Assembly (NCBI GenBank): GCA_035713725.1
Contig: DASTMZ010000008.1
Location: 8,280 to 72,279 of the forward strand
Direction of reading: 5' to 3'
DNA from: Micromonosporaceae bacterium
Lineage (GTDB): Bacteria; Actinomycetota; Actinomycetes; Mycobacteriales; Micromonosporaceae
DNA: 64,000 nucleotides
Shown piece after piece: positions 1 through 64,000 of this stretch. A model generated the notes under the pieces. It ran no database searches. It worked only from the letters and a program-made list of their open reading frames with translations, and was not told where the DNA came from. A program made the position numbers and the translations under genes. The number at the start of each line of letters is the position of its first letter. Position 1 is the first letter of the stretch.

Positions 1-217
1 ATGCGACCGGCGCCGCCACTCCCGCGCCGAGCGCCGCGCCGGCAACCGCGGCGCCACCGAAGCCGAGCAGCGCGCGACGGGAGGTACGTCGGACCGACGG
101 CGCCGCACCGTCGGCGGACCCATGGGTGTCGGCCTGCGCAGTGGCGCCAGCCGGCCAGGCGCCGTCGGCAGGCCCGGCGTCGGGCGGCGCGGCGCCGTCG
201 GCCGGTCCGGTGGTCAC
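1..217 (-). CDS. efeB: Dyp-type peroxidase EfeB, N-terminal fragment running off the window edge
   Basis: GTG at 217-215 directly follows the efeO stop. Translation VTTGPADG...TSRRALLGFGGAAVAGAALGAG carries a twin-arginine signal, as expected for Tat-exported EfeB. Position is downstream of efeU-efeO. Confidence 0.5.
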   Translation of the reverse strand, partial: MTTGPADGAAPPDAGPADGAWPAGATAQADTHGSADGAAPSVRRTSRRALLGFGGAAVAGAALGAGVAAPVA

Positions 218-1384
218 CTAGCCCGCCACCTTGGCGGCCACCTGGGACAGCGGCTCGGCGAGCGCGTCGACCTTCTGCGTCAGCACCCGACGCTGTGCTT
301 CGGTCACCGTCGAATAGTCGACGTAACCGGATCCGGCGTAGTCACCGCGATACGCGGTCAAGGCATCCTCGACGTCCGCGAAGCGCTGCGTGACCGTCGT
401 GTACAGCTGCGGATCCACCGTCTGCAGCGCCGGTCCGAGCAGCATGAACGCCTGCTTCGCACCGTCCACATTGGCCTCGAAGTCGGACAGGTCGGTGTGC
501 GAGTAGCGGTCTTCTTCACCGGTGATCTTGCTGGACGCCACCTCGTTGAGGAGCTCGGTGGCGCCGTTGGCCAGTTGCGCCGGCTGATATTTCGCGGTCT
601 TCACGAGCGCGACGAGCTTGGCCACATCGGCGTCGAGTTGGTTCGCGACCGGGGTCATGCCGTCCAGCGACTTGTCCTGCCACAGTGCCTTCTCGATGCG
701 GTGGAAACCGGTCCAGGCGTTCGGATCCTCGACGTCGCCGGCCCGCGCGTCGATGTCCGGGTCGAGGTCGCCGAAGCTCTCCGCCACTGGCTCGATGCGC
801 TCGTAGTAGGACCGAGCCGGTGCGTAGAGCCGTTGCGCGGCCGCGATATCGCCGCCCCGGACGGCGTCGGTGAACGCCGTCGTAGCCGGCCCGAGCTTGT
901 CGGCCTGGGCGAGCACGTACGTCTGGTATCCGGCGACCGCGGCGTTCAGCTTCGCGGCCACGGCCGGATCGGCGGCGGCTTGCGCCGTGCCACCGGTGAC
1001 GTGGAGCGGGAAGCTGTCGGTGGTCGCGCCCTCGCACTCGATCGTGTAGTCGCCCGCCTCGACCTTGAGCGAGAACGTCCCGGACAGCCCGGGCGTCAGG
1101 TTCTCCTTCTCACCGAGAATGGTGCCGCCGCGCTTCAGCTCGGCCTCGGACACCTTGTCGCCGGTCGTGTTCTTCACGGTGAACGTCACCGGACCGGCCG
1201 GCATGCTGGCCGGCGACGGCGCGCAGCCGTCGTTGGTGAGCGTGATGGTCACTTGCGTCGCGCCCGCGCTCGGGGAGCCGTTGGAACCGCTGCTGCACGC
1301 GCTGGCGCCGGCCGCGACGGCAACCAGGCCAGCTATCAGACCAGCGGCGCCGGCGACTCGTCGTGACCAACGGTTGAGATGCAT
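218..1384 (-). CDS. efeO: Iron uptake system component EfeO (cupredoxin N-domain plus imelysin/M75-like domain), lipoprotein
   Basis: 388 aa ORF. Signal peptide with lipobox AGASAC. The N-terminal cupredoxin-like segment (VTITLTNDGC...FTVKNTTGD...YTIECEG) and C-terminal imelysin-like region are typical of EfeO. AAGGAG RBS lies upstream of the ATG. Confidence 0.85.
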   Translation of the reverse strand: MHLNRWSRRVAGAAGLIAGLVAVAAGASACSSGSNGSPSAGATQVTITLTNDGCAPSPASMPAGPVTFTVKNTTGDKVSEAELKRGGTILGEKENLTPGLSGTFSLKVEAGDYTIECEGATTDSFPLHVTGGTAQAAADPAVAAKLNAAVAGYQTYVLAQADKLGPATTAFTDAVRGGDIAAAQRLYAPARSYYERIEPVAESFGDLDPDIDARAGDVEDPNAWTGFHRIEKALWQDKSLDGMTPVANQLDADVAKLVALVKTAKYQPAQLANGATELLNEVASSKITGEEDRYSHTDLSDFEANVDGAKQAFMLLGPALQTVDPQLYTTVTQRFADVEDALTAYRGDYAGSGYVDYSTVTEAQRRVLTQKVDALAEPLSQVAAKVAG

Positions 1385-1480
1385 GGTGTGGCACTCCTTC
1401 GACAGATCGGGCCGGGTGGACGCGGGGCACGCCGAGGTAGCGCCCGCGGTGCCGCGCCGGCCGGTCGGCCGTCGCTGACT

Positions 1481-1541
1481 TCGTGGGTACGGGTTTTCGT
1501 GGGTACGGGTTGAGGTGGGTACGGGTTGAGGTGGGTACCGG
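1481..1541. repeat. About 16 bp tandem repeat x4 (GTGGGTACGGGTT core) in the efeU-efeO intercistronic gap
   Basis: tcgtgggtacgggtt / tcgtgggtacgggtt / gaggtgggtacgggtt / gaggtgggtaccgg read directly. The array starts immediately after the efeU stop (1542-1544). Confidence 0.9.
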
Positions 1542-2441
1542 CTATGTGCCTGGGGCCTGGTGAGCGGGCGTGGAATCGCGCTGCTGATCGGCGGCTGTCG
1601 CGTTGGCGGCGGGCGCGCTCGCAGGAGCTGGTGGCGTCGGACGGCGCCGGGGCAACGCGACGAGCAACACCATCGGCACGGCGTAGAGCACCCAGGCGAT
1701 CATCTCGATCACGGTCGGATGCGCGGACAGGCCGAGCACGCCGGTGAGCAGCGAGGCCTGTACGGTGCCCGGCGCGACGAGCCAGCTCAGGTCCAGCGGG
1801 CTCGCCTGACCGATGTTCAGCCAGCCGGCCTCGTGTGCGGTGTGCAGGACGGTCATGGTGAGTCCGGCCGCGACGATCACCAGCACGATCCCGGTGATCT
1901 TGAAGAACCGTGCGAGGTTGAGGCGTACGCCGCCGCGATAGATGCCGTATCCGATGACGACCGCGACGGCGATGCCCAGCAGCGCGCCGGTGGCCGCGGC
2001 CGCCGTGTTCGAGGTGCCGTCCAAAACGGACACCAGGAATACCGAGGTCTCGAAACCCTCTCGGAGCACCGCGAGGAACGCCATGGCCACCAGAGCAACG
2101 GCAGAGCCTTGTGCGAGCGCGTTGGCCGCGGCGCCCTCCAACTCCTTCTTCATGGTCCGTGCGTGGCGGTTCATCCAGACGATCATCGTGGTCACCATGG
2201 CGACGGCGAGTGCGCCGATGACCGTCTCGAGGCCCTCCTGCGCCTGCTGCGGCAGATCCTCGGAGAGCCGGACCAACGTGATGCCGACGGCAACGCACAC
2301 CGCGATCGCGGCGAGGACACCGATCCACGTCGCGCGTAGCGCGTCGCGCCGCCCGTTGCGCGCCAGGAAGGAGGCGATGATGCCGACGATCAGGCTGGCT
2401 TCGAGACCCTCGCGCAGGCCGATCACGAGCGTGGGTATCAC
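1542..2441 (-). CDS. efeU: High-affinity iron permease EfeU (FTR1/OFeT family)
   Basis: Two REGxE motifs (GLREGLEASL, VLREGFETSV) and multiple TM helices. Start set to GTG at 2441-2439, which is preceded by AAGGAG. The ORF-track ATG at 2534 would add a non-membrane leader. Confidence 0.85.
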   Translation of the reverse strand: MIPTLVIGLREGLEASLIVGIIASFLARNGRRDALRATWIGVLAAIAVCVAVGITLVRLSEDLPQQAQEGLETVIGALAVAMVTTMIVWMNRHARTMKKELEGAAANALAQGSAVALVAMAFLAVLREGFETSVFLVSVLDGTSNTAAAATGALLGIAVAVVIGYGIYRGGVRLNLARFFKITGIVLVIVAAGLTMTVLHTAHEAGWLNIGQASPLDLSWLVAPGTVQASLLTGVLGLSAHPTVIEMIAWVLYAVPMVLLVALPRRRPTPPAPASAPAANATAADQQRDSTPAHQAPGT

Positions 2442-2508
2442 GCGGGCTCCTTTCTCGTCGGTGCGTTTGGCCGTCGGTGCATTTGTTCGTCGAAGACGCG
2501 CTCGAAAG

Positions 2509-2527
2509 TCCGGTAAGGCTAACCTAA
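2509..2527. promoter_or_regulatory. IdeR/DtxR-type iron box 1 upstream of efeU
   Basis: TCCGGTAAGGCTAACCTAA matches the 19 bp iron-box consensus TTAGGTTAGGCTAACCTAA at 16/19 positions. It lies 68 bp upstream of the efeU start. Confidence 0.65.
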
Positions 2528-2537
2528 GACTCACGGC

Positions 2538-2556
2538 TTAGGCAAGGCGACCCTAA
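2538..2556. promoter_or_regulatory. IdeR/DtxR-type iron box 2 upstream of efeU
   Basis: TTAGGCAAGGCGACCCTAA matches the iron-box consensus at 15/19 positions. It lies 29 bp from box 1. Confidence 0.5.
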
Positions 2557-2607
2557 CTCACTGGATGTCGTACGTCTTCGTAACCCACAAACCGCGCGAC
2601 GACGCAC

Positions 2608-3303
2608 TCAGGGCAGACCGCGGCGGAGCAGCGTGTTTTCGCCGAGCGACCAGGCCGTGGTCGTCACCAGGTAGACGCTGGCCGCAAGCGGCAGCACCGC
2701 GACGGACACGAGCAGGAAGTACGGCGCGACTCGACTGACCGTGCCGAGCGCCCCTTCGGGTGTCGTGCCGTTGGTTCGCATCAGCATTGCCGTACGGCGT
2801 GCGTTCGCCCAGGCCAGCACGATCAGAGCGACAACGATCGCACCGAACACGGCCAGCCCACCGGCCGCGCCGACCGAGGCGAAGGCACCGATCGAGGCGA
2901 AGAGGTGAGCGGTGAGCGGCACGCCAAACGCGTGTGCCCGCGCGAGGTCGCCGTGGCTGGACGCGAAGACGCGGTAGAGCACGAATACAACCGGCGCCGG
3001 TACGAGCATCGGCAGCGCTCCGGCGTACGGGGAGATGCGTTCCGACCGGTAGAGCAGCTGGGTTTCCTCGACCAGCCGGCCCAGATTCGAGCCGTGGCGC
3101 TTGCGAAGTTCGGCGAGCCGGGGTGCCAGCCTCGCGCGAGCGCGCTCGCCACGGACCGCTGCCCGGGTGAGCGGATGCAGTGCAATGCGTACGACGACGG
3201 TGAGCAGCACGATCGCGGCGACCGTGCCGCCGACCGGATGGAGCGTGGTAGCGAGAGTGGTAAGCGCGGTGGACATCAGCGCCACCGGATTGACGGAAAG
3301 CAT
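2608..3303 (-). CDS. YidC/Oxa1-family membrane protein insertase (short actinobacterial type)
   Basis: TM1 is followed by an amphipathic PLTRAAVRGERARARLAPRLAELRKRHGSNLGRLVEETQLLYRSERISPYAGALPMLVPAPVVFVLY segment resembling the YidC C1 loop/TM2 signature. Start is taken at the internal ATG (MLSVNP); the ORF-track start is 3396. Confidence 0.65.
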   Translation of the reverse strand: MLSVNPVALMSTALTTLATTLHPVGGTVAAIVLLTVVVRIALHPLTRAAVRGERARARLAPRLAELRKRHGSNLGRLVEETQLLYRSERISPYAGALPMLVPAPVVFVLYRVFASSHGDLARAHAFGVPLTAHLFASIGAFASVGAAGGLAVFGAIVVALIVLAWANARRTAMLMRTNGTTPEGALGTVSRVAPYFLLVSVAVLPLAASVYLVTTTAWSLGENTLLRRGLP

Positions 3304-3607
3304 GGCGAGCCCCTCTGGCCTGGATGGATGCCAGGTCGGGTCGCGTCGGGTCGGACGGCTCAAGGGCGCTATGCGTACCGCGATCATGCGTACCACGATG
3401 TGGGCGCGCGGCCACGACCTGGGATGACAGGTGAGTGGCCAGGAGCAGCGGTCGGAGAGCCGGGGATCAGGCGTTACATCCGTGCTGAGCCATGGTGCCC
3501 GGAACGGATGACCCGTCGTCCCCGGAAGGGATTCGAGCCGATGTCGCTGAGGCGGCCATCACCAAGGCAGCGCCGGCAGACCAGGCCTCTCGCGGAACCG
3601 CGTGAGA

Positions 3608-3904
3608 TCAGTCGGCCGAGGGGAAGCGCCCGGGTGCCCGTGGCCGGGCGTGTCCCGGCGCGTCCGGGTCGCTGTGGCGGAGCGTGCCGCGCCCGACGGG
3701 GCCACGGCGTGGGTCGGTGACCCGGATCCGGACCGGCACGCGTGCGTCGCCTGCGTGGCGTCGCACCGCGACGGCGATGGCCAGCACGAGCGCCGCGACC
3801 GCGGCGCTGGCAATTGCACCGGACGGCCCAGCGAGCGCGGCCGCTGCCCAGACCACGGCCAACCCGACGAGCGCCGCCTTGAGATAGGCGTTGGTGGCCG
3901 ACAT
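3608..3904 (-). CDS. Small membrane protein, hypothetical
   Basis: 98 aa with two hydrophobic helices (ALVGLAVVWAAAALAG, AAVAALVLAIAVAV). It lies directly upstream of and co-oriented with the YidC-like gene. No family is recognised with certainty. Confidence 0.4.
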   Translation of the reverse strand: MSATNAYLKAALVGLAVVWAAAALAGPSGAIASAAVAALVLAIAVAVRRHAGDARVPVRIRVTDPRRGPVGRGTLRHSDPDAPGHARPRAPGRFPSAD

Positions 3905-4071
3905 GCCACCAGCCTAGTCCTTGTCGACCACCACCGCCCACGACGACCGAACAACGGGCCCGACCAGGACGCATACGCCGTGGCCTCGACATGATGTCGC
4001 GAACCACGGCAAGGAGTGTCCGAATCGGTGCGGGGTGTCACCGATCGACGGATACCGCGTAGGCTCACGCG

Positions 4072-4653
4072 ATGCACCGTGAATCGTTCTCGGCTCCGGG
4101 CCACCCAACGAACCAGTCGGCGCACATGGCCGATCGGCCGATCTATCAGGCGAGCGGATATCGGTCTAGCGATCGCTCCAGGGACGAATCGACGCAGCCC
4201 ATGGACTCTCAGTCGGGCGGGGAACGCCGCCGCGACATGCCCGGCGACGGTGTGGTCGACGTCCCGATCGAGGCGACCGAGACGATGCCCCACGTGCCGA
4301 CTCAGTCCGAGACCGCGGGCGGCGCGGCCGGCGGCGCGGTCTCCCTGCCGTACGGCATGGCGCTCCTGGTGGTCAGCCATGGCCCGAACATCGGTGCACG
4401 CTTCCTGCTCGACCGGGATCTGATCGTCGCCGGCCGCCACCCGGATTCGGACATCTTCCTGGACGACGTCACGGTGTCGCGGTCGCACGCGGAGTTCCGG
4501 CGCCTCGATGATCGGTTCGTGCTGGCCGATACGGGCAGCCTCAACGGCACGTACGTGAATCGGGAGCGAGTGCCGCAGGCCGAGCTGCGAAACGGCGACG
4601 AGATCCAGATCGGGAAGTTCCGGCTCACGTTCATCGAGTCCCAGCCGGGCTGA
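4072..4653 (+). CDS. garA: FHA-domain protein, GarA/OdhI family (2-oxoglutarate dehydrogenase regulator)
   Basis: The C-terminal 100 aa (ALLVVSHGPNIGARFLLDRDLIVAGRHPDSDIFLDDVTVSRSHAEF...GSLNGTYVNRE...GDEIQIGKFRLTF) is near-identical in pattern to mycobacterial GarA. The N-terminal tail carries a Thr-rich EATETM segment. An alternative start is at 4126. Confidence 0.85.
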   Translation: MHRESFSAPGHPTNQSAHMADRPIYQASGYRSSDRSRDESTQPMDSQSGGERRRDMPGDGVVDVPIEATETMPHVPTQSETAGGAAGGAVSLPYGMALLVVSHGPNIGARFLLDRDLIVAGRHPDSDIFLDDVTVSRSHAEFRRLDDRFVLADTGSLNGTYVNRERVPQAELRNGDEIQIGKFRLTFIESQPG

Positions 4654-5037
4654 CCGTTCGGCGAGCCACCCGCCACCCGAGCCATCGGGACTTGTCTTTG
4701 CCGAGCTCGCCAAGGCTGAGCCGGCACTCAGTAAGCCGGCCGACCAGGCGCGCGGTTGCCCAGGTCGCCCGGTCGCCGTGGCCAGCCACTTGGTCCGAGA
4801 ATCTTGCCTGCTCAGCCGGACGAACGGCGAATACGGTCCAATTCACCGCGCGTCGCCACGTCCCACAACGTAACGGTTAGGTGAACCAGCCACATATGCA
4901 CTTACGGTGGTGTAAAGGCGTGGGATAACGTCCCACGTCATCAAGACCAGTGTCACTGATCCGGCACTCGACGGCGCGTGCGGACCTGCCGCTCGCGGCC
5001 TCGGGATCTGGTTCATCTAACAGGAGGGGTCGGAGCC

Positions 5038-6228
5038 TTGAGGCAGGGACTCGTACGGTTGGTCGGCGGTGCCGCCATGCTGGCGCTCATCGGCGGCGCG
5101 GCCGCGTGCAACAGCACCAACAACAATTCCGCGGGTGGCGGTAGCACCAGCAACAGCAAGTGTGGCTATGAGATCGCGTTCTTTGGCGCGTTGACCGGCT
5201 CCGCGGCGAACCTGGGCGTCAACATCGAGCAGGGTGCAGAGCTTGCCGTTGATCAGTACAACGACAAGAACGGCGCGAACTGCATCACGATGAAGAAGTT
5301 CGACTCACAGGGCGACCCGGCGGTCGCGCCTGGCGTGGCGCGGCAGCTCATCCAGGACAAGAAGATCATCGGCATCGTCGGCCCGGCGTTCTCCGGTGAG
5401 TCGATCGCGGCGAACCCGATCTTCGACCAGGCGGGCATCCCGCTGATCACGCCGTCCGCGACGAACCCGGTGCTGGCCAGCGGTGGCAAGGCCGGCGGCA
5501 CGCCGTGGAAGGTGTTCCACCGCGCGGTCGCCAACGACGACGCGCAAGGCCCGGCGGCCGGCCTTTACATCAAGGAGATCCTTAAGCCGACGAAGGTGTT
5601 CGTCATCGACGACCAGTCCGCCTACGGTGCGGGCCTCGCCGACGCTGTCAAGCAGACGCTCGGCTCGCTCGTGGTCAACACCGACAAGGTCGCCGCGGAC
5701 GGCAAGCAGACCGACTTCTCGTCCAGCGTGACGAAGGTCGTGTCCAGTGGCGCGACAGTGCTGTTCTATGGCGGCTACTACCAGAACGCCGGTCTGCTGC
5801 GTAAGCAGCTCACCGCGGCGGGCTGGAAGGGCACGCTGGTGGCCGGCGACGGCGTCAACGACCCGGGCTACATCAAGGCGGCCGGCAACGCAGCGGCCCA
5901 GGGCACGGTCCTGACCTGCCCGTGTGCTCCGGCGTCGCAGGCGAGCGGCACGTTCGACCAGGACTACAAGGCGAAGTGGAACGTCGACGCCGGCACGTAC
6001 TCCGACGTGGCGTACGACGCGACGAACATCTTCTTGCAGGGCATCACGGCCGGTAACACCACCACCGCCAAGATGAACACCTACCTGTCGACTGTCGACT
6101 ACAAGGGCGTGGCGAACGAGTACAAGTTCCAGACCGACGGCGACCTGGACACCAGCCTGATCAAGGTCTGGGCGTTCAAGGTCGACAACGGCCAGGTCGT
6201 TCCTGACCAGGCCGCTCCGACGAGCTGA
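5038..6228 (+). CDS. Branched-chain amino acid ABC transporter substrate-binding lipoprotein (LivJ/K-like)
   Basis: Lipobox IGGAAAC and Leu/Ile/Val-binding family sequence (AFFGALTGSAANLG, IVGPAFSGES). TTG start at 5038 is preceded by AGGAGG; the ORF-track ATG is 4978. Confidence 0.85.
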   Translation: MRQGLVRLVGGAAMLALIGGAAACNSTNNNSAGGGSTSNSKCGYEIAFFGALTGSAANLGVNIEQGAELAVDQYNDKNGANCITMKKFDSQGDPAVAPGVARQLIQDKKIIGIVGPAFSGESIAANPIFDQAGIPLITPSATNPVLASGGKAGGTPWKVFHRAVANDDAQGPAAGLYIKEILKPTKVFVIDDQSAYGAGLADAVKQTLGSLVVNTDKVAADGKQTDFSSSVTKVVSSGATVLFYGGYYQNAGLLRKQLTAAGWKGTLVAGDGVNDPGYIKAAGNAAAQGTVLTCPCAPASQASGTFDQDYKAKWNVDAGTYSDVAYDATNIFLQGITAGNTTTAKMNTYLSTVDYKGVANEYKFQTDGDLDTSLIKVWAFKVDNGQVVPDQAAPTS

Positions 6229-6275
6229 CCGGACGATCTCTTTCGGGGACGCGCACTCGTCAGTAACTTCCTAGA

Positions 6276-6312
6276 CCGGTGCGGCCGGGGGCTTAGCCTC
6301 CGGCCGCACCGG
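6276..6312 (+). terminator. GC-rich hairpin between the binding-protein gene and livH (attenuator or partial terminator)
   Basis: A 13 bp perfect stem, CCGGTGCGGCCGG ... CCGGCCGCACCGG, with an 11 nt loop. No T-tract follows. Confidence 0.4.
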
Positions 6313-6335
6313 CGCAGTCGGCCATCGGAGCCCAT

Positions 6336-7301
6336 GTGGACTTTCACGCTCTCTTCAGCGACTTCGGCACCGAGACCACGACCGGGCTCGCGACGGGCGC
6401 GGTCTTCGCGTTGTTCGCGCTCGGTTACACGCTCGTCTACGGCGTGTTGCGGCTCATCAACTTCGCGCACTCCGAAGTCTTCATGCTCGGCACGTTCGCG
6501 GCGATCAGCATCTGGGGCGTGCTCGGATACACCGAGAACAGCGCCGCGCCAGGTGTCGGCATGCTCATCGTGCTGCTGGTGGCCGCGTTGGTCGCGGCGA
6601 TGCTCGCGTCCGGCACCACCGCGGTCCTGCTGGAATTGGTCGCCTACCGGCCGCTGCGACGTCGCAACGCACCGCCGCTCGCGTTCCTGATCACCGCGAT
6701 CGGCATGTCGACGATCCTGCAGGAGGCGGTCGGCGTCGGCGTTGGGCGCTACAGCACACACCGGAACCCGGTCGGCGCGCCGGTGCTCATCAAGCCCGCC
6801 GTGGTGCTTTCGTTCGGCAATACGAAGATCTACTCGTACCAGGTGCTGCTGGTCGTGACGGCGCTCGTGATGATGTACGCGCTGGACCGCTTCATCAACA
6901 CCACGCGGCTCGGCCGCGGCGTCCGCGCGGTCGCCCAGAACCCGGACGCGGCGGCGCTGATGGGCGTGAACAAGAACCGGGTGATCTCGCTTGTCTTCCT
7001 GCTCGGTGGCCTGATGGCCGGCATCGCCGCGGTGATGTACGTCATCAAGATCGGCAACACCAGCTACAACGCCGGCTTCCAACTCGGCATCGAAGCGTTC
7101 ACCGCCGCCGTGCTCGGCGGCATCGGCAATCTCCGCGGCGCTCTGCTCGGCGGATTCCTGCTGGGTGTGGTGGAAAACTACGGTGCCGCGCTGTTCGGCA
7201 CGCAGTACCACGACGTTGTCGCGTTCGTCATCCTCGTGCTGATCCTGATGTTCCGGCCGACCGGCCTGCTCGGCGAGTCGTTGGGGAGGACGCGGGCATG
7301 A
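6336..7301 (+). CDS. livH: Branched-chain amino acid ABC transporter permease LivH
   Basis: 321 aa polytopic protein with the LivH-type N-terminus (GLATGAVFALFALGYTLVYGVLRLINFAHSEVFMLG). Confidence 0.9.
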   Translation: MDFHALFSDFGTETTTGLATGAVFALFALGYTLVYGVLRLINFAHSEVFMLGTFAAISIWGVLGYTENSAAPGVGMLIVLLVAALVAAMLASGTTAVLLELVAYRPLRRRNAPPLAFLITAIGMSTILQEAVGVGVGRYSTHRNPVGAPVLIKPAVVLSFGNTKIYSYQVLLVVTALVMMYALDRFINTTRLGRGVRAVAQNPDAAALMGVNKNRVISLVFLLGGLMAGIAAVMYVIKIGNTSYNAGFQLGIEAFTAAVLGGIGNLRGALLGGFLLGVVENYGAALFGTQYHDVVAFVILVLILMFRPTGLLGESLGRTRA

Positions 7302-8407
7302 GGGAGTTCTTCCAGACCATCGGGCGGTCGTTCAGCCATGCTCGCGACTGGTACCACGCCCAGCCGTGGTGGGGTCGGCTGATCATCCTCGGACTAGTTT
7401 TCGTCGGCGCGGTGTTCCTGCCGTATCTCGGCAGCGTGCCCGGCATCGGCCCACAGATCATCACGCAGGGCACGGACTGGTATACCGCGCTGTTCCATAT
7501 GTCCTATTACGTGCTACTCGCGCTCGGACTCAACGTCGTGGTCGGCTACGCCGGGTTGCTCGACCTCGGGTACGTCGGCTTCTTCGCCGTCGGTACGTAC
7601 GCGATCGCGCTGCTCACCTCGCCGGACAGCGATCTCAACACGAACTGGCGGTGGCTTGCCGCGCTGCCGGTCGCGATCATGGCATCGGTGGTCAGCGGCG
7701 TGCTGTTCGGTTGGCCAACGCTCCGACTGCGCGGTGACTACCTAGCCATCGTGACGCTCGGCTTCGCGGAGATCATCCGTACCTTCGCGGATAGCACCAC
7801 GCTGCTGCGCGGCGACCGGGGTTTTTCGTCCGTACCGCACCCGCCGGGTACGAAGGGCAACGGGAAGCCGCTGTTCGGCGACATCGACGCTCGCCCGTAC
7901 TACTGGCTGGGGCTTGCCGTCATCGTGCTCGTCATCTTGGCGATCCGTAACCTCGACCGCAGCCGGGTCGGCCGCTCGTGGCTCGCGATCCGCGAGGACG
8001 AAGAGGCCGCCGAGATCATGGGCGTACGGACGGTGAAGTTCAAGCTGTGGGCGTTCGCGATCGGCGCGTTCGTCGGCGGCCTCGCCGGAGCGCTGTTCGC
8101 TGGCGAGAACGGCTTCGTCAACTCGTCGACATTCGTGCTGCAGTTCTCGATCCTGATCCTGGCGGCGGTCGTGATGGGTGGCGCCGGCAACATCCCCGGC
8201 GCAATCCTCGGCGGCATCCTGATCTCCTACATCCCGGACCGCCTGACCGGCATCAGTGTGTTCGGGATCGACGCCGCGCAGTACAAGTTCTTGCTGTTCG
8301 GCATACTGATTGTGGTGATCATGATCTTCCGGCCGCAGGGCCTCATCCCGAGTCGCCGGCGCGCGGCCGAACTCCGCGACCGCGAGAAGGAGGCGGCGCC
8401 ACAATGA
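7298..8407 (+). CDS. livM: Branched-chain amino acid ABC transporter permease LivM
   Basis: 369 aa polytopic protein with a LivM-type core (LGLNVVVGYAGLLDLGYVGFFAVGTY). ATGA overlap with livH. Confidence 0.9.
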   Translation: MREFFQTIGRSFSHARDWYHAQPWWGRLIILGLVFVGAVFLPYLGSVPGIGPQIITQGTDWYTALFHMSYYVLLALGLNVVVGYAGLLDLGYVGFFAVGTYAIALLTSPDSDLNTNWRWLAALPVAIMASVVSGVLFGWPTLRLRGDYLAIVTLGFAEIIRTFADSTTLLRGDRGFSSVPHPPGTKGNGKPLFGDIDARPYYWLGLAVIVLVILAIRNLDRSRVGRSWLAIREDEEAAEIMGVRTVKFKLWAFAIGAFVGGLAGALFAGENGFVNSSTFVLQFSILILAAVVMGGAGNIPGAILGGILISYIPDRLTGISVFGIDAAQYKFLLFGILIVVIMIFRPQGLIPSRRRAAELRDREKEAAPQ

Positions 8408-9294
8408 CCGATCCGAACGAGTGGACGGACGCGGTCGCCGGCACGCCGGAGGACCGACCGGTGCCGACCGGCGAGCCGACCGCGGCCGACGTCGCCGGGT
8501 ACGTCCCGCACGCACCGGATCCCGACGCGTTGCTCGAGGTGGACGACGTGACGTTGCGCTTTGGCGGCGTCGTGGCGCTCGATGCCGTGTCGTTCAGCCT
8601 GCGTCGTGGCGAGATCTTCGGCCTCATCGGACCCAACGGCGCCGGCAAGACCACCTGCTTCAACGCAATGACCGGCGTCTACCGACCGACGATTGGCGAG
8701 ATTCGGTTCAACGGACAGGTCATCACCGGCAAGAAGAAGCACCAGATCACGCACATGGGCATCGCGCGTACGTTCCAGAACATCCGGCTCTTCCCGGAGA
8801 TGACCGCGATCGAGAATGTGATGGTCGGCGCGGACGCGCACCACAAGACCAGCGTGCTCGGCGCGCTGTTCCGCGTGCCCCGCTTCTGGCGCGAAGAGCG
8901 CGACGGTCATCGGAAGGCGTTGGAGCTGCTCGACTTCGTGGGCATCGGCGGCCGAGGCAACGTGGTGGCGCGCAACCTCGCCTATGGCGAACAGCGCCGG
9001 CTCGAGATCGCGCGCGCCCTCGCGACGAATCCCACGCTGCTTTGTCTCGACGAGCCCGCGGCCGGCTTCAACCCGATCGAGAAGGACAGCCTGCTGGACC
9101 TGATCCGTCGCATCCGGGACATCGGGGTAACGATCCTGCTGATCGAGCACGACATGCGACTCGTCATGAACGTCTGCGAACGGATCGTGGTGCTGGAGTT
9201 CGGCAAGAAGATCGCCGAGGGTGTGCCGGCCGAGGTACGCGAGAACCCGCGCGTGATCAACGCCTACCTGGGGGTGCCGGCCGATGCCGCCTGA
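8404..9294 (+). CDS. livG: Branched-chain amino acid ABC transporter ATP-binding protein LivG
   Basis: Walker A GPNGAGKTT, signature YGEQRRLEIARAL, Walker B LLCLDEPAAG. Start ATG at 8404 overlaps the livM stop (ATGA). Confidence 0.9.
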   Translation: MTDPNEWTDAVAGTPEDRPVPTGEPTAADVAGYVPHAPDPDALLEVDDVTLRFGGVVALDAVSFSLRRGEIFGLIGPNGAGKTTCFNAMTGVYRPTIGEIRFNGQVITGKKKHQITHMGIARTFQNIRLFPEMTAIENVMVGADAHHKTSVLGALFRVPRFWREERDGHRKALELLDFVGIGGRGNVVARNLAYGEQRRLEIARALATNPTLLCLDEPAAGFNPIEKDSLLDLIRRIRDIGVTILLIEHDMRLVMNVCERIVVLEFGKKIAEGVPAEVRENPRVINAYLGVPADAA

Positions 9295-10036
9295 GTCGAC
9301 AACACCACCGTGGAACACCGGGGAGAAGCTGCTCGAGATCGACGACATCACGCTGCTCTACGGTCGCATCCAGGCGCTGCACGGCATCAGCCTGGAGGTC
9401 AACGCGGGGGAGATCGTGGCGCTGGTCGGCGCGAACGGCGCCGGCAAGACGACCACCATGCGCGCGGTGTCCGGGTTGCGGCCGATCGCCGCCGGGGCGG
9501 TCCGGTTCGAGGGCCGGGACATCACGAAGATGCGCGCCGACCTGCGTGTCGCGCTCGGGATCTGCCAGGCGCCCGAGGGCCGTGGCATCTTCCCGGGCAT
9601 GACCGTGCTGGAGAACCTCGAGATGGGTGCCTACATCCGCCGGGACGCCGCGGGAATCCGCGCCGATCTCGATCGGGTGTATTCGCTGTTCCCCCGGCTC
9701 GCCGAGCGCCAAAAGCAGGCCAGCGGCACGCTGTCCGGCGGCGAGCAGCAGATGCTCGCGGTCGGGCGGGCCTTGATGAGTCGACCGAAGCTGCTGCTCT
9801 TGGACGAACCGTCGATGGGGCTCGCGCCGATCTTGATCCAGCAGATCTTCTCGATCATCACCGAAATCAACCAGCAAGGCACCACGATCCTGGTCGTCGA
9901 ACAGAACGCACAGCAGGCGCTGTCTCGGGCACATCGCGCATACGTGCTGGAAACCGGCCGTATCGTCAAGAGCGGAACCGGTGCCGAATTGCTCCGGGAT
10001 CCGGCGGTGAAGGACGCCTACCTCGGCGTCGCCTGA
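9284..10036 (+). CDS. livF: Branched-chain amino acid ABC transporter ATP-binding protein LivF
   Basis: Walker A GANGAGKTT, signature LSGGEQQMLAVGRAL, Walker B LLLLDEPSMGL. Confidence 0.9.
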   Translation: MPPESTTPPWNTGEKLLEIDDITLLYGRIQALHGISLEVNAGEIVALVGANGAGKTTTMRAVSGLRPIAAGAVRFEGRDITKMRADLRVALGICQAPEGRGIFPGMTVLENLEMGAYIRRDAAGIRADLDRVYSLFPRLAERQKQASGTLSGGEQQMLAVGRALMSRPKLLLLDEPSMGLAPILIQQIFSIITEINQQGTTILVVEQNAQQALSRAHRAYVLETGRIVKSGTGAELLRDPAVKDAYLGVA

Positions 10037-10140
10037 CGTCCAGCCCGGCACCGGCGGGCGCGCTGACCGTCACGGTCGCACTGGGCGTCGACGACACCGA
10101 TCAGGCGTCGCGCAGGCCACGTCAACTCACGACTGAAGGA

Positions 10141-11052
10141 ATGATCCAGATGAAGCTCACTCGGAGTCGGGCGCTGATCAGCGTCGTCGGCACCATCGCC
10201 ATCGCGGCGTCGTTGGCGGCATGTGGCAGTTCGAACAATTCAAATGCGGGTGGCGCGAGCACGCCGACGATCGCGTCGTCGGTTGACCCGTCGCTCGCCG
10301 CGAAGGTGCCCGCGGCGATCAAGTCGAAGGGCACGATCCTCATCGGCACCGACTCGACCTACGCGCCGAGCGAGTTCCTCGCTCCCGATGGCAAGACCGT
10401 CGTCGGCTTCGACGTCGACCTGTTCAACGCGGTCGCGGGCAAACTCGGCCTGAAGACCCAGTGGCAATCGGCCAACTTCTCGGACATCATTCCCGGCGTG
10501 ACGTCCGGCAAGTACGACATCGGCGTCTCGTCGTTCACCATCAACGCCGAGCGCATGCAGCAGGTCACCATGGTGTCGTACTTCTCCGCCGGCACGCAGT
10601 GGGCGCAGCAGGCCGGTGGCTCGGTCGACCCGAACAACGCATGCGGCAAGAAGATTGCCGTGCAGACCGGCACGGTGCAGGTGGATGACATCACCGCACG
10701 CTCGAAGACCTGCACGACAGCCGGTAAGCCCGCGATCCACATCGACCAGTACCAGGCGCAGAGCGACGCGACCAATGCCGTCGTCACCGGAAAGGACGAC
10801 GCCATGCTCGCCGACTCTCCGGTGTCCGCGTACGCGGTCCAGAAGACCAACGGCCAGCTCGCGCTCCTCGGCACCATTTACGAATCGGCGCCGTACGGCT
10901 ACGTGTTGCCCAAGAACGAGACCGACTTCGGCAGCGCGATCGCAAGCGCCGTGCAGGCGCTCATCGCGGACGGTACGTACAACAAGATCCTCACGAAGTG
11001 GGGCGTGCAGGCCGGCGCGATCACCAATCCGACGGTAAACCCAACCCAGTGA
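10141..11052 (+). CDS. Polar amino acid ABC transporter substrate-binding lipoprotein (family 3)
   Basis: Lipobox SLAAC and family-3 SBP pattern (GTILIGTDSTYAPSEF...GFDVDLFNAVAGKLGL...SSFTINAERMQQV). An alternative ATG is at 10150. Confidence 0.85.
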   Translation: MIQMKLTRSRALISVVGTIAIAASLAACGSSNNSNAGGASTPTIASSVDPSLAAKVPAAIKSKGTILIGTDSTYAPSEFLAPDGKTVVGFDVDLFNAVAGKLGLKTQWQSANFSDIIPGVTSGKYDIGVSSFTINAERMQQVTMVSYFSAGTQWAQQAGGSVDPNNACGKKIAVQTGTVQVDDITARSKTCTTAGKPAIHIDQYQAQSDATNAVVTGKDDAMLADSPVSAYAVQKTNGQLALLGTIYESAPYGYVLPKNETDFGSAIASAVQALIADGTYNKILTKWGVQAGAITNPTVNPTQ

Positions 11053-11056
11053 TCTC

Positions 11057-12079
11057 ATGACCGCACCAACCTCGGAACGGGCACGGCCGGAAGCGATCAA
11101 GGCCGTGCCCGTTCGGCGCCCCTGGCGCTGGGTGGCGAGCGTCGTCGTGCTCGTGCTCGTCGCGATGTTCTTCCACATGATCTTCACGAACGATCACTTT
11201 GAGTGGAAGTTCATCTTCGTGAGTTCCGGCGAGGGGCAGCGGGGGGCGATGTTCACGCCGCCGGTGCTCGCTGGCCTCCGCGGCACGATCTACCTGACGA
11301 TCCTCGCGATGTTGATCGCTGTCGTGCTCGGCGTGATCCTCGCGATCATGCGACTGTCGCCCGGCCCGATCCTGAAGGGCGCGGCGTTCGTTTACATCTG
11401 GTTCTTCCGCGCCGTACCACTCATCGTGCTCGCCGTGCTCTTCGGCAACGTCGGCATCCTGTGGCGTCGATTCGGTCTGGGGCTACCGTTCGACCAACAG
11501 ATCGGCAACCTCTTCGGGGTGCACGACCTGAACGCGAAGTTCTACAGCCACTCGGCGATCGACCTGCTGTCCGGATTCATCGCCGGCATGCTCGCACTCG
11601 CGCTCTCCGAGGCCGCCTACATGGCAGAGATCGTCCGCGCGGGCATCCTGTCCGTCGACCCGGGTCAGACTGAGGCCGCCGCCGCGCTCGGCCTGTCCCG
11701 GCGGCAGACGCTGCGCCGCATCGTGTTGCCACAGGCGATGCGCGTCATCGTGCCGCCGACCGGCAACGAGACCATCGCGATGGTCAAAAACACCTCGTTG
11801 GTGGCGTACGTTCCGGTGAGCACGGAACTGTTCTTCCAGCTCCAGGCGATCGGCCACCGTACGTTCCAGGTGTTCCCCGTGCTGGTGGCGGCAGTAATCT
11901 GGTACCTGATCATTTGTACGATCCTGATGATCGCGCAGTATTACGTCGAGCGGTACTTCTCCCGCGGGTACGGCCAGAGCGGCCGCGGCCGACTCCACCT
12001 GCGCGATATCGCTGTCGAAAGCACCGGCCGAATCAGCGTGAAGCCGGCCGACGACACGGGCTCCGGAGGCAACACGTGA
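11057..12079 (+). CDS. Amino acid ABC transporter permease (HisM/GlnP type)
   Basis: EAA-type loop ([46 protein letters not shown]) and multiple TM helices. Confidence 0.9.
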
Positions 12080-12879
12080 GCGCGTCCGACATGATCGCGA
12101 TCCCCCCGCCGTCTAGCGACGGTCTGATGGTCCGCACGGATAACGTACACAAGTCGTTCGGGCACCTCGAGGTGCTGAAGGGCATCGATTTTGAGGTGCG
12201 GCCCGGCGAGGTGTCGGTCGTCGTCGGCCCGTCCGGCTCCGGCAAGTCGACATTCCTGCGATGCATCAACCACCTCGAAAAGATCAACGCCGGCCGCATC
12301 TGGGTGGACGGCGACCTGATCGGCTATCGCGAGCGCGGTGGCCGCCTGCACGAGATGCACGACAAGGACATTGCCTCGCAGCGGCGTGTGATCGGCATGG
12401 TGTTTCAGCGCTTTAATCTGTTCCCCCACATGACCGCGATGGGCAACGTCATGGAAGCCCCGTGCCGTGTGAAGCGGCTGTCCAAGTCGGACGCGCGTGA
12501 TCGCGCGACTGCGTTGTTGCGCCGCGTTGGGCTTGCCGACAAGATCGACACCTACCCCGGTCAACTGTCCGGCGGTCAGCAGCAGCGAGTGGCGATCGCG
12601 CGGGCACTCGCCATGGATCCGAAGCTGATGCTCTTCGACGAGCCGACGTCCGCGCTCGACCCCGAGCTGGTCGGCGAGGTGCTGGACGTAATGAAGGACT
12701 TGGCTCGCGAGGGCATGACGATGATCGTTGTCACCCATGAGATCGGCTTCGCCCGGGAGGTCGGCGAGAAGCTGACGTTCATGGACGACGGCGTAGTGGT
12801 GGAGTCCGGCCCGCCGCGCGACATCATCTCCAACCCGCAGCACGAGCGCACGAAGGCGTTCCTGTCCAAGGTCCTCTAG
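12076..12879 (+). CDS. Amino acid ABC transporter ATP-binding protein (GlnQ type)
   Basis: Walker [10 protein letters not shown], signature [15 protein letters not shown], Walker [16 protein letters not shown] at 12076 overlaps the permease stop (GTGA). Confidence 0.9.
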
Positions 12880-12897
12880 CGTTCCAAGGTCCTCTGA
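12863..12897 (+). repeat. 18 bp tandem duplication that includes the stop codon of the ABC ATPase gene
   Basis: TCCAAGGTCCTCTAG cgt TCCAAGGTCCTCTGA. Copy 1 ends in the real stop (TAG at 12877-12879) and copy 2 ends in TGA. Confidence 0.85.
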
Positions 12898-13122
12898 CCG
12901 ACGGCGGGACACGGTCGTTGGCCTGCGTGCCGTGCAGTGTTGTTTGTCTCAGGCGTTCGAGTCTCGCGCCCATGATCCGTTAAAATCGTTCGCGCGGCGG
13001 TGGGGCTCGCCGCGTCCGCTTCTTGCTCCGCGCACCGCGCGACCCGCGGCCGGCAGCGAATCGGACTAACCGCGACGCTTGCGCCAACGGTCCCTGCTGG
13101 ACCACACGGTAGGAGACCTCGC

Positions 13123-13800
13123 ATGGACGCCATGCCCGGCCGCCGGATGCGCGCGCGCCAATCGCCCGATGACCGCAACTTGGATGGGCGCACGGTGGAT
13201 CATCGCAAGCTGGACCGCCGCAAGCTGGATCATCGGATGCTGGATCACGGCATGCTGGATCACTACACGGTGAGTCCCGGTGGGCTGGATCACCGGCTGC
13301 CCACCGACTCGGACGTCGATCTTCACGTCGAGCGGCAGCGCTCCGAACTGCTGCGCGCTCCGTGGGCGGTGCTCACCGCCATCGCGGTCGGTGGCGCGCT
13401 CGGATCACTCGCACGGTATGGCCTCGCGGTCGCGTTTCCGCCACCGCCGGCCGGCTTTCCGTGGGCGACGTTCGCGGTGAACGTGTCCGGTGGCCTGCTG
13501 ATCGGGATCCTCATGGTGCTCGTGACCGACGTGTTCGACGCGCACCCGTTGGTCCGTCCACTGCTCGGGGTCGGCGTGCTCGGCGGCTTCACGACGTTCT
13601 CGACCTACGTCGTGGACATCCAACGCATCGTGAACGCCGGTGCGGCCGGGACCGCGCTCGCATACCTGCTTGGCACGCTCGTCGCTGCGCTCGCCGCGGT
13701 CTACCTAGGCATCGCCGTGACGCGGCGCGCGCTGCGCGGTCGCCCCTCCGAGGAACCCGACGTCGATTCGTTGCGCGTGGCCGAGGAGGTCCGGTCGTGA
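13123..13800 (+). CDS. crcB: Fluoride ion channel CrcB/FluC, subunit 1, with a repeat-containing N-terminal extension
   Basis: The C-terminal 130 aa is CrcB-like (GGALGSLARYG...WATFAVNVSGGLLIG...GVLGGFTTFSTY). ATG at 13123 is preceded by GGAG. The true start could lie later, near 13368, which would leave the repeats untranslated. Confidence 0.75.
   Translation: MDAMPGRRMRARQSPDDRNLDGRTVDHRKLDRRKLDHRMLDHGMLDHYTVSPGGLDHRLPTDSDVDLHVERQRSELLRAPWAVLTAIAVGGALGSLARYGLAVAFPPPPAGFPWATFAVNVSGGLLIGILMVLVTDVFDAHPLVRPLLGVGVLGGFTTFSTYVVDIQRIVNAGAAGTALAYLLGTLVAALAAVYLGIAVTRRALRGRPSEEPDVDSLRVAEEVRS
13177..13296 (+). repeat. 15 bp tandem repeat x8 (CTGGATCA core), in frame with the crcB 5' extension
   Basis: The hexamer (T/G/C)TGGA(T/C) recurs at 13180, 13195, 13210, 13225, 13240, 13255 and 13285, and a degenerate seventh unit at 13270 completes the 15 bp periodicity. 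It encodes xLDHx pentapeptides (KLDRR KLDHR MLDHG MLDHY). Confidence 0.9.
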
Positions 13801-14171
13801 CGGTGCTGCTCGTCGTGGTCGGCGCGATCGTGGGTGCGCCCATGCGCTACCTCACCGATCGCGCGGTCCAGGCACGCCACGACTCGGTCTTCCCGTGGGG
13901 CACGCTCGCGGTGAACGTAGCGGGCTCGTTCATCCTCGGGCTGCTGGTCGCCGGTGCGGCAACCCACGGGGTGTCGGCGCACGTCGTCGCATTGGTGGGT
14001 ATGGGATTCTGCGGCGCATTGACTACGTACTCGACGTTCAGCTACGAGACCGTACGGCTGGCGCAGGAGGGCGCGCGGTTCTACGCGGTCGCCAATGTGG
14101 TGGCGAGCGTGGTCGCCGGGCTGGGAGCGGCGTTCTTCGGTGCCGCGGTCGCGCAGGCGATCTGGGGCTGA
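13797..14171 (+). CDS. crcB: Fluoride ion channel CrcB/FluC, subunit 2
   Basis: 124 aa with the CrcB pattern (GAPMRYL...WGTLAVNVAGSFILG...GFCGALTTYSTFS). GTG at 13797 overlaps the upstream stop (GTGA). Confidence 0.9.
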   Translation: MTVLLVVVGAIVGAPMRYLTDRAVQARHDSVFPWGTLAVNVAGSFILGLLVAGAATHGVSAHVVALVGMGFCGALTTYSTFSYETVRLAQEGARFYAVANVVASVVAGLGAAFFGAAVAQAIWG

Positions 14172-14228
14172 GACCTATCTGGCCGAACGGCCGGCCGGGT
14201 CAGGTGGCCCGACCTCGGGCACCCGCGC

Positions 14229-15068
14229 GTGGCGAGGCATGATGGCACCATGCCGGCCACCGAACCCATCCCGACGCCGCCGATCCCGACACCCAGCGGC
14301 GGAGCGGATTTCACGACCGACGACTTTCTGGCGCGTGTTCCGGAAGCGCGTGCGCTGAAGCTTCGCGTCGTCGGTATCGAGGACACCGGTACGGCGACCC
14401 GCAGCGTCACCTTCGCCAGCGACGATCTCACCGGTTTCGGGTACGCGCCAGGGCAGGATCTGATGGTCCTCGTCGACACCAGTGGCGGGCGAATCATCCG
14501 CCGCCGCTACACCATCCGGCGCCTCGACGTCGCGGACAACGTGGTCGAGCTCGTCATGATCACCGACAGCGGTGGTCCCGGTGGCCGATGGGCCCGCGAA
14601 CTGCGGGTCGGTGACGACGTCGAGGGGATCGGACCACGTGGCAAGATCACACTGTCCGGCACTGCCGAGTGGCACTTGTTCATCGGAGACGACGTCGCGG
14701 TGCCTGCTTTCGGCGCGATGATCGAGGCGCTGCCGGCCGGTCGCCGCGCCATCTTGATCGCGGAGGTGGCGAGCGCGGGCGACGAATCCAAGATCGATCC
14801 AGCTCGCCCGATCGACCTCGACGTGATCTGGCACCACCGCGACGGCCGTGCGCCGGGCGACAGTCGGGCGCTGGTGGCCGCTGCCCGGGACGTGCCGCTG
14901 CCGGATGGTCCGGGTCATGGGTACGTGTTCGGGGAGACGTCGCTCGTCAGCGCCGTTCGCGATGTACTGATCTCGCGCGGACTAACCGCCGATCAGATAT
15001 CCGCGAAGGCGTACTGGGGGAAAGGCCGTGCCAACGCCAGCCACGGCGAGCCGTTGAAGGACCGGTGA
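14229..15068 (+). CDS. Siderophore-interacting protein (FAD-binding_9/SIP, ViuB-like ferric-siderophore reductase)
   Basis: RRYTIRR FAD-binding motif, GPGGRWA, FIGDDVAVPAF, and the C-terminal YWGKGR motif typical of SIP proteins. An alternative start is ATG at 14250. Confidence 0.8.
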   Translation: MARHDGTMPATEPIPTPPIPTPSGGADFTTDDFLARVPEARALKLRVVGIEDTGTATRSVTFASDDLTGFGYAPGQDLMVLVDTSGGRIIRRRYTIRRLDVADNVVELVMITDSGGPGGRWARELRVGDDVEGIGPRGKITLSGTAEWHLFIGDDVAVPAFGAMIEALPAGRRAILIAEVASAGDESKIDPARPIDLDVIWHHRDGRAPGDSRALVAAARDVPLPDGPGHGYVFGETSLVSAVRDVLISRGLTADQISAKAYWGKGRANASHGEPLKDR

Positions 15069-15132
15069 CACTGCTTCGCGACATTTGGTCGGTGACATTT
15101 GGTCGGTGACATTGCTCCGTGACATTGCTTCC
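15065..15132. repeat. 13-14 bp tandem repeat x5 (GTGACAT core) starting on the SIP stop codon
   Basis: GTGACActgcttc GCGACAtttggtcg GTGACAtttggtcg GTGACAttgctcc GTGACAttgcttcc. The unit length is not divisible by 3. The array ends 26 bp before the DUF2630 start. Confidence 0.9.
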
Positions 15133-15157
15133 CGGACGGCGCGACTTGGAGGTTGCC

Positions 15158-15403
15158 ATGCAGGACGGAACGATTCAGCAGCGCATCTCGGACCTGGTCG
15201 CCGAGGAGCACACGCTGCGCCGAGCGATGCAGGACGGCCAGATCAACACCGACACCGAGCATGCGCGGTTGCGCCAGCTCGAGGTCGAACTCGACCAGTG
15301 CTGGGACCTGCTGCGCCGTCGCCGAGCGGCCCGCGACAACCGGGAGAATCCGGACAGTGTCGCGGTACGGCCGGCAAGCGAGGTGGAGGGGTACCGCCAG
15401 TAG
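15158..15403 (+). CDS. DUF2630-family protein
   Basis: 81 aa, MQDGTIQQRISDLVAEEHTLR...HARLRQLEVELDQCWDLLRRRRA, typical of the small actinobacterial DUF2630 family. GGAGG RBS lies 6 nt upstream. Confidence 0.7.
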   Translation: MQDGTIQQRISDLVAEEHTLRRAMQDGQINTDTEHARLRQLEVELDQCWDLLRRRRAARDNRENPDSVAVRPASEVEGYRQ

Positions 15404-15607
15404 TGTTCCGCAACGACCGTCAATGGCGTCCTCGATTGATCATTGTATGACTGTGGTGGGGAGCGTTGGTGGTTGATCGAAAGCGCTGTCGATGATCAGC
15501 AGCGTTGCCGTTGATCAATTTCGCTCGATCCGCTCGCTGTAGTACGCCTGTGGTTGCGGTCACGCCGTAGGCGAACGGGGCGGGGGAACAACGCGGGGTC
15601 GCCCGGA

Positions 15608-15628
15608 CTTGAGCGTGAATGACTCAAG
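15608..15628. promoter_or_regulatory. HAIR (HspR-associated inverted repeat) operator upstream of lon
   Basis: CTTGAGC-N7-ACTCAAG versus the consensus CTTGAGT-N7-ACTCAAG. It lies 25 bp upstream of the lon ATG. Confidence 0.7.
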
Positions 15629-15652
15629 TTCTGACGATCGCTGAGGTGTTCC

Positions 15653-18025
15653 ATGGCTAACTTCCCCGTTCTCCCGCTCGTCGACCAGGTGCTGCTGCCG
15701 GGCATGGTGGTTCCGGTGACGCTGGACGGCGGCACCCAGGCGGCGATCGATGCCGCTCGGGCCAGCGCCGATAACACCGTGCTCGCGGTGCCTCGGTTGG
15801 ACGGCGAATACGGCTCGGTCGGCACGATCGCGAAGATCGAGCAGGTCGGGCGTTTGTCCAGCGGCGAGGCAGCCGCGGTGGTGCGCGGCGTGTCCCGTGC
15901 GCGGATCGGCTCCGGCGTGCCCGGACCCGGTGCTGCGCTCTGGGTCGAAGCGAATCCCATCGACGAGCCCGAACCGACCGGCCGCACCCGTGAGCTGGCT
16001 CGCGAATATCAGGCGCTGGTGACGTCCGTGCTGCAGAAGCGTGGCGCGTGGCAGGTCATCGACGCCGTCGAGCGGATGACCGACCTATCCGAGCTTGCGA
16101 ACTCCGCGGGCTACGCGCCATGGCTCACGCTCGCCCAGAAGGCCGAGTTGCTGAACACGGACGACCTCACCGAGCGGTTCGAAAAGCTCGTCGGCTGGGT
16201 GCGCGATCACGTGGCCGAGCAGGAGGTCAACGAAAAGATCACCGAGGACGTCAAGGAAGGCATCGAGAAGGGCCAGCGCGAGTTCCTGCTCCGCCAGCAG
16301 CTCGCCGCGATCCGCAAGGAGCTCGGCGAGGGCGAGCCGGACGGTGCGGACGACTACCGTACCCGCGTCGAGGCGGCCGATCTGCCGGACAACGTACGGG
16401 AGGCGGCGCTGCGCGAGGTGGGCCGGTTGGAGCGCGCCAGTGACGCGTCACCGGAGTCCGGCTGGATCCGCACCTGGCTCGACACGGTTCTCGAGATGCC
16501 GTGGACGACGCGTACCGAGGACAACACCGACCTGACCGAGGCGCGCTCGATTCTGGACGCCGACCACGCGGGCCTTGCCGACGTGAAGGACCGCATCCTC
16601 GAATACCTGGCGGTACGCAACCGCCGGGCGGCCCGTGGGCTGCACGTCGTCGGCGGCCGTGGCTCGGGTGCCGTGCTGGCGCTCGCCGGCCCGCCCGGCG
16701 TCGGCAAGACCAGCCTCGGCGAGTCCGTGGCACGCGCGCTCGGACGCAAGTTCGTGCGTGTCGCGCTCGGCGGCATCCGCGACGAGGCAGAGATTCGCGG
16801 ACACCGGCGCACGTACGTCGGCGCACTGCCCGGCCGCATCGTGCGCGCGATCCGGGAGGCCGGCTCGATGAATCCGGTGGTGCTGCTCGACGAGGTCGAC
16901 AAGGTCTCGCCGGGGTACGCCGGCGATCCGGCCGCAGCGCTGCTCGAGGTGCTGGACCCGGCGCAGAACCACACGTTCCGCGATCACTACCTCGAGGTCG
17001 ACCTCGACCTGTCGGACGTGCTGTTCCTGGCGACCGCGAACGTCGCGGAGAACATCCCCGGCCCGCTGCTGGACCGCATGGAACTGGTCGCACTCGACGG
17101 ATACACCGAGGACGAGAAGGTCGCGATCGCACGCGATCACCTGTGGCCGCGCCAGCTCGACCGTGCTGGTCTCGCGGACGGCGGCGTCACGATCGACGAC
17201 GAGGCGTTGCGCCGAATCGCGGCCGAATACACCCGCGAGGCAGGGGTGCGTCAGCTCGAACGCGCACTGGCACGAATCCTGCGCAAGGTCGCCGTGAAGC
17301 TCGCCGACGACCAGTCAACGGTGCAGATCGGCGGCGACGACCTGGTGCCGTATCTCGGCCGGCCGCGCTTCGAATTCGAGTCGGCGGAGCGGACCGCGGT
17401 GCCCGGCGTCGCGACCGGTCTCGCGGTCACCGGCGCCGGCGGCGACGTGCTCTTCATCGAGGCAACTGCGATGGAGGGCGAGGGTGGCCTCACGCTTACC
17501 GGCCAACTCGGTGACGTGATGAAGGAGTCGGCCCAGATCGCGCTGTCCTATCTGCGCTCGCACGGCGCGGAGCAGGGCATCGACGTGGGTACGCTGTCCG
17601 GCCGCCGGCTGCACGTCCACGTGCCGGCGGGCGCCGTGCCGAAGGACGGGCCGAGTGCGGGCATCACGATGGTCACGGCTCTCGCGTCGCTCGCGTCCGG
17701 CCGGCCGGTGCGACCGGAGGTCGGCATGACCGGCGAGGTCACGCTGTCGGGTCGGGTGCTCCCGATCGGTGGCGTGAAGCAGAAGCTGCTCGCCGCGCAC
17801 CGTGCCGGACTCACCGAGGTCATCATCCCGGCGCGCAACGAACCGGACCTGGACGACCTGCCGGAGGAGATCCGCGGCGAGCTGACCGTGCATCCGGTCC
17901 GCGAGGTCACCGAGGTGCTGGCGCTCGCGCTGCGGCCGGCCGGCGTCGGTGTCGATCCGGGCATCGTGCCGGACGACGCCCGCGACATTGCCGACGGACG
18001 TACGCCATTCGCGCCCGCCGCTTAG
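15653..18025 (+). CDS. lon: ATP-dependent Lon protease (endopeptidase La)
   Basis: 790 aa with the LON N-domain, AAA+ Walker [10 protein letters not shown], and a protease domain containing [15 protein letters not shown] (catalytic Ser). Confidence 0.97.
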
Positions 18026-18038
18026 GTGCCCGCGTTTC

Positions 18039-18055
18039 GGGCTGACCGTCAGCCC
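18039..18055 (+). terminator. Short hairpin after lon
   Basis: GGGCTGAC c GTCAGCCC palindrome 14 bp after the lon stop. No T-tract follows. Confidence 0.3.
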
Positions 18056-18073
18056 TGTCGGGCAAGCCACACA

Positions 18074-18110
18074 CGTACCGTTCATATAGAGCCGTACCGT
18101 TTATAGAGAG
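18074..18110. repeat. AT-rich direct repeat x2 (CGTACCGTTYATAKAGAG) downstream of lon
   Basis: cgtaccgttcatatagag / ccgtaccgtttatagagag. It is followed by a 12 bp-stem hairpin at 18114-18154. Confidence 0.7.
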
Positions 18111-18247
18111 AAGGCGAACGCCGCGCCGCCCGCAACGGGTGACGCGGCGTTCGCGTGCGTGGGGTTGACAGCCGTCCGGAGCGCCGACCACCCTGGCCCG
18201 AGGCCGCGTTGGTCCACGATGGACGACGCCGGACGGGGGAGGTGTCT

Positions 18248-18829
18248 GTGGGTCGCGCCGCGCAACGGGTCGGTGTATGTGTGGCGGCCGCCGGGATCTG
18301 CTTGATCGCCGCGTGTACGTCTCCGCCCGACACGTCGAAGCCGGTCTCGGTCGGCACCGGCGGCCCGAGTCCCAGCGTTGACCAGGCGAAGGTGCTCGCC
18401 GTGTTCGACGGCTTCATGAACACGTACGTCGGGGCATACGACAGCCCGGATCCGGCGAACGCCGAAGGGAAGCTGTCTGCGTTCGGTGGTGTCAGCGGCG
18501 GCGGTGTCGACGTCGGCCTGCAGAGCGCGTCGTCGGGACACGTGGCCGCGACCGGCAAACCGTCATGGACGACGCCGACCGTCAGCCTCGACCTGCCGCA
18601 CGGCCAGGCCACCGCGACGACCTGCTTCGACCCGGCCACGTGGCACACCGTCAACGCGCGGACACACCGACCGGCAAAGCCACCGGCCAGCGACGGTGAC
18701 GGGATGCCACGGCCGTCGTACCCGGGCGACGCCCCCGGCGCGTACGTGGTCGTGACGACGTTCTATCAGGACGACTCGGGCAACTGGTTCGTGTTCGCGA
18801 CCGTCGCGCACCGATCCGCGTCTTGCTGA
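18248..18829 (+). CDS. Hypothetical lipoprotein
   Basis: GTG is preceded by GGAGG. Signal peptide with lipobox LIAAC. No family is recognised. Confidence 0.6.
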   Translation: MGRAAQRVGVCVAAAGICLIAACTSPPDTSKPVSVGTGGPSPSVDQAKVLAVFDGFMNTYVGAYDSPDPANAEGKLSAFGGVSGGGVDVGLQSASSGHVAATGKPSWTTPTVSLDLPHGQATATTCFDPATWHTVNARTHRPAKPPASDGDGMPRPSYPGDAPGAYVVVTTFYQDDSGNWFVFATVAHRSASC

Positions 18830-18904
18830 GATTGTCGGCATCCGACCAATCCGTCGCCTCTGGACACGCACGTATTGATGCCAGACAATCGGTGTCGACT
18901 CCCA

Positions 18905-18922
18905 TTACTGACGAGTCAGTAA
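18905..18922. promoter_or_regulatory. Perfect 18 bp palindrome upstream of the SGNH hydrolase gene (candidate operator)
   Basis: TTACTGAC GA GTCAGTAA, 32 bp upstream of the GTG at 18954. Confidence 0.45.
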
Positions 18923-18953
18923 CGTCGCTTCGCCTACCCCCGAGGAGGACGAC

Positions 18954-19817
18954 GTGCGCAGATTGCGCTCGGTTTCAACTGCGTCTCGCGAGAAGCGCCG
19001 CGCCATGGTCACGGCGGCCCGCGGCAAGCGCCGCGCAGGAATCATCGTGTTCGTCGTGGCGCTCGGCGCCATCTTGTTCGCGGCCGCACCGGCGGATGCC
19101 GCGAGCAGTGTCCACTACGTAGCGCTCGGTGACTCGTACTCGTCGGGGCTCGGCGCCGGCAGCTTGATCGCATCGAGTGGGTCGTGCGACCGCAGCACGA
19201 AGGCCTACTCGGCGCTCTGGGCGGCGGCTCACGCGCCGGCGTCGTACGCGTCGGTCGCCTGCGCCGGTGCGACCACCACGAGCGTCAACTCCAGCCAGCT
19301 ATCCGCGCTCAGCACCGCGACGACGTTGGTGACCATCACGATCGGCGGCAACGACGTCGGGTTCACCAACATCATGGAGACGTGCGCGCTCGAGGGCACC
19401 GACGCCTGTGTGTCGGCCGTACAGTCCGCTGAGAACTTCGCGCAGACCACGCTGCCGGGCCTGCTGGACGCGACGTACAACGGGATCAGCGCGCATGCGC
19501 CGAACGCACACGTTGTGGTGCTCGACTATCCGGCGTTCTACCAGCTGCACACGTTCTGCATCGGCCTGTCGGCCACGTCGCACGCGAAGATCGACGAGGG
19601 CATCAACCTGCTCGATGGCGTGATCAGTGCGGCAGCGAGTCGGCACAGCTTCACGTTCGGCGACGTACGTTCCGCGTTCGTCGGGCACCAGCTGTGCAGC
19701 GGGGGTACGAAGTGGTTGCACTCCCTGAACATCACCGACATCAGCGAGTCCTACCACCCGACAGCGACCGGTCAGTCGAGCGGCTATTTACCGGCGATGA
19801 CCACCGCCGCCGGCTAG
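18954..19817 (+). CDS. Secreted SGNH/GDSL-family hydrolase (lipase/esterase)
   Basis: Signal peptide, block I YVALGDSYSSG, block III TITIGGNDVGF and conserved Cys pairs, as in Streptomyces-type SGNH esterases. GAGGAGG RBS. Confidence 0.85.
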   Translation: MRRLRSVSTASREKRRAMVTAARGKRRAGIIVFVVALGAILFAAAPADAASSVHYVALGDSYSSGLGAGSLIASSGSCDRSTKAYSALWAAAHAPASYASVACAGATTTSVNSSQLSALSTATTLVTITIGGNDVGFTNIMETCALEGTDACVSAVQSAENFAQTTLPGLLDATYNGISAHAPNAHVVVLDYPAFYQLHTFCIGLSATSHAKIDEGINLLDGVISAAASRHSFTFGDVRSAFVGHQLCSGGTKWLHSLNITDISESYHPTATGQSSGYLPAMTTAAG

Positions 19818-19862
19818 TGCCGGCGCGTCAGCGACGGTCGACGCCGGCCATCGCCGGATCCG

Positions 19863-20666
19863 TCACGATCTCGGGACTGCCTCGATGCCGGCGAGTCCGA
19901 GACGGACCGCGTTCGCACCGGCCTGGAACCGGCTGACGGCGTCGAGCCGGCGCATGATGTCGGCGATGTGGCGTCGGCACGTGCGCACCGACATGCCCAG
20001 CGCACGCGCGATCGTCTCGTCCTTCGCGCCGTCCGCGAGCAGTTGCACGATGCGTCGCTGGAGGGACCGGTGCGACGTGTCGGCAACGTCGACCGCCGCG
20101 ACCCGTGGCACCGCGGAACGAGGGACGGCGGAACGGGGCACCGCAGAACGGGGCACCGCGAATCTGGGTACGCCCGCTGCCGCTGCGAAAACCTCAGACT
20201 CGGAGCCGATCCGCATGGCGGTCGCACGTGACCACGCGACGTCGGCGAGACTGCGCAGCATCCGTACCACCTGGGGCTGGGTCACAACGGTGAGCTCGGC
20301 GGCGTCCGAGGGGAGCAGCGCCGTGGCATCGTCCACGGCCATCATGGTCTGCTCCGGCGTCCCACCGGCGCGCAGTTCGGCGCCGGCCTCGGTGGCCCGA
20401 TGGGCGAACAGACGTCCCGGCGTCGCGGACGGCCATCGACCGAACAGCACGCGCACCCGGCAGCCGCGCTGCAGCGCGCCGGTCACCAGCGGCGCGATGT
20501 CGATCGACCATGGCCATGGCCCCTTGCCACCGGGCTCGACCAGCAAGATCTCCGACTTGGCGTCGTTCAGCAGCTGCCCGAGCTCGATCGCGTCGCCCGA
20601 TGGCGGCGGAGTCTCGCCCCGCGTGTCGCGGTTAGTTGCGTCGCGGTTAGTTGCGTCGCCCCACAT
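19863..20666 (-). CDS. LuxR-family transcriptional regulator (unknown N-domain plus C-terminal HTH)
   Basis: The C-terminal SLQRRIVQLLADGAKDETIARALGMSVRTCRRHIADIMRRLDAVSRFQAG is a LuxR/GerE-type HTH. Start is uncertain (20666 or 20723). Confidence 0.75.
   Translation of the reverse strand: MWGDATNRDATNRDTRGETPPPSGDAIELGQLLNDAKSEILLVEPGGKGPWPWSIDIAPLVTGALQRGCRVRVLFGRWPSATPGRLFAHRATEAGAELRAGGTPEQTMMAVDDATALLPSDAAELTVVTQPQVVRMLRSLADVAWSRATAMRIGSESEVFAAAAGVPRFAVPRSAVPRSAVPRSAVPRVAAVDVADTSHRSLQRRIVQLLADGAKDETIARALGMSVRTCRRHIADIMRRLDAVSRFQAGANAVRLGLAGIEAVPRS
20107..20166 (-). repeat. 15 bp tandem repeat x4 in the LuxR linker (encodes AVPRS x4-5)
   Basis: ggcaccgcggaacga gggacggcggaacgg ggcaccgcagaacgg ggcaccgcgaatctg on the plus strand. 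In frame, immediately N-terminal of the HTH. Confidence 0.9.
20626..20655 (-). repeat. Perfect 15 bp tandem duplication at the LuxR 5' end (encodes ATNRD x2)
   Basis: gtcgcggttagttgc x2. Confidence 0.9.
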
Positions 20667-20791
20667 CTCGTCCACCTCGCCCGTCCGTGGCCGGTCCCGA
20701 CCCGACGCTTGAACAAATACCATTGAACGCGCACCCGCTCAACAGCCGCCACCCGGACAGCCGAAACTGGCCACGCACCGTGCCAAGGTCG

Positions 20792-21355
20792 CTACCGGCC
20801 GCTGCGGTAGAGATCACGCAACAGCGCTATCTCCGCGCCGTGGTGGGTCTGCTCGTCGATGAGGATCAGCAGCACCTCTCGCGCACTGCGCGGCCGGCCG
20901 AGATGGCTTGGCCGCGGCGCATCGAGATCACCGTCGTCGGCCTGCGACAGCCATTGCGTCACGGGCGCCCGGCTCGCCCGCCAGTCCTGCCGCGCCGATT
21001 CGGCGTCGGCCGGGATCTCGAGATCGATGAAGTTCCGCTGGCCGGGACCGAACGCGTGCTCCCAGTAGATCCAGTTGCCGTTCGCGAGATGTACGAGCCG
21101 CCAGGCGATCGTTGTCACCGGCGGCGGTTCCGGTGGCGGCCAGTCGTAGTCGATCCTCGCCCCGCCGTCGGCCGTCGGATGCACGGTCCACACCGCGGCG
21201 GCGGGCGCCCAGAAGAACTCCGCATCGGTCAAGCCGTCGAGCCGCTTATCCAGCCGATCCGCAGCGCCGCGCCACTGGTCGGCTAGGAGGTCGCAGGCAA
21301 CCCGCACCCGTCCGACGCTAGCGGAGCGCGGCCTCGTCGGCGACCGGTGCGCCAA
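20792..21355 (-). CDS. DinB-family protein
   Basis: 187 aa. Helical-bundle pattern with a conserved His-containing C-terminal (LIDEQTHHGAEIALLRDLY), typical of DinB_2/mycothiol-type DinB proteins. Confidence 0.65.
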   Translation of the reverse strand: MAHRSPTRPRSASVGRVRVACDLLADQWRGAADRLDKRLDGLTDAEFFWAPAAAVWTVHPTADGGARIDYDWPPPEPPPVTTIAWRLVHLANGNWIYWEHAFGPGQRNFIDLEIPADAESARQDWRASRAPVTQWLSQADDGDLDAPRPSHLGRPRSAREVLLILIDEQTHHGAEIALLRDLYRSGR

Positions 21356-21366
21356 GTGCCTGTGTG

Positions 21367-23112
21367 CTACCGGGCCGCGGGTGTGGCGTCCGACTCGAGC
21401 GCGTCAGCGGACGCGCCCCGCGGCTTGTCGGTGTGGACGTAGCGCGCGCCGCGCAACGCGGACGCGGCCGCCGCGGCAAGCGCCATCGTCGCCGCCGCGA
21501 TGAACACGATGACCAGGCCGTGGTGGAACGGACCAGAGATCAAGCTCGGGAAGAACTCGGGTCCGGTGAGATGCGCCGCGTTGGCCGGCGGCAAGGCGTT
21601 CAGCACGTTGTCGCCGAGCAAGTGGTGGATCGGGTTCGAACCGAGGAACGCGGCGAACAGCGTGCTCACCGGTGGCAGCGTCGCGACGTGCGATGCGGTG
21701 GCAGCCGGGACGCCCTGGGCGGTCAGGCCACTGGTCAGCGTGTGCGGCAACGACGTGGCGAGCCCCGCGATCATCAGCGAGAAGAAGACGCCGATGGACA
21801 GCGACGTACCCGAGTTCTGGCAGGTCGCGCGCATGCCCGACGCAACGCCGCGATCGCCCGGCGGCACGCTGCTCATGACCGACGAGGTGTTCGGCGCGGA
21901 GAACATGCCTTGGCCGATCCCGCAGGCGAACAGCATCGCGGCAAACTCCGGATATCGGAAGTTCACCGGGATCAGCAGGAGCCCGACGAACGCGGCGGCG
22001 GAGACGAGCAGACCGCTGGTAGCGAACAGTCGCGCGCCGAACCGGTCGGACAGATATCCCGAGACCGGTCCCGCGATCAGGAATCCGGCGGTCAGCGGCA
22101 AAAGATAGATGCCTGCCCACAACGGTGTGTCCGCGAAGTTGTACCCATGCAGCGGCAGCCAGATGCCCTGCAGCCAGATGATCAGCATGAACTGCAATCC
22201 GCCACGGGCGACCGAGGTGAGGAAGGTGGCTATGTTACCCGAGGTGAACGCTCGGATCCGGAATAGCGCGAGGTTGAACATCGGCTGCGCGACTCGCGTC
22301 TCGATCAGCACGAATGCGCTCAGCAGCGCGATGCCGCTGAGCAGGCCACCGAATACGAGCGGGTTCGTCCAATCGGTGGAGTGGCCGCCGTACGGCTGGA
22401 TGCCGTACGTCATCGCGGCCAGCACGAGCGCGGCGCCGAACGCGAAGGTCAGGTTGCCGAGCCAGTCCACTCGAGCTCGGTTTCGCGCGCTCGTCTCGCG
22501 CAGGCTGCGGTAGGACCAGATGGTGCCGAACACACCGATCGGCACGCTGACCCAGAACACCGCCCGCCAGTCGATCGCGGCGAGCAGCCCGCCGAGGACC
22601 AGGCCGAGAAACTGGCCGGCGAGCGCGGTGATCTGGTTGATGCCGAGCGCCGTGCCACGCTGGTTGGTCGGGAACGCGTCGGTGAGGATCGCCGCCGAAT
22701 TCGCCATCAGCATGGCGCCGCCGGTGGCCTGCACGACGCGCCACAGAATGAGCCACAGCGCGCCGCCGCGCGCATGGAACGGGTCGAACGACAACGCGAT
22801 CGATGCCGCGCTGAAGACGGCGAAGCCGAGGTTGTACATCCGCACCCGGCCGAACATGTCGCCCAGGCGGCCGAGCGAGACGACCAGCACCGCGGAGACC
22901 AGCAGGTAGCCGAGAATCATCCAGAGCAGGTAGCCGATGTTCGCCGGCGACAGCGGGTCGAGGCCGATGCCACGGAAGATCGCCGGCATTGCGATGATCA
23001 CGATAGAAATGTCGATCGTGACGATGAGCGTGCCGAGCGTCGTGTTGGACAGCGCCACCCACTTGTAGCGGTCGGCGGCGTCTTGGTCGGGACCGCCGCT
23101 CGCCCGGGTCAC
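21367..23112 (-). CDS. MFS transporter, DHA2/EmrB-like (14-TMS type)
   Basis: 581 aa with about 14 predicted TM helices and MFS motif A (GRLGDMFGRVRMY). GTG start overlaps the marR stop (GTGA). Confidence 0.85.
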   Translation of the reverse strand: MTRASGGPDQDAADRYKWVALSNTTLGTLIVTIDISIVIIAMPAIFRGIGLDPLSPANIGYLLWMILGYLLVSAVLVVSLGRLGDMFGRVRMYNLGFAVFSAASIALSFDPFHARGGALWLILWRVVQATGGAMLMANSAAILTDAFPTNQRGTALGINQITALAGQFLGLVLGGLLAAIDWRAVFWVSVPIGVFGTIWSYRSLRETSARNRARVDWLGNLTFAFGAALVLAAMTYGIQPYGGHSTDWTNPLVFGGLLSGIALLSAFVLIETRVAQPMFNLALFRIRAFTSGNIATFLTSVARGGLQFMLIIWLQGIWLPLHGYNFADTPLWAGIYLLPLTAGFLIAGPVSGYLSDRFGARLFATSGLLVSAAAFVGLLLIPVNFRYPEFAAMLFACGIGQGMFSAPNTSSVMSSVPPGDRGVASGMRATCQNSGTSLSIGVFFSLMIAGLATSLPHTLTSGLTAQGVPAATASHVATLPPVSTLFAAFLGSNPIHHLLGDNVLNALPPANAAHLTGPEFFPSLISGPFHHGLVIVFIAAATMALAAAAASALRGARYVHTDKPRGASADALESDATPAAR

Positions 23113-23594
23113 AGCATGCCTGCCAGCCGCTCCAGCAATGGGGTGGCGTCCGCGATGCGGCGCTGTTCGTCGGCCGTGAAGGCGGTGGCGAGTGCGCGCG
23201 CCATCCGCGCCGATTTGATGCCCCGGCGGTCCACGAGCAGCTGGCGGCCGCCCTCGGTGGCGGACATCAGCACACGGCGCCCGTCCGCCGGGTCGCGCGC
23301 GCGAGCCACCAGATCACGTCGCTCGAGAGCAGCGAGCGTTGCGCACATCGCTTGCGGGCGAACGCGTTCGGCGATCGCCAGCTCGCTTGGTGTCGCGGGT
23401 CCGCGCCGGTCCAGGTGCGAGAGCACGGAGGCCTCCGCGAGCGTGAGATCCCCGGGTACGTGTCCCTGACGCAACCGCCTCACGAGGCGTCCGATCGCCA
23501 CGTGGAGATCGGACGCGACCCGCGACGAGTCAACGGTGGCGTCGGTGGCTTCGGTGGCTTTGACCGGCGGCCTGGTCACGCTGATGTTCGCCAT
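23109..23594 (-). CDS. MarR-family transcriptional regulator
   Basis: Winged-helix core (LTLAEASVLSHLDRRGPATPSELAIAERVRPQAMCATLAALERRDLVARARDPADGRRVLMSATEGG). Start is taken at the internal ATG (MANISV) next to the AT-rich operator region. Confidence 0.85.
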   Translation of the reverse strand: MANISVTRPPVKATEATDATVDSSRVASDLHVAIGRLVRRLRQGHVPGDLTLAEASVLSHLDRRGPATPSELAIAERVRPQAMCATLAALERRDLVARARDPADGRRVLMSATEGGRQLLVDRRGIKSARMARALATAFTADEQRRIADATPLLERLAGML

Positions 23595-23640
23595 GATTAT
23601 CAACCTAGGTTTATCAATCTCGGTTGACAAGTCGGCTCGG
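23595..23640. promoter_or_regulatory. AT-rich promoter/operator region of marR-MFS with the 10 bp palindrome AACCTAGGTT
   Basis: gattatcAACCTAGGTTtatcaatctcggttgacaag. The palindrome sits at 23602-23611 and is flanked by TTATCAA direct repeats. Local AT content is far above the window background. Confidence 0.5.
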
Positions 23641-23766
23641 GAATCTGGGTCTTCGCCCACCGGCCGGCGGCATTGACCTGGGGCACACAGAGCGACGCCC
23701 AGCCTCCGTGACATTGGAGACTGGGCTTGGCGACTGGGCGTCGCTCTGCGCGCCGGTAGGGGGGAG

Positions 23767-24411
23767 CTACCAGCGGCGCAGCCAGTGGAAGTGATCGTTC
23801 AACCAGTTGTGCAACACGGCGATCTCGTCAGTCTTGTTGGACAGCCATGACACCGCGCCGGTCATCGCGAGGATGCTGAGCACGATCGCGACCAGACCGA
23901 ACAGCACGCCGAGACCGACCAGGCTGTGTCCGGTGACGCCGGGGCGGCGTACCTCGTAGAACGCCAGGACGCCGAGCAGCACGGCGATGACGCCGGCCAG
24001 CAAACCGATCGGGGCGAGCAGGCCGGTGAGTGTCGCGGTGATCGCGAGCGTGCCGGCGATCAGTGACAGCGTGGCCGCGGCGCCGACGCGGGTCCACCCG
24101 GTCGTGGTGGCGACCTGCGCGGCGGCCGTGTCGCCATCATCCGAGTCGCCGAAGAACGAGTCCGTGCGATCGCCAGTCATGATGCGCCGGCCGGTGGTCA
24201 TGTCCGACTCGCTGTCCCGGTCGATGACGGTGGTATTCCCGCGCCGCCCGGCGAAGACGCGACCGCGCGACGGCCGATGCGTCGCCGGCTCGGCGCGCAT
24301 CGCGCCATCTGTCTGCCGCTGCGCGTCCGCCGGACCCATGGCACGCTCGCCGCGGTCGTCGACGATGGTCGCGGTCGGCTCGGTGTCGGTCGAAGATTGT
24401 CTGCCTACCAT
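23767..24411 (-). CDS. Hypothetical membrane protein (hydrophilic N-terminus, three C-terminal TM helices)
   Basis: ATG at 24411 is preceded by AGGAGG. C-terminal helices are LSLIAGTLAITATLTGLLAPIGLLAGVIAVLLGVLAF and LVGLGVLFGLVAIVLSILAM. The ORF-track 5' extension to 24771 is rejected. Confidence 0.6.
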   Translation of the reverse strand: MVGRQSSTDTEPTATIVDDRGERAMGPADAQRQTDGAMRAEPATHRPSRGRVFAGRRGNTTVIDRDSESDMTTGRRIMTGDRTDSFFGDSDDGDTAAAQVATTTGWTRVGAAATLSLIAGTLAITATLTGLLAPIGLLAGVIAVLLGVLAFYEVRRPGVTGHSLVGLGVLFGLVAIVLSILAMTGAVSWLSNKTDEIAVLHNWLNDHFHWLRRW

Positions 24412-24640
24412 CGCCTGTCGCCTCCTGACGACTCTTGTCGCGAGAACATGTGTCGCGAGGTGGTCGTGTCGTACCCGCATCCGTGGCGTTTCAACCACCC
24501 ACATCGCCAGTCGGTGCAAGGCGCCCAAGTTGACGCAAGTCGCCCAGGTGACTCCGTCCGGCGCGTCGCCCGCCGCACGTATTGCTACCTGCGCACATAC
24601 GAATGTGGACGGGCGGCCGATCGTTAACGAGTGCAGGGAC

Positions 24641-27600
24641 GTGCCCGGATTGGAGACACTAGGTGGCGTGACTGTCGACCCCACCCTCAACGAGCGCCCG
24701 ACCGCGCAAGCCGCGGCGGTCGACGCGGCGAGGGTGTGGGCCGACTCGCTCATCGACAAAACCGGTCGCAACGAGCTGCTCTACTGCAAGGATCGCGGCA
24801 AGATCCGGTTGGACAACGCGGATCCGGTAGCGGTGACCCGTCTCGTGCACGGCGAGCCGGTGCGCCTGCGCCAGCTGTTCCGCGACGAGGCGGCATACCA
24901 GAATGTCGCGAAGACCGCCGAGTCGATCCGGCGGCGCATCAAGGAATACGACGAGGAGCGCGGCGTACGCATCGGACGCCTGGTGTACGGGTTCGCGACC
25001 TGGGACGTCCCGGCGCCAAAGCAACCGCGCGACGCCGGGCCGGTATCGCCGGCGCCGGCCACTCCTGAAGTTGATTCTGCCGAGGCCGCGATCTCGGATG
25101 GCGCGGCTTCTGCGGCCGCGATCTCGGCTGACGCCGGCTCTCCGGAGGCTGCCCTTGCCGAGCCGGCGTCTCCTGAGGCTTTCTCTCCTGAGGCCGCGGT
25201 GTCCGACGGCACCCCGTCCGACGGCACCCCGTCCGAGGGCACCCCGTCCGAGAGCACGCCGTTCGCCACGTGGCGCACCGACGGCGCCCGTCGCGAGGTG
25301 CGCGCGCCGGTGCTGCTACGCGACATCACCATCATGCATCGGCCCGGCCGGGACGACTTCGATCTGCGTGCCGACCGGGACGCCGAGATCAGTCCCGTGC
25401 TGCTGCACTACCTGCGCTCGACGTTTGGCGTCGACATCGACCCGGATCTGATCGCGGACCTCAACGACGTCGTCGACGACCCGGAGCGCATCACTGAGGC
25501 GCTCGACAAGCTTGCCGGCCTTCTGGTCGACGCGCCGGAGTTCCGGATCGTGCCCGGCATGCTCATCGGCACGTTCCACTACGCCAAGCTCGCGATGCAC
25601 CAGGATCTGCTGGACAACGCGCCCGTCTTCGCCGCCAACGGCCTCGTCAGCGCACTGGCCGGCGACCTCGGAGCGATCGAGCGCATCCGGCGGCCGGTCG
25701 GCGAGGTCACGATCGACCTGCCGGACCGTACGCCGCCGGCCGACGAGTTCCTGGTGCTCGACGCCGACCCGTCGCAGAACTACGTGGTCAACGCCGCGCT
25801 CGCCGGCCGCAGCCTCGTCGTCCAGGGTCCGCCCGGCACCGGAAAGTCGCAGACGATCAGCAACCTGATCGCGACGTTCGCGGCAAACGGTCGAAGCGTG
25901 CTGTTCGTCGCCGAGAAGCGCGCCGCGATCGACGCGGTTCTCGGTCGGCTGACCGAGGCGGGGCTCGACGATCTGGTTCTCGACCTGCACGTGACGACGG
26001 CGAACCGGTCGAAGGCGTACGAGCAGTTCCGTGGCGTGATCGAGCGCGCGCGAACGGTCGACGCCGTCGACGGCGCGCGGCTACACGCCCGTCTCGACCG
26101 TACGCGTGCTGCGTTGCTGGCCCACGACGAGGCGATGCACTCGGTGCGCAAGCCGTGGGGGTTGTCCGTGCACGACGTGCAGTCGGCGATGCTCGAGGCA
26201 CCACCGGAGGCCACCCCCGACCTTCGACTGACCGCGGCGACGCTCGACGGGCTCGGCGCCGATCGCGCCGACCAGGTGCGTGTCGCGCTCGCCGAGCTGA
26301 TCGCGCTCGGTGGTCTCGCACCCGCACAGTCTCGCGGGCCGTGGGCTAACGCGCAGTTCCAGTCGGACGCCGCGGCGACCCGGGCGCGCGAGGCCGTCGA
26401 CGAGACGCGTGGCTGGCTGCCGCAACTGCGCGAGCGTTCCGCCGAGGTGGCGCAGGCGCTCGGGTTCGCCGACCCGGCAACGCCTGCCGAGGCGGCCGCG
26501 ATGACGCAGATCTGTCTTCGCACCGCCGCGGCGGCTGCACGGTGGCGGCCGGAGATCTACGACGAGGATCTCGAGCGCCTCGTGGCGGCGGTCGGTGGTG
26601 CGCCGGCGACGCGACCCGGCGCGCGCATCGGCTGGTGGGAGCGCCGGCGGCTACGCAAGCGCGCCAAAGCGCTGCGCCTTCGTGGCATGCGTGGCGATCT
26701 CGCCGCCGAGCTCAAGGAGGTTGCGTCGGTCGCGGCCGAGTGGTGGCGCATTTCGCGGGTACGACCGCCGGCGCAGCCCGATCTGTCCGCCCTCGCGGCG
26801 GCGAACGACGCGATGCGTACGCTGCTCGTGGAGTTGGGCGGTCTCCTCGCGGCCGGAGATCTCGCGGCGCGCGACTGGTCGTCGCTGTCGACGATGCTCG
26901 ACGAGCTGGCGCGGTTCCCGAACGCCGCGCACGCCGCGGCGCGCATCAATCGGGTGACCGAGCAGCTTCGCGGTTCGGGCATGGGCGACCTGCTCGATTG
27001 GCTCGGCCGGGTCGCCCCGACGTGGCCCGAAGAACGTCGGACAGCCTTCGCCATCGCTGCGTTCGACCACGTCTGGCACCGTGCCGTGTTCGAGCGGGTG
27101 GCACTCGGCGACGCGCACCTCGCGTCGTTCGATGGCACGGCGCATTCGGCGATCGCCGACGACTTCATCGCGACGGATCACGCGCACGCACAGACAAACC
27201 GCGCACGCGTTCGTCGGCGCGTTGCCGAGCGCCTGACCGAGGTGCGTACGCAACACGTCGAGCAGGACATCTACCTGAGCCGGGAGCTCACCAAGAAGCG
27301 CCGTTTGAAGCCGTTGCGCGACCTGGTTCGAGACGCTCCCGAGGTGCTGCTCGCGGCGAAGCCGTGCTGGGCGATGTCACCACTGCTGGTCTCGCAGTTG
27401 CTCCCGCCGGGACAACTCTTCGACGTCGTGGTGTTCGACGAAGCGAGCCAGGTGCAGCCGGCCGAGGCGCTGCCGTCGATGGCAAGGGCTCGCGCCGCGG
27501 TGATCGCCGGCGACTCGAAACAGTTGCCGCCGACCGCGTTCTTTGAGGCCGCGGTCGACGTCGAGGACGAAGTCGACCGCGATCTGCTCACCCAGGACGC

Positions 27601-29266
27601 GGAGTCGCTGCTTGACGCGTTCAACCGGGCACTCGGACCGGAGCTGGCCAGCGAGTTCTACCTCGGCTGGCACTACCGCAGCCGCGATGCGCGCCTGATC
27701 GCGCCGTCGAACGCGTTCTTCTACGGCGGTCGAATGGTCACGTTCCCGGGCACCGCGGTGGAACCACCGATGCGGTTCGTCGAAGTGGTCGGCGCCGAGT
27801 CCGCTGAGGGTACGTCGGCCGCCGAGGTACGCCGTGTGGTGGACCTGATCATCGAACACGCGCGCGAACGTCCGAGCGAGTCGCTGGGTGTCATCACGAT
27901 GGGCATTACGCACGCGACCCGGATCGAAGACGCGCTGCATCAACGGCTTCGCACCGTGCCGGGGCTAGGCGACTGGTTCGACGGAGACGGGTTCGAGCCG
28001 TTCTTCGTGAAGAACCTGGAACGCGTACAAGGCGACGAACGCGACGCGATCATCCTCGCCATCGGATATGGCAAGAGCCAGGGCCGCATGATGCATCGGT
28101 TTGGCCCGCTGAACAACGCGGGCGGCGAGCGACGGTTGAACGTCGCAATCACGCGCGCCAAGCACCGGATGACGGTGGTCGCCGGCTTCCGTCCGGACGA
28201 GGTCGACCCGTCGAAGTTGCGGTCCGAGGGTGCGCAGCGGCTCGTCGACTTCCTTCGGTACGCGGCAAGCGGTGCGACCATGACGCCGACGGTCGCCGAC
28301 GCGGCCGGATCGCCGAGCCCTGCCGTGGCACCGGACGCATCGCCGGATCCGTCCGCGGCGACGGGTGTCACGGTGCCGGGTGCTGTGCTTCCGGGTGCTG
28401 TGCTGCCGGGTGCGGTGCTGCCGGGTGCGGTGCTGCCGGGTGCGGCAGCCGACGGCGCCGGGCTCACGCCGTTCGCCGCGGATGCGCGCCGCCGGCTGGC
28501 GGCGCTCGGCATCGACGTCGCGTGCCACGTCGGCGTCGCCGGCTACTTCGTCGAAGTTGCCGCATTGCATCCGACGAGTTCGGGCCGGATGGTCATGGCG
28601 ATCGAGAGCGACGGGCTGACCTACCACGGCGCACCGACCACGCGCTCGCGCGATCGGCTGCGCCCCGAACAGCTGGAACGGCTCGGCTGGCGGTTCCATC
28701 GCGTCTGGTCGACGGACTGGGTCCGCAATCCCGACCGTGAGCTCGCGAAGATCCGGGCCGCGTACGAGGAAGCGGTGTATGCCGCCGACCGTGCGGACGG
28801 TCGCGTTACGTCAGACACGTTCGCAACAACCGATGCCGCCACGGCAGCAACAACCGACGCCGCAACAACCGACGCCGCAACAACCGATCTAGCCGCAGCC
28901 GACACAGCCGCGACCGACACAGCCGCGACCGACGCTGCGACAACGGCGAACGGCGCAGGAGAGATCGACGCGCTGCCGCCCGAGGTCGACGTGCTGCCCT
29001 CAGTCCTGCGCGGTCCGCGACCGGCGGCCAGCTTCGGCGCGCCGATCACGGAGATCTCCGACGACGAACTCGTCGCGATCGTCGAATGGATCGAGTCGGA
29101 CGGTCAGCTGCGCACCGACGTCGAGCTCAAGCGCGAGGCGCGCGACGAGCTAGGTCTGCGCCGCAACGGCGCGCGGATCGAGCGCCGGCTCGCCGCCGCG
29201 ATCGAGACGGTTCACGCGCGACGCGCCGCCGCGGATACACAACCCGACGGTGATCCGCGTCCCTGA
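24641..29266 (+). CDS. Large DUF4011 / SF1 (Upf1/DNA2-like) helicase / Vsr-PD-(D/E)xK-like endonuclease / DUF3320 protein
   Basis: N-terminal DUF4011-like segment (WADSLIDKTGRNELLYCKD). Walker A VVQGPPGTGKSQT (about 25826), motif II VVFDEASQV (about 27437), GDSKQLPPT, and motif VI NVAITRAKHRMTVV. Endonuclease-like MVMAIESDGLTYHG...RDRLRPEQLERLGWRFHRVWSTDW. The C-terminal ISDDELVAIVEWIESDG...ELGLRRNGARIERRL is DUF3320-like. Start is one of GTG 24641, TTG 24650 or GTG 24668. Confidence 0.85.
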   Translation: MPGLETLGGVTVDPTLNERPTAQAAAVDAARVWADSLIDKTGRNELLYCKDRGKIRLDNADPVAVTRLVHGEPVRLRQLFRDEAAYQNVAKTAESIRRRIKEYDEERGVRIGRLVYGFATWDVPAPKQPRDAGPVSPAPATPEVDSAEAAISDGAASAAAISADAGSPEAALAEPASPEAFSPEAAVSDGTPSDGTPSEGTPSESTPFATWRTDGARREVRAPVLLRDITIMHRPGRDDFDLRADRDAEISPVLLHYLRSTFGVDIDPDLIADLNDVVDDPERITEALDKLAGLLVDAPEFRIVPGMLIGTFHYAKLAMHQDLLDNAPVFAANGLVSALAGDLGAIERIRRPVGEVTIDLPDRTPPADEFLVLDADPSQNYVVNAALAGRSLVVQGPPGTGKSQTISNLIATFAANGRSVLFVAEKRAAIDAVLGRLTEAGLDDLVLDLHVTTANRSKAYEQFRGVIERARTVDAVDGARLHARLDRTRAALLAHDEAMHSVRKPWGLSVHDVQSAMLEAPPEATPDLRLTAATLDGLGADRADQVRVALAELIALGGLAPAQSRGPWANAQFQSDAAATRAREAVDETRGWLPQLRERSAEVAQALGFADPATPAEAAAMTQICLRTAAAAARWRPEIYDEDLERLVAAVGGAPATRPGARIGWWERRRLRKRAKALRLRGMRGDLAAELKEVASVAAEWWRISRVRPPAQPDLSALAAANDAMRTLLVELGGLLAAGDLAARDWSSLSTMLDELARFPNAAHAAARINRVTEQLRGSGMGDLLDWLGRVAPTWPEERRTAFAIAAFDHVWHRAVFERVALGDAHLASFDGTAHSAIADDFIATDHAHAQTNRARVRRRVAERLTEVRTQHVEQDIYLSRELTKKRRLKPLRDLVRDAPEVLLAAKPCWAMSPLLVSQLLPPGQLFDVVVFDEASQVQPAEALPSMARARAAVIAGDSKQLPPTAFFEAAVDVEDEVDRDLLTQDAESLLDAFNRALGPELASEFYLGWHYRSRDARLIAPSNAFFYGGRMVTFPGTAVEPPMRFVEVVGAESAEGTSAAEVRRVVDLIIEHARERPSESLGVITMGITHATRIEDALHQRLRTVPGLGDWFDGDGFEPFFVKNLERVQGDERDAIILAIGYGKSQGRMMHRFGPLNNAGGERRLNVAITRAKHRMTVVAGFRPDEVDPSKLRSEGAQRLVDFLRYAASGATMTPTVADAAGSPSPAVAPDASPDPSAATGVTVPGAVLPGAVLPGAVLPGAVLPGAAADGAGLTPFAADARRRLAALGIDVACHVGVAGYFVEVAALHPTSSGRMVMAIESDGLTYHGAPTTRSRDRLRPEQLERLGWRFHRVWSTDWVRNPDRELAKIRAAYEEAVYAADRADGRVTSDTFATTDAATAATTDAATTDAATTDLAAADTAATDTAATDAATTANGAGEIDALPPEVDVLPSVLRGPRPAASFGAPITEISDDELVAIVEWIESDGQLRTDVELKREARDELGLRRNGARIERRLAAAIETVHARRAAADTQPDGDPRP
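25205..25264 (+). repeat. 15 bp tandem repeat x4 in the helicase N-terminal linker (DGTPS DGTPS EGTPS ESTPF)
   Basis: gacggcaccccgtcc x2, gagggcaccccgtcc, gagagcacgccgttc. It is embedded in a wider low-complexity A/S/P/E linker at about 25070-25265. Confidence 0.9.
28376..28450 (+). repeat. 15 bp tandem repeat x5 between the helicase core and nuclease domain (PGAVL x4-5)
   Basis: ccgggtgctgtgctt ccgggtgctgtgctg ccgggtgcggtgctg ccgggtgcggtgctg ccgggtgcggcagcc. Confidence 0.9.
28824..28945 (+). repeat. Degenerate 12-15 bp repeats encoding a (T/A/D) tract between the nuclease domain and DUF3320
   Basis: TDAATAATTDAATTDAATTDLAAADTAATDTAATDAATT. Repeated acaaccgacgccgca and gacacagccgcgacc units. 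Confidence 0.8.
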
Positions 29267-29268
29267 TC

Positions 29269-29314
29269 GTCAGCCGTTCGGCGGGTCAGGCGTTCGGCGG
29301 TCAGCCGTTCGGCG
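29269..29314. repeat. 15-16 bp tandem repeat x3, each copy carrying the VOC-gene stop codon
   Basis: gtcagccgttcggcgg gtcaggcgttcggcg gtcagccgttcggcg. On the minus strand each unit reads CCGAACGGCTGA (PNG-stop). The functional stop is the copy at 29301-29303. Confidence 0.9.
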
Positions 29315-29732
29315 ATTCGACGCCCTCGACGTAGCGCGGCTCCACCAACACCAGCCAGTTGCCGGAGTTGTCGCGCATCACGGCCTCGACGCCGTACGGC
29401 CGGTCGGCCGGCGTCTGCAGGAACGTGACGCCGTTGGCGGACAGTTCCTCGTAGGTCTTGTGACAGTCGTCCACACGGAGGCCGAGTCCGCCCATCTGCC
29501 CCTTCTCGAGCTGTTCGCGCACGTGCGCGGCGAACTCCGGATCCAGCGGTGGGCCGGGTTCCATCAGCGTGACTTGCAACTCGGGCTGACTCGGATGGTT
29601 GACGGTGACCCACCGGAAGTCGCCCATGGTGGCATCCGTGTTCGCGACGAAACCCAGGTTGTCGACGTAGAAGTCGCGCGACGCGTCTTGATCGAGGCAG
29701 TAGACCGTGACGAGCGAAACATTTGTGATCAT
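29301..29732 (-). CDS. VOC-family (glyoxalase/bleomycin-resistance/dioxygenase fold) protein
   Basis: 143 aa from the internal ATG (MITNVSLVTVYCLDQDASRDFYVDNLGF...), the typical VOC beta-alpha-beta-beta-beta module. Confidence 0.8.
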   Translation of the reverse strand: MITNVSLVTVYCLDQDASRDFYVDNLGFVANTDATMGDFRWVTVNHPSQPELQVTLMEPGPPLDPEFAAHVREQLEKGQMGGLGLRVDDCHKTYEELSANGVTFLQTPADRPYGVEAVMRDNSGNWLVLVEPRYVEGVESPNG

Positions 29733-29737
29733 GTGAT

Positions 29738-30298
29738 TCAGCGTAGGCGCTGCCGTGCACCGCGGGCTTCTTCCAGATTGGTGGATTGCTGCTCGTTGGG
29801 TTGCGGTGCTCCGGACATGCCGCCGTGATCCCACACGCCACGCATGAAGATGTAGCAGCCGGGCACGCGCGACCGGCCACGCGACGCCCACCGGTTGCGA
29901 TACTCCGTCGGCGGCTCACCGACAAGCTGCGCGAACTTCGTCGAGAACGAGCCGAGGCTTGCGTACCCGACGAGCATGCATACCTCTGTCACGGTCACGT
30001 TCGCGTTGCGCAGCAGATCCTGGGCCCGCTCGATGCGGCGCCTCGTGAGGTAGCGCATCGGTGTCTCGCCGTACGTTGCCTCGAAGCATCGCGAGAAGTG
30101 GTACTTCGACACACCCGCCACGCGGGCGATCTGCTCCAGATCGAGTTCGTCGCGGTAGTGCCGATCCATGTGGTCCCGCGCGCGACGGAGGTGGGCCAGC
30201 AACCCGGCCGACACCGTACCGGTCGACGCCGTACCCGCCGACACCGTACCGGCCGACACCGTAGGCCCCGACACCGTGCGCGCCGACGCCGTACCCAC
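29738..30298 (-). CDS. AraC-family transcriptional regulator (HTH-only type)
   Basis: Dual HTH: LDLEQIARVAGVSKYHFSRCFEATYGETPMRYLTRRRIERAQDLL...VTEVCMLVGYASLGSFSTKFAQLVGEPPTEY. Start is uncertain because the 5' end lies within a repeat array. Confidence 0.85.
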   Translation of the reverse strand: MGTASARTVSGPTVSAGTVSAGTASTGTVSAGLLAHLRRARDHMDRHYRDELDLEQIARVAGVSKYHFSRCFEATYGETPMRYLTRRRIERAQDLLRNANVTVTEVCMLVGYASLGSFSTKFAQLVGEPPTEYRNRWASRGRSRVPGCYIFMRGVWDHGGMSGAPQPNEQQSTNLEEARGARQRLR

Positions 30299-30299
30299 G
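30210..30299 (-). repeat. 15 bp tandem repeat x6 at the araC-like 5' end (GTVSA-type units, each with an in-frame GTG)
   Basis: gacaccgtaccggtc gacgccgtacccgcc gacaccgtaccggcc gacaccgtaggcccc gacaccgtgcgcgcc gacgccgtacccacg on the plus strand. Confidence 0.9.
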
Positions 30300-30357
30300 G
30301 GCCGACGATACGCCGCGCGACCGCCGCTCCGAACACCCGTCCGCGTAGGGTCGTGGC

Positions 30358-30771
30358 ATGGCGACGTGGGAGGACGTACGCGCGCTTGCGCTGGCCCTGC
30401 CGGAAACGATCGAGCGATCCGGCCGCGACGGACTGCGTGACTGGCGTGTGAAGGACAAGGGATTCGTCTGGGAACGCCCGCTGCGCAAGGCGGATCTCGT
30501 CACGCTCGGCGACGCGGCGCCAACCGGTGCGATCCTCGGCGCCCGCCTGCCCGACGTCGGCGCCAAGGCCGCGCTCATCGCCGACGACCCGGACGTGTAC
30601 TTCACCACGCCGCACTTCGATGGCTACCCGGCGATCCTGGTGCAGCTCGACCACATCGGTCGCGACGATCTCGAGGAGCTCGTCGTCGAGGCGTGGCTCG
30701 TCCAGGCGCCGAAGACAGTCGCCAAGGCGTACCTCGCGGCACGTGACCTGACCGACGATCCGGATCGCTAA
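30358..30771 (+). CDS. MmcQ/YjbR-family protein
   Basis: 137 aa, MATWEDVRALALALPETIE...FTTPHFDGYPAILVQL, typical of the YjbR-like fold family. Confidence 0.7.
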   Translation: MATWEDVRALALALPETIERSGRDGLRDWRVKDKGFVWERPLRKADLVTLGDAAPTGAILGARLPDVGAKAALIADDPDVYFTTPHFDGYPAILVQLDHIGRDDLEELVVEAWLVQAPKTVAKAYLAARDLTDDPDR

Positions 30772-31727
30772 CCCGAAGCGGCTAGCCGGAAGTCGCTGAT
30801 CGCTTCGGTGACCGCACGTCGACCGATCTCGGCGAGCATCGGGTTCGTCGAGCGATACACGTGCAGCGCACCGAGTCCGAGGCACAGCCCCCAGCCGCGG
30901 CCGCGCACCCACGTCGCGTCGTCCACGTCCGCCTCGGCCCGGAACGACTCGCGCGTGTCGGCGGTCAGCAACGTCCATGCGGGCAACATGTCGCATGCGG
31001 GGTCGCCGACGCCAAGCCCGCCGAAGTCGATGACGGCGGTGAGCCGACCATCTCGTACCAGCAAATTGGCCGGATGCAGATCGGCGTGCACCCACACCGG
31101 CGGCCCCGGCCACGACGGTGCGGTTAGCGCGGTCTGCCATGCCGCGTCGACAACGTCGACCGCATCGGATCCGCGCAGCGGTTCGATCTCCCGGAAAGCG
31201 CCGGACGAGGCGAGTCCGTGCACCGCCGACCGGACCTCCGTGTCGCGCGTGGCCACATGGCCGCCGCGAAACGACGGCGGTCCGTCCGCCGGCTCGCAGC
31301 CACGCAACGCACGAACGAACTGGCCGAGCCGCACGGCCGCGGCGTCCAGGTCTGTGATCGAGCCGTCCATCGCGTTGACGCCGTCGATCCACCGGCAGAC
31401 CGCCCATGGGTACGGGAATCCGTCAGCCGCCGTACCCGCGGCGATCGGTGCCGGGATCGCGAGCGGCAGTCGCGGCGCGAGTCGCGGCAACCACCGGCTC
31501 TCCTTGTCGATATCGCGCGTTGCGCCGGGGTTTCGAGGCAGCCGGACGACAAGCTCGTCGCCGAGCCGGAACAACGCGTTGTCGGTGCCGGCCGACCGAA
31601 CTTGCGTGACCGGCAGATCCGCCCAACGCGGGAACTGCGCGGCGATCAGGCCGGCGACCATCGGCCCGTCCACGCCGTGTTCGTCGGCGGATTGGGCGGC
31701 ACCGCGGAAGTCGTTCGTATCGCTCAT
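30768..31727 (-). CDS. Aminoglycoside phosphotransferase (APH)-family kinase
   Basis: Brenner/catalytic motif VHADLHPANLLV plus VIDFGGLGVGDPACDM. Start at the internal ATG (MSDTNDF). Confidence 0.8.
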   Translation of the reverse strand: MSDTNDFRGAAQSADEHGVDGPMVAGLIAAQFPRWADLPVTQVRSAGTDNALFRLGDELVVRLPRNPGATRDIDKESRWLPRLAPRLPLAIPAPIAAGTAADGFPYPWAVCRWIDGVNAMDGSITDLDAAAVRLGQFVRALRGCEPADGPPSFRGGHVATRDTEVRSAVHGLASSGAFREIEPLRGSDAVDVVDAAWQTALTAPSWPGPPVWVHADLHPANLLVRDGRLTAVIDFGGLGVGDPACDMLPAWTLLTADTRESFRAEADVDDATWVRGRGWGLCLGLGALHVYRSTNPMLAEIGRRAVTEAISDFRLAASG

Positions 31728-31750
31728 GATTCCCGTCGCATGCGCCGTGA

Positions 31751-32599
31751 CTACCGGCCCGCCGCGATCGGACGCCGCCCCACGACGACGGTGCCGCCGA
31801 TCTCTGGCGCGCTCGCGATCCGTGGAATGAGCCCGGCCCGCGCCATCGCGTCCGCCATGTGGGGCGCCTGGCGGTCGCTCGTCTCGACGAGAAGATGCCC
31901 GCTCGGCGCGAGCCACTCCGTCGCCTCCGCCGTAACCCGGCGCAGCACGTCGAGCCCGTCCGCGCCACCGTCCAACGCGATCCGCGATTCGTGCAGCCTT
32001 GCCTCGGGCGGCAACAGACCGATGGAATCCGTGGGTACGTAGGGCGCGTTCGCAATCAGCACGCTCACCCGGCCACGGAGCGCGGCCGGCAACGGTTCGT
32101 AAAGGTCGCCTTCGTACACGTAAGTTCCGACGGCGGCCCCTTCGAGGGCGAACAGATTGCGCCGCGCGCACCGTGCGGCGACCGGGTCGAGGTCGACGGC
32201 GTGCAGCTCTGCCGGGTGGGCATCGGCCGTAACGCTGGTGACGACGGCAAGACCGATCGCGCCGGATCCGCAACACAGGTCGACGACGATCGGCCGGAGC
32301 CGCGACTCCGTCGAAAGGCGGATCGCCTCTCGGACCACCAGTTCGGTCCGGCGGCGCGGTACGAAGACGCCCGGCTCGACCGAGATGCGCCGGCCGCAGA
32401 ATTCAGCCCAGCCGAGGACGTATTCCAGCGGCTCGCCCGCGGCTCGTCGGTCGACCATCGCGGCGAGGTCGCGACCGGCGCCGGCGGCATCGACGAGCAA
32501 CCGTGCCTCGTCCTCAGCGAACACGCAGCCGGCCGCGCGAAGCCGCACCACGATGGCCGACTCGTCGGGCGGATCGATCCGCGAGGTCCGGTCGATCAC
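31751..32599 (-). CDS. PrmC/HemK-related protein N5-glutamine-type methyltransferase (unknown substrate)
   Basis: EPLEYVLGWAEFCG, SAM motif VVDLCCGSGAIG, and substrate motif NAPYVP in place of NPPY. GTG at 32599 overlaps the DUF1295 stop (GTGA). Confidence 0.75.
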   Translation of the reverse strand: MIDRTSRIDPPDESAIVVRLRAAGCVFAEDEARLLVDAAGAGRDLAAMVDRRAAGEPLEYVLGWAEFCGRRISVEPGVFVPRRRTELVVREAIRLSTESRLRPIVVDLCCGSGAIGLAVVTSVTADAHPAELHAVDLDPVAARCARRNLFALEGAAVGTYVYEGDLYEPLPAALRGRVSVLIANAPYVPTDSIGLLPPEARLHESRIALDGGADGLDVLRRVTAEATEWLAPSGHLLVETSDRQAPHMADAMARAGLIPRIASAPEIGGTVVVGRRPIAAGR

Positions 32600-33444
32600 G
32601 CCGGCTTGGTTGCCTCGTCGGGCTGTGTTGCCTCGCCCGGTGTCGACCGCGGGAACCATGGCACGACGGCGGACGTCGCCTCTTGATAGTCGGCGTATTC
32701 GGGATAGCGCGACAACGAGATGCTCTCAGTGAAGCGGGTCGATCCGACGAACAGCAGGGTCAACAAGACCGGGCCGAGCACCGTCCACTGCAGCACGGAA
32801 CCGGCCGCGATGGCGCCGAACGCGAAGACGACCCACCACTGCGCCTGTTCGAAGAAGAAGTTGGGATGCCGTGAGTAGCGGAACAGTCCGGTCGTGACGA
32901 AGCGCGCCGTCGGCTCGCGGCCGGCCGCAATCTCATCGCGTTTCCACGTCTGGAACTCCCACTGCTGCTGGTCGGCAACCGTCTCGCCGGCCAGGCAGCC
33001 GACGAACACCACGGTCGCCACCACGTCCAGCACACCGAAGCCACCGCGGTGTCGGAACGCGGTGTACGCCGGCAACGTGATCAACAACAGCAACAGGTTC
33101 TGGTAGATCGTGATGAAGAACAGGTTGAACACCCGGAACCGCCACGGCGTCATGCGGCCGCGCAGGATCGCCCATCGATAGTCCTCGCCGCCCGGTGCGT
33201 AGCCGCCCTTACGCGCGAAGTTGAAGGTGAGCCGAGCGCCCCACAGTGCGACGAGCACGAACATCGTGTCCAGTCGAGCGTCGGCAAAGCCGGCAGCCGC
33301 GGCGAACACCGCGACGTACGCGATTGGGATGATCGACCAGATGCGATCGACCCAGGAGTGTTCGTTTGTGACGAGCGACGTGATCCATACCGCTGCGCAC
33401 GCGCCAACGAAGATCCACACGCATGTGACCAGAGCGGCATTCAT
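32596..33444 (-). CDS. DUF1295-family membrane protein (steroid 5-alpha-reductase / ICMT-like fold)
   Basis: 282 aa polytopic protein with WSVDRIW-like HSWVDRIWSIIP, GLFRYSRHPNFFFEQAQWW. Confidence 0.8.
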   Translation of the reverse strand: MNAALVTCVWIFVGACAAVWITSLVTNEHSWVDRIWSIIPIAYVAVFAAAAGFADARLDTMFVLVALWGARLTFNFARKGGYAPGGEDYRWAILRGRMTPWRFRVFNLFFITIYQNLLLLLITLPAYTAFRHRGGFGVLDVVATVVFVGCLAGETVADQQQWEFQTWKRDEIAAGREPTARFVTTGLFRYSRHPNFFFEQAQWWVVFAFGAIAAGSVLQWTVLGPVLLTLLFVGSTRFTESISLSRYPEYADYQEATSAVVPWFPRSTPGEATQPDEATKPA

Positions 33445-33473
33445 GAGCGCACTCTAACCGGGCGCAGCGGCGA

Positions 33474-34259
33474 TCATCGACCCGCGCGCGCGTCATCGAT
33501 ATGCAGCGCGCTCAGTGCGCCGTACAGGACCACGATGATCGCCGCGGTGAGGCTGATCGCGACCGTGTCGAGGATTGCGTCGACCACGATTTCGATCCAC
33601 ATCGGCGGGTGCGCGCCATGTAGCGCCTCGGCGATCTGGTCCGCCACGGCGGACGGCACGAGCGCCGTCGTGGTGAGCGCGGCGACCTTCCAGAAGTGCC
33701 CACGTACGAGCGAAACGCTGGCTCGCAGGGAGTCCCGTACGCCTCGGCCCTCGACGAGCGCAACGGTGCAAGCGAGCGACAGCCACGCAAAGACTGCGAG
33801 ACCGGGCAGCAGCAGAAGGAGCACCCCGATCGCGACCGAGACGCCGATGATCACCGCGAGCACGGTCAGCCGGATGACGGGGAGGCGACGTACCGTCGCC
33901 CACAACGACAGTCGCTCGTGTCGGGGGCCTTCCGCCGCGCCGTGGTGCAGGATGTCCTCGGCGATGCCGGCACAGAGCGCTTCGCCGAACGCCGCGGCGG
34001 CCACGCCGAACACCGAGGCGATCGCCACGGCGGTGACCGTCGACGTACCGACCCATTCGTCGAGCAACTCGGCGAGGATCAGTAGCGGAGCGACGATCGC
34101 CACCGCGATCGGAACGAACGCCGCGAGGTGCGCCCGCCACAGCCGCCATGCGCGGCGCACCGCCGGTAGGTAAGCGAGTGGCCGGTCGGCGCCCGCTGTG
34201 GTGTCGGCAGTGTTCCCGGCGGTGTTCCCAGCACTGGCGTCAGCAGCGGGGGTCACCAT
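33474..34259 (-). CDS. Hypothetical polytopic membrane protein
   Basis: 262 aa from the internal ATG (MVTPAADAS) with about 6 hydrophobic helices. The upstream 238 codons of the ORF-track call overlap the plus-strand DinB gene and are Arg-rich, so they are rejected. Confidence 0.55.
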   Translation of the reverse strand: MVTPAADASAGNTAGNTADTTAGADRPLAYLPAVRRAWRLWRAHLAAFVPIAVAIVAPLLILAELLDEWVGTSTVTAVAIASVFGVAAAAFGEALCAGIAEDILHHGAAEGPRHERLSLWATVRRLPVIRLTVLAVIIGVSVAIGVLLLLLPGLAVFAWLSLACTVALVEGRGVRDSLRASVSLVRGHFWKVAALTTTALVPSAVADQIAEALHGAHPPMWIEIVVDAILDTVAISLTAAIIVVLYGALSALHIDDARAGR

Positions 34260-34361
34260 GGTGGTCAGACAACCACGGGGCGTCGGACCGCGCGGTCGGT
34301 AGCCGAAACTCGCAGACGCTGACCGCGCTCGTCCGGGGCGGCGGTGACGAAGGGGTCGGGA

Positions 34362-34865
34362 ATGCACGAGCGCGACGTGTTGATCGAGGGATTCGGGCGG
34401 CTTCCGGCGCTTGTCATGTCGGCGGTCAACGGTCTGACCGCGGAGCAGCTTCGGTGGACGCCCGCGCCGGGCGCGAACAGCATCGGCTGGCTCGTCTGGC
34501 ATCTCGCTCGTGTCCAGGATGATCACGTCGCCGAGCTGGTCGGCGACGAACAGCTGTGGGTGTCCGGTCGCTGGGCGCCGCGATTCGGTCTCCCGGGCAA
34601 CGTCATGGACACCGGATACGGCCATTCGGCCGCCGACGTCGACCGCATCCGACCGGACGGCCCGGCCGCGCTGATCGAGTATTACGACGCGGTGGCCAGG
34701 CGTACCAATGAGTTGCTGGACCGAGTGACGGCCGACGAGCTGGACCGGGTGGTCGACGAACGCTGGTCGCCGCCGGTCACGCTCGGCGTACGTCTGATCA
34801 GCGTGCTCGGCGACGACCTGCAGCATGCCGGACAAGCGGCGTACGTGCGCGGGCTGCTGCCATGA
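34362..34865 (+). CDS. DinB-family / DUF664 (mycothiol-transferase-like) protein
   Basis: GWLVWHLARVQDDH ... LGDDLQHAGQAAYVRG His-triad pattern of the DinB superfamily. Confidence 0.7.
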   Translation: MHERDVLIEGFGRLPALVMSAVNGLTAEQLRWTPAPGANSIGWLVWHLARVQDDHVAELVGDEQLWVSGRWAPRFGLPGNVMDTGYGHSAADVDRIRPDGPAALIEYYDAVARRTNELLDRVTADELDRVVDERWSPPVTLGVRLISVLGDDLQHAGQAAYVRGLLP

Positions 34866-35617
34866 TCTTGGTCGGTACGTCCGGCTGGCAGTACCGCGAC
34901 TGGCGCGGAAGCGTCTATCCGGCCGATCTGCCCGCGCGACGGTGGCTGGAGAACTACGCCGAGCGGTTCGCAACCGTCGAGGTGAACAACGCGTTCTACC
35001 GACTACCGGAACGCGACACGTTCGCCCAGTGGCGTTCGCGGACCCCGGCGGGCTTCCGCATCGCGGTGAAGATGAGCCGCTATCTCACGCACATCAAGCG
35101 GCTCAAGGATCCCGCCGAGCCGGTGGCGCGCTTCCTAGACCGTGCGCAGGCGCTCGGGGACCGGCTGGGACCGGTGCTGCTGCAGCTTCCGCCGACGCTG
35201 CGCGCCGACGCCGATCTCCTCGACGCTGCGCTGTCCCGGTTCCCGGCCGGCGTTCGGGTCGCCGTCGAACCGCGGCACGCGTCGTGGTGGACCCCCGAGA
35301 TCAGATCGGTTCTCGAGCGCCGTGCCGCCGCGCTGTCGTGGGCGGATCGCCGTGGTCGTCCGGTGACGCCGACGTGGCGTACCACCGATTGGGGCTATCT
35401 GCGCATGCACGAAGGCGCCGCACGGCCCCGACCGAGCTATGGCCGGGCGGCGCTGGCGTCCTGGCTGGACCGCGTGGCAAGCGCTTTCGCGCTCGGGAGA
35501 GACGAGGTGTACGTGTATTTCAACAACGACCACGGCGGTGCGGCCGTGCGTGATGCGATCGCGTTCGCGACGCTAGTGCGCGGACGCGACCTCGGAGTGA
35601 GCCGCACGTCGGATTGA
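34862..35617 (+). CDS. DUF72-family protein
   Basis: MILVGTSGWQYRDWRGSVYP...YAERFATVEVNNAFYRLP...LGPVLLQLPP...VYVYFNND, the canonical DUF72 pattern. ATGA overlap with the upstream gene. Confidence 0.85.
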   Translation: MILVGTSGWQYRDWRGSVYPADLPARRWLENYAERFATVEVNNAFYRLPERDTFAQWRSRTPAGFRIAVKMSRYLTHIKRLKDPAEPVARFLDRAQALGDRLGPVLLQLPPTLRADADLLDAALSRFPAGVRVAVEPRHASWWTPEIRSVLERRAAALSWADRRGRPVTPTWRTTDWGYLRMHEGAARPRPSYGRAALASWLDRVASAFALGRDEVYVYFNNDHGGAAVRDAIAFATLVRGRDLGVSRTSD

Positions 35618-35623
35618 ATTCGC

Positions 35624-37042
35624 TCAAGCTGGCGTCTGGTGTGGGTGCGGGTCCGGTGGCTCAGTCGACGCGGTGTCCGCGGATGGCTTGGGCGTAAGTC
35701 GGATCGTTGCGACGTGCGCGACAACCACCGCGACGATGACGATGGGCATGACGGATACGCCGTCGCTGCCGAGGAACAACGTCGTCAGCAGGACCGCGGT
35801 GAACGGGAGACGCAGCATGCCGGCCGTCATTGCACCGATCCCCATCGCCGCCGCCGGCACGACCGAGAGGCCTGGCAGGTGGGACATCGCGATGCCGCCG
35901 ACCGCGCCGATGAACATGCCGGGAAACGTCGGGCCGCCGCGGAAACCGACGAGGCTGCCCGCGTACGCGAGGCCCTTGCACGCGACCAGCAACAGCAGCG
36001 CGCCGACCGAGTAGCCGGCGGCGTGTTCCATCAGCACCGGCAGCTGCGCCTGGCCGGAGAACAGTACGTCGGCGTTCGGATGGTCGGTCGCCTCGACATA
36101 GGCGATGGCGAGCCCGGCGATGGCGAGACCGATCGCGCCGGTGACGAGCACCGTCCAGCGTTCCACCACGCCGCGGATCGCGGTCGCGCCACGGCGCAGC
36201 AACCAACATGCCGCCGCCGCGAGCAAGCCGATCACGATCGCCCAGCCGAACTCCGCGACGGTCGGGCGCCCGACGTGGGGCAGATTCGGGATGGCTAGGG
36301 AGAACGTGCCCTGACCGGTCAGCGCGTCGAGGCCGGTGAAGACGAGCGCGCCGATGCCGGCGCCGAGCAGCCCGGGCACGAGCACGACCGACCCGATCGC
36401 GCCGGCGAGCCCGGACGCCTCGATGATCAGGAATGCACCGGTGAGCGGCGAGCCGAGCAACGTAGAGACCGCGGCGAAGCTACCCATCGCCGCCATGATG
36501 GCGGCGGCCTGCAGCGGCAGGTCGCGTTTCACGAGGCGTACGATCCAGACGGCCACCCCGCCGCCGAGCGCGATCAGCGGCGCCTCTGGACCGACGACCG
36601 CGCCGAGCGAGATGCTGGCCAGCGCCGCGATCGCGATGCCGGGCAGCTGCGCGCCCGGTGCCACGCCACCCACGTGCAAACCATCCACGGGTACGTGTCC
36701 GCCGGTACCGGGCAGGTAGCGTACCGTCGCGCCGACGACGAGACCGGCGACCACCATCGGGAGGATCGGCCACCACACCGGCTGCGCCGAGAAGCCGAGA
36801 CCATGCGGCAGGTTCGTGTAGACCCAACCCTGGATCGACGTCGTCAGACGCAGAAACCCGTACGCCGCCGCGGTTATGGGTACGCCGAGCACCGCCGCGA
36901 GGATCAGCAGGACGACGTACCGTCGCGAACGTAGGAACGACTCGGCGCGTGCGTTTGCGGCGGCCGATTGCGGCGGGATGGCATCGGCGGATCCGGCGCC
37001 GGATCCCTCAGACTCGTGCACGGCCGCCACAACGCAGGGCAC
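35624..37042 (-). CDS. ClC-family voltage-gated chloride channel / H+ antiporter protein
   Basis: 472 aa with at least 10 TM helices and ClC selectivity-region-like motifs (GAVVGPEAPLIALGG, GGPTFPGMFIGA). Confidence 0.8.
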   Translation of the reverse strand: MPCVVAAVHESEGSGAGSADAIPPQSAAANARAESFLRSRRYVVLLILAAVLGVPITAAAYGFLRLTTSIQGWVYTNLPHGLGFSAQPVWWPILPMVVAGLVVGATVRYLPGTGGHVPVDGLHVGGVAPGAQLPGIAIAALASISLGAVVGPEAPLIALGGGVAVWIVRLVKRDLPLQAAAIMAAMGSFAAVSTLLGSPLTGAFLIIEASGLAGAIGSVVLVPGLLGAGIGALVFTGLDALTGQGTFSLAIPNLPHVGRPTVAEFGWAIVIGLLAAAACWLLRRGATAIRGVVERWTVLVTGAIGLAIAGLAIAYVEATDHPNADVLFSGQAQLPVLMEHAAGYSVGALLLLVACKGLAYAGSLVGFRGGPTFPGMFIGAVGGIAMSHLPGLSVVPAAAMGIGAMTAGMLRLPFTAVLLTTLFLGSDGVSVMPIVIVAVVVAHVATIRLTPKPSADTASTEPPDPHPHQTPA

Positions 37043-37228
37043 ATAACGGTACGTTCACCGGCTTAGCATGTCAGATCCGGGCGAAGTGGATACGCTGACG
37101 GAGTTGTTCCGGCGGTCCCGCGGCGGTGTCGTGGGTCGTGATCGGGGGCGGGCGCGGTCGCGGTGACGGCAGTTCAGGTCCACATCGATCAGATCCAGAT
37201 CGGCGTCCTCCTGCCGGGGATGGCGCCG

Positions 37229-37759
37229 TCAGCCGCAGCGCGACGCGACCGCCTGCTGCAGCGAGTTATACGCGGCCAGGACACCGGTCGCGGCGGTCGT
37301 GATCGCACCGACGCTGTTGGAACCGGGACTGGCGCTCGCCGACGCCACCGCCGACTTCAGATTTGCCAGCGCGCTGCGCATCTGGGCGACCTGCGGGGCG
37401 AACTGTGTCTGTGCGGCCGCGGCGAACTCGTTCAGGCTGGCCTGAATGTTGTCGATGGCGGCCTGCACGCCCGGCAGCCCGGCGGACGGATCGAGCGACG
37501 TGAGGTTCTGCACCGACGCCTTGAGCTTCGCCGCCGCGTTGCACAATGCCGCGGCGGTGCCAGTGGGCTGTGGGCTGGACGGGGCGACCGACGGCGATGT
37601 GGTGGCAGGACTCGGCGACGGATTGCCGCCACCGTTGTTCGAGCAGGCGGCGATCGCCGCGCCGAGGCAGAGCAGCACGACTGGGACAGCCGCACGCCAC
37701 CGTTGGCGCGGCAAACGGCTCTGCCGTGGAGTGTGGCCGTGCGGTCGGCGGCTCTGCAT
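37229..37759 (-). CDS. Hypothetical lipoprotein
   Basis: Internal ATG (MQSRRPHG), signal peptide with lipobox AIAAC, S/P-rich linker and a helical A/Q-rich C-domain. The ORF-track 5' extension is rejected. Confidence 0.55.
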   Translation of the reverse strand: MQSRRPHGHTPRQSRLPRQRWRAAVPVVLLCLGAAIAACSNNGGGNPSPSPATTSPSVAPSSPQPTGTAAALCNAAAKLKASVQNLTSLDPSAGLPGVQAAIDNIQASLNEFAAAAQTQFAPQVAQMRSALANLKSAVASASASPGSNSVGAITTAATGVLAAYNSLQQAVASRCG

Positions 37760-37859
37760 GGGCTCTTCATACCGCCGCGGCCGGGCGCGTCGTCGCGGAT
37801 CCGGCGACATCGTTATGAGCGCCGTCCTGACGAGGCGCTGATGCGGGCGGCGGTGCGCC

Positions 37860-38708
37860 GTGACTCGTGACGACGAGCCCAACGGCGAGCCCGACAGCGA
37901 GACCGACAGGAAAGCCGGCAGCGAACCCGACGGCGAGCCCGGCAGCGAGCCCGGCAGCGGCGAGGCAGGGCGCAGACTGGGCGACGAGCCGGAACGTGGA
38001 TCGCGGGAAAGTCGACGGCGCTTCTCGGCGGCCGACGACATTCTCCGCGGCTTCAGCCGTGGCGGCCGACCGACCGGATATCGCGCCTTCTTCGCGACCA
38101 CGATCGCGGCGTCGTTGCTCATCTGGGATCTGGCATTCGCGCTCGGCGCCTATCACACGGTGTTCTACTACCGGCTGTTCCAGATCTTCGTCGTCTCGAC
38201 CGTGCTGTTGCTGGGTTCCATCGTGTTGCGGCGCGAGATGCGCGTCTGGTGGTGGACGCGCGTGGTGCTGTGCATTCCGGTGTTGTGGTTCGTACTCCGT
38301 GGCATCGCACCCATCTACCGATCCACCGGCCCGCTACACGTCATCGAACAAACGTTGACCTGGCTCACCCTGGCAACCGTGCCGTTGACGTTGTGGGCAC
38401 TCGTCCGCGTGATGGCACCCGGCCTATTCGAGATGCGCGCGCGGCGGGTCCGGGCGCTCGTGATCGTGATCATTTCAGTCGTAGCGATCGCCGGATTCGT
38501 CGTCGGCCAGTTCAACAGCCACTTCACGAACTGTCGCGACTACGTGGTCGCGGGCGACGACGAGCCGAGCCACTGCCGGCCCACACCGGGTACCCCGGCG
38601 CCCAGCCCACCGTCGCCCAGCCCACGGTCGCCCAGCCCACGGTCGCCCAGCCCTCCGTCGCCCAGCCCACCGTCGCCCAGCCCTCCGTCGCCCAGCCCCC
38701 AGCGATAA
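37860..38708 (+). CDS. Hypothetical membrane protein with repeat tracts at both termini
   Basis: 282 aa with about 5 TM helices in the core (LLIWDLAFALGAY, IFVVSTVLLLGSIVL, VVLCIPVLWFVL ...). The core is flanked by an acidic EPxG repeat and a C-terminal SPSPP repeat. Confidence 0.6.
   Translation: MTRDDEPNGEPDSETDRKAGSEPDGEPGSEPGSGEAGRRLGDEPERGSRESRRRFSAADDILRGFSRGGRPTGYRAFFATTIAASLLIWDLAFALGAYHTVFYYRLFQIFVVSTVLLLGSIVLRREMRVWWWTRVVLCIPVLWFVLRGIAPIYRSTGPLHVIEQTLTWLTLATVPLTLWALVRVMAPGLFEMRARRVRALVIVIISVVAIAGFVVGQFNSHFTNCRDYVVAGDDEPSHCRPTPGTPAPSPPSPSPRSPSPRSPSPPSPSPPSPSPPSPSPQR
37875..37958 (+). repeat. 12 bp tandem repeat x7 (EPNG EPDS ETDR KAGS EPDG EPGS EPGS)
   Basis: gagcccaacggc gagcccgacagc gagaccgacagg aaagccggcagc gaacccgacggc gagcccggcagc gagcccggcagc. 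Confidence 0.85.
38600..38704 (+). repeat. 15 bp tandem repeat x7 (SPSPP/SPSPR units) ending at the stop codon
   Basis: gcccagcccaccgtc / gcccagcccacggtc x2 / gcccagccctccgtc / gcccagcccaccgtc / gcccagccctccgtc / gcccagcccccagcg. Confidence 0.9.
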
Positions 38709-38846
38709 CTGCTACGCGGCGTCTCGGCAGCTTTGCCGGAGACACGACGCCAGAAAGGGCGATGGTGATGACTCTCCGCGTCGTCACACCTTCGGCGGCG
38801 TCCGTCAAGCGGCACGTCGGTGCGGTAGCCGCCCGATAGGGGGCTG

Positions 38847-38875
38847 ATCCGACATTTTCCAAAAAATGTTCGGAT
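38847..38875. promoter_or_regulatory. AT-rich imperfect palindrome upstream of ndh (candidate operator of the ndh-cyd operon)
   Basis: ATCCGACATTTT CCAA AAAATGTTCGGAT (one-base indel between arms), about 195 bp upstream of the ndh ATG. It is the most AT-rich spot in the region. Confidence 0.45.
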
Positions 38876-39069
38876 TCTCTGTAATGTGATCTTTGCGAAG
38901 GTCACCCTGGCTGTTCCTGGTGTCACGGTTCGCGTCGCATCGCACGAGCCGCTAGCGAGCCCGACGGCCGACCGTCGGCCTCGATGGATGACCGGGCACG
39001 GCCGGAGCGCGCCGTCGTACGCGATCTTTCAGATGTTGTGGGCTTGCAGATGTTCTGGGGGCGCTCCAC

Positions 39070-40398
39070 ATGACCGGTTCGCAACCCGTACACATCATCA
39101 TCGTCGGCGGCGGCTTCGGCGGCGTCGCCTGTGCGAAGCGCCTCGCGGGTGATCCGCAAGCGCAGGTGACGCTCTTCGACAACAACGGCTTCCACCAGTT
39201 CCAGCCACTGCTCTACCAGGTCGCGACCGCCGAGTTGACGCCGGCAGACATCGCGTTCGATCTCGAGGAGATCTTCAAGCACCACGACAACGTCACGGCG
39301 CGCATGGCGGAGGCCACCGCGATCGACCCACAGGCTCGCTCCGTGACGCTCGCCGATGGGGACACGCTCACGGCTGACTTTCTCGTCCTGGCGGCCGGCG
39401 CACAGCCGAACTTCTTCAACACCACCGGCGCCGAGGAACATGCGTTCCCGCTCTACTCGCTGCGGGATGCCAAGCGCGTCCGATCTCGCGTCCTGCAGCT
39501 GTTCGAGGATGTCGCGAAACAGCCGCGCCTCATCGACGACGGCGCGTTGAACTTCGTGATCGTCGGCGCCGGACCGACCGGCGTAGAGATTGCTGGCGCT
39601 CTTTCCGAGTTGATCCACGACGTCATGCCGCACCGGTATCCGGACATGGCGATCGACGCGGCGAGGATCATTCTCGTCGACATGGGTAACGCGCCGCTGG
39701 GCGCTTTCTCCGACGCGGCCCATGGGTACGCCACAAAGCAGCTGAAGCATCGCGGCGTGGAACTGATGCTCGGCACCGGCGTGACGGAAGTTGCCCGCGA
39801 CCACGTGACGCTTCGCGACGGTACGACGATCCCTACGCACCTCACGATCTGGGGCGGCGGCGAAAAGGCGTCACCAGTTGTCGAGGCATCCAGTGTCGAC
39901 GTTGGACATGGCGGCCGCGTCACCGTGAACGCCGACTTGACCGTCGAGGACTATCCCGGCGTGTACGCGGTCGGCGACGCGGCCAACATCCCCGGCCCGG
40001 ACGGCGAGATCCTGCCTCAGCTCGGCAGCGTGGCGCAGCAATCCGGCGACTGGGCCGGTCGCAACATCTCGGCCGAGATGGCCGGCGTCAAGCGGGAGCC
40101 GTTCGAATACCACGACAAGGGAATCATGGCGATGATCGGCCGGCGAGCGGCAGTAGCCGAGCTTGGTGAACATCGTCACGAGCTGCACGGCCGGGTCGCG
40201 TTCGCGGCGTGGCTCGGTGTGCACGCCCAATTGCTCGCGAACACCGGCGCCGAGATCCGTGCGTTCATGCAGTGGGCCGAGGACTTCTACGTGCGGCCGC
40301 ACCACCGGTCGGCAGAACTGCTGGCCGCCTCGCACATCGACACGCCTCGCATTCATTGGCACGAGGCCCGACAAACCATCGACGACCAAAAGGACTGA
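39070..40398 (+). CDS. ndh: Type II NADH:quinone oxidoreductase (NDH-2)
   Basis: Two dinucleotide-binding motifs ([22 protein letters not shown]) and [11 protein letters not shown]...PQLGSVAQQ, typical of NDH-2. Confidence 0.85.
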
Positions 40399-40399
40399 C

Positions 40400-41809
40400 A
40401 TGGCTGACCATCACGCCACCAACGCGCAACCAGCCGACGTGTTTGTCATCTTCGGCATCACCGGCGATCTAGCGAAGGTGATGACGTTCGATTCGCTGTA
40501 CCGGCTGGAGAAACGCGGTCTGTTGGACTGCCCCATCGTCGGCGTCGCCGTGCAGGACTGGACGGACAAGCATCTCCGGGACCACGCCCGCCAGTGCATC
40601 GAGGCGAACGGCGAGAAGATCGACGAGGCGGTGTTCAAGCGGTTCGCCGACCGCTTGTCGTACGTGTCGGGCGACTTTACCGACGCGGGTACCTACCACG
40701 ATGTCGCGAACAAGATGCGTGGCGCCACCATGCCCGTGTTCTACCTGGAGATCCCGCCGTCGCTCTTCGGTACGGTGGTCGGCAACCTGACGCACGCCGG
40801 CCTGACGAAGACCGGACGCGTCGTTGTGGAGAAGCCATTCGGCCACGACATGGCTTCCGCGCAGGCGCTCGCCGACGAGATCCACCAGTACATCGACGAG
40901 TCGCAGCTTTATCGGATCGACCACTTCCTCGGCAAGATGGGCAGTGAGGAGCTGCTCTACTTCCGGTTCGCGAACACGATGATCGAGCCGGTGTGGAACC
41001 GCAACTACGTCGAGTGCGTACAGATCACGATGGCCGAGAGCTTCGGCGTCGAGGACCGCGGCCACTTCTACGATCCGGTCGGCGCGCTGCGCGACGTCGT
41101 CGTCAATCACCTCATGCAACTCGTCGCGCTCGGTGGCATGGAACCGCCGGCCGGCCGCGACCCGAATACGCTCAACAACGCCAAGGATGCGCTGTGGCAG
41201 GCGGTGGTCAGCGCGGACCCGGCGAACTATGTGCGCGGCCAGTACGACGGCTACCAGAAGATCGACGGCGTCGCACCTAACTCCACCACCGAGACATCCG
41301 TGGCGCTACGACTCGACATCGACAACTGGCGCTGGTCGGGCGTGCCGTTCTTCATCCGTACCGGCAAGAAGCTGAAGGCAACGCAGACCGAGTTCCGGCT
41401 GGTGTTCAAGGAGCCGCCTCGGCTCGGCCTGCGAATGGCGGGCGAACAGCGTCCGGAGGCAAACCAGCTCGTCATCAAGCTTGACCCGAGCACTGGCATC
41501 CGCTTCGATCTCGAGGCCAAGCGCGCCGGACAGATACAGCCGGAGCCGATCGACCTCGAGATGGAGTTCGCTCAGGAGGGTGGCGAGGGACCGACGCCGT
41601 ACGAGGTGCTGCTGCACGCCGCGCTCGTCGGCAACAGCGCGCGCTTCACCCGACAGGACGGCATCGAGGACGAGTGGCGGGTCATGCAGCCCCTGCTTGA
41701 CAAGCCGCCGAAGGTACATCCGTACAAGCCCGGCACGTGGGGACCGAAGGAAGCCGACAAGATCACCGCCGAATTCGGCGGTTGGCGAGAACCGTGGGTG
41801 ACGTCATGA
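40400..41809 (+). CDS. zwf: Glucose-6-phosphate dehydrogenase
   Basis: [14 protein letters not shown] (NADP site), active-site [18 protein letters not shown]. The ATG lies 1 nt after the ndh stop. Confidence 0.92.
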
Positions 41810-43728
41810 CCACAACGCTCGATCGTCCGGGAACCGATCAGCAGCAACCGGTAGGTTCGCTCCCTACGGCCGCGGCGGTCTCGCCATATGCGCCGATTGC
41901 GGACTACGCGTTCCTGTCCGACTGCCACACCAGCGCGCTGATCGCGCCGGACGGCTCGGTCGACTGGCTCTGCGTGCCGGCGTTCGATTCGCCGAGCATC
42001 TTTGGCAGCCTCCTCGATCGCCAGGCCGGCAGCTTCCGCGTCGGGCCGTACGGCATCGTGCACCCGAGCGCACGTCGGTATGTGCCCGGCACGAACGTGA
42101 TGGAGACGACGTGGCGGACGCGGACCGGGTGGTTGATCGTTCACGACGCGATCGTCATGGGACCGATCGGTCACGACGATGTCGTCACGCCACACACCCG
42201 CCCGCCAGCCGACGCGGACGCCCGGCACATGCTGGTGCGCACCGTCGAGTGCACATCGGGACACGTCGAGGTCGAGATGGTCTGCGAACCGCTCTTCGAC
42301 TACGGCCGCGCCACCGCGGAGTGGTCGATGCAGGACGACGAGCGGCACGTCGTCGACGCGACCGGCGCCGGCGTCCGGATCCGGCTTCGGTCCGATCTCG
42401 CGCTGGGCATCGAGGCCGGCCGCGCGCGCGGTCGGCGGACCCTGACCACGGGCGACCGCATGTACTGCGTGTTGTCCTGGAACCACGATCTCGCCACCCC
42501 GGAGACGTTCGATGAGGCGAGAGCGATGATCAACGAGACGTCCGACTTCTGGCGCACCTGGCTGGAGAACTCACGCATGCCGGACCACCGGTGGCGTGAA
42601 CACTTGCAGCGCTCGGCGCTGGCCATCAAGGGACTGTCCTACATGCCGACCGGCGCAACGCTCGCGGCGTCGACGACGTCCCTTCCCGAGACGCCGGGCG
42701 GCGAGCGCAACTGGGATTACCGGTTCACCTGGATGCGAGACTCGACATTCACACTCCGCGCGCTGCATTACCTCCTGCTCGACTGGGAGGCGGACGAGTT
42801 CATGCAATTCGTCGCAGATGTCGAACCGACGGAGGATGGCTCGCTGCAGATCATGTACGGCATCGACGGTCGCCGCGACCTGACCGAGGAGACGCGCGAC
42901 GAGCTGTCCGGATACGAGGGCGCACATCCGGTCCGGGTCGGCAACGGAGCGTGGAACCAGAAGCAGAACGACGTATTCGGCGCCGTTCTCGATTCGATCC
43001 TGCTGCATGTCAAGCACAGCAACCGGCTGCCGCGGCGGCTGTGGCCGATCGTGGAATCGCAGGCGGCGTGCGCGACTCGCGTATGGAAGGAACCCGACCA
43101 GGGCATCTGGGAGGCGCGTGGCGCACCGAAACACTACGTGTCGTCGAAGCTGATGTGTTGGGTCGCCATGGATCGCGCGGCCAAGCTCGCCGCGGTCGCT
43201 GGTGAGGACGCGAAGGGTACGGCCTGGCGCCAGACGGCAGACGAAATCAAGGCGGACATCCTCGCGCGCGGTGTCAGTGACCGTGGCGTGCTACGCCAGC
43301 ACTATGACACCGACGCGCTGGACGCGTCCACGTTGCTCGCCGTCATGTTCGGCCTCCTTCCGCAGGACGATGAGCGGTTGCGTAAGACGGTGGACGCGAT
43401 CTCCGACGAGTTGACCGAGAACGGGTTCGTGCTGCGCTACGACACGAGCGAGACCGACGATGGCATGAGCGGCAAGGAAGGCACGTTCCTCATCTGCTCA
43501 TTCTGGCTCGTGTCGGCACTAGCCATGGTGGGCGAGATGGCTCGAGCTCGCGATCTCATGGAGAAGCTGCTCCGCGTGGCGTCGCCGCTCGGCCTCTACG
43601 CCGAGGAGTTCGAGCCCGATACCGGTCGCCATCTCGGCAACTTCCCGCAGGCGTTCTCGCATCTCGCGTTGATCGACGCGGCGAGCCGCATCATCGTCGC
43701 CGAAATACTTCCGGAGCAGATGTCATGA
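41806..43728 (+). CDS. Glycoside hydrolase family 15 protein (glucoamylase/trehalase type)
   Basis: [42 protein letters not shown]-domain and (alpha/alpha)6 region with [16 protein letters not shown] overlap with zwf. Confidence 0.85.
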
Positions 43729-45332
43729 CCAACGGAGATATCCCATCCGCGTTCGACGTCATCATCATCGGTACCGGCGCCGGCGGCGGTACGCTCGCTC
43801 GCCATTTGGCGCCGTCCGGCAAGCGGATCCTGTTGCTGGAACGCGGTGGCTATCTACCGCGGGAACCGGAGAACTGGGACACCGGCGATGTGTTCGTCGA
43901 CGGCCGCTACATCTCGAAGGACAGCTGGACAGACCACAAGGGCAAGGCGTTCCAGCCGCAGGTGCACTACTTCGTGGGCGGCGCTACGAAGATGTACGGC
44001 GCCGCGCTGTACCGGTTGCGGGAGCGCGACTTCGGCGAGCTTCGGCACCACGACGGGATCTCGCCGGCGTGGCCGATCTCGTACTTCGACATGGAGCCTT
44101 ACTACTCGGCGGCCGAACAGATGTACGCGGTGCACGGCGTACACGGCGAAGACCCGACCGAGGGCCCGTCCGGCACTCCGTATCCGTTCGGGCCGGTATC
44201 GCATGAGCCGCGCATCCAGCAGTTGTCCGACGACCTCGCGGCGGCCGGCTATCACCCGTTCCACGCGCCGTGTGGCGTGCGGCTCAACGAGGCGAACATG
44301 CCGTATAGCATCTGTGTGAAATGCAATTCGTGCGACGGCTTCCCATGTCCGCTGCACGCCAAGTCGGACGCCGAGGTGATGGGTGTCCGGCCGGCACTCA
44401 AGTTCGACAACGTCACGCTCCTGACCGATGCGATGGCGGTCCGGCTGGAGACGAACGGACCGGGCAACGAGGTCACGAAGGTCATCGTTGACCACGACGG
44501 CCATCAGGAGTCGTATGCCGCGAACATCGTCGTGGTCGCGTGCGGCGCGGCCAACACGGCGAAGCTGCTGCTGAGCTCGGCCACCGACAAGCACCCCAAC
44601 GGCCTCGCGAACGGCTCGGACCAGGTCGGGCGCAACTTCATGTTCCACGACAGCCAGGCCATCCTGGCCTTGTCCAAGGAACCAAACCCGACGATCTTCC
44701 AGAAGACGCTCGGGGTCAATGACTTCTACTTCGAGGGACCGGACTTCCCGTACCCGATGGGCAACATCCAGATGATCGGCAAGTCGCAGCCAGAGCACTA
44801 CCGTGGCGAGAAGTCGATCGCGAAGCTGGCACCGATGTTCTCGTTGGAGGACATCGCGAAGCATGCCGTTGACTTCTGGCTGTCCACGGAGGATCTGCCG
44901 AGGCCGGACAACCGGGTCACGCTCGACAGTGACGACAACATCCGGCTCGCCTACGAACCGAGCAACCCGACCGCCGCCGACCGCCTCTACAAGCAGTTCA
45001 AGTCGATGCTCGGCGGTCTCGGTATGCATGAAGACCATGCCGTCCACCGTTTCGCATACATGAAGACCACCATCCCGATCGCCGGGTGCGCGCACCAGGC
45101 CGGCACCGCACGGATGGGCATCGACCCGGCGACATCGGTGGTTAACGCGGACTGCCAAGCGCACGAGGTCGACAACCTGTACGTGGTCGACACGAGCGTG
45201 TTCCCGGCCATCGGCGCGGTCAACCCGGCGCTGACCGCGATGGCGAATGCAATTCGGGTCGGTGACCATCTGCTCGGTCGGATGGGCGCCACCGTCACCG
45301 CCGGCACGCGGCCGACCGCGTCATCCGGCTAA
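43725..45332 (+). CDS. GMC-family FAD-dependent oxidoreductase
   Basis: N-terminal FDVIIIGTGAGGGTLA FAD motif and C-terminal GMC signature region (AGCAHQAGTARMG...NLYVVDTSVFP). ATGA overlap with the GH15 gene. Confidence 0.8.
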   Translation: MTNGDIPSAFDVIIIGTGAGGGTLARHLAPSGKRILLLERGGYLPREPENWDTGDVFVDGRYISKDSWTDHKGKAFQPQVHYFVGGATKMYGAALYRLRERDFGELRHHDGISPAWPISYFDMEPYYSAAEQMYAVHGVHGEDPTEGPSGTPYPFGPVSHEPRIQQLSDDLAAAGYHPFHAPCGVRLNEANMPYSICVKCNSCDGFPCPLHAKSDAEVMGVRPALKFDNVTLLTDAMAVRLETNGPGNEVTKVIVDHDGHQESYAANIVVVACGAANTAKLLLSSATDKHPNGLANGSDQVGRNFMFHDSQAILALSKEPNPTIFQKTLGVNDFYFEGPDFPYPMGNIQMIGKSQPEHYRGEKSIAKLAPMFSLEDIAKHAVDFWLSTEDLPRPDNRVTLDSDDNIRLAYEPSNPTAADRLYKQFKSMLGGLGMHEDHAVHRFAYMKTTIPIAGCAHQAGTARMGIDPATSVVNADCQAHEVDNLYVVDTSVFPAIGAVNPALTAMANAIRVGDHLLGRMGATVTAGTRPTASSG

Positions 45333-45341
45333 GGCGCCAAC

Positions 45342-46898
45342 ATGAACTCTGCCTGGATGATCCTCGCATCCGGGCCGGTGCAGTTGACGCCGGCTCGGTC
45401 GCAGATGGGCTTCACTCTCGGGTTCCACATCCTGCTGGTACCGCTCGGTGTGGCGCTGCCGACGCTGATGCTGATCGCGAACTACAAGGGTCTGAAGCGC
45501 GGTGACGCGGCGGCGTTGAGTCTCGCGCGTCGATGGTCGCACGCGGCGGGTCTGACGTTCGCGGTCGGAGCGGTAACCGGGACCGTGTTGTCGTTCGAGT
45601 TTGGCTTGCTGTGGCCGGGTTTCGTCAAAACGTTCGGCGACGTCTTCGGCCTGCCATTCGCGATCGAAGGCATCTCGTTCTTTCTCGAGGCGCTGCTCGT
45701 GGCGATCTACATCTACGGCTGGCGGCGCATGAAGCCGTGGACACACTTCTGGTTCGGCTTCCCGATCCCGTTTGTGGCCATCATCGGTGCGCTTTCCATT
45801 ATCTCGGTCAACTCGTGGATGAACGCACCGGCCGGCTTCACCATCGGCTCGGATGGGCGCCCGACAAAGGTCGATCCGTTTAACGTCATCTTCAACAAGG
45901 CGTTGCCGTGGGAGCTGACGCATTTCCTCATCGCCGCGTATATGGCGGCCACGTTCATGGTCGCGTCCGTGTACGTGGTCGGTTGGCTGCGCGGGCGCCG
46001 CGACCGGTACCACCGGCTCGGCATCCTGATCCCGTTCACGATCGGTGCCATCCTCGCGCCGATCCAGGCCCTGGTCGGCGATCAGATCGCACGTTGGGTC
46101 TATCAGAACCAGCCGGCCAAGTTCGCGGCGATGGAGATAGTGACGAATTCCGGTACGCATCAACCCGAATACCTGTTCGGCATTTACCACCCGTCAACGA
46201 ACACCGTGACCGGCGGGATCAAGATTCCGGGCCTCGACTCGTGGTTAGCCGGCGGGAGCACAAGCACGTTTGTCCAAGGCATGAACTCGATCCCGCCGCA
46301 GAATCGCGCATCGAACCCGACGCTCGTACATTTCGCGTTCGACGTCATGGTCGGGATCGGCACACTGCTCCCGTTGGTGGCGCTCTACTACGCGATCGCG
46401 TATTGGCGCCGACGCAACGTGCCGCACGGACGGATATTCCTCTGGGTCGCCGCGGCCTGCGGCGTGCTGGCCTACATCGCGATCGAGGCGGGGTGGATCA
46501 CCACCGAGGTCGGCCGGCAGCCGTGGATCGTCTGGAACATCGCGCGAACATCCGGCGCGGTGACCACTGCGCAAAGCGTCACCGTGACGATGATCGTCAT
46601 CTACGTCCTCTACGCGTTGCTCGGCATCGCCACGATCGCCGTACTGCGCGCGATGGCCACGCGATGGCGCATCAAACCGGTTATCGACGACGACGAGACG
46701 TCGCCCTACGGTCCACGGCCGGACGCGGTGGCGGCGATGGCGGGCGAGACGGCGGAGGCCGGGGCATTGGCCGAGTCCGGCGTCGATGGCGCGGCAGGCC
46801 GTCGGTCCACATCCGCGACCGAAACCGCGACCGATACCGCGACCGATACCGGGGCGGACAGCGCGACCGAATCCCGCGACCGGAGACCGAAGTCGTGA
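45342..46898 (+). CDS. cydA: Cytochrome bd ubiquinol/menaquinol oxidase subunit I, with a C-terminal hydrophilic extension
   Basis: CydA pattern (RSQMGFTLGFHILLVPLGVALP, GWITTEVGRQPWIV). About 70 extra C-terminal residues contain the AT(E/D)T repeat. Confidence 0.9.
   Translation: MNSAWMILASGPVQLTPARSQMGFTLGFHILLVPLGVALPTLMLIANYKGLKRGDAAALSLARRWSHAAGLTFAVGAVTGTVLSFEFGLLWPGFVKTFGDVFGLPFAIEGISFFLEALLVAIYIYGWRRMKPWTHFWFGFPIPFVAIIGALSIISVNSWMNAPAGFTIGSDGRPTKVDPFNVIFNKALPWELTHFLIAAYMAATFMVASVYVVGWLRGRRDRYHRLGILIPFTIGAILAPIQALVGDQIARWVYQNQPAKFAAMEIVTNSGTHQPEYLFGIYHPSTNTVTGGIKIPGLDSWLAGGSTSTFVQGMNSIPPQNRASNPTLVHFAFDVMVGIGTLLPLVALYYAIAYWRRRNVPHGRIFLWVAAACGVLAYIAIEAGWITTEVGRQPWIVWNIARTSGAVTTAQSVTVTMIVIYVLYALLGIATIAVLRAMATRWRIKPVIDDDETSPYGPRPDAVAAMAGETAEAGALAESGVDGAAGRRSTSATETATDTATDTGADSATESRDRRPKS
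46815..46874 (+). repeat. 12 bp tandem repeat x5 in the cydA 3' tail (ATET ATDT ATDT GADS ATES)
   Basis: gcgaccgaaacc gcgaccgatacc gcgaccgatacc ggggcggacagc gcgaccgaatcc. Confidence 0.85.
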
Positions 46899-48187
46899 CG
46901 GCCGCAAACCTCGTCGCCGGAGTCATTGTCATCGGCATCACGCTCTATGCCTGGTCCGGCATCGCGGACTTCGGCGCGGGTTTCTGGGATCTGATCGCCG
47001 GCAACAAGGCGCAAGGTCTCCGCGCTCGGTCGCTGATCGACGAGGTCATTACGCCGGTGTGGGAGGCCAACCACGTCTGGCTCATCTACATCCTGGTCGT
47101 GACGTGGACGGCGTTCGGCGGCGCGTTCGGATCGATCATGACCGCGCTTTTCGTCCCGCTGGCGCTCGCCGCGCTCGGAATCGTGTTGCGCGGTGCGAAC
47201 TTCGCGCTGCGCAAGGACGCTGCGCGGTCCGGCGCGCGGCAGTGGTCCGGCTGGCTGTTCGGCATCGGCGCGGTTATGACGCCGTTCTTTCTTGGCACGG
47301 CGGTCGGCGCAATCATGTCGGGCCGCGTACCACCGAACGGCGTCGGCAATCCCGTGAACGCGTGGGTGAACGCGGTGTCCATCACGACCGGACTGCTGAC
47401 CGTGGCGGTCGGTGCGTTTACTTCCGCCTGCTACCTCGTCGTCGAATGCGCTCGCCGGGGGGTTCCGGAGCTGCGCGAGTATTTCCGCATTCGCGCGTTG
47501 ATCGCGGGCGTCGTGGCGCTGCTGTGCGGCGTCGGCGTGGCGATCGCGCTGCGCGTCCAAGAGCGATCCATGTTCAACCGGCTCACCAGCCGCAGCATCC
47601 CGCTGATCGTGCTCGGCGTGGTCGCGCTCATCGCCGCGTTCGTGATGGCCCGTCGAGGTGTGGCACGTGGCCTGCGGGTGGTTGCCGCGGTGGGCGTCGG
47701 AGCGCTCGTTTGGGCATGGGCGGTCGCGCAATATCCGTATCTGCTGCCGTTCCGGCTGACCATCTCGGATGGCGCCGGCTCGACGACATCGATGAAGTGG
47801 CTGTTGGCTTGGTTCGTCGTGGCGCTCGTCACGGTGGTCCCGATGTTGATCGTGCTGTACACCCTGGACCAGCGTGGCCACCTCGGCGAGGATCCGAGAA
47901 CGTCGCGCCTCGAACCCGCGGGTGCTGGTCAAGTGCCGGCCGGTGAAGTGGCGGCGGCATCGGGGATGGCCGCGGAGTCCGGGCGGAAGGATCAGCGCGT
48001 CGACGAGCAGGCCGACCAGCGCTCCGACCAGCAACGCCCTACGCAACAGTCCGAGCCGCAATCGGGGCAGCAATCCGAACAGCAATCCGGGCAGCAGTCC
48101 GGGCAGCGCACCGATCGGGCCGGCGAGAAGCCGACCGGACCTCGCCACCGGGCGATCCGACCGCCGCGCCGCCGAAAGGACACCTGA
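46895..48187 (+). CDS. cydB: Cytochrome bd oxidase subunit II, with a C-terminal extension of about 90 aa rich in Gln/Ser/Glu
   Basis: CydB-like N-terminus (ITLYAWSGIADFGAGFWDL..., WEANHVWLIY) and 8-9 TM helices. GTG at 46895 overlaps the cydA stop (GTGA). Confidence 0.85.
   Translation: MTAANLVAGVIVIGITLYAWSGIADFGAGFWDLIAGNKAQGLRARSLIDEVITPVWEANHVWLIYILVVTWTAFGGAFGSIMTALFVPLALAALGIVLRGANFALRKDAARSGARQWSGWLFGIGAVMTPFFLGTAVGAIMSGRVPPNGVGNPVNAWVNAVSITTGLLTVAVGAFTSACYLVVECARRGVPELREYFRIRALIAGVVALLCGVGVAIALRVQERSMFNRLTSRSIPLIVLGVVALIAAFVMARRGVARGLRVVAAVGVGALVWAWAVAQYPYLLPFRLTISDGAGSTTSMKWLLAWFVVALVTVVPMLIVLYTLDQRGHLGEDPRTSRLEPAGAGQVPAGEVAAASGMAAESGRKDQRVDEQADQRSDQQRPTQQSEPQSGQQSEQQSGQQSGQRTDRAGEKPTGPRHRAIRPPRRRKDT
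48047..48106 (+). repeat. 12 bp tandem repeat x5 in the cydB 3' tail (QSGQ QSEQ QSGQ QSGQ)
   Basis: caatcggggcag caatccgaacag caatccgggcag cagtccgggcag, preceded by cagtccgagccg. Confidence 0.85.
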
Positions 48188-48240
48188 TCGAGCCGCACCT
48201 TATCGGGCCGCACCTGATCTGGGCGCACCTGGTCTGGCAC
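48181..48240. repeat. 15 bp tandem repeat x4 starting on the cydB stop codon
   Basis: cacctgatcgagccg caccttatcgggccg cacctgatctgggcg cacctggtctggcac. The stop TGA at 48185-48187 lies inside unit 1, and unit 3 also contains TGA. Confidence 0.9.
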
Positions 48241-48278
48241 TGCCCCGCCGGTCCACGGTCGCGCGTCCGGGGTGACGT

Positions 48279-48947
48279 ATGGTCATCGGCGTGAACGAGT
48301 CGGCCGCTCCGATGCGACCACGCAACCTCGCGGTCACTCATCTGGTCGGCGCCGCCATACCCGGTGTGGTCATCGCCGTCGTCGTCGCCTTCTTCGTACC
48401 GATCGATGTGGCGCTGCTGATCGGCTGGGACGTTGCGGCGGCCGTCTTTCTGGCCGGGACGTGGCTGACCGTGCACGGCCTTGACGGGCCGGCGACCAAG
48501 GTGCACGCGGTTCGCGACGACCCGACCAGGACCGCTTCCGATCTGACCGTGCTGCTCGCGAGCGCCGCGAGTCTCGCGGCGGTGGCGACACTCATCATCC
48601 GGGCCAGCAACGCGCACGGCGCGGGCCGCGTATGGGAGGCGGCGCTCGGTGTCGGCAGCGTCGTGATGGCCTGGCTCGTCGTGCACGCGACCTACATGCT
48701 GCGGTACGCCACGATCTACCACACCGGCGGCGAAGGCGGCGTCGACTTCAACCAGACGAGTCCGCCGCGCTACACCGACTTCGCCTATCTGGCGTTCACG
48801 ATCGGCATGACGTTCCAGGTGTCCGACACGACGCTCACGTCGTCCGAGATGCGCGCAAACGCGCTGCGCCACGCATTGCTGTCCTATCTCTACGGCACGG
48901 TCATCATCGCCGCGACGATCAACCTGATCGCCGGTCTCAATCGCTGA
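48279..48947 (+). CDS. DUF1345-family membrane protein
   Basis: 222 aa. The C-terminal FNQTSPPRYTDFAYLAFTIGMTFQVSDT...LLSYLYGTVIIAATINL is characteristic of DUF1345. Confidence 0.75.
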   Translation: MVIGVNESAAPMRPRNLAVTHLVGAAIPGVVIAVVVAFFVPIDVALLIGWDVAAAVFLAGTWLTVHGLDGPATKVHAVRDDPTRTASDLTVLLASAASLAAVATLIIRASNAHGAGRVWEAALGVGSVVMAWLVVHATYMLRYATIYHTGGEGGVDFNQTSPPRYTDFAYLAFTIGMTFQVSDTTLTSSEMRANALRHALLSYLYGTVIIAATINLIAGLNR

Positions 48948-48956
48948 GGTGCACCG

Positions 48957-49913
48957 ATGACGGAAGGCTCGAGTGGATCGGTTGGCGTGCCGCATGGCGT
49001 GGGTCATGGCGGGGGTCACGGCGTGTACGTACCCGATCTGATCGCCGCCCAGCGCACGATCGGCACTCGCACATTCGACTTCGATCGGCAGGTCGCCGTG
49101 ATGGCGATCGTCAACCGGACGCCGGACTCTTTCCACGACCGCGGCGCATCGTACGCGCTGGATCATGCCGTGTACGCGGTCGGTGCGGCGGTCTCCGACG
49201 GCGCCGATTGGGTGGACATCGGCGGGGTACCGTTCGGGCTCCACGCCGGCGAGGTCAGCGAATCGGAGGAGATCGATCGCGTCGTACCGGTCGTGACCGC
49301 GGCTCGTCAGGCGTCCGATGTCGTGCTGTCGGTGGACACGTACCGCCCGGAGGTCGCGCGTCGGGTGATCTCGGCCGGTGCAGACGTCATCAATGACACG
49401 TCCGGACTTTACGATCCGGGGCTCGCGGACATCGTCGCCGAATCGGGTACGACGCTGGTCATCACGCACAGCTTGGCGCGCCCACCGCGTACCCCCGTAG
49501 TGCGGCCCACCTACCGCGACGTGGTCGCGGAGGTCGCGGCGTTCCTCGCGGACCGCGTGAGCGTGGCGCTCGACCACGGCGTGCGTCCGGAGCAGATCGT
49601 CATCGACCCCGGCCACGACCTGAACAAGAACACCCACCACTCGCTGGAGCTCACGCGCCGGTTGGCCGACATCACATCGCTCGGCTACCCGACGCTAGTG
49701 GCGTTGTCGAACAAGGACTTCATCGGCGAGGCACTCGGCCGACCGCAACACGAGCGCCTCGTCGGCACGATTGCCTCGAACGTCGCCGCGATGTTGCAGG
49801 GTGCCAGGATCGTTCGCGTTCATGACGTTCGAGCCGCGGTCGACTCGGTGCACATGGTGGCGGCGATCCTTGGCTGGCAAGAGCCGGTGGAGGTCCGCCA
49901 CAACGTCGATTAG
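48957..49913 (+). CDS. folP: Dihydropteroate synthase-family protein
   Basis: Pterin-binding domain pattern (VMAIVNRTPDSFHDRG, DWVDIGG, SVDTYRPEVARRVISAGADVINDTSG, IDPGHDLNKN, RVHDV). Whether it is the housekeeping or a folP2-type paralog cannot be told from sequence alone. Confidence 0.8.
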   Translation: MTEGSSGSVGVPHGVGHGGGHGVYVPDLIAAQRTIGTRTFDFDRQVAVMAIVNRTPDSFHDRGASYALDHAVYAVGAAVSDGADWVDIGGVPFGLHAGEVSESEEIDRVVPVVTAARQASDVVLSVDTYRPEVARRVISAGADVINDTSGLYDPGLADIVAESGTTLVITHSLARPPRTPVVRPTYRDVVAEVAAFLADRVSVALDHGVRPEQIVIDPGHDLNKNTHHSLELTRRLADITSLGYPTLVALSNKDFIGEALGRPQHERLVGTIASNVAAMLQGARIVRVHDVRAAVDSVHMVAAILGWQEPVEVRHNVD

Positions 49914-49922
49914 TGGCCGGCG

Positions 49923-50777
49923 TTATCTCGGCCGCTCACTGACGCGGTACCGCAGGAATAGGAAGCCGTCGCTGGCGGCGAGGACGCTCGCGACCTCGAG
50001 ATCGCGCACCGTGCTGACCGGCCCGGCAGTGATGCGACCCGCGCCCGGGCCGAGAAGGCGTGGCGACACGGTCAGGCACAATTCGTCGACCGCGTCCGCG
50101 GCGGTCAGCGCACCGAGCACATGCGGGCCGCCTTCACACAGCACATGTGGGTACCCAGCATCGACGAGCGCGGCGCGCGCGGCGCGGAAGTCGATCGCCT
50201 CGCGCCCGCAGACGACCACCTCGGCAACCTCGCTGAGTGCCTTACGTCGACCGGCCGGAGCGCCGTCATGGGTCAACACGAACGGTCGGACCGGTGCCTC
50301 GCGGAACATCGGGTGCGCTGGGTCGAGATCAAGCCGTCCGGATATCACGACGAGCGCGGGTTGTGGTTCGCGACCACTTCGCCGTCGCAACTCCCGATGA
50401 CGATCGTCGACCGTCATGGCGCCGTACCCCTCGATGCGCAACGTTCCGGCGCCCACCATGACCGCGTCGCACTGCACCCGCAGCAGGTCGAAGATGCGCT
50501 TGTCGGCCGGCCCGCCGAGACCGCCCGACTTTCCGTCGGCGGTGACGGCACCGTCGACGCTCGCGACGAAGTTCGCCCGCATCAACGGTTCGTCACCGAC
50601 CGGGTACGCACGGAGCAACGCGTCGTCGTCGAGCGGCTGGGTGTCCGGACTCGGCCAGACGGCGCGCACCTCCGGTGATGGCTCCGGAGTCGATGGCGCC
50701 GGGGTGGATGGCTCCGTTTCTGGCACGGTTTCGAGCCTCGCACACCCGGGCTCGCGCGGCGTGCCGAACGGCCGCAT
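49923..50777 (-). CDS. RibD C-terminal-domain (pyrimidine/dihydrofolate reductase-like) family protein
   Basis: MRANFVASVDGAVTADGKSGGLGGPADKRIFDLLRVQCDAVMVGAGTLR...LCEGGPHVLGAL. Start is uncertain, but the 13 bp non-triplet repeat at 50821 argues that coding starts at or below 50777. Confidence 0.75.
   Translation of the reverse strand: MRPFGTPREPGCARLETVPETEPSTPAPSTPEPSPEVRAVWPSPDTQPLDDDALLRAYPVGDEPLMRANFVASVDGAVTADGKSGGLGGPADKRIFDLLRVQCDAVMVGAGTLRIEGYGAMTVDDRHRELRRRSGREPQPALVVISGRLDLDPAHPMFREAPVRPFVLTHDGAPAGRRKALSEVAEVVVCGREAIDFRAARAALVDAGYPHVLCEGGPHVLGALTAADAVDELCLTVSPRLLGPGAGRITAGPVSTVRDLEVASVLAASDGFLFLRYRVSERPR
50674..50718 (-). repeat. 15 bp tandem repeat x3 in the reductase 5' tail (EPSTP APSTP EPSPE)
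   Basis: ggtgatggctccgga gtcgatggcgccggg gtggatggctccgtt on the plus strand. Confidence 0.8.
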
Positions 50778-50820
50778 CCGCGGGTGCTTCGGCGCGCGTC
50801 GAGTGCGTTGGTCGTGCGGA

Positions 50821-50859
50821 TCGATGGTTCGGATCGATGGTTCGGATCGAGGGTGCGGC
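50821..50859. repeat. 13 bp tandem repeat x3
   Basis: tcgatggttcgga tcgatggttcgga tcgagggtgcggc. Confidence 0.85.
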
Positions 50860-50964
50860 GGTGTAGAGCTGAGGTTGTCGGGGGATGGCGATAGCGTCAC
50901 GACGTTGGTGCGGGCGGCCGTATTCGTCACGGGGCTGTGTCTCGGGATGGGCCGCAGCGTGCTA

Positions 50965-51080
50965 TGAACCATGGCTTTTGTTGAACCACAGCTTGCTATG
51001 AACTACGGCTTGCGTTTGAACCACGGCTTGCGTTTGAACCACAGCTTGCTTTTGAACCACGGCTTGCGTTGAACCACAAC
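50965..51080. repeat. 17-18 bp tandem repeat x7 (TGAACCACRGCTTGCKTT), relatively AT-rich, in the divergent intergenic region
   Basis: TGAACC/TGAACT recurs at 50965, 50982, 50999, 51017, 51035, 51053 and 51070. The array ends 44 bp before the DUF885 ATG. Confidence 0.92.
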
Positions 51081-51123
51081 ACGTGGGCACCAGAGCCCGC
51101 GGACGAACAGATCGGCAACAGGG

Positions 51124-52842
51124 ATGGGGAGTGGCATGAGTGCGGTGAACGACCTCGCGGACGAGATGCTCGATGCAATATTCGACGCATACCCAGCGAT
51201 CGCCACGCTGTTGGGATTCGCCGGACCGCGCGATCGACTCCTCACTGACCATCGCGAGTCCGCCGAGCAAGCTATGGATGCGCGGGTCGCGGCAATCGGC
51301 GCCCGCGCGGCCGCGCTCGATCCGGCCGACCTGATGCCCGACGAGCGGGTCACCCGTGCCGTCGTCATGCGACAGTCCGACGACCTGCGGGCCGGTTGGC
51401 AAGGCCATCTGACCGAGTTCTCCATCTGCGACTCGTTCACCGCGCCCGCGGCGGACATCTTGTTCACGCTGCCGATGATCACGATCTCCACGGCCGAGCA
51501 GGCCGATGCGTATGTCGACCGGCTCGCGGCCATTCCGCGCACGCTCGAGGCGCTGGCCGACCGGCATCGGGCGGGCATCGCGGCCGGCCGCGTTCCGGTG
51601 CGGCATCTCGTCGAGGCGGCCGCCGATCACGTCGACCGCTATCTGGCCAACCGCGACGACCCGCTGGCCAAACCGACGCCCGCCGATCATGCCGGAGTGA
51701 CCGGCGGTCCTATGGACGTTCCTGCGTTCCACGCACGCCGTGACGAGGTGCTGCGTACGGCGGTCCGACCGGCGTTCGCGGCCTACCGCGACGTGCTCCG
51801 CAATGAAGTCGCACCGCACGGTCGCGATCGGGAGCATCCCGGGCTGACGTGGCTGCCGGGCGGCGACGAGATCTACGCGCGGATGATCGCGATGCACACC
51901 ACGACCGGGCGCACCGCGGACGAGATCCACCAGACCGGTCTCGACGTGATCGCCCGGCTCGCGGACGAATATCGCGAGGTCGGCGGCCGCGTGTTCGGCA
52001 CGACCGATCTCGCCGAGATCTTCGAACGGTTGCGGACGGATCCGGCGCTGCGGTGGCGCGACGGCGATGAGTTGCTCGAGGCGGCGCGGGCCGCGGTCGC
52101 CCGTGCCGATGCGGCCGCGCCCGCGTGGTTCGGCCGGCTGCCAAGCCAGGGGTGCGAAGTGCGCGCCGTTCCCGACGACGAGGCGCCCGGCGCCGCGGGT
52201 GCGTATTACACCCAGCCGGCCATGGACGGCAGCCGGCCGGGCATCTACTTCGCCAACACGTACGAAGCGACGGAACGCGACCGGACGCAGTGCGAGTCGA
52301 CCGCGTTCCACGAGGCGATCCCGGGTCACCACTTCCAGACCACGATTGCGATGGAGCTGGCCGACCTGCCGATGTTGCGTCGGCTCGCGCCGTTCACGGC
52401 GTACGGCGAGGGGTGGGGCCTCTACTGCGAGCGGCTGGCGCACGAGATGGGGCTCTACTCGGACGACATCGCGTTGCTCGGGATGCTCAGCACCGACTCG
52501 CTGCGGGCGGCGCGTCTCGTGGTTGATACCGGCATGCATGCGAAGGGTTGGAGTCGCGAGCAAGCGGTGCGTTACATGATGGAGCAGACGCCAGTCATGC
52601 CGCTGGAGATCGAGAGTGAGATCGACCGGTACATCGCCACGCCCGGCCAGGCATTGGCGTACATGATCGGTCGACTGGAGATCCAGCGGATCCGTGCCGA
52701 GGCGGAGCGCGCACTCGGGTCGGCGTTCGACATCCGCGGCTTCCACGACACCGTGCTAGGCAGCGGCGCGTTGCCACTGAGCGTGCTCGCCGAGGTCGTC
52801 GACGCGTGGGTGGCACTACGCACCGCAGAGCCATCCGTGTAA
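51124..52842 (+). CDS. DUF885-family protein (putative metallopeptidase-like)
   Basis: 572 aa. The C-terminal region with [11 protein letters not shown] (HExxH-like context), [12 protein letters not shown] and [16 protein letters not shown] is typical of DUF885. An alternative ATG is at 51136. Confidence 0.8.
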
Positions 52843-52893
52843 CTAGTCCGTGTAACTAGGTCCGCGTCACCAGGTCCGCGTCAGTAGGTCCGC
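52837..52893. repeat. 13-14 bp tandem repeat x4 that begins on the DUF885 stop codon
   Basis: gtgTAActagtcc gtgTAActaggtccgc gtcaccaggtccgc gtcagtaggtccgc. The stop TAA at 52840-52842 is duplicated in unit 2. Confidence 0.88.
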
Positions 52894-52921
52894 GCATCGG
52901 AGCGCAACATCGGCGTCGCGC

Positions 52922-52952
52922 AACCTTGGCGTCTCGAAACCTTGGCGTCTCG
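52922..52952. repeat. 16 bp tandem duplication
   Basis: aaccttggcgtctcg a aaccttggcgtctcg. Confidence 0.88.
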
Positions 52953-53006
52953 ACACGCGGTGCCGACCGCGTCTCTACGCGGCCCGTCAACGCGTCGACA
53001 GGGCGT

Positions 53007-53093
53007 AGCGACCCGATACCGTGCAGCGACCCGATACCGTGCAGCGTCCCGATGCGGCGCATCGTCCCGATACCCCATCCCCGATACCCCATC
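53007..53093. repeat. Composite array of 5 units with a CCCGATRC core (period 18, 18, 18, 14)
   Basis: agcgacccgataccgtgc x2, agcgtcccgatgcggcgc, atcgtcccgataccccat, ccccgataccccatc. Confidence 0.88.
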
Positions 53094-53438
53094 GACGCGT
53101 CTCCACACGGCACTGTCAAGGCGTTCACACAGCGTCGACAGCCACTCGACACGGCAGTGTCACATGGTCCGAGACGGCGCTCGGCAGCGCCCTGATGCGA
53201 CGACGGACAATGGCTCGGCCCGAGCTCTCCGGACGTCAGATACGCGGCGTAGTCCCAAGTAGACGGGCTGCGGTCGTCGTTACCGAGCCGTAATGGCGGC
53301 CTTGTTGATCTGTACCTTGTATACAGGATACGTTCGGGTTCCGGAACGGACCGGGAGGACCCGATGCCGCGTAAATTCCCAACCCCTCGACTCGATAACC
53401 CCCAACTCCATTTGCTTGAGCCGGGTCAGGGCACCCGG

Positions 53439-55070
53439 ATGACCCGAGGCGGGACCTTTAGAAGCCGGGCGATCAGAAGCATTGTCGTTCTCGCGACCCT
53501 TACCCTCGCGATGGCCGGATGCAGCTCCATTTCCTCGGGGTCAGGCAACTCCTCGTCCAACAACAACAAGGCAGCCAAGGCGGGCGGCACGCTCACCGTC
53601 GCGCTTGCGGGCGAGCCGGACGCGCTCGACCCGACCACCGGCCGTACGCTGGTCGGCCGCAGCGTCTTTACGTCTATTTGCGAGAAGCTCTACGACGTCG
53701 ACAGCAAGCTCGCGGTCGTGCCGCAGCTCGCGGCATCGTTGCCACAGTTCTCTTCGGACGGACTGACCGTCACGATCAAGCTGCGCTCCGGCGTCAAGTT
53801 CGCCGACGGCACGCCGATGGATGCCACCGCGGTCAAGACGAGCCTCGACCGTGATATGACATTGCCCGGCTCCGCGCGCCAGAGCGAACTCACCAGCATC
53901 GACAATGTGTCGGTGGCCGACCCGACCACCGTGACCATCAAGCTCAAGCAGCCGTTCACGCCGTTGACCGCGATCCTGGCCGACCGCGCCGGCATGGTGA
54001 TGTCGCCGACCGCGCTGCAGTCCGAGGGCGCGAACTTTGGCGAGCACCCGGTCTGCGTCGGCCCGTTCAAGTTCTCCACTCGCGTCGCGCAGGACCGCAT
54101 TGAGGTCGTCAAGGACCCGAACTACTACGACGCCAGCAAGGTCCTGCTGGACAAGATCGTTTACAAGATCATTGCCGACCCGGAGACCCGGTTCAACAAC
54201 TTGCAGTCCGGTGACGTCCAGGTGCTCGACACCGTGGCGGCCACCGATGTCGACGCGTTGAAAGCGGACTCGAAGCTCGAGTTGCTGAGCTCCGACTCGC
54301 TCGGCTATCAGGGCATCACGATCAACATCGGAAATGTCGACGGCGTCGGCAAGCCCGGTCGGGCGCTGCCAGCGAAGTTGGCCAGCCCGATGTCGGCGAA
54401 CGCTCAGGTGCGCCAGGCGTTCGAGCTGAGCCTCGACCGCGACGCGATCAACAAGGTCGTGTTCCGCGGTGAGTTCAGCCCGGCTTGTGGACCGATCAGC
54501 CCGGCGAGCCCATTCTCCACTCCGGAAGCTCAGGTGTGCCCGAAGCACGACCCGACCGCGGCGAAGGCGCTGTTGGCCTCGGCCGGCGTTTCGACGCCGG
54601 TGAAGGTCAGCATGATCATTGGCAACACGCCGGATGCGGAGCGATTGGGCCAGGCGATTCAGGCACAGGTGAAGGACGGCGGCTTCGACCTTCAGCTGGT
54701 GCCGGTCGAGTTCGCGGCATCGTTGGACCAGACCGACGCCGGTCAGTACCAGCTGTTCCAGATCGGTTGGTCGGGCCGCGTCGACCCGGACGGCAACATT
54801 GCGAACTTCGTCAGCACGCTCGGCTCGCAGAACAACGACGGCTACACCAACCCGTCCGTTGACACGCTGCTCGAGCAGGCGCGGTCGCAAGCCGATGTGG
54901 CCGCGCGCGCGAAGATCTACGGCCAGGTGATCACTCAGCTGCACCAGGACGTACCGATCATCTACCTGTACCGGCAGAAGAACTTCACCGGTGTTTCCCG
55001 CACGGTCGTGGGGGTTCAGGTGTTCGGCGACGGCCTGCTCCGATTCAAGACCGCGGGCTTCGCGGCCTGA
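53439..55070 (+). CDS. Peptide/nickel-type ABC transporter substrate-binding lipoprotein (family 5, DppA/OppA/GsiB-like)
   Basis: Signal peptide with lipobox AMAGC and family-5 SBP pattern (GGTLTVALAGEPDALDP..., LVPQLA, DPNYYD, GWSGRVDPDGN). The ORF-track start is 53364. Confidence 0.88.
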   Translation: MTRGGTFRSRAIRSIVVLATLTLAMAGCSSISSGSGNSSSNNNKAAKAGGTLTVALAGEPDALDPTTGRTLVGRSVFTSICEKLYDVDSKLAVVPQLAASLPQFSSDGLTVTIKLRSGVKFADGTPMDATAVKTSLDRDMTLPGSARQSELTSIDNVSVADPTTVTIKLKQPFTPLTAILADRAGMVMSPTALQSEGANFGEHPVCVGPFKFSTRVAQDRIEVVKDPNYYDASKVLLDKIVYKIIADPETRFNNLQSGDVQVLDTVAATDVDALKADSKLELLSSDSLGYQGITINIGNVDGVGKPGRALPAKLASPMSANAQVRQAFELSLDRDAINKVVFRGEFSPACGPISPASPFSTPEAQVCPKHDPTAAKALLASAGVSTPVKVSMIIGNTPDAERLGQAIQAQVKDGGFDLQLVPVEFAASLDQTDAGQYQLFQIGWSGRVDPDGNIANFVSTLGSQNNDGYTNPSVDTLLEQARSQADVAARAKIYGQVITQLHQDVPIIYLYRQKNFTGVSRTVVGVQVFGDGLLRFKTAGFAA

Positions 55071-55085
55071 TCGCATCGCCGGGGT

Positions 55086-55116
55086 GGTGGTCGCGAGCCC
55101 CGGGCTCGCGACCACC
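55086..55116 (+). terminator. Perfect 15 bp-arm palindrome after the binding-protein gene (attenuator/terminator hairpin)
   Basis: GGTGGTCGCGAGCCC c GGGCTCGCGACCACC, 16 bp after the stop. No T-tract follows. Confidence 0.5.
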
Positions 55117-55178
55117 ATCGGTTAGCTGGCAGATCGGTTAGCTGGCAGATCGGTCGCTGGCAGATCGGTCGCTGATAG
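55117..55178. repeat. 15-16 bp tandem repeat x4 between the binding-protein and permease genes
   Basis: atcggttagctggcag x2, atcggtcgctggcag, atcggtcgctgatag. It immediately follows the hairpin. Confidence 0.92.
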
Positions 55179-55217
55179 CACGGCTCGTGAACGAGGTGGG
55201 GGTCGGAGAGGAGGCCG

Positions 55218-56174
55218 ATGGGCCGGTACGTGCTGCGTCGCCTCCTCGAGTCGGCGGTCACGTTCGTTCTTGTGACGATCGTGGTGTTCGTCGGTGTCCG
55301 CGCACTGCCCGGCGACCCGGCGCGAGCGCTTGCCGGCGAGGAGAGTGATCCGGCGTCGCTGGCACAGATCCGCAAGTCCTTCGGGCTCGACGAGCCGATT
55401 CCGCTGCAGTACGTCCACTATGTCGGCAACGCGCTGCACGGCGATCTCGGCCGGTCGTCGCGCACCGGGCTGCCGGTTGCTACCACGATTCGCCAGGCGC
55501 TGCCGGTCACGTTGCAACTGGCTATCTTCGCCGTTGTCATCGCGGCGCTGATCGGGCTCATCGCCGGTGTGGTTGCCGCCGTACGCCGGCGCAGCGCGGC
55601 CGAGTGGGCGGCGAACAGTGTGGCGTTGCTTGGCCTGTCCGTACCGAGCTTCTGGTTCGGGCTGATGGCGGTGCTAGTGTTCGCGATCGCGTACCCGATC
55701 CTGCCGGCATCCGGCTTCGTGTCGGTGTTCTCCGATCCGTGGCAGAGCTTCCGCCATTTGCTGATGCCGGCCGTGGTGCTCGGTTCCGCCCTCGCCGCCG
55801 TCATCATGCGGCAGACCAGGTCCGCGATGATCGAGGCGATGAGTACGGACTACATCCGGACCGCTCGGGCCAAGGGTCTCGGCGGCCGGCAGGTCATCTT
55901 CGGGCACGCGTTGCGCAACAGCCTGATCGTGGTCACAACGATCGTCGGTCTGCAGCTTGGCGCGCTGATCTCCGGTGCCGTGGTCACCGAGCAGATCTTC
56001 GTCCTACCCGGTTTCGGCAAGCTCACCATCGACGCCGTGTTCACGCGTGACTACCCGATGATCCAGGGCGTCGTACTCGTGACCGCGACCGCCTACATCG
56101 GCATCAACCTGCTCGTCGATCTGCTGTATAGCGTGATCGACCCGCGTGTCCGGGTGGGCGGTGCTGCGGTGTGA
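55218..56174 (+). CDS. Peptide ABC transporter permease (DppB/OppB type)
   Basis: MGRYVLRRLLESAVTFVLVTIVVF N-terminus and an EAA-like loop (DYIRTARAKGLGGRQVIFGHALRNSL). GAGGAGG RBS. Confidence 0.9.
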   Translation: MGRYVLRRLLESAVTFVLVTIVVFVGVRALPGDPARALAGEESDPASLAQIRKSFGLDEPIPLQYVHYVGNALHGDLGRSSRTGLPVATTIRQALPVTLQLAIFAVVIAALIGLIAGVVAAVRRRSAAEWAANSVALLGLSVPSFWFGLMAVLVFAIAYPILPASGFVSVFSDPWQSFRHLLMPAVVLGSALAAVIMRQTRSAMIEAMSTDYIRTARAKGLGGRQVIFGHALRNSLIVVTTIVGLQLGALISGAVVTEQIFVLPGFGKLTIDAVFTRDYPMIQGVVLVTATAYIGINLLVDLLYSVIDPRVRVGGAAV

Positions 56175-57061
56175 CGACCTTCGAACTTGTGACGCTCGAC
56201 GAGACCGCGGCCCGTCCGCAGGCCCTCGGTGGTCGGCGGGTGCTGCGCCGTCTGAGGCGCAACCCACTCGCGCTGGCCGGCCTTATCGTCGTCGTGGTCG
56301 CGGTCATCCTGGCGATCTTCGCGAATCAGATCGCACCGTTCGCGCCGGATCACACGAACTTCTCGGCTGCGCTGACACCGCCGTCTGCGAGGCACTGGTT
56401 CGGCACCGACGAGCTCGGTCGCGACCAGCTGTCCCGGGTGTTGTTCGGCCTGCGCGTCTCGCTGTCGGTCGCGGCGCTGTCGGTGGCGCTGTCGCTGGTC
56501 GTCGGCGTGCCACTCGGGCTGGCCGCGGGGTTCTACGGATTCCTCGACCCGCTCGTGTCGCGGGTCGCGGACACGCTGCTCGCATTCCCGTTCCTCATCC
56601 TCGCGGTCGGGCTCGCCGCGATTCTTGGCCCGTCGCTCGGTACGGCAACCATCGCGATCGGCGTCGGCAACGTACCCGCGATCATCCGCATCACGCGCAG
56701 CGAAGCATTGCGTCTGAGAGGCCTGGACTTCGTGGCGGCCGCGGTCGCGGACGGCGCGAGCGACTTTGTCGTGCTGCGACGCCACATCCTGCCCAACGCG
56801 GTGAACACACTGATCGTGCAGGCAACCGTGGCGGCACCGGCGGCGATCATCGGCGAGGCCGTACTGTCGTTCCTCGGTCTCGGCATCCGGCCGCCGAATC
56901 CGTCGCTCGGTGTGATGCTCGCCAGCGCGCAACCGTTGTTCCGTGACGGCCCTTGGCTCGCCGTGCTGCCCGGCATCTGCATCGTTATCGTCACGCTCGG
57001 CCTGAATCTGTTGGGCGATGGGCTGCGCGACGCCCTCGATCCGCGGGAGTCGCCGCGATGA
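56171..57061 (+). CDS. Peptide ABC transporter permease (DppC/OppC type)
   Basis: HWFGTDELGRDQLSRV motif and an EAA-like loop (DFVAAAVADGASDFVVLRRHILPNAV). Overlaps the upstream stop. Confidence 0.9.
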   Translation: MTTFELVTLDETAARPQALGGRRVLRRLRRNPLALAGLIVVVVAVILAIFANQIAPFAPDHTNFSAALTPPSARHWFGTDELGRDQLSRVLFGLRVSLSVAALSVALSLVVGVPLGLAAGFYGFLDPLVSRVADTLLAFPFLILAVGLAAILGPSLGTATIAIGVGNVPAIIRITRSEALRLRGLDFVAAAVADGASDFVVLRRHILPNAVNTLIVQATVAAPAAIIGEAVLSFLGLGIRPPNPSLGVMLASAQPLFRDGPWLAVLPGICIVIVTLGLNLLGDGLRDALDPRESPR

Positions 57062-58212
57062 CCGCCGGCAACGGAGTGCCCGAGCAATCGGCTCGAGACT
57101 GGACCATCGAGAGCGTGCCGTCCGTGGAGAGCGTGCCGTCCGCGGAAAGCGTGCCGTCCGCGGAAAGCGTGCCGTCCGTCGGGCGCGTGCCGTCTGTGGA
57201 GAGCGTGCCGTCGAGCCTGTCCGGGCGCGAGACATTACTCTCGGTACGGGACCTGTCAGTGCGGTTCCGGACCGAAGACGGTCCGGTGCTCGCCGTCGAC
57301 GCGGTGTCCTTCGACGTCGGTCAACGAGAGGTGCTTGCGTTGGTCGGCGAGTCGGGCTGCGGCAAGAGCGTGACGGCGATGGCGCTCACACGTCTGCTGC
57401 CGAGCAACGCCAACATCTCCGGTGCGGTGAAGCTCGGCAGCCGATCGTTGCTCGATCTGTCCGAGCCGGACCTTCGGGACGTACGCGGTAAAGACATCGC
57501 GTACGTCTTCCAGGAGCCGATGACGTCACTGAACCCGGTGCTCACCGTCGGGCGTCAGATCGGCGAGGTGCTGCGTCGACACCAGCAGATGCGCGGAGCG
57601 GCGGTGATTCGTCGGGCTACCGAACTGCTGGACCTGGTCGGGATCCCGCTGCCGGACCGTCGCGTACGGGAATATCCACACCAGCTGTCCGGCGGCATGC
57701 GGCAGCGCGTGATGATCGCGATGGCGGTCGCGTGCCGACCGAAGCTGCTGGTCGCAGACGAGCCGACCACCGCCCTCGACGTGACCGTACAGGCGGGCAT
57801 CCTCGACGTCCTGCGTGATCTGCGCGCCGAGATCGGCACGGCGGTGCTGCTCATCACGCACGACCTGGGAGTCGTTGCCGACCTCGCGGATCGCGTCGTG
57901 GTCATGTACGCCGGCCGCACCATCGAGGAGGCCGGCACCGACGTGTTGTTCGCCCGCCACAGCCATCCGTACACCCGCGGGCTGCTGGAGGCCGTGCCGA
58001 ACCCACAGCGACGCGCAGACGGTGGCCTGCGGGAGATCCCTGGTCGCGTGCCGACCATGCGCAACTCGCCGGCCGCGTGCACATTCGCGGCACGGTGCGA
58101 GTTCGCCGACGAGCAATGCAGTCGCGAACGGCCGGCGTTGCTGCCCGGACCGGCCGGCCATCCGGTGCGCTGCTTCCATCCGTTGCCGGCGACCGCGGAA
58201 GCCCTGACATGA
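57058..58212 (+). CDS. Peptide ABC transporter ATP-binding protein (DppD/OppD type) with a repeat-bearing N-terminal leader
   Basis: Walker A GESGCGKSV, signature LSGGMRQRVMIAMAV, Walker B LLVADEPTTALD and an oligopeptide C-terminal domain (HPYTRGLL). ATGA overlap with the permease. The repeat frame has GC at every third position, which supports translation. Confidence 0.88.
   Translation: MTAGNGVPEQSARDWTIESVPSVESVPSAESVPSAESVPSVGRVPSVESVPSSLSGRETLLSVRDLSVRFRTEDGPVLAVDAVSFDVGQREVLALVGESGCGKSVTAMALTRLLPSNANISGAVKLGSRSLLDLSEPDLRDVRGKDIAYVFQEPMTSLNPVLTVGRQIGEVLRRHQQMRGAAVIRRATELLDLVGIPLPDRRVREYPHQLSGGMRQRVMIAMAVACRPKLLVADEPTTALDVTVQAGILDVLRDLRAEIGTAVLLITHDLGVVADLADRVVVMYAGRTIEEAGTDVLFARHSHPYTRGLLEAVPNPQRRADGGLREIPGRVPTMRNSPAACTFAARCEFADEQCSRERPALLPGPAGHPVRCFHPLPATAEALT
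57106..57213 (+). repeat. 18 bp tandem repeat x6 in the dppD-like 5' region (ESVPSV ESVPSA ESVPSA ESVPSV GRVPSV ESVPSS)
   Basis: atcgagagcgtgccgtcc gtggagagcgtgccgtcc gcggaaagcgtgccgtcc x2 gtcgggcgcgtgccgtct gtggagagcgtgccgtcg. Confidence 0.92.
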
Positions 58213-58298
58213 GCGGCCGTGACATGAGTGGCACTGACATGAGTGGCCGTGACATGAGTGGCACTGACATGAGTGGCACTGACATGAACGGCCGTGAA
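58209..58298 (+). repeat. 15 bp tandem repeat x6, each unit beginning with an in-frame ATG (MSGRD MSGTD MSGRD MSGTD MSGTD MNGRE)
   Basis: atgagcggccgtgac atgagtggcactgac atgagtggccgtgac atgagtggcactgac atgagtggcactgac atgaacggccgtgaa. Unit 1 carries the ATGA stop/start overlap. Confidence 0.95.
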
Positions 58299-59267
58299 GC
58301 GAAGACCGTGCTTGAGGTCGTCGACCTCGTCAAACACTTCGGTCCGGTGCGAGCCGTGGACGGCGTCAGCCTGACCGTCGCGGAGGGCGAGGTGGTCGGC
58401 CTCGTGGGGGAGTCCGGCAGCGGCAAGAGCACGCTCGGCCGCTGCGTGACGCGGCTCGTCCCGGTCACCGCCGGAGAAGTGCACATCAACGGTACGGACA
58501 TCTCCCGCCTCAGCCGTCACCGCCTGCGGCCGTTGCGCCGTGACTTCAACATCGTGTTCCAGGATCCGGCGTCGTCGTTGAATCCGCGGATGACGGTCGG
58601 CGACATCATCTCGGAGCCGTTGCGGCTGCACCGGGTCGGCACGCGCGTGACGCAGGAGCAGCGCGTCACGGAGCTGCTCGACCAGGTCGGCCTGCAGGCA
58701 GAGGTGTCGCGTCGGTATCCCCACGAGCTGTCTGGTGGGCAACGTCAGCGGGTGAGCCTCGCTCGGGCACTCTCGGCCGGGCCATCGCTGCTGGTGGCCG
58801 ACGAGCCGACGTCGGCGCTGGACGTCTCGGTGCAGGCCGCCGTGCTGAACCTGATCGGTCGATTGCAAGCCGACCTCGGCTTCGCGTGCCTGTTCGTGAC
58901 GCACGACCTTGCCGCTGTCGAATTTCTCGCACAACGCGTAGCCGTGATGTATCTCGGCGTACTCGTCGAGGTCGCCGACCGTGAGGCGCTGTTCGCGGCG
59001 CCGCGGCATCCGTACACTCAGGCGTTGTTGTCGGCGGCGCCGATTCCGGACCCGGTGGTTCAGCGCGGCCGTCAGCGGATTGTGCTGTCCGGCGAGGTAC
59101 CCAGCCCGATCGACCCGCCGTCCGGTTGCCGCTTCCACCCGCGGTGCCCCGTCGCGGTACCGGAGTGTGCAACCGTTGTTCCGGCCTTGCGCCCGGTCGG
59201 ACCGTCTGGTGAACTCGTCGCCTGCCACCTTGTGAACGACGACGGGACCGGCCCACGGCTAACCTAG
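58209..59267 (+). CDS. Peptide ABC transporter ATP-binding protein (DppF/OppF type) with a repeat-bearing N-terminal leader
   Basis: Walker A GESGSGKST, signature LSGGQRQRVSLARAL, Walker [25 protein letters not shown] overlap with the upstream gene. The true start may be any of six in-frame ATGs. Confidence 0.88.
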   Translation: MSGRDMSGTDMSGRDMSGTDMSGTDMNGREAKTVLEVVDLVKHFGPVRAVDGVSLTVAEGEVVGLVGESGSGKSTLGRCVTRLVPVTAGEVHINGTDISRLSRHRLRPLRRDFNIVFQDPASSLNPRMTVGDIISEPLRLHRVGTRVTQEQRVTELLDQVGLQAEVSRRYPHELSGGQRQRVSLARALSAGPSLLVADEPTSALDVSVQAAVLNLIGRLQADLGFACLFVTHDLAAVEFLAQRVAVMYLGVLVEVADREALFAAPRHPYTQALLSAAPIPDPVVQRGRQRIVLSGEVPSPIDPPSGCRFHPRCPVAVPECATVVPALRPVGPSGELVACHLVNDDGTGPRLT

Positions 59268-59294
59268 ACGACTGCGGGGTGATCGACCGTGGGC

Positions 59295-59370
59295 GATCGA
59301 TGGTGTGTGCTGGATCGTGGTGTGTGCTGGATCGTGGTGTTGGCTGGATCGCGGGGTTGAGCTGGATCGG
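59295..59370. repeat. 17-18 bp tandem repeat, about 4.5 copies (GGATCGTGGTGTGTGCT core), downstream of the dppF-like gene
   Basis: GGATCG recurs at 59312, 59329, 59346 and 59364, with a degenerate first copy at 59295. Confidence 0.88.
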
Positions 59371-59427
59371 CTAGCGGGCAGCATCGCAGGCCATGCCGGA
59401 CAGCCGGGGCTGGCGGGTGTGGGGAAC

Positions 59428-59500
59428 ATGGGCCGTGGGTGTATGGGCCGTGGGTATGTGAGCCGTGGGTATGTGAGCCGTGGGTATATGAGCCGTGGGA
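59428..59500. repeat. 13-15 bp tandem repeat x5 (ATGKGMGCCGTGGGT) just upstream of ggt
   Basis: atgggccgtgggtgt atgggccgtgggt atgtgagccgtgggt atgtgagccgtgggt atatgagccgtggga. It ends 5 bp before the GAGGAG RBS of ggt. Confidence 0.92.
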
Positions 59501-59519
59501 AATTGAGGAGAGCGAACCG

Positions 59520-61370
59520 ATGAACCCGACCAGACCGCAGCTAGCGGGGACGTTCGGAATGGTCGCATCGTCGCACTGGTTGGCGTCCGCGGCCGGCATG
59601 GCGGAACTTGAGCAGGGCGGCAACGCGTTCGACGCGGTCGTCGCAGCCGGGTTCACCCTTCAGGTCGTCGAGCCGCATCTGAACGGTCCGGGCGGAGAGG
59701 TGCCGATCATCTTCGCGCGGTCCGACGATGACGCGCCGACCGTGCTATGTGGGCAGGGTCCGGCGCCGAGCGGCGCGACCATCGCGCACTACCGCGACCT
59801 CGGCCTCGAGCTGATCCCCGGCGCCGGCCCGCTTGCGGCCGCGGTTCCCGGCGCGGTCGAGGCGTGGCTCACGTTATTGCGCGATCACGGTACGCGGCGG
59901 CTCGCGGACGTACTCGCGTATGCGATCTCGTATGCAGACCGCGGTCATCCACTGCTGCCACGCGCCGCCGGCGCGATCAACCAGGTCGCGAAGTTGTTCG
60001 CGAACGACTGGACGACGTCGGCCGAAGTGTTCCTGGCCGGTGACGCGGCACCCGGCCCCGGCACGCTGTTCCGCAATCCTGCGCTAGCCGAGACGTACCG
60101 GCGTCTGGTCGCGGCCGAGACAGCGGCGAGCGGCGGTCGCGAGGCGGGCATCGACGCGGCCCGACGGGCATGGCGCGAGGGCTTCGTCGCGGAGGCGGTC
60201 GACGCGTTCGCCCAACGCCCGTTCCGGCACCCGCACGGCGGGCACCACACCGCCGTGATCGGTGGCGCCGATCTGGCCGCGTTCACCGCCGAATACGAAG
60301 CGACGACGTCGCACCCGTTCAGGGATGTGGTCGTACACAAGACGTCCGGTTGGGGACAAGGCCCGGTTCTGTTGCAACAGCTCGCGATGCTGGACGGGTA
60401 CGACGACGCGGCGATAGATCCGAGTACGCCGGACGGCGTGCACGTCGCGGTCGAGGTAACCAAGCTCTCGTTCGCTGACCGTGACGCGTGGTACGGCGAC
60501 GCCGTACCGCCGCCTCTGCACGCCTTGCTGGACAAGGGGTATACGGAATCGCGCCGTGCTCTCGTCGGAGACGACGCGAGCCTCGTACTCCGTCCCGGCG
60601 CACCCGACGGACAATCGCCGCGTCTGCCCGCGCTGCTTGCGCACATGCTCAATGCCCCGAACCCCTCCGAGGCAGCCCCCGATCCGGCGGTCACTGAGCC
60701 AGCCGAACGTCCGACGCCCGAGGCTGCGGTCCCGACGCAGGGGACACTCGGCGAGCCGACCGTGGAGCGCGACGGTATTGCGCGCGGCGACACGTGCCAT
60801 GTCGACGTCGTCGACCGCTGGGGCAACATCGTGTCCGCGACACCGAGCGGCGGTTGGTTGCAGAGCTCGCCGGTGATTCCGCCGTTGGGCTTCCCGCTGG
60901 GTACGCGTCTGCAGATGTGTTGGCTCGAGGAGGGACTGCCGGCGAGCCTGACGCCTGGCCGGCGGCCGCGCACCACGCTCAGCCCGACGATGATCTACCG
61001 TGACGGGCGGCCAGCGATCGCCTGCGGTACGCCCGGCGGCGACCAACAAGATCAGTGGCAGCTCGTGTTCCTGTTGTCGCATCTGGTTCGCAGACTGCCG
61101 CTCCAGGCCGCCATCGAGGCGCCGAGTTGGCATAGCAACGCGGTGGCAAGCTCCTTCTTCCCACGGGACTCGCGGCCCGGCGAACTCGTCATGGAGGGTC
61201 GATGGGGCGGTCCCGCCGTGGACGCGCTGCGGCGCCGTGGACACCGTGTGGTCGTCGCGGAGCCGTGGTCCCTTGGACGCCTGGCCGCCGTGAGCCGAGA
61301 CCCGGACACCGGCCTGATGCAAGCGGCCGCGGATCCGCGCGGCCGGCAGGCGTACGCCGTCGGACGCTAG
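59520..61370 (+). CDS. ggt: Gamma-glutamyltransferase-family protein
   Basis: 616 aa. N-terminal GMVASSHWLASAAGMAELEQGGNAFDAVVAAGFTLQVVEPHLNGPGG and a nucleophile region GDTCHVDVVDRWGN (Thr). GAGGAG RBS lies 9 nt upstream. Confidence 0.88.
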   Translation: MNPTRPQLAGTFGMVASSHWLASAAGMAELEQGGNAFDAVVAAGFTLQVVEPHLNGPGGEVPIIFARSDDDAPTVLCGQGPAPSGATIAHYRDLGLELIPGAGPLAAAVPGAVEAWLTLLRDHGTRRLADVLAYAISYADRGHPLLPRAAGAINQVAKLFANDWTTSAEVFLAGDAAPGPGTLFRNPALAETYRRLVAAETAASGGREAGIDAARRAWREGFVAEAVDAFAQRPFRHPHGGHHTAVIGGADLAAFTAEYEATTSHPFRDVVVHKTSGWGQGPVLLQQLAMLDGYDDAAIDPSTPDGVHVAVEVTKLSFADRDAWYGDAVPPPLHALLDKGYTESRRALVGDDASLVLRPGAPDGQSPRLPALLAHMLNAPNPSEAAPDPAVTEPAERPTPEAAVPTQGTLGEPTVERDGIARGDTCHVDVVDRWGNIVSATPSGGWLQSSPVIPPLGFPLGTRLQMCWLEEGLPASLTPGRRPRTTLSPTMIYRDGRPAIACGTPGGDQQDQWQLVFLLSHLVRRLPLQAAIEAPSWHSNAVASSFFPRDSRPGELVMEGRWGGPAVDALRRRGHRVVVAEPWSLGRLAAVSRDPDTGLMQAAADPRGRQAYAVGR

Positions 61371-61426
61371 CGCTGCGCCCCAAGCCTGCTGAGCGCTGAG
61401 CCTTCGGATCGGAACCCGGGAGTGTC

Positions 61427-62545
61427 CTACGCCTTCCGAGTCACGAGGTGCCGTGCGCCGTTGGACCGCGCGCCGGAACTGACCGAGCTGCGCAGGCGGT
61501 GGTCATCGACCGCGTCCCGATCAATCACGTCCGGATCAACCGTGTCCCGAGCGGCTGCGGATTGGTCGAAGGACGGACCGTCGGCACCAGCGTTCGAATG
61601 GTCGGCTGCATAGCTCAACGCGATCTGTCGGGCCGCCCACACATGCGTGTGCGCGGCGTGGCCGGCTGCTTCCGCGTCGCCGGCACTGATCGCGATCGCC
61701 AGCGCCTCGTGCTCTCGCCAGGAGTGCGGTGCGCGGCGTAGCGCAGTTTGCCGGTAGACCCACTCCAAGCGGTCGTGCAGCGAATCCATCATGCTGACCA
61801 GCAGCGCGTTGCCGGACATGCGGCAGACTTCGGCGTGGAACGCGGTGTTCAACCTCGCGAGCTCGGTCACCGACGCTGTTAGACCTGACGGCGTAAGACC
61901 TGACGGCGCAACACCTGACGACTCGGCAGCCGATTTCCCAGCGGCAGCCGACTTCCCAGCGACGTCCGAGTGCGCTCTGCCGGTCGAGTGCGCTCTGCCG
62001 GTCGAGTGCGGTCTGCCGGCCGAGTGCGCTCTCGGTGACGCAGTGGGCGCCGCGGCATCGGATACGCCGTTCTCAAGGGCTGCGAGACTGCCGGTCTCGG
62101 TCGCAGCGGTTTCGGCGACGATGCTCTGCAGCCGCGCGGCGCCGGCGGCGTCGATGCGCTGCGCGGCGAGTTGCGCGCTCAACACCTCAAGCGCGAGTCG
62201 CACCTCGAACAGGTTCTCGACGTCCTGCGTGGAAATGCTTGCCACCACGGCACCGCGTCGCGCGTGGGCGATCAGGAAACCCTCGCGCTCGAGTACGCGA
62301 ATCGCCTCGCGCACCGGGTTTCGGGACACGCCGAAGTCCAGCGCGAGCCGATCCTCGGTCAGACGGTGCCCTGGCGGGTATTCGCACTCGATGATCCGCC
62401 GACGCAGCTCCGCCACGACCTTGTCGCGCAGCGGCAAATGGTCCGCGCCGATCGTCGCGTTTTGGGGCATCGTTGCATTTTGGGGCGTTGCATTTTGGGG
62501 CGTTGCATCTTGGGGCACTGTCGCCTGGGGCACCACAGTCACCAC
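61427..62545 (-). CDS. GntR-family transcriptional regulator (FadR/FCD type) carrying repeat insertions
   Basis: Winged HTH (LTEDRLALDFGVSRNPVREAIRVLEREGFL) and FCD helices (ENLFEVRLALEVLSAQLAA ... FHAEVCRMSGNALLVSMMDSLHDRL) split by a repeat tract of about 70 aa. An alternative start is ATG at 62470. Confidence 0.85.
   Translation of the reverse strand: MVTVVPQATVPQDATPQNATPQNATMPQNATIGADHLPLRDKVVAELRRRIIECEYPPGHRLTEDRLALDFGVSRNPVREAIRVLEREGFLIAHARRGAVVASISTQDVENLFEVRLALEVLSAQLAAQRIDAAGAARLQSIVAETAATETGSLAALENGVSDAAAPTASPRAHSAGRPHSTGRAHSTGRAHSDVAGKSAAAGKSAAESSGVAPSGLTPSGLTASVTELARLNTAFHAEVCRMSGNALLVSMMDSLHDRLEWVYRQTALRRAPHSWREHEALAIAISAGDAEAAGHAAHTHVWAARQIALSYAADHSNAGADGPSFDQSAAARDTVDPDVIDRDAVDDHRLRSSVSSGARSNGARHLVTRKA
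61878..62035 (-). repeat. Three adjacent tandem arrays (15 bp x3, 18 bp x2, 18 bp x4) inserted inside the FCD domain coding region
   Basis: gttagacctgacggc gtaagacctgacggc gcaacacctgacgac; tcggcagccgatttccca gcggcagccgacttccca; four cgagtgcgctctgccggt-type units. These encode SGLTP SGLTP, AGKSAA x2 and HSTGRA x3-4. Confidence 0.9.
62454..62531 (-). repeat. 15 bp tandem repeat x5 at the gntR 5' end (PQNAT units)
   Basis: gttgcattttggggc x2, gttgcatcttggggc, actgtcgcctggggc, preceded by gtcgcgttttggggc. Confidence 0.9.
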
Positions 62546-62677
62546 TCACCTACCCAACGTGTCGTGCCTACCCTAGCGGTGGTGGCTGAAAAGTCGCTGG
62601 ACGCTCGGTAAGAGTCGCCGGACCCGCGACATCCGTTGACCGAGACGGCGAGGCAGAGCACTTGGTATCGCTGACGC

Positions 62678-63931
62678 CTATCTGCGGGGATGGTACGGAT
62701 TCCGTCGCGGTCGCTGCGCCGGGTCGACGTGCGGAGGCGGTACGAATTCGGGGTGTTTGTCCGGTGCCAGCCGCACGGCCCAGCCGCCGTGGTGGACGAT
62801 GCGGTGATGGTAGTTGCAGAGCGCTACGCCGTTGTCGCGGTCGGTGCTGCCGCCGTCGACCCAGTGCTGGATGTGGTGGATCGTGGTCCAGCGCTGTGGT
62901 CGATCGCAGCCTGGGAACGCGCAGCCGTGATCGCGCAGCAGCACCGCCTGCCGGATGGCGCCGGTGAACAATCGGCGAGTCCGGCCGAGATTGATCGGCA
63001 CGCCGGCTCCACCCAGCACCGCCGGGAGGATCTGCGCGTCGCAGGCGAGTCGGCGTACGGCATCGGGCGACAACATCGCACCGGTATCCAGCTGACCGAC
63101 AGCGACGTCGCGACGCAGCGCCTCCCAATCCACGGTGACGGTGATCTGCGGCGGTGTGCCGCCGTTCTGCGGTAGGCCACCGCTCGCGAGTGTCATTCGG
63201 CACACCTCGACGAGTGCGTCAGCGCGGCGGGCCGCCGGCAAGCGCAAATCGGGCCCATCCTCGCCCCGCAGCGGCTTCGCGAGCGGGTCGATGGCGGCGG
63301 TCACGATCGCCGCGCCCTCGGCATCGAGAACGCCCGACAGCCGGATCCCGCCCAGTCCGTCGGCCGACAGTGTGAAGCCGCGGCGTTCCCACGCGTGGCG
63401 CTCCTCGCGCTCGAGGCGTTCGCGCAACCGCCGGTCGGCGAGATCGGGATCGATGTGCGCGATGATGCGCTCACTAAGCCGCTGCAACAACGTTGGTTCG
63501 AACTGCGAGGCGCACTCAACGAGCTGCGCCTCGACCTTGTCCACCAACGCCGGGTCGTCGGCCGGGATCGCGGCGAGCACCCGTCCGGCGGCCGCGGCCT
63601 GTCCGGCGTTGACCGTCCCCGACGCCATCGCGTCGGCGAGCACCGGCCGCGCGTCAAGCACCTCGCCGAGCGTGACGAGCTGGCGTGCGTCGCGCGCCGC
63701 GATGCGCAGCACGTCCCGCAACCATGCCACGGTCGACGTCGCCGCTTGACTGCGTGGCAGATCGCGACCGCGCGCCTCGTGAACCAGAGTGGCGAGCACG
63801 CCGGTCGCACGGGAGACCAACCCGGCGAGGTCGACCGTGGCGGCCACGAGCTCCTCGTCGGAGAACGCAAAGCCGGGCCGAGCCGCGAACGCGTCGACGC
63901 CGTCGACCGCCCGTGCCAGCTCGTCGTCCAT
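62678..63931 (-). CDS. DUF222 / HNH endonuclease-domain protein (mycobacterial 13E12-repeat-like family)
   Basis: The N-terminal DUF222-like helical region and a C-terminal HNH motif (CAFPGCDRPQRWTTIHHIQHWVDGGSTDRDNGVALCNYHHRIVHHGGW). The ORF-track ATG lies at the very window edge (64000); the internal ATG at 63931 (MDDELARAV) is preferred. Confidence 0.85.
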   Translation of the reverse strand: MDDELARAVDGVDAFAARPGFAFSDEELVAATVDLAGLVSRATGVLATLVHEARGRDLPRSQAATSTVAWLRDVLRIAARDARQLVTLGEVLDARPVLADAMASGTVNAGQAAAAGRVLAAIPADDPALVDKVEAQLVECASQFEPTLLQRLSERIIAHIDPDLADRRLRERLEREERHAWERRGFTLSADGLGGIRLSGVLDAEGAAIVTAAIDPLAKPLRGEDGPDLRLPAARRADALVEVCRMTLASGGLPQNGGTPPQITVTVDWEALRRDVAVGQLDTGAMLSPDAVRRLACDAQILPAVLGGAGVPINLGRTRRLFTGAIRQAVLLRDHGCAFPGCDRPQRWTTIHHIQHWVDGGSTDRDNGVALCNYHHRIVHHGGWAVRLAPDKHPEFVPPPHVDPAQRPRRNPYHPRR

Positions 63932-64000
63932 GCATCGATTCTCGTACACGTGTACGACGATTTCGCGCCGCCGATCGGACAGCGGTCCACTGTGGCACAT

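Follow-up and report, generated by a model that had tools for sequence, protein, structure and literature searches.

We found that a 64-kb stretch of bacterial DNA (the whole stretch that we analysed, hereafter the window) is crowded with short tandem arrays, most of them close to the ends of genes, and that the copy numbers of these arrays differ between strains. The arrays are true VNTR loci: excess copies, whole-unit differences between strains, and a unit of its own at each locus, which are the hallmarks of VNTRs and minisatellites, were all found. These minisatellites probably arose locally, through a mutational process with far higher activity in this Micromonosporaceae lineage than in its relatives. 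The original prediction, of an active duplication or slippage process that is filtered by selection, is supported, as none of the checks of density, boundary placement, copy number and reassembly spoke against it. All of our evidence comes from this one region and its orthologues, and the genome-wide extent of the pattern is an extrapolation from there.

An excess of short tandem arrays

With permissive settings (match 2, mismatch 5, indel 7, score of at least 50), Tandem Repeats Finder (TRF) returned 55 rows for the window, which merge into 42 arrays between positions 152 and 62516; at least 30 separate arrays had been counted from the sequence alone. With the default settings (2/7/7/50), we obtained 35 arrays, or 547 per Mb, which occupy 3.2% of the bases. 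For comparison with the 42 arrays, second-order Markov shuffles gave 1.65 ± 1.3 arrays per 64 kb and triplet-block shuffles gave 1.05 ± 1.1, and the maximum in any shuffle was 5. This confirms that the excess of arrays is real and far above chance.

Arrays concentrate at gene boundaries and keep the reading frame

Arrays are about 6-fold denser in non-coding DNA than in coding DNA (2.7 vs. 0.43 per kb), and 29 of the 42 lie within 100 bp of a gene end. Across 2000 permutations of array positions, 13.1 ± 3.0 arrays did so (maximum 23), so the enrichment at gene boundaries, which had been proposed from the sequence, is significant. The individual arrays are given below with their unit length, copy number, and percent match; no strand is assigned to any of them.

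Many arrays lie in spacers or at gene junctions, including the junctions that the original prediction had named (efeU|efeO, dppA|dppB, dppD|dppF, and dppF|ggt, along with the dppD N-terminus and the cydA tail beside cydB, described below). The first lies between the stop of efeU (FTR1) and the start of efeO (imelysin) (1482..1538; 16 bp, 3.6 copies, 92%). Others are found between the stop of a SIP-type reductase gene and a DUF2630 gene (15065..15129; 14 bp, 4.8 copies, 81%), directly downstream of the lon stop codon (18074..18110; 19 bp, 1.9 copies, 88%), between the convergent helicase and glyoxalase genes (29269..29314; 15/16 bp, 2.9 copies, 87%), directly upstream of the ndh start codon (39026..39059; 17 bp, 2.0 copies, 88%), and over the cydB stop and the spacer downstream of it (48181..48238; 15 bp, 3.9 copies, 83%). 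The divergent spacer between the RibD_C and DUF885 genes holds three arrays (50677..50716; 15 bp, 2.7 copies, 84%; 50817..50858; 13 bp, 3.2 copies, 93%; and, upstream of DUF885, 50965..51077; 18 bp, 6.4 copies, 82%). Another lies over the DUF885 stop codon (52834..52894; 14 bp, 4.4 copies, 87%), and the DUF885|dppA spacer contains both 52902..52953 (16 bp, 3.0 copies, 87%) and 53007..53093 (18 bp, 3.8 copies, 86%, followed by an exact 14-bp unit with 2.0 copies). Within the dpp operon and beyond, there are arrays in the dppA|dppB spacer (55117..55174; 16/15 bp, 3.3 copies, 94%), at the dppD|dppF junction (58201..58297; 15 bp, 5.8 copies, 88%), in the dppF|ggt spacer (59295..59369; 17 bp, 4.3 copies, 86%), and at the start of ggt (59428..59499; 15 bp, 4.8 copies, 92%), where each unit carries ATG or GTG. 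Every unit at the dppD|dppF junction (GCxxTGACATGAGTG) contains a TGA stop and an ATG start, in frame with dppF. (Gene callers place the start of dppF at the last ATG of this array.)

At the 5' ends of genes, arrays are found in the leader region of efeU (2455..2492; 16 bp, 2.4 copies, 81%), at the 5' end of a YidC-like (60KD_IMP) ORF (3371..3399; 15 bp, 1.9 copies, 92%), and in the N-terminal leader of crcB, ahead of the CRCB domain (13189..13263; 15 bp, 4.5 copies, 79%). In the luxR-family gene, one array is N-terminal to the GerE HTH (20107..20160; 15 bp, 3.6 copies, 82%) and another is at the N-terminus (20625..20659; 15 bp, 2.3 copies, 100%). Similarly placed are arrays in the N-terminal region of a 1759-aa SF1 helicase-nuclease (25201..25262; 15 bp, 4.1 copies, 93%), in the N-terminal leader of an araC-family gene (30202..30296; 15 bp, 6.1 copies, 79%), at the N-terminus of a hypothetical membrane protein encoded at 37860..38708 (37874..37959; 12 bp, 7.2 copies, 78%), at the N-terminus of the dihydropteroate synthase gene, ahead of the Pterin_bind domain (48993..49025; 12 bp, 2.8 copies, 85%), in the N-terminal leader of dppD, ahead of the ABC_tran domain (57109..57212; 18 bp, 5.8 copies, 87%), and in the 5' leader or N-terminal extension of gntR, as PQNAT repeats (62471..62516; 15 bp, 3.1 copies, 96%).

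C-terminal tails with arrays are those of the helicase (28847..28933; 15 bp, the first 2.7 copies exact), of the same hypothetical membrane protein, as (xSPSP)n (38595..38698; 15 bp, 6.9 copies, 93%), of cydA, just ahead of its overlap with cydB (46813..46882; 12 bp, 5.8 copies, 77%), of cydB, past the Pfam domain (48043..48107; 12 bp, 4.8 copies, 80%), and of gntR (61505..61550; 15 bp, 3.1 copies, 74%). Linkers between domains carry arrays in the helicase, between AAA_12 and MTES_1575 (28362..28445; 15 bp, 4.8 copies, 94%), and in gntR, where three arrays follow each other between the HTH and FCD domains (61881..61920; 15 bp, 2.7 copies, 92%; 61924..61961; 18 bp, 2.1 copies, 95%; and 61967..62032; 18 bp, 3.7 copies, 93%).

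Conserved enzyme cores had been described as free of arrays. This is mostly true, but one array lies within a CLC channel domain (36101..36131; 15 bp, 2.1 copies, 93%), one in dppC in the OppC_N / BPD_transp_1 interval (56460..56488; 15 bp, 1.9 copies, 92%), and one within DUF885 (51643..51683; 21 bp, 2.1 copies, 86%). The DUF885 repeat is outside the 12-19 bp class, and its unit is identical in L001 (a relative at ~93% nucleotide identity), which implies that it is older and conserved. Three weak arrays complete the set: a doubtful member at 152..202 (15-17 bp, 3.1 copies, 72%), one in a branched-chain amino-acid permease gene that is probably outside the phenomenon (7541..7598; 24 bp, 2.5 copies, 74%), and one near the start of an ABC ATPase gene that is probably due to chance (8446..8490; 22 bp, 2.0 copies, 78%).

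The period is a multiple of three for 22 of the 23 coding arrays, as compared to 5 of 14 non-coding arrays (Fisher p = 1.4e-4), so changes in unit number leave the reading frame intact. It had been claimed that units within ORFs are always 12, 15, or 18 bp; this holds for 20 of the 23, while the other three are 21, 24, and (weakly) 22 bp. As predicted, periods of 13, 14, 16, and 17 bp (and also 19 bp) are confined to DNA outside of called genes, and the non-coding arrays show a smooth run of unit lengths from 13 to 19 bp, in which multiples of three are not favoured. The frame test supports the filtering of arrays by selection.

Whole units are gained and lost between strains

We compared the window to 71,213 bp of near-identical contigs from five metagenome samples, which are 99.85-100% identical to it outside of the arrays (these samples may overlap with the data behind the MAG). 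Outside of the arrays, we counted 45 SNPs. The indels all lie in arrays, and all add or remove whole units (+17, -15, +60, +15, and +15 bp); no indel of another kind was found in these 71 kb. Copy numbers are not invariant: among the 23 arrays that the strain contigs cover, 5 show whole-unit differences (+1, -1, +4, +1, and +1). Specifically, there is one more copy in the helicase tail (28847..28933) and one more unit in the araC-family leader (30202..30296; 191 aa instead of 186) in L103 and L104, four more units in the membrane protein tail (38595..38698) in L101 and L103, one more copy in the dppF|ggt spacer (59295..59369) in L095 and L096, and one copy fewer at the ggt start (59428..59499) in L096. 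Counting 9 changes in 40 array comparisons, arrays change at ~356 times the per-site frequency of SNPs, although the events are few and some of the contigs are perhaps not independent, and this ratio is only a rough relative rate because SNPs are filtered by selection. In the 12-kb contig L092, none of 5 arrays is variable (the crcB array, 13189..13263, is identical), which also means that the rate estimate is based on few events. Several proteins have alleles that differ in unit number alone: 267, 282, and 302 aa for the membrane protein (37860..38708); 518, 514, and 506 aa for CydA, with contig L012 lacking 60 bp at 46813..46882; and 327 and 322 aa for a third.

The same pattern is seen with relatives at ~93% nucleotide identity. 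Relative to L001, all indels of at least 11 bp are within arrays, where either the copy number differs or the site holds a different array. The array at 48181..48238 has 4 copies in the window and 2 in L001, the one at 50817..50858 has 2.5 copies in L001, and the L001 version of 50677..50716 is longer by 78 bp. Where the window has 50965..51077, L001 has a different array with a 15-bp unit, and at 52834..52894 it has a 20-bp array instead. Also, the L001 DUF885 gene contains a 45-bp array of 15-bp units where the window has a single copy. Relative to L006, the only indels are of 15, 15, 18, and 81 bp: one unit fewer in the gntR tail (61505..61550), 81 bp less across the two linker arrays at 61924..61961 and 61967..62032, and a difference of 18 bp at 62471..62516. 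The gntR product is 372 aa, as compared to ~216 aa for its homologues.

These data are consistent with the following scenario. A local stretch of 12-18 bp, most often 15 bp, would be duplicated in tandem, with no motif required. Whole units are then gained or lost, one or several together, as is shown by these strains that are otherwise ~99.9% identical, presumably by slipped-strand mispairing in replication or by unequal exchange between sister copies. Purifying selection purges arrays that break the frame or disrupt a folded domain, as the placement and frame statistics indicate. The survivors are found between genes, at operon junctions, in 5' leaders, at the termini of proteins, and in linkers between domains, and almost all of those within genes have units of 12, 15, or 18 bp. 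No clean pre-duplication allele was recovered for any array in the window.

Might the arrays instead be selected contingency or tuning devices, whose variable copy number adjusts translation initiation, coupling, promoter spacing, or tail length and provides pre-adapted variants? Many arrays lie exactly at start codons, stop-start junctions, or divergent promoters (58201..58297, 59428..59499, and 50677..51077), they are polymorphic between strains, and every copy of the dppD|dppF unit retains both stop and start as well as the frame of dppF. However, uniform mutational input combined with purifying selection would leave the same placement, with arrays depleted 6-fold from coding DNA and only in-frame units inside genes. 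Classic contingency tracts have units of 1-8 bp, and shifts in frame or promoter spacing switch genes, mostly surface genes, at ~1e-5 to 1e-3 per generation, which gives heterogeneity within a population. The arrays in the window resemble them in lying at gene 5' ends and promoters and in changing length by slippage, but they affect ordinary housekeeping genes (cydAB, dpp, folP, crcB, and the neighbourhood of lon) rather than surface or host-interaction genes. Furthermore, in-frame units, as in 22 of 23 coding arrays, are unable to switch genes off and on, and the relative rate is modest (a few hundred times that of a point-mutation site). Finally, the L001 arrays at the same sites are unrelated in unit or length, which means that neither a specific sequence nor a specific spacing has been conserved. 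We think that selected devices are unlikely; in our reading, the arrays are by-products that incidentally lengthen protein tails and linkers, as in GntR, and re-space start codons and promoters.

Unit lengths fall in a narrow range

The most common TRF period is 15 bp (21 arrays), followed by 12 and 18 (4 each), 16 and 14 (3 each), and 17 (2), with one array each at 13, 19, 21, 22, and 24; overall, 38 of the 42 periods are within 12-19 bp. We also counted exact tandem duplications of at least two copies independently of TRF. There are none at 10-11 bp; 2, 2, 2, 11, 4, 1, and 4 at 12 to 18 bp, respectively; and just one at 19-60 bp, of 30 bp, which is two 15-bp units. The shuffles contained no exact tandem duplications above 11 bp. 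Higher-order periods of 24, 30, and 45 bp are seen inside arrays, which implies multi-unit steps.

A narrow, motif-independent range of 12-18 bp with a mode of 15 bp resembles an enzyme's ruler of ~1.5 helical turns, and the first duplication could in principle be the filled-in footprint of a double-strand cut staggered by ~15 bp (from an abortive or reversed element insertion or from another nuclease) that was repaired by end joining, with slippage expanding it later. Some elements do produce target duplications of 14-17 bp, and Ku and LigD are common in actinobacteria. Also, some young duplications have little or no extra partial copy (2.0 copies at 39026 and 53066; 1.9 at 3371 and 56460). 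However, there is no transposase or element remnant at any array, and neither extra footprint bases nor a target motif were found at the arrays. Among mobile elements, we saw only an IS110 transposase in a distant relative (L007), and none in the window. We know of no routine outcome in bacteria in which excision keeps both target copies. Moreover, slippage would have to account for the larger part of the copies in any case, given that 3-7 are present in most arrays. We consider this origin to be improbable.

On the explanation that we favour, that of locally generated minisatellites, the sharp limits of 12-18 bp do not follow from ordinary slippage alone, and the mechanism is therefore incomplete.

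The excess is limited to close relatives

The window comes from a Micromonosporaceae MAG. To compare densities, we defined a strict class of arrays with a period of 12-19 bp, at least 2.5 copies, and at least 80% match. The window has 3.75 strict arrays per 10 kb, and the clade at ~93% nucleotide identity (L001 and L006) has 7.2. In contrast, other Micromonosporaceae have 0.38 per 10 kb (158 kb; the window is ~10 times higher) and contigs from high-GC soil bacteria have 0.17 (536 kb; 22 times higher). With default TRF settings, those soil contigs (GC >= 0.64, 536 kb) have 50 arrays per Mb, so that the 547 per Mb in the window is ~11 times higher. Micromonospora pisi has 0.9 arrays per 10 kb. 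The excess is absent from relatives at 84-88% protein identity and is common only to close relatives (~93% nucleotide identity).

It is very unlikely that the arrays are merely a general property of high-GC actinobacteria or a product of composition. High-GC relatives and soil contigs do give 1.4-3.5 TRF matches per 10 kb at permissive settings, and 15 and 18 bp are frequent among the background periods, but this background consists largely of marginal two-copy matches. Both the shuffles that preserve composition (1-2 arrays vs. 42) and the density comparison contradict this reading.

Our most economical guess for the raised rate of minisatellite formation is an altered replication or repair function. 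We also put forward, tentatively and as less than an even bet, a more specific version: that a recent, heritable change in replication or repair in one clade imposed a ruler of ~15 bp (~1.5 helical turns), with sequence-independent duplications of 12-18 bp, unit indels at about a quarter of the SNP rate, and remodelling of termini, linkers, and junctions across the genome. Because the relatives at 84-88% protein identity are without the excess, the responsible gene change could be traced by comparative genomics. If this version is true, then the clade-specific ruler would reveal what sets the length of duplications in bacteria.

Independent assemblies contain the same arrays

The window is from a contig of a third-party MAG, and contig ends from other assemblies are enriched near arrays (6 of 22 vs. 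10.9% expected, p = 0.027), which indicates that arrays trouble assemblers; at the dppA|dppB array (55117..55174), three metagenome contigs terminate in or beside the array. Yet an artefact of assembly or sequencing is scarcely plausible. Assemblies made by JGI and Logan for five samples give the same arrays, base for base, with L092, L097, L098, and L099 being 99.93-100% identical to the window without gaps. Arrays are also present at the same sites in a relative at ~93% identity, represented by another MAG (L001) and by a JGI contig (L006). Furthermore, the copies are imperfect and in frame, unlike artefacts.

Comparison with known repeat systems

As had been proposed, each array has its own unit sequence. 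With rotation and reverse complement allowed, the mean best similarity between units (0.475) is at the level of random segments of the window (0.479). No k-mer is enriched among the units after correction for multiple testing, a search of Rfam found no family that matches the arrays, and the units in coding sequences are duplicated local codons. A dispersed family of mobile repeats (MIRU, REP, or MITE type) with insertion at gene junctions would fit the many arrays at operon-internal junctions and the MIRU-like array over a stop-start pair (PMC3184786, PMC12548453), but it is contradicted by mutually unrelated units of 12-18 bp (not 40-100 bp), and we consider it exceedingly unlikely. Nor is there the shared, usually palindromic or TIR-bearing consensus of REPs and MITEs, and the units are contiguous, without the spacers of a CRISPR array.

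MIRUs, which are also from Actinomycetota, also vary in copy number and are often at operon-internal junctions. They have related units of 40-100 bp of a few sequence types at about 40-50 loci, and are thought to be mobile, with short direct repeats flanking them (PMC3184786). In the intergenic regions of operons, an internal ORF of the MIRU overlaps the flanking stop and start codons (PMC3184786, PMC12548453). The dppD|dppF array likewise contains a stop and a start, with an open frame that is coupled to the gene downstream (PMC12548453), and the ggt array (59428..59499) partly does, while most arrays lie in plain spacers, leaders, tails, or linkers. As predicted, the arrays are not MIRU-like in sequence: their units are short, unrelated between loci, and copied locally.

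The closest bacterial counterparts are the VNTR (MLVA) loci of Mycobacterium tuberculosis, Burkholderia, and Xanthomonas, which have head-to-tail units of at least 10 bp, are intergenic or in frame within genes, and change by whole units between strains, presumably by slippage or unequal exchange. The window differs in its density (547 vs. 50 per Mb in comparable DNA, a roughly tenfold difference), in its unusually sharp range of unit lengths (12-18 bp, mode 15), and in that unit changes account for all indels in our 71 kb of strain comparisons. In Burkholderia pseudogenes, changes in repeat units account for only 2 of 396 deletions (PMC6054270). Eukaryotic minisatellites (10-60 bp units) are similar in unit size, in having a unit specific to each locus, in multi-unit periodicity, and in polymorphism, but we found no shared core motif, and the arrays in the window are short (2-7 copies) and lie in a bacterial chromosome, without meiotic recombination.

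Consequences of the arrays

Tandem-repeat loci are usually a minor and scattered form of bacterial variation; here they are the sole source of length change that we saw between strains, and they have visibly rebuilt proteins (GntR from ~216 to 372 aa, and the membrane protein tail with its three lengths). If the pattern is genome-wide, then a genome of typical size for the family would contain several thousand arrays. The lineage would then be a natural experiment on what determines the length of spontaneous tandem duplications, on the amount and the positions of in-frame insertion that housekeeping proteins can tolerate, and on the way in which gene junctions and translational coupling are maintained when local duplication recurs. 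In practice, the arrays break short-read assemblies and displace annotated start codons, and, as strain markers, they would offer very high resolution within this uncultured soil group.

Dense tandem arrays with a narrow range of unit lengths

At a TRF score of at least 50, the window gives 55 rows, which merge into 42 separate short tandem arrays spanning positions 152-62516. (We name each array by its start position in the window.) With default TRF penalties there are 35 arrays, or 547 per Mb, which make up 3.2% of the bases. Shuffling the window gave just 1.65 ± 1.3 arrays for second-order Markov shuffles and 1.05 ± 1.1 arrays for triplet-block shuffles (n = 100 each), and the highest count from either type of shuffle was 5. 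This confirms the original observation, made from the sequence alone, that arrays are dense in this region (42 arrays versus 1-2 in shuffles), and we reject a compositional effect as their cause. The density is uneven along the window and peaks at 48-63 kb. Two stretches of tightly packed, overlapping genes (40400-46800 and 3400-13100), which are the zwf-GH15-GMC oxidoreductase-cydA core and two amino-acid ABC transporter operons, are free of arrays or have just two weak ones.

The most common period is 15 bp (21 arrays), followed by 12 and 18 bp (4 each), 14 and 16 bp (3 each), 17 bp (2), and single arrays at 13, 19, 21, 22, and 24 bp. Independently of TRF, we counted exact tandem duplications (two or more copies) at periods of 4 to 60 bp. 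The window has 2, 2, 2, 11, 4, 1, and 4 exact duplications at 12, 13, 14, 15, 16, 17, and 18 bp, respectively; none at 10-11 bp; and none at 19-60 bp apart from one at 30 bp, which is two 15-bp units. The shuffles have zero exact duplications above 11 bp. The 12-18 bp range, with its mode at 15, is thus intrinsic to the sequence and does not stem from a detection threshold.

The units of different arrays are unrelated to each other. Their mean best similarity, allowing for rotation and reverse complement, is 0.475, versus 0.479 for random window segments of equal lengths. Once multiple testing is corrected for, the units show no enriched 4- or 5-mer, and no Chi-like motif, G-run motif, or unit family survives. 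An Rfam gathering scan and a tRNA scan found no RNA gene that could account for any array. Since the units are mutually unrelated and share no enriched k-mer, the arrays are duplicated local sequence rather than copies of an element, and these local duplications fall within a sharp length window.

By definition, the arrays are VNTR (minisatellite) loci. MIRUs are rejected: they are a set of related 40-100 bp units, regarded as mobile, that occupy about 40-50 loci (PMC3184786), while the units in the window are short and mutually unrelated. REP or MITE elements are rejected because the units have no shared sequence, and a CRISPR array is also rejected. The arrays are ordinary VNTR biology, but with an unusual density and an unusually sharp unit-length window. 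Our literature search found no account of such arrays in Micromonosporaceae, nor of a bacterial 15-bp duplication regime.

Array density in related genomes

By exact protein matches, the window lies on a 72,742-bp contig (HEU0237760 to HEU0237799; locus tags VFR11_...) from an NCBI third-party MAG. Lon had no exact match; its closest record appeared as 100% identical in a homologue search. The nearest named genus is Rugosimonospora (84% Lon identity). DUF885 shares 95% protein identity with its counterpart in another MAG (SMAG_U9363) and 74-77% with those in Rugosimonospora africana and two Danish soil MAGs.

We compared the window to two baselines. Of the relatives that a metagenome scan with CydB turned up, one was close and 79 were distant; these 79 soil-metagenome contigs (536 kb, nearly all with GC of at least 0.64) form the soil background. 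For the second baseline, we took 158 kb of DNA from Micromonospora pisi, R. africana, and further Micromonosporaceae. With default TRF, the soil set has 50 arrays per Mb, versus 547 in the window. For a stricter class (period 12-19, at least 2.5 copies, and at least 80% match), there are 0.17 arrays per 10 kb in the soil background, 0.38 in other Micromonosporaceae, 3.75 in the 64-kb window, and 7.2 in two close relatives (L001, from the MAG SMAG_U9363, and a JGI contig, L006; 8.3 kb together, about 93% nucleotide identity). The window thus exceeds the soil background by about 11- to 22-fold. The excess is common to the immediate clade, but little or none of it is left at 84-88% protein identity (L012 and L093), so for this 64-kb region and its orthologues it is lineage-specific. 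This fits with a report that the tandem-repeat content of Actinomycetota is evolutionarily labile (preprint 10.64898/2026.06.01.729349), which does not mention this burst.

In the soil background, 30 of 82 TRF matches have a period of 21. We inspected 8 of these, and all were marginal two-copy matches of differing sequences with scores of 50-66, so we reject a real repeat family. The peak looks like a score-threshold effect on coding periodicity, and such marginal matches inflate the permissive background figure.

Related loci showed a few other features. In L093, from the Micromonosporaceae MAG GCA_035262965.1 (88% Lon identity), 113-bp x1.8 and 47-bp x2.4 repeats (1625-1830 and 4334-4441) flank lon, and their unit sizes are quite unlike the window's. 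In a JGI contig with about 82% nucleotide identity (L007), an IS110-family transposase (2106-3371) adjoins the gntR homologue; this is the only mobile element we found across the related loci, and there are none in the window. An ENA contig (L009, 1-10725) has a syntenic dpp-ggt-gntR locus whose genes are split into many short ORFs, which suggests that it is a long-read assembly rich in frameshifts and that its repeat counts need caution.

Arrays lie at gene boundaries and preserve the reading frame

A gene model that was self-trained on codon usage has 56 genes and covers 90% of the window. We checked the genes adjacent to arrays against Pfam, and the original gene labels were essentially right (efeO/efeU, crcB, lon, luxR-family, an SF1 helicase, araC-family, CLC, ndh, GH15, cydAB, folP, RibD_C, DUF885, dppABCDF, ggt, and gntR). 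The arrays are 6.3 times as dense in non-coding sequence as in coding sequence (2.7 versus 0.43 per kb), and 17 of them are mostly non-coding, versus 4.0 ± 1.9 at permuted positions. Furthermore, 29 of the 42 arrays are within 100 bp of a gene end, versus 13.1 ± 3.0 expected, and none of 2,000 permutations reached the observed value. The proposed enrichment at cistron boundaries is therefore borne out.

Within genes, 22 of 23 arrays have a period that is a multiple of three (12, 15, or 18 bp in 20 cases, plus 21 and 24 bp), and the sole exception is a weak 22-bp match. Non-coding periods are spread smoothly over 13-19 bp; among these 14 arrays, just 5 have a period divisible by three (Fisher p = 1.4e-4). 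Relative to the Pfam limits, the coding arrays lie in N-terminal leaders (crcB, luxR, araC, folP, dppD, dppF, and ggt), in C-terminal tails (cydA, cydB, the helicase, gntR, and a hypothetical membrane protein), or in inter-domain linkers (the helicase, gntR, and dppC). Two arrays are exceptions to the claim that conserved cores contain none: a two-copy 15-bp duplication in the CLC domain and a 21-bp repeat in DUF885. By both frame and position, the distribution of the arrays bears the marks of purifying selection.

One gene, at 23987-29266 on the + strand, carries three arrays, of which one is polymorphic between strains. It encodes a 1759-amino-acid SF1 helicase-nuclease with DUF4011, AAA_11, AAA_12, and an MTES_1575 restriction-endonuclease-like domain. 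We found no evidence that ties this protein to the repeat phenomenon.

Arrays gain and lose whole units

Between the window and L001 (about 92-94% identity over 5.9 kb), all indels of at least 11 bp fall in arrays. For example, the 15-bp array that follows cydB is 4 copies long in the window and 2 in L001, and L001 has 78 bp more in the first array upstream of DUF885. Other sites have different arrays: an 18-bp array in the window corresponds to a different 15-bp array in L001, and at the DUF885 stop L001 has a 20-bp array in place of the window's 14-bp one. Inside its DUF885 gene, L001 also holds 45 bp of tandem 15-bp units at a site with only one copy in the window. Between the window and L006 (93% identity over 2.4 kb), the only indels are of 15, 15, 18, and 81 bp, and all of them are in the gntR arrays or beside gntR. 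The window's GntR/FCD regulator (61427-62545, - strand) has 372 amino acids, or 347 from the best-scoring start, while its closest homologue has 304 and most homologues at 70-88% identity have 216-226. The surplus is an inter-domain insert of about 75 amino acids and N- and C-terminal extensions, all of which are built of tandem units.

We also compared the window to 11 near-identical strain contigs (99.85-100% identity outside the arrays; 71,213 bp), from a Logan assembly (SRR11613032) and four JGI metagenome samples (3300036835, 3300036857, 3300037153, and 3300036890), with indels and SNPs read from gapped BLAST. (These contigs may share samples in part with the window's MAG.) There were 45 SNPs outside the arrays, and all indels were whole-unit changes within arrays, so arrays account for all of the length variation observed between these strains. 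Array 59295 (17 bp) gained one unit in L095 and L096, array 59428 (15 bp) lost one in L096, array 38595 (15 bp) gained four in L101 and L103, and arrays 28847 and 30202 (both 15 bp) each gained one in L103 and L104. Thus, copy number differed by whole units for 5 of the 23 distinct arrays that were covered, rather than being invariant. Five older, more degenerate arrays were unchanged on L092. Cluster look-ups also identified protein alleles that differ only in unit number: 267, 282, or 302 amino acids for a membrane protein with an (xSPSP)n tail; 518, 514, or 506 for CydA; and 327 or 322 for DppF. The independent JGI and Logan contigs reproduce the arrays, as they should if the arrays are real, so we reject an assembly artefact.

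Overall, arrays changed in 9 of 40 comparisons (0.225 per array, versus 6.3e-4 SNPs per site), which puts the mutability of an array at about 356 times that of one nucleotide site. This ratio is rough, as there are few events, some are common to several, perhaps non-independent, contigs, and SNPs are filtered by selection. With 42 arrays per 64 kb, it works out to roughly one unit change for every four to five SNPs. By comparison, just 2 of 396 deletions in Burkholderia pseudogenes were repeat-unit changes (PMC6054270), whereas all indels among our strains were.

Of 22 ends of independent short-read metagenome contigs, 6 are no more than 60 bp from an array, versus 10.9% expected (p = 0.027), which weakly suggests that assemblers break at heterogeneous copy number. 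These ends cluster at 55107-55203, 56359-56526, and 50797. Also, strain SNPs are concentrated in arrays (30202-30296 and 59428-59499; 6 of 15 in L103 and 3 of 4 in L096), which could reflect unit turnover or conversion, or else ambiguous alignment inside arrays.

How the arrays might arise

The arrays gain and lose whole units over a short evolutionary timescale, and this would occur by slipped-strand mispairing or unequal sister exchange, which are standard mechanisms. The multi-unit steps and the higher-order periods of 24, 30, and 45 bp fit with either. The raised rate might stem from altered replication or repair in the clade. The lack of a motif in the units argues against a site-specific enzyme, and the narrow 12-18 bp window points to some physical ruler. 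As a live alternative, limited to the origin step, the first duplication may be the fill-in footprint of a staggered break. (Microhomology at duplication borders was gauged from how long the partial last copy is in exact runs, most of which are inside multi-copy arrays.)

Slippage or exchange, filtered by selection, is in line with the original mutational interpretation, which is supported by the density, boundary, copy-number, and reassembly results. A putative adaptive role for the arrays as contingency loci is unlikely: units inside genes preserve the frame, the affected genes are housekeeping genes, and the orthologous sites in L001 have unrelated units or lengths. Having in-frame units within genes, the arrays also differ from classic phase-variable tracts.

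Start codons within junction arrays

The array between dppD and dppF (58201-58297) has a 15-bp unit, GCxxTGACATGAGTG, that repeats the stop-start overlap about six times, in frame with dppF, so that each unit contains both a TGA stop and an ATG start. The PGAP and JGI gene callers place the start of dppF at the last ATG (MNGREAK...), and the 72-nt "spacer" that results is an in-frame series of possible starts. In the related loci L010 and L011, dppD and dppF overlap by 4 nt. This array does resemble MIRUs in one respect, as its frame stays open and is coupled to the gene that follows (PMC12548453). Similarly, all units of the array at the start of ggt contain ATG or GTG. In L011, a related MAG with about 60% GntR identity, there is a perfect 27-bp x2.4 array (11700-11780) at the dppD end of the dppD-dppF junction. 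Thus, junction arrays recur in relatives, with another unit length and at a much lower overall density.

What the first reader, a model, noticed from the sequence alone, without database searches (positions are those of the whole stretch)
24641..29266. 1,540-aa DUF4011 / Upf1-like SF1 helicase / Vsr-like endonuclease / DUF3320 protein: candidate single-gene nucleic-acid surveillance or defence factor
The sequence shows four modules. (1) A DUF4011-like N-terminus. (2) An SF1B Upf1/DNA2-type helicase with a ~530-aa insertion between Walker A (GPPGTGKS) and motif II (DEAS). (3) A DUF559/Vsr-like PD-(D/E)xK module (AIESDG...RLGWRFHRVWSTDW). (4) A DUF3320-like tail. From memory, this helicase-plus-Vsr-nuclease layout resembles the single-gene Hhe family reported in the 2020 Gao et al. 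defence-island screen, and it is conceptually similar to other helicase-nuclease immunity proteins. That recollection needs an HMM check. The gene sits among accessory-type neighbours (marR-MFS, araC-VOC, APH kinase). Three separate in-frame tandem arrays occupy its linkers (25205, 28376, 28824), so module spacing could vary between strains. No methylase, second subunit or mobile-element hallmark is adjacent, so a housekeeping DNA-repair or RNA-quality role is equally possible.
Basis: partly seen in the sequence, partly recalled or inferred. Interest (0 to 1): 0.65.

Follow-up and report, generated by a model that had tools for sequence, protein, structure and literature searches.

The report
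Hhe/ProA-like helicase-nuclease gene, core-like setting
This is an intact, selectively maintained gene for a large helicase-plus-DNA-nuclease protein related to two known single-gene anti-phage proteins (Hhe and ProA), but it belongs to a separate, untested, shorter branch and here sits in a stable, ordinary chromosomal neighbourhood rather than a defence island.

Summary
One ORF (24641/24668-29266, + strand; 1,541 or, more likely, 1,532 aa) encodes four modules. They are a DUF4011 N-terminus, an SF1B Upf1-like helicase with a 530-aa all-helical insertion, a Vsr/DUF559-like MTES_1575 nuclease, and a short C-terminal helical domain remotely similar to DUF3320. Three in-frame 15-bp arrays lie in disordered linkers.

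The Hhe recollection is half right. The protein hits Hhe (554 bits) and ProA (794 bits) in NCBIfam, and PDC-S37 (797 bits) in PADLOC. It falls far below both equivalog cut-offs (2000 and 1500). It belongs to a third, roughly 1,350-aa branch centred on Actinomycetota that has thousands of members.

Context is mixed. Three homologs at about 40% identity lie beside CBASS, GmrSD, SNF2/Eco57I or SMC-like genes. The window's own clade keeps the same non-defence synteny (Lon ... MarR-MFS ... VOC-AraC) in 4 of 4 syntenic genomes. Its composition looks native, and its folded domains are under strong purifying selection (dN/dS 0.04-0.09).

Best reading: an active single-chain helicase-nuclease, probably anti-phage or anti-MGE. 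A housekeeping DNA-maintenance role is not excluded. It is a new member of a known kind, of moderate-to-low interest.

The parts
24668..29266 (+). Whole gene with the most likely start (GTG 24668; 1,532 aa plus stop).
   Evidence: ORF list and translation. The start is supported by the ortholog gene call and the conserved upstream GGATTGGAGACACTAG. GC3 is 0.83, like the neighbours. dN/dS against the 92% ortholog is 0.15.
24412..24667 (.). Divergent intergenic region between the membrane-protein gene (- strand) and the helicase-nuclease gene. It holds a GGAG ribosome-binding site at 24653-24656.
   Evidence: Sequence. Near-identical in L001. No sigma-70-like promoter, LexA box or PafBC-type motif was found.
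24749..25402 (+). DUF4011 N-terminal domain (aa 37-125 and 210-254), interrupted by linker 1.
   Evidence: Pfam DUF4011 scores 28.5 bits on the N-terminal fragment, in two stretches, and 21.9 bits in the full protein. AF2 pLDDT is about 85-96 outside the linker.
25025..25285 (+). Linker 1 (aa about 129-215). It is a lineage-specific, disordered, Ala/Ser/Pro-rich insertion that contains the 15-bp array at 25201-25262 (SDGTP x4).
   Evidence: TRF. Absent from homologs outside the clade. pLDDT <50. Only 61% nucleotide identity and an 18-nt indel against L001. dN/dS 0.42.
25760..25975 (+). Helicase RecA1, N-terminal part: motif I GPPGTGKS (aa 396-403, nt 25826-25849) and motif Ia.
   Evidence: Pfam AAA_11, AAA_19 and AAA_30. 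The columns are invariant in 14 and in 113 homologs. PDB sequence matches to IGHMBP2, DNA2 and UPF1.
25976..27355 (+). All-alpha insertion of about 460 aa inside RecA1 (between motif Ia and motif II). No Pfam family matches it.
   Evidence: No Pfam hit. AF2 predicts long helices with pLDDT mostly >90. Conserved across the family. dN/dS 0.07.
27356..28285 (+). Rest of the SF1B helicase core: motif II DEAS (aa 933-936, nt 27437-27448), III GDxxQLPP, V QGDERD and VI GGERRLNVAxTRA.
   Evidence: Pfam AAA_11 and AAA_12. Invariant motifs. Foldseek matches to Senataxin, Sen1, Aquarius, IGHMBP2, Upf1 and Dna2 with probability 1.0.
28289..28450 (+). Linker 2 (aa about 1217-1270), disordered, with the 15-bp array at 28374-28445 (GAVLP x about 5).
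   Evidence: TRF score 123. Absent from other homologs. pLDDT <50. dN/dS 0.39.
28472..28762 (+). Vsr/DUF559-like PD-(D/E)xK nuclease (MTES_1575, aa 1278-1374). Its acidic residues are E1305, E1322 and D1324.
   Evidence: Pfam 90.3 bits. The AF2 domain has pLDDT >90 and matches DUF559 protein 3hrl and I-Bth0305I 3r3p (target TM 0.75, probability 1.0), and Vsr 1cw0 weakly. E1322 and D1324 are invariant in 113 sequences. Position 1305 is E here where 111 of 113 have D. dN/dS 0.04.
28823..28999 (+). Linker 3 (aa about 1395-1453), disordered, Thr/Ala/Asp-rich, with the 15-bp array at 28847-28933.
   Evidence: TRF. pLDDT <50. 72% nucleotide identity and 21-nt and 12-nt indels against L001. dN/dS 0.26.
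29021..29242 (+). C-terminal three-helix domain (aa about 1461-1534). It is a single copy of the winged-helix-type module that overlaps DUF3320 in ProA-type proteins.
   Evidence: No Pfam hit. hhalign against DUF3320 tails gives probability 85% and 83%. AF2 predicts three helices with pLDDT >90. Conserved in the family. The wHTH assignment of DUF3320 comes from PMC3710099.
23767..24411 (-). Divergently transcribed 214-aa hypothetical membrane protein. It is a syntenic neighbour and is not shown to be functionally linked.
   Evidence: No Pfam family. The ortholog lies next to the gene in L001, L002 and L096.
29301..30214 (-). Convergent VOC/glyoxalase gene (29301-29732) and AraC-family gene (29738-30214). 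They are syntenic neighbours, not part of the system.
   Evidence: Own gene calls. 95-96% identity to L001 genes that carry Glyoxalase and HTH_AraC Pfam hits.

Best explanation
The gene encodes a functional single-chain helicase-nuclease. It belongs to a third, shorter (about 1,350 aa) branch, centred on Actinomycetota, of the DUF4011 / SF1B Upf1-like helicase / Vsr-like nuclease superfamily. The two named branches of that superfamily, Hhe and ProA (= PADLOC PDC-S37), are annotated as single-gene anti-phage proteins.

Likely mechanism, with its basis:
- Shown by sequence and model: an intact SF1B motor, a large helical insertion in RecA1, an intact Vsr/DUF559-type nuclease, and a C-terminal helix-turn-helix-type module.
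- From established knowledge of SF1B enzymes (Upf1, Sen1, IGHMBP2, Dna2): the motor hydrolyses ATP and moves 5'->3' along single-stranded nucleic acid.
- Inferred: the protein loads on unusual DNA ends or intermediates made during phage or plasmid DNA metabolism. The DUF4011 and helical-insertion modules gate the motor. The Vsr-like domain then nicks or cuts DNA, which destroys the invader or aborts the infection.

In this lineage the gene has been retained vertically at a fixed, non-defence chromosomal site. It has also acquired three disordered repeat linkers that change length between close relatives.
For: Family placement.
- PADLOC: PDC-S37 797 bits (E 8e-240) and Hhe 418 bits.
- NCBIfam: ProA 794 bits and Hhe 554 bits.
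- True Hhe and ProA proteins, scanned as controls, pass their cut-offs (2735 and 2225 bits). Other members of the short family score like the window protein, at 830-900 bits.
- An NJ tree places the window clade inside the short family, which is sister to ProA, with Hhe as outgroup.

Enzyme integrity.
- All helicase motifs and the nuclease residues E1322 and D1324 are invariant.
- AF2 gives pLDDT 86.7 and pTM 0.77 for aa 10-1209, with an SF1B Upf1-like core.
- The nuclease model matches DUF559 and I-Bth0305I folds.
- dN/dS in folded domains is 0.04-0.09, against 0.03 for Lon.

Defence link for the family.
- The P0046 locus lies beside SMODS+HORMA+AAA (CBASS).
- The P0117 locus lies beside GmrSD, an SMC-like ATPase and PLD-DEAD-DUF3427.
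- The P0112 locus lies beside GmrSD-SLFN, SNF2 and Eco57I.
- Micromonosporaceae carry at least three separate lineages of the family, which suggests horizontal spread.
- Hhe sits on conjugative plasmids next to DUF262 genes.

Literature on Hhe.
- It is active against lambda, T3, T7 and PhiV-1, and a nuclease-site mutation (E1731A) abolishes defence (bioRxiv 10.1101/2022.06.16.496414).
- T7 class II DNA-metabolism genes act as triggers, and co-expression is toxic (PMC11482910).
Against: - The window gene itself is not in a defence island. Its flanks (Lon, GDSL, LuxR, DinB, MFS, MarR, membrane protein / VOC, AraC, YjbR, APH) are ordinary.
- Those flanks are conserved in all four genomes that share the locus.
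- A second clade (55% identity) and about 15 Intrasporangiaceae/Dermatophilaceae genomes also keep the gene in fixed housekeeping contexts such as mscL, MFS and NhaP.
- The only PADLOC hits in the other 52 window genes are to mad2, mad3, mad8, AriA and BrxL. These look like generic ATPase and Lon-type matches.
- The window has no tRNA, no Rfam element and no compositional anomaly.
- The protein scores far below both equivalog cut-offs.
- One presumed catalytic Asp is Glu here.
- No member of the short branch has been tested. I found no mechanistic or structural paper on Hhe or ProA, and no PDB relative beyond generic SF1B cores.
Confidence: 0.55

Rival explanations
1. Housekeeping genome maintenance. 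In this lineage the helicase-nuclease has been co-opted, or always served, as a chromosomal DNA repair, recombination or replication-intermediate processing enzyme (Dna2- or AddAB-like logic). It would not be an immune protein.
For: - Fixed synteny in non-defence contexts in three separate lineages.
- Purifying selection as strong as on neighbouring core genes.
- Native GC3.
- No mobile-element hallmark.
- A RecQ-like helicase recurs near the gene in 4-5 loci.
- In P. aeruginosa a large DUF4011 gene is a core gene present in every isolate (PMC10250203).
- Vsr itself is a repair enzyme (established knowledge).
Against: - There is no LexA box or PafBC-type motif upstream.
- The family phylogeny does not follow taxonomy, and Micromonosporaceae hold several lineages.
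- Sampled relatives lie in CBASS, GmrSD and SNF2/Eco57I islands.
- The closest named relatives are anti-phage proteins.
- The gene was not shown to be universal in the family or order.
Confidence: 0.27
2. RNA surveillance. The Upf1-like motor acts on RNA (transcript quality control, R-loop removal or termination, as for Upf1, Sen1 and IGHMBP2).
For: The best structural and sequence matches of the helicase core are RNA or RNA/DNA helicases such as Senataxin, Sen1, IGHMBP2, Upf1 and Aquarius.
Against: - The same fold includes the DNA enzyme Dna2.
- The fused effector is a Vsr/DUF559-type DNA endonuclease with a helix-turn-helix-type tail.
- Hhe defence depends on that nuclease.
Confidence: 0.06
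3. The gene is one component of a multi-gene system formed with its conserved neighbours, for example the divergent 214-aa membrane protein or the MarR-MFS pair.
For: - The membrane-protein gene is adjacent and divergent in all four syntenic genomes.
- In another subclade a 280-aa protein always follows the gene, and an SMC-like ATPase plus a small ORF precede it.
Against: - No neighbour is shared across lineages of the family. The largest neighbour cluster covers 15 of about 78 loci and is mscL.
- In L002 and L096 a PLD-domain gene is inserted between the membrane gene and the helicase gene.
- Hhe and ProA work or are modelled as single genes.
Confidence: 0.07
4. A decaying relic with no current function.
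For: - One catalytic-column substitution, D to E at 1305.
- Expansion of low-complexity linkers.
Against: - An uninterrupted 4.6-kb ORF.
- All motifs are intact.
- dN/dS is 0.04-0.09 in every folded domain.
- Orthologs are retained in 4 of 4 syntenic genomes.
Confidence: 0.02

Closest known systems
ProA (NCBIfam NF058533 'anti-phage protein ProA') = PADLOC candidate PDC-S37
   Same: - Same order of modules: DUF4011, an SF1B helicase with an insertion of about 530-560 aa in RecA1, an MTES_1575 nuclease, and a helix-turn-helix-type tail.
- It is the best hit in both libraries, at 794 and 797 bits.
- The ProA branch is the sister group in the tree.
- The window tail aligns to the DUF3320 repeats of ProA-type proteins.
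   Different: - The window scores about half the ProA cut-off (794 against 1500). A true member scores 1570-2225 bits in NCBIfam and 1183-1895 bits in PADLOC, in one full-length stretch.
- The window protein has one tail repeat rather than two, and no Pfam DUF3320 hit.
- It is shorter, at about 1,350 aa without its private linkers.
- ProA-type genes sampled here are proteobacterial or Salinibacter plasmid genes, some flanked by IS elements.
- I could not find the paper that named ProA.
Hhe (Gao et al. 2020 screen; NCBIfam NF042953, PADLOC PDLC02194)
   Same: - DUF4011, a split SF1B helicase and an MTES_1575 Vsr-like nuclease in one polypeptide.
- About 40% identity over the helicase C-terminal part and the nuclease.
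- The IE.DG glutamate that probably corresponds to the E1731 needed for Hhe defence is conserved as E1322. The residue correspondence is my inference.
   Different: - The window scores 554 bits against a cut-off of 2000, and 418 bits against 4299 for a true Hhe in PADLOC.
- Hhe is 1,911 aa with an insertion of about 900 aa between Walker A and motif II.
- The Hhe tail does not match the window's tail profile (P 0.24).
- Hhe is plasmid-borne and sits next to DUF262 genes and IS elements.
Eukaryotic and viral SF1B Upf1-like helicases (Upf1, Sen1/Senataxin, IGHMBP2, Aquarius, Dna2, nsp13)
   Same: The two-RecA motor, its motifs and its fold. Like Dna2, the window protein joins an SF1B motor to a PD-(D/E)xK-type nuclease in one chain.
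   Different: - Only 12-22% identity.
- The nuclease is C-terminal and of the Vsr/DUF559 type, not the Dna2 RecB-like N-terminal domain.
- The 460-aa helical insertion and the DUF4011 module gave no separate structural match in the whole-model search.
MTES_1575-type Vsr REase plus wHTH module (Anantharaman et al. 2013, PMC3710099)
   Same: A Vsr-family REase domain followed by a wHTH that overlaps DUF3320, as described for Microbacterium testaceum MTES_1575.
   Different: In MTES_1575 the module is fused to HEPN and transglutaminase domains. Here it is fused to DUF4011 and an SF1B helicase.

Membership tests
Hhe (NCBIfam NF042953 equivalog) | Whole-protein score at or above the curated cut-off (2000 bits) | tested here: not met
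   553.6 bits. The control Klebsiella Hhe scores 2735 bits.
Hhe | DUF4011 N-terminus, split SF1B helicase and MTES_1575 nuclease in one chain | tested here: met
Hhe | Size of about 1,800-1,900 aa, with about 900 aa between Walker A and motif II | tested here: not met
   1,532-1,541 aa, of which about 190 aa are private linkers. The gap is 530 aa.
Hhe | Protects against phage when expressed alone, and depends on the nuclease | not testable with these tools
   Known only for E. coli Hhe.
ProA (NCBIfam NF058533 equivalog) | Whole-protein score at or above the curated cut-off (1500 bits) | tested here: not met
   794.1 bits in 3 stretches. Controls score 2225 and 1570 bits.
ProA / PDC-S37 | Significant match to the PADLOC PDC-S37 model | tested here: inconclusive
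   E 8e-240 and 797 bits, but fragmented into 3 stretches. A true member scores 1895 bits in one full-length stretch. PADLOC's own coverage thresholds could not be applied here.
ProA / PDC-S37 | C-terminal DUF3320 (wHTH) region | tested here: inconclusive
   No Pfam hit at E<=1. Profile-profile probability is 85% and 83% for a single copy. ProA-type L086 has Pfam DUF3320 at 47 bits.
DUF4011 / SF1B helicase / Vsr-nuclease superfamily (short, actinobacteria-centred branch) | Full-length collinear homology to the roughly 1,350-aa proteins with DUF4011, AAA_11/12 and MTES_1575 | tested here: met
   More than 5,600 hits, the best 120 listed sharing the same Pfam architecture. Full-length alignments. 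7,760 50%-identity cluster representatives at E<=1e-30.
SF1B Upf1-like helicase | Motifs I, Ia, II, III, V and VI, and a two-RecA fold | tested here: met
SF1B Upf1-like helicase | ATP-dependent 5'->3' translocation | not testable with these tools
   Inferred from the family.
Vsr/DUF559-like PD-(D/E)xK nuclease (MTES_1575) | Pfam match above the cut-off, the fold, and conserved acidic residues | tested here: met
   90.3 bits. Fold matches to 3hrl and 3r3p. E1322 and D1324 are invariant, and position 1305 is E instead of D.
Defence-island gene (guilt by association) | This copy lies among known defence genes or on a mobile element | tested here: not met
Defence-island gene (guilt by association) | Family members are enriched near defence genes | tested here: inconclusive
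   3 of 3 sampled isolates from the 40%-identity group are in defence islands. Several lineages are in housekeeping contexts. The PADLOC scan of 258 neighbours gave only family counts, and many hits were generic.

The most novel reading that the evidence does not exclude
The window clade, and perhaps the Intrasporangiaceae clade, could be a 'domesticated' offshoot of an anti-phage helicase-nuclease family. It would have become a fixed, core-like genome-surveillance enzyme of Micromonosporaceae. Its rapidly length-variable disordered repeat linkers would tune the spacing between sensor, motor, nuclease and DNA-binding modules. This parallels the universally conserved DUF4011 gene that flanks defence hotspot cDHS1 in P. 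aeruginosa. It would be a case of an immune effector turning into housekeeping machinery, or the reverse.
Probability: 0.15. Interest if true: 0.6.

Novelty: new member of a known kind. Interest (0 to 1): 0.35.

Why it matters
The DUF4011 helicase-nuclease superfamily is very large. Thousands of 50%-identity clusters match the window protein. I found functional data in the searchable literature for the Hhe branch only, and no mechanism or structure for any member.

This gene shows that current curated models (Hhe, ProA) leave a big actinobacterial branch unnamed. NCBI calls its members 'AAA domain-containing protein'. Within that branch some copies sit in defence islands and others are stably inherited like core genes.

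If the branch is immune, it adds a common single-gene system to Actinomycetota, which are antibiotic producers and phage-therapy targets. If the stable copies are housekeeping, the family would be a tractable example of exchange between immunity and DNA maintenance. For this particular window, the practical result is a better annotation, not a new principle.

Tried and rejected
- Literature. No paper was found for 'PDC-S37' or for ProA as an anti-phage protein. DUF4011 and DUF3320 are mentioned only in passing.
- Regulatory signals. There is no sigma-70-like promoter, and the only terminator-like hit lies inside array 3 on the wrong strand. No inverted repeat is present after the stop codon. 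The post-stop repeat folds no better than shuffles (z 0.58). There is no LexA or PafBC-type motif upstream. The window has no Rfam family and no tRNA.
- Fold search of the 1,200-aa model. It returned only SF1B cores, so it says nothing about DUF4011 or the helical insertion on their own. The model could not be cropped.
- PADLOC scan of 258 neighbours from 46 non-redundant loci. The tool reports only family counts, not which protein matched. The window-only control showed that mad2, mad3, mad8, AriA and BrxL hits arise from ordinary genes. I therefore do not claim a quantitative enrichment.
- Locus-occupancy test through the neighbouring MFS gene. One further genome has the same synteny and carries the gene. 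Two others have the MarR-MFS pair in unrelated contexts, so they are uninformative.
- Failed look-ups. Context look-ups for P0009 (Krasilnikovia) and P0031 (Aeromicrobium) found no record.
- Phage origin rejected. Only one weak hit was found in 50,697 phage records.
- The PLD-domain gene next to the ortholog in L002 and L096 was considered as a partner nuclease. It is absent from the window and from L001, so it is not part of the unit.


Full report
**1. The object**

The frame is open from 23987 to 29266. Upstream of about 24412 that frame overlaps a minus-strand gene for a 214-aa membrane protein, so the real gene starts later.

I favour GTG 24668, which gives 1,532 aa, for three reasons:
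- The public gene call for the 92%-identical ortholog starts at the equivalent codon.
- The DNA alignment shows a 27-nt 'gap' exactly there.
- The 64% ortholog has an ATG in the same register after a conserved GGATTGGAGACACTAG that contains a GGAG ribosome-binding site.

Residue numbers below use the 24641 start.

**2. Modules**

Pfam results:
- MTES_1575: aa 1278-1374, 90.3 bits against a cut-off of 38.2.
- AAA_11: 68 bits, in two stretches.
- AAA_12: 38 bits.
- DUF4011: 21.9 bits in the whole protein, just below the 22.2 cut-off.

The N-terminal 380 aa scanned alone give DUF4011 at 28.5 bits, in two pieces either side of a roughly 90-aa insertion.

Walker A (GPPGTGKS, 396-403) and motif II (DEAS, 933-936) are 530 aa apart. 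Motifs Ia, III, V and VI are present, and they are invariant across 14 and 113 homologs.

AlphaFold models:
- aa 10-1209: mean pLDDT 86.7, pTM 0.77. It shows an SF1B two-RecA core and an all-helical insertion of about 460 aa inside RecA1. Only aa about 129-215 and a short acidic loop are disordered.
- Foldseek on this model finds Senataxin, Sen1, Aquarius, IGHMBP2, Upf1, Dna2 and nsp13. A PDB sequence search finds the Sen1, IGHMBP2, Upf1 and DNA2 group. No closer relative has a solved structure.
- aa 1210-1541: a nuclease domain with pLDDT >90. It matches the DUF559 protein NGO0050 (3hrl) and the Vsr-like homing endonuclease I-Bth0305I (3r3p), both with target TM about 0.75 and probability 1.0. 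It matches Vsr (1cw0) more weakly. A confident three-helix bundle lies at the C-terminus, and two disordered linkers separate the domains.

Pfam does not recognise the tail. A profile of 103 homolog tails aligns in register to both helical repeats of six DUF3320-bearing tails (probability 85% and 83%, P 7e-6 and 9e-6). The reversed profile gives P 0.2. Anantharaman et al. (PMC3710099) describe DUF3320 as overlapping a wHTH that follows the MTES_1575-type Vsr REase.

In the nuclease, E1322, D1324, H1310, Y1328, R1335, R1337, D1338, R1339 and others are invariant in 113 sequences. The first acidic column (1305) is Glu in the window and its 92% relative, but Asp in 111 of 113 sequences.

**3. The three arrays**

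TRF confirms 15-bp arrays at three sites:
- 25201-25262, x4.1.
- 28374-28445, x4.8.
- 28847-28933, about x5.5.

All are in frame and encode pentapeptide repeats. Each lies in a larger insertion that is absent from homologs outside the window's immediate clade and that AlphaFold predicts to be disordered.

Against the 92% ortholog these segments are the divergence hot spots. Nucleotide identity there is 61% and 72%, against 93-98% elsewhere, with in-frame indels of 18, 21 and 12 nt. Their dN/dS is 0.26-0.42, against 0.04-0.09 in the folded domains.

**4. Which family**

The window protein's best hits:

| Library | Model | Window score | Curated cut-off |
|---|---|---|---|
| PADLOC | PDC-S37 | 797 bits, E 8e-240 | none given |
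| PADLOC | Hhe | 418 bits | none given |
| NCBIfam | ProA | 794 bits | 1500 |
| NCBIfam | Hhe | 554 bits | 2000 |

I calibrated these scores with real members taken from plasmid records:
- A 1,911-aa Klebsiella protein annotated as Hhe scores 2735 bits (NCBIfam) and 4299 bits (PADLOC).
- A 1,963-aa Klebsiella 'DUF3320 domain-containing protein' scores 2225 bits for ProA.
- A 1,596-aa Azospirillum protein scores 1570 bits for ProA and 1895 bits for PDC-S37, across the full length of that model.

PDC-S37 and ProA therefore describe the same branch.

Ordinary members of the window's family (P0117, P0008) score 830-900 bits, like the window protein. An NJ tree on 1,231 trimmed columns, with Hhe set as the outgroup, recovers a ProA group and a 'short' family of about 1,350-aa proteins. 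In the short family, Sphingobacteriales, Acidobacteriota and Chloroflexota branch early and Actinomycetota form the crown. The window clade is monophyletic inside that crown.

The family is large:
- More than 5,600 90%-identity clusters at E<=1e-10, among the 8,000 candidates scored.
- 7,760 50%-identity representatives at E<=1e-30. This count includes more distant SF1B relatives. The best 150 all have E below 1e-154 and are mostly 1,300-1,400 aa long.

Public names for these proteins are 'AAA domain-containing protein', 'DUF4011 domain-containing protein' or 'very-short-patch-repair endonuclease'.

**5. Context of this copy**

The window, the 92% ortholog (a Micromonosporaceae MAG), the 64% ortholog and a further genome found through the neighbouring MFS gene all share this gene order: Lon - hypothetical - GDSL lipase - LuxR - DinB - (APH) - MFS - MarR - membrane protein - (PLD-domain gene) - helicase-nuclease - VOC - AraC - YjbR. 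All four genomes that share the locus carry the gene.

Two other genomes have the MarR-MFS pair in unrelated contexts and are uninformative.

Other evidence that the locus is native:
- GC content and GC3 match the surroundings.
- The window has no tRNA and no Rfam element.
- A PADLOC scan of the other 52 window genes gives only mad2, mad3, mad8, AriA and BrxL hits. I read these as generic ATPase and Lon-type matches, because the window encodes a Lon protease. The tool does not say which genes matched.

Between the window and the 64% ortholog, the helicase-nuclease is somewhat more diverged (64-70% identity) than most flanking proteins (72-83%).

**6. Context of relatives**

The 55% clade has its own conserved setting in two genomes: CrcB x2, NUDIX and an epimerase upstream; DUF2795, MFS and a RecQ-like helicase downstream.

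About 15 Intrasporangiaceae/Dermatophilaceae genomes share mscL, a SAF-domain protein, an MFS transporter and a transporter-like membrane protein (no match run) around the gene. Dactylosporangium has a rhamnosidase next door, and Intrasporangium calvum a carboxypeptidase.

By contrast, all three named isolates of the roughly 40%-identity group for which Pfam-labelled neighbourhoods were available are in obvious defence islands:
- Nocardioides carbamazepini: SMODS + bacterial HORMA + AAA (CBASS), DUF6602, a RecQ-like helicase, and an RNase_T-Lsr2 gene.
- Micromonospora sp. WMMC415: GmrSD, an SF1 helicase, an SMC-like ATPase, and PLD-DEAD-DUF3427.
- Microlunatus spumicola: an SF1 helicase, GmrSD-SLFN, SNF2, and an Eco57I-like gene.

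Micromonosporaceae carry at least three phylogenetically separate versions of the family. Hhe- and ProA-type relatives occur on 512 plasmid records, and only one weak hit exists among phage records.

My neighbour scan against PADLOC did return strong hits to type I and type II R-M, SoFic, a CARF-nuclease model and several PDC models. It reports only counts and includes generic matches, so I do not derive an enrichment figure from it. No neighbour is conserved across the whole family, which fits a single-gene unit.

**7. How it probably works**

Shown here:
- An intact SF1B motor.
- An intact Vsr/DUF559-type nuclease.
- A helix-turn-helix-type tail.
- Two conserved modules of unknown fold class: DUF4011 and the helical insertion, which occupies the position between motifs Ia and II.
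- Strong purifying selection on all of them. dN/dS is 0.04-0.09 in most folded domains and 0.16 in the tail, compared with 0.03 for Lon and 0.12 for MFS.

From established knowledge, SF1B enzymes translocate 5'->3' on single strands.

From papers on Hhe:
- Protection against lambda, T3, T7 and PhiV-1 requires the nuclease glutamate.
- Several T7 class II DNA-metabolism genes and Bas63 g40 behave as triggers, and co-expression is toxic. The authors suggest Hhe senses a consequence of phage DNA metabolism rather than a specific protein.

My inference is that the window protein surveys DNA. It engages ends or intermediates typical of invading or replicating foreign DNA, uses ATP to track along them, and cuts with the Vsr-like domain. 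DUF4011, the insertion and the tail would provide recognition or autoinhibition. I put 0.55 on an immune role.

The main rival, at 0.27, is a housekeeping DNA-maintenance role. It is favoured by the fixed synteny and by the precedent of the core DUF4011 gene flanking hotspot cDHS1 in P. aeruginosa. It is weakened by the absence of SOS or PafBC-type motifs, by the family's non-taxonomic tree, and by the defence-island relatives. RNA surveillance, a multi-gene system and a relic are minor alternatives.

**8. Verdict**

There are strong defence-model hits, and family contexts are mixed.

The gene is not an Hhe and not a ProA by the curated criteria. It is a new member of a known kind, belonging to a large and unnamed sister branch.

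The interesting residue consists of three points:
- The contrast between defence-island and core-like copies.
- The private, fast-changing linkers.
- The D-to-E change at position 1305.

I score interest at 0.35.

Noticed in passing
L036:14065-14907, and the orthologous genes in L071, L077, L079 and L060: In one subclade of the family (Micromonospora, Streptomyces fumigatiscleroticus, Saccharomonospora), a 276-280-aa protein always lies immediately downstream of the helicase-nuclease gene. It is 48-87% identical across these orders and has no Pfam or PDB match. It may be a partner gene. It contains an RNFVHPRH stretch that loosely resembles an HEPN Rx4-6H motif, which I did not test.
   Followed up: partly
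L092:7118-10008, and L077 and L071 upstream of the focal gene: In three Micromonospora genomes an 800-830-aa SMC_N/AAA_23 ATPase and an ORF of 84-135 aa directly precede the DUF4011 helicase-nuclease, overlapping it by 8 nt in L092. This suggests an operonic multi-gene variant of the family.
   Followed up: partly
P0098 (1,799 aa); L093:14091-15728 and L043: One homolog cluster has an RNase_T (DnaQ-like exonuclease) domain fused to the helicase-nuclease. In two Nocardioides genomes an RNase_T-Lsr2 gene lies directly downstream. This is a recurrent link to a 3'-5' exonuclease.
   Followed up: no
window 28553-28555 (codon for aa 1305): The first acidic column of the nuclease (I-D-F in 111 of 113 homologs) is Glu in the window protein and in its 92% relative only. 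The change is conservative, but it is private to this lineage.
   Followed up: partly
window 29269-29314: Three tandem copies of a 15-16-bp unit (GTCAGCCGTTCGGCG) start 3 nt after the stop codon and run into the 3' end of the convergent VOC gene. Each copy carries TCA, which is TGA on the minus strand. The region has no significant RNA fold (z 0.58).
   Followed up: partly
L002:8234-9853 and L096:6995-8299: A gene with PLD motifs (539 and 434 aa) is inserted between the membrane-protein gene and the helicase-nuclease gene in two syntenic genomes. It is absent from the window and from L001. This is the only indel seen right next to the gene, and it might be a cardiolipin-synthase-like enzyme rather than a nuclease.
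   Followed up: partly
window 24414-24441: A 10-bp unit (CCTGTCGCCT) is repeated 2.8 times next to the start of the divergent membrane-protein gene. It is identical in the 92% relative.
   Followed up: no
window 20792-21307 and 34344-34865: Two DinB_2 / mycothiol-S-transferase-family genes lie within 14 kb. This fits an actinobacterial (mycothiol-using) host.
   Followed up: no
L035 (CAYHHL010000193.1): A contig labelled 'uncultured Enterobacteriaceae bacterium' carries a short-family member at 66% GC. It is probably a mis-binned contig.
   Followed up: no
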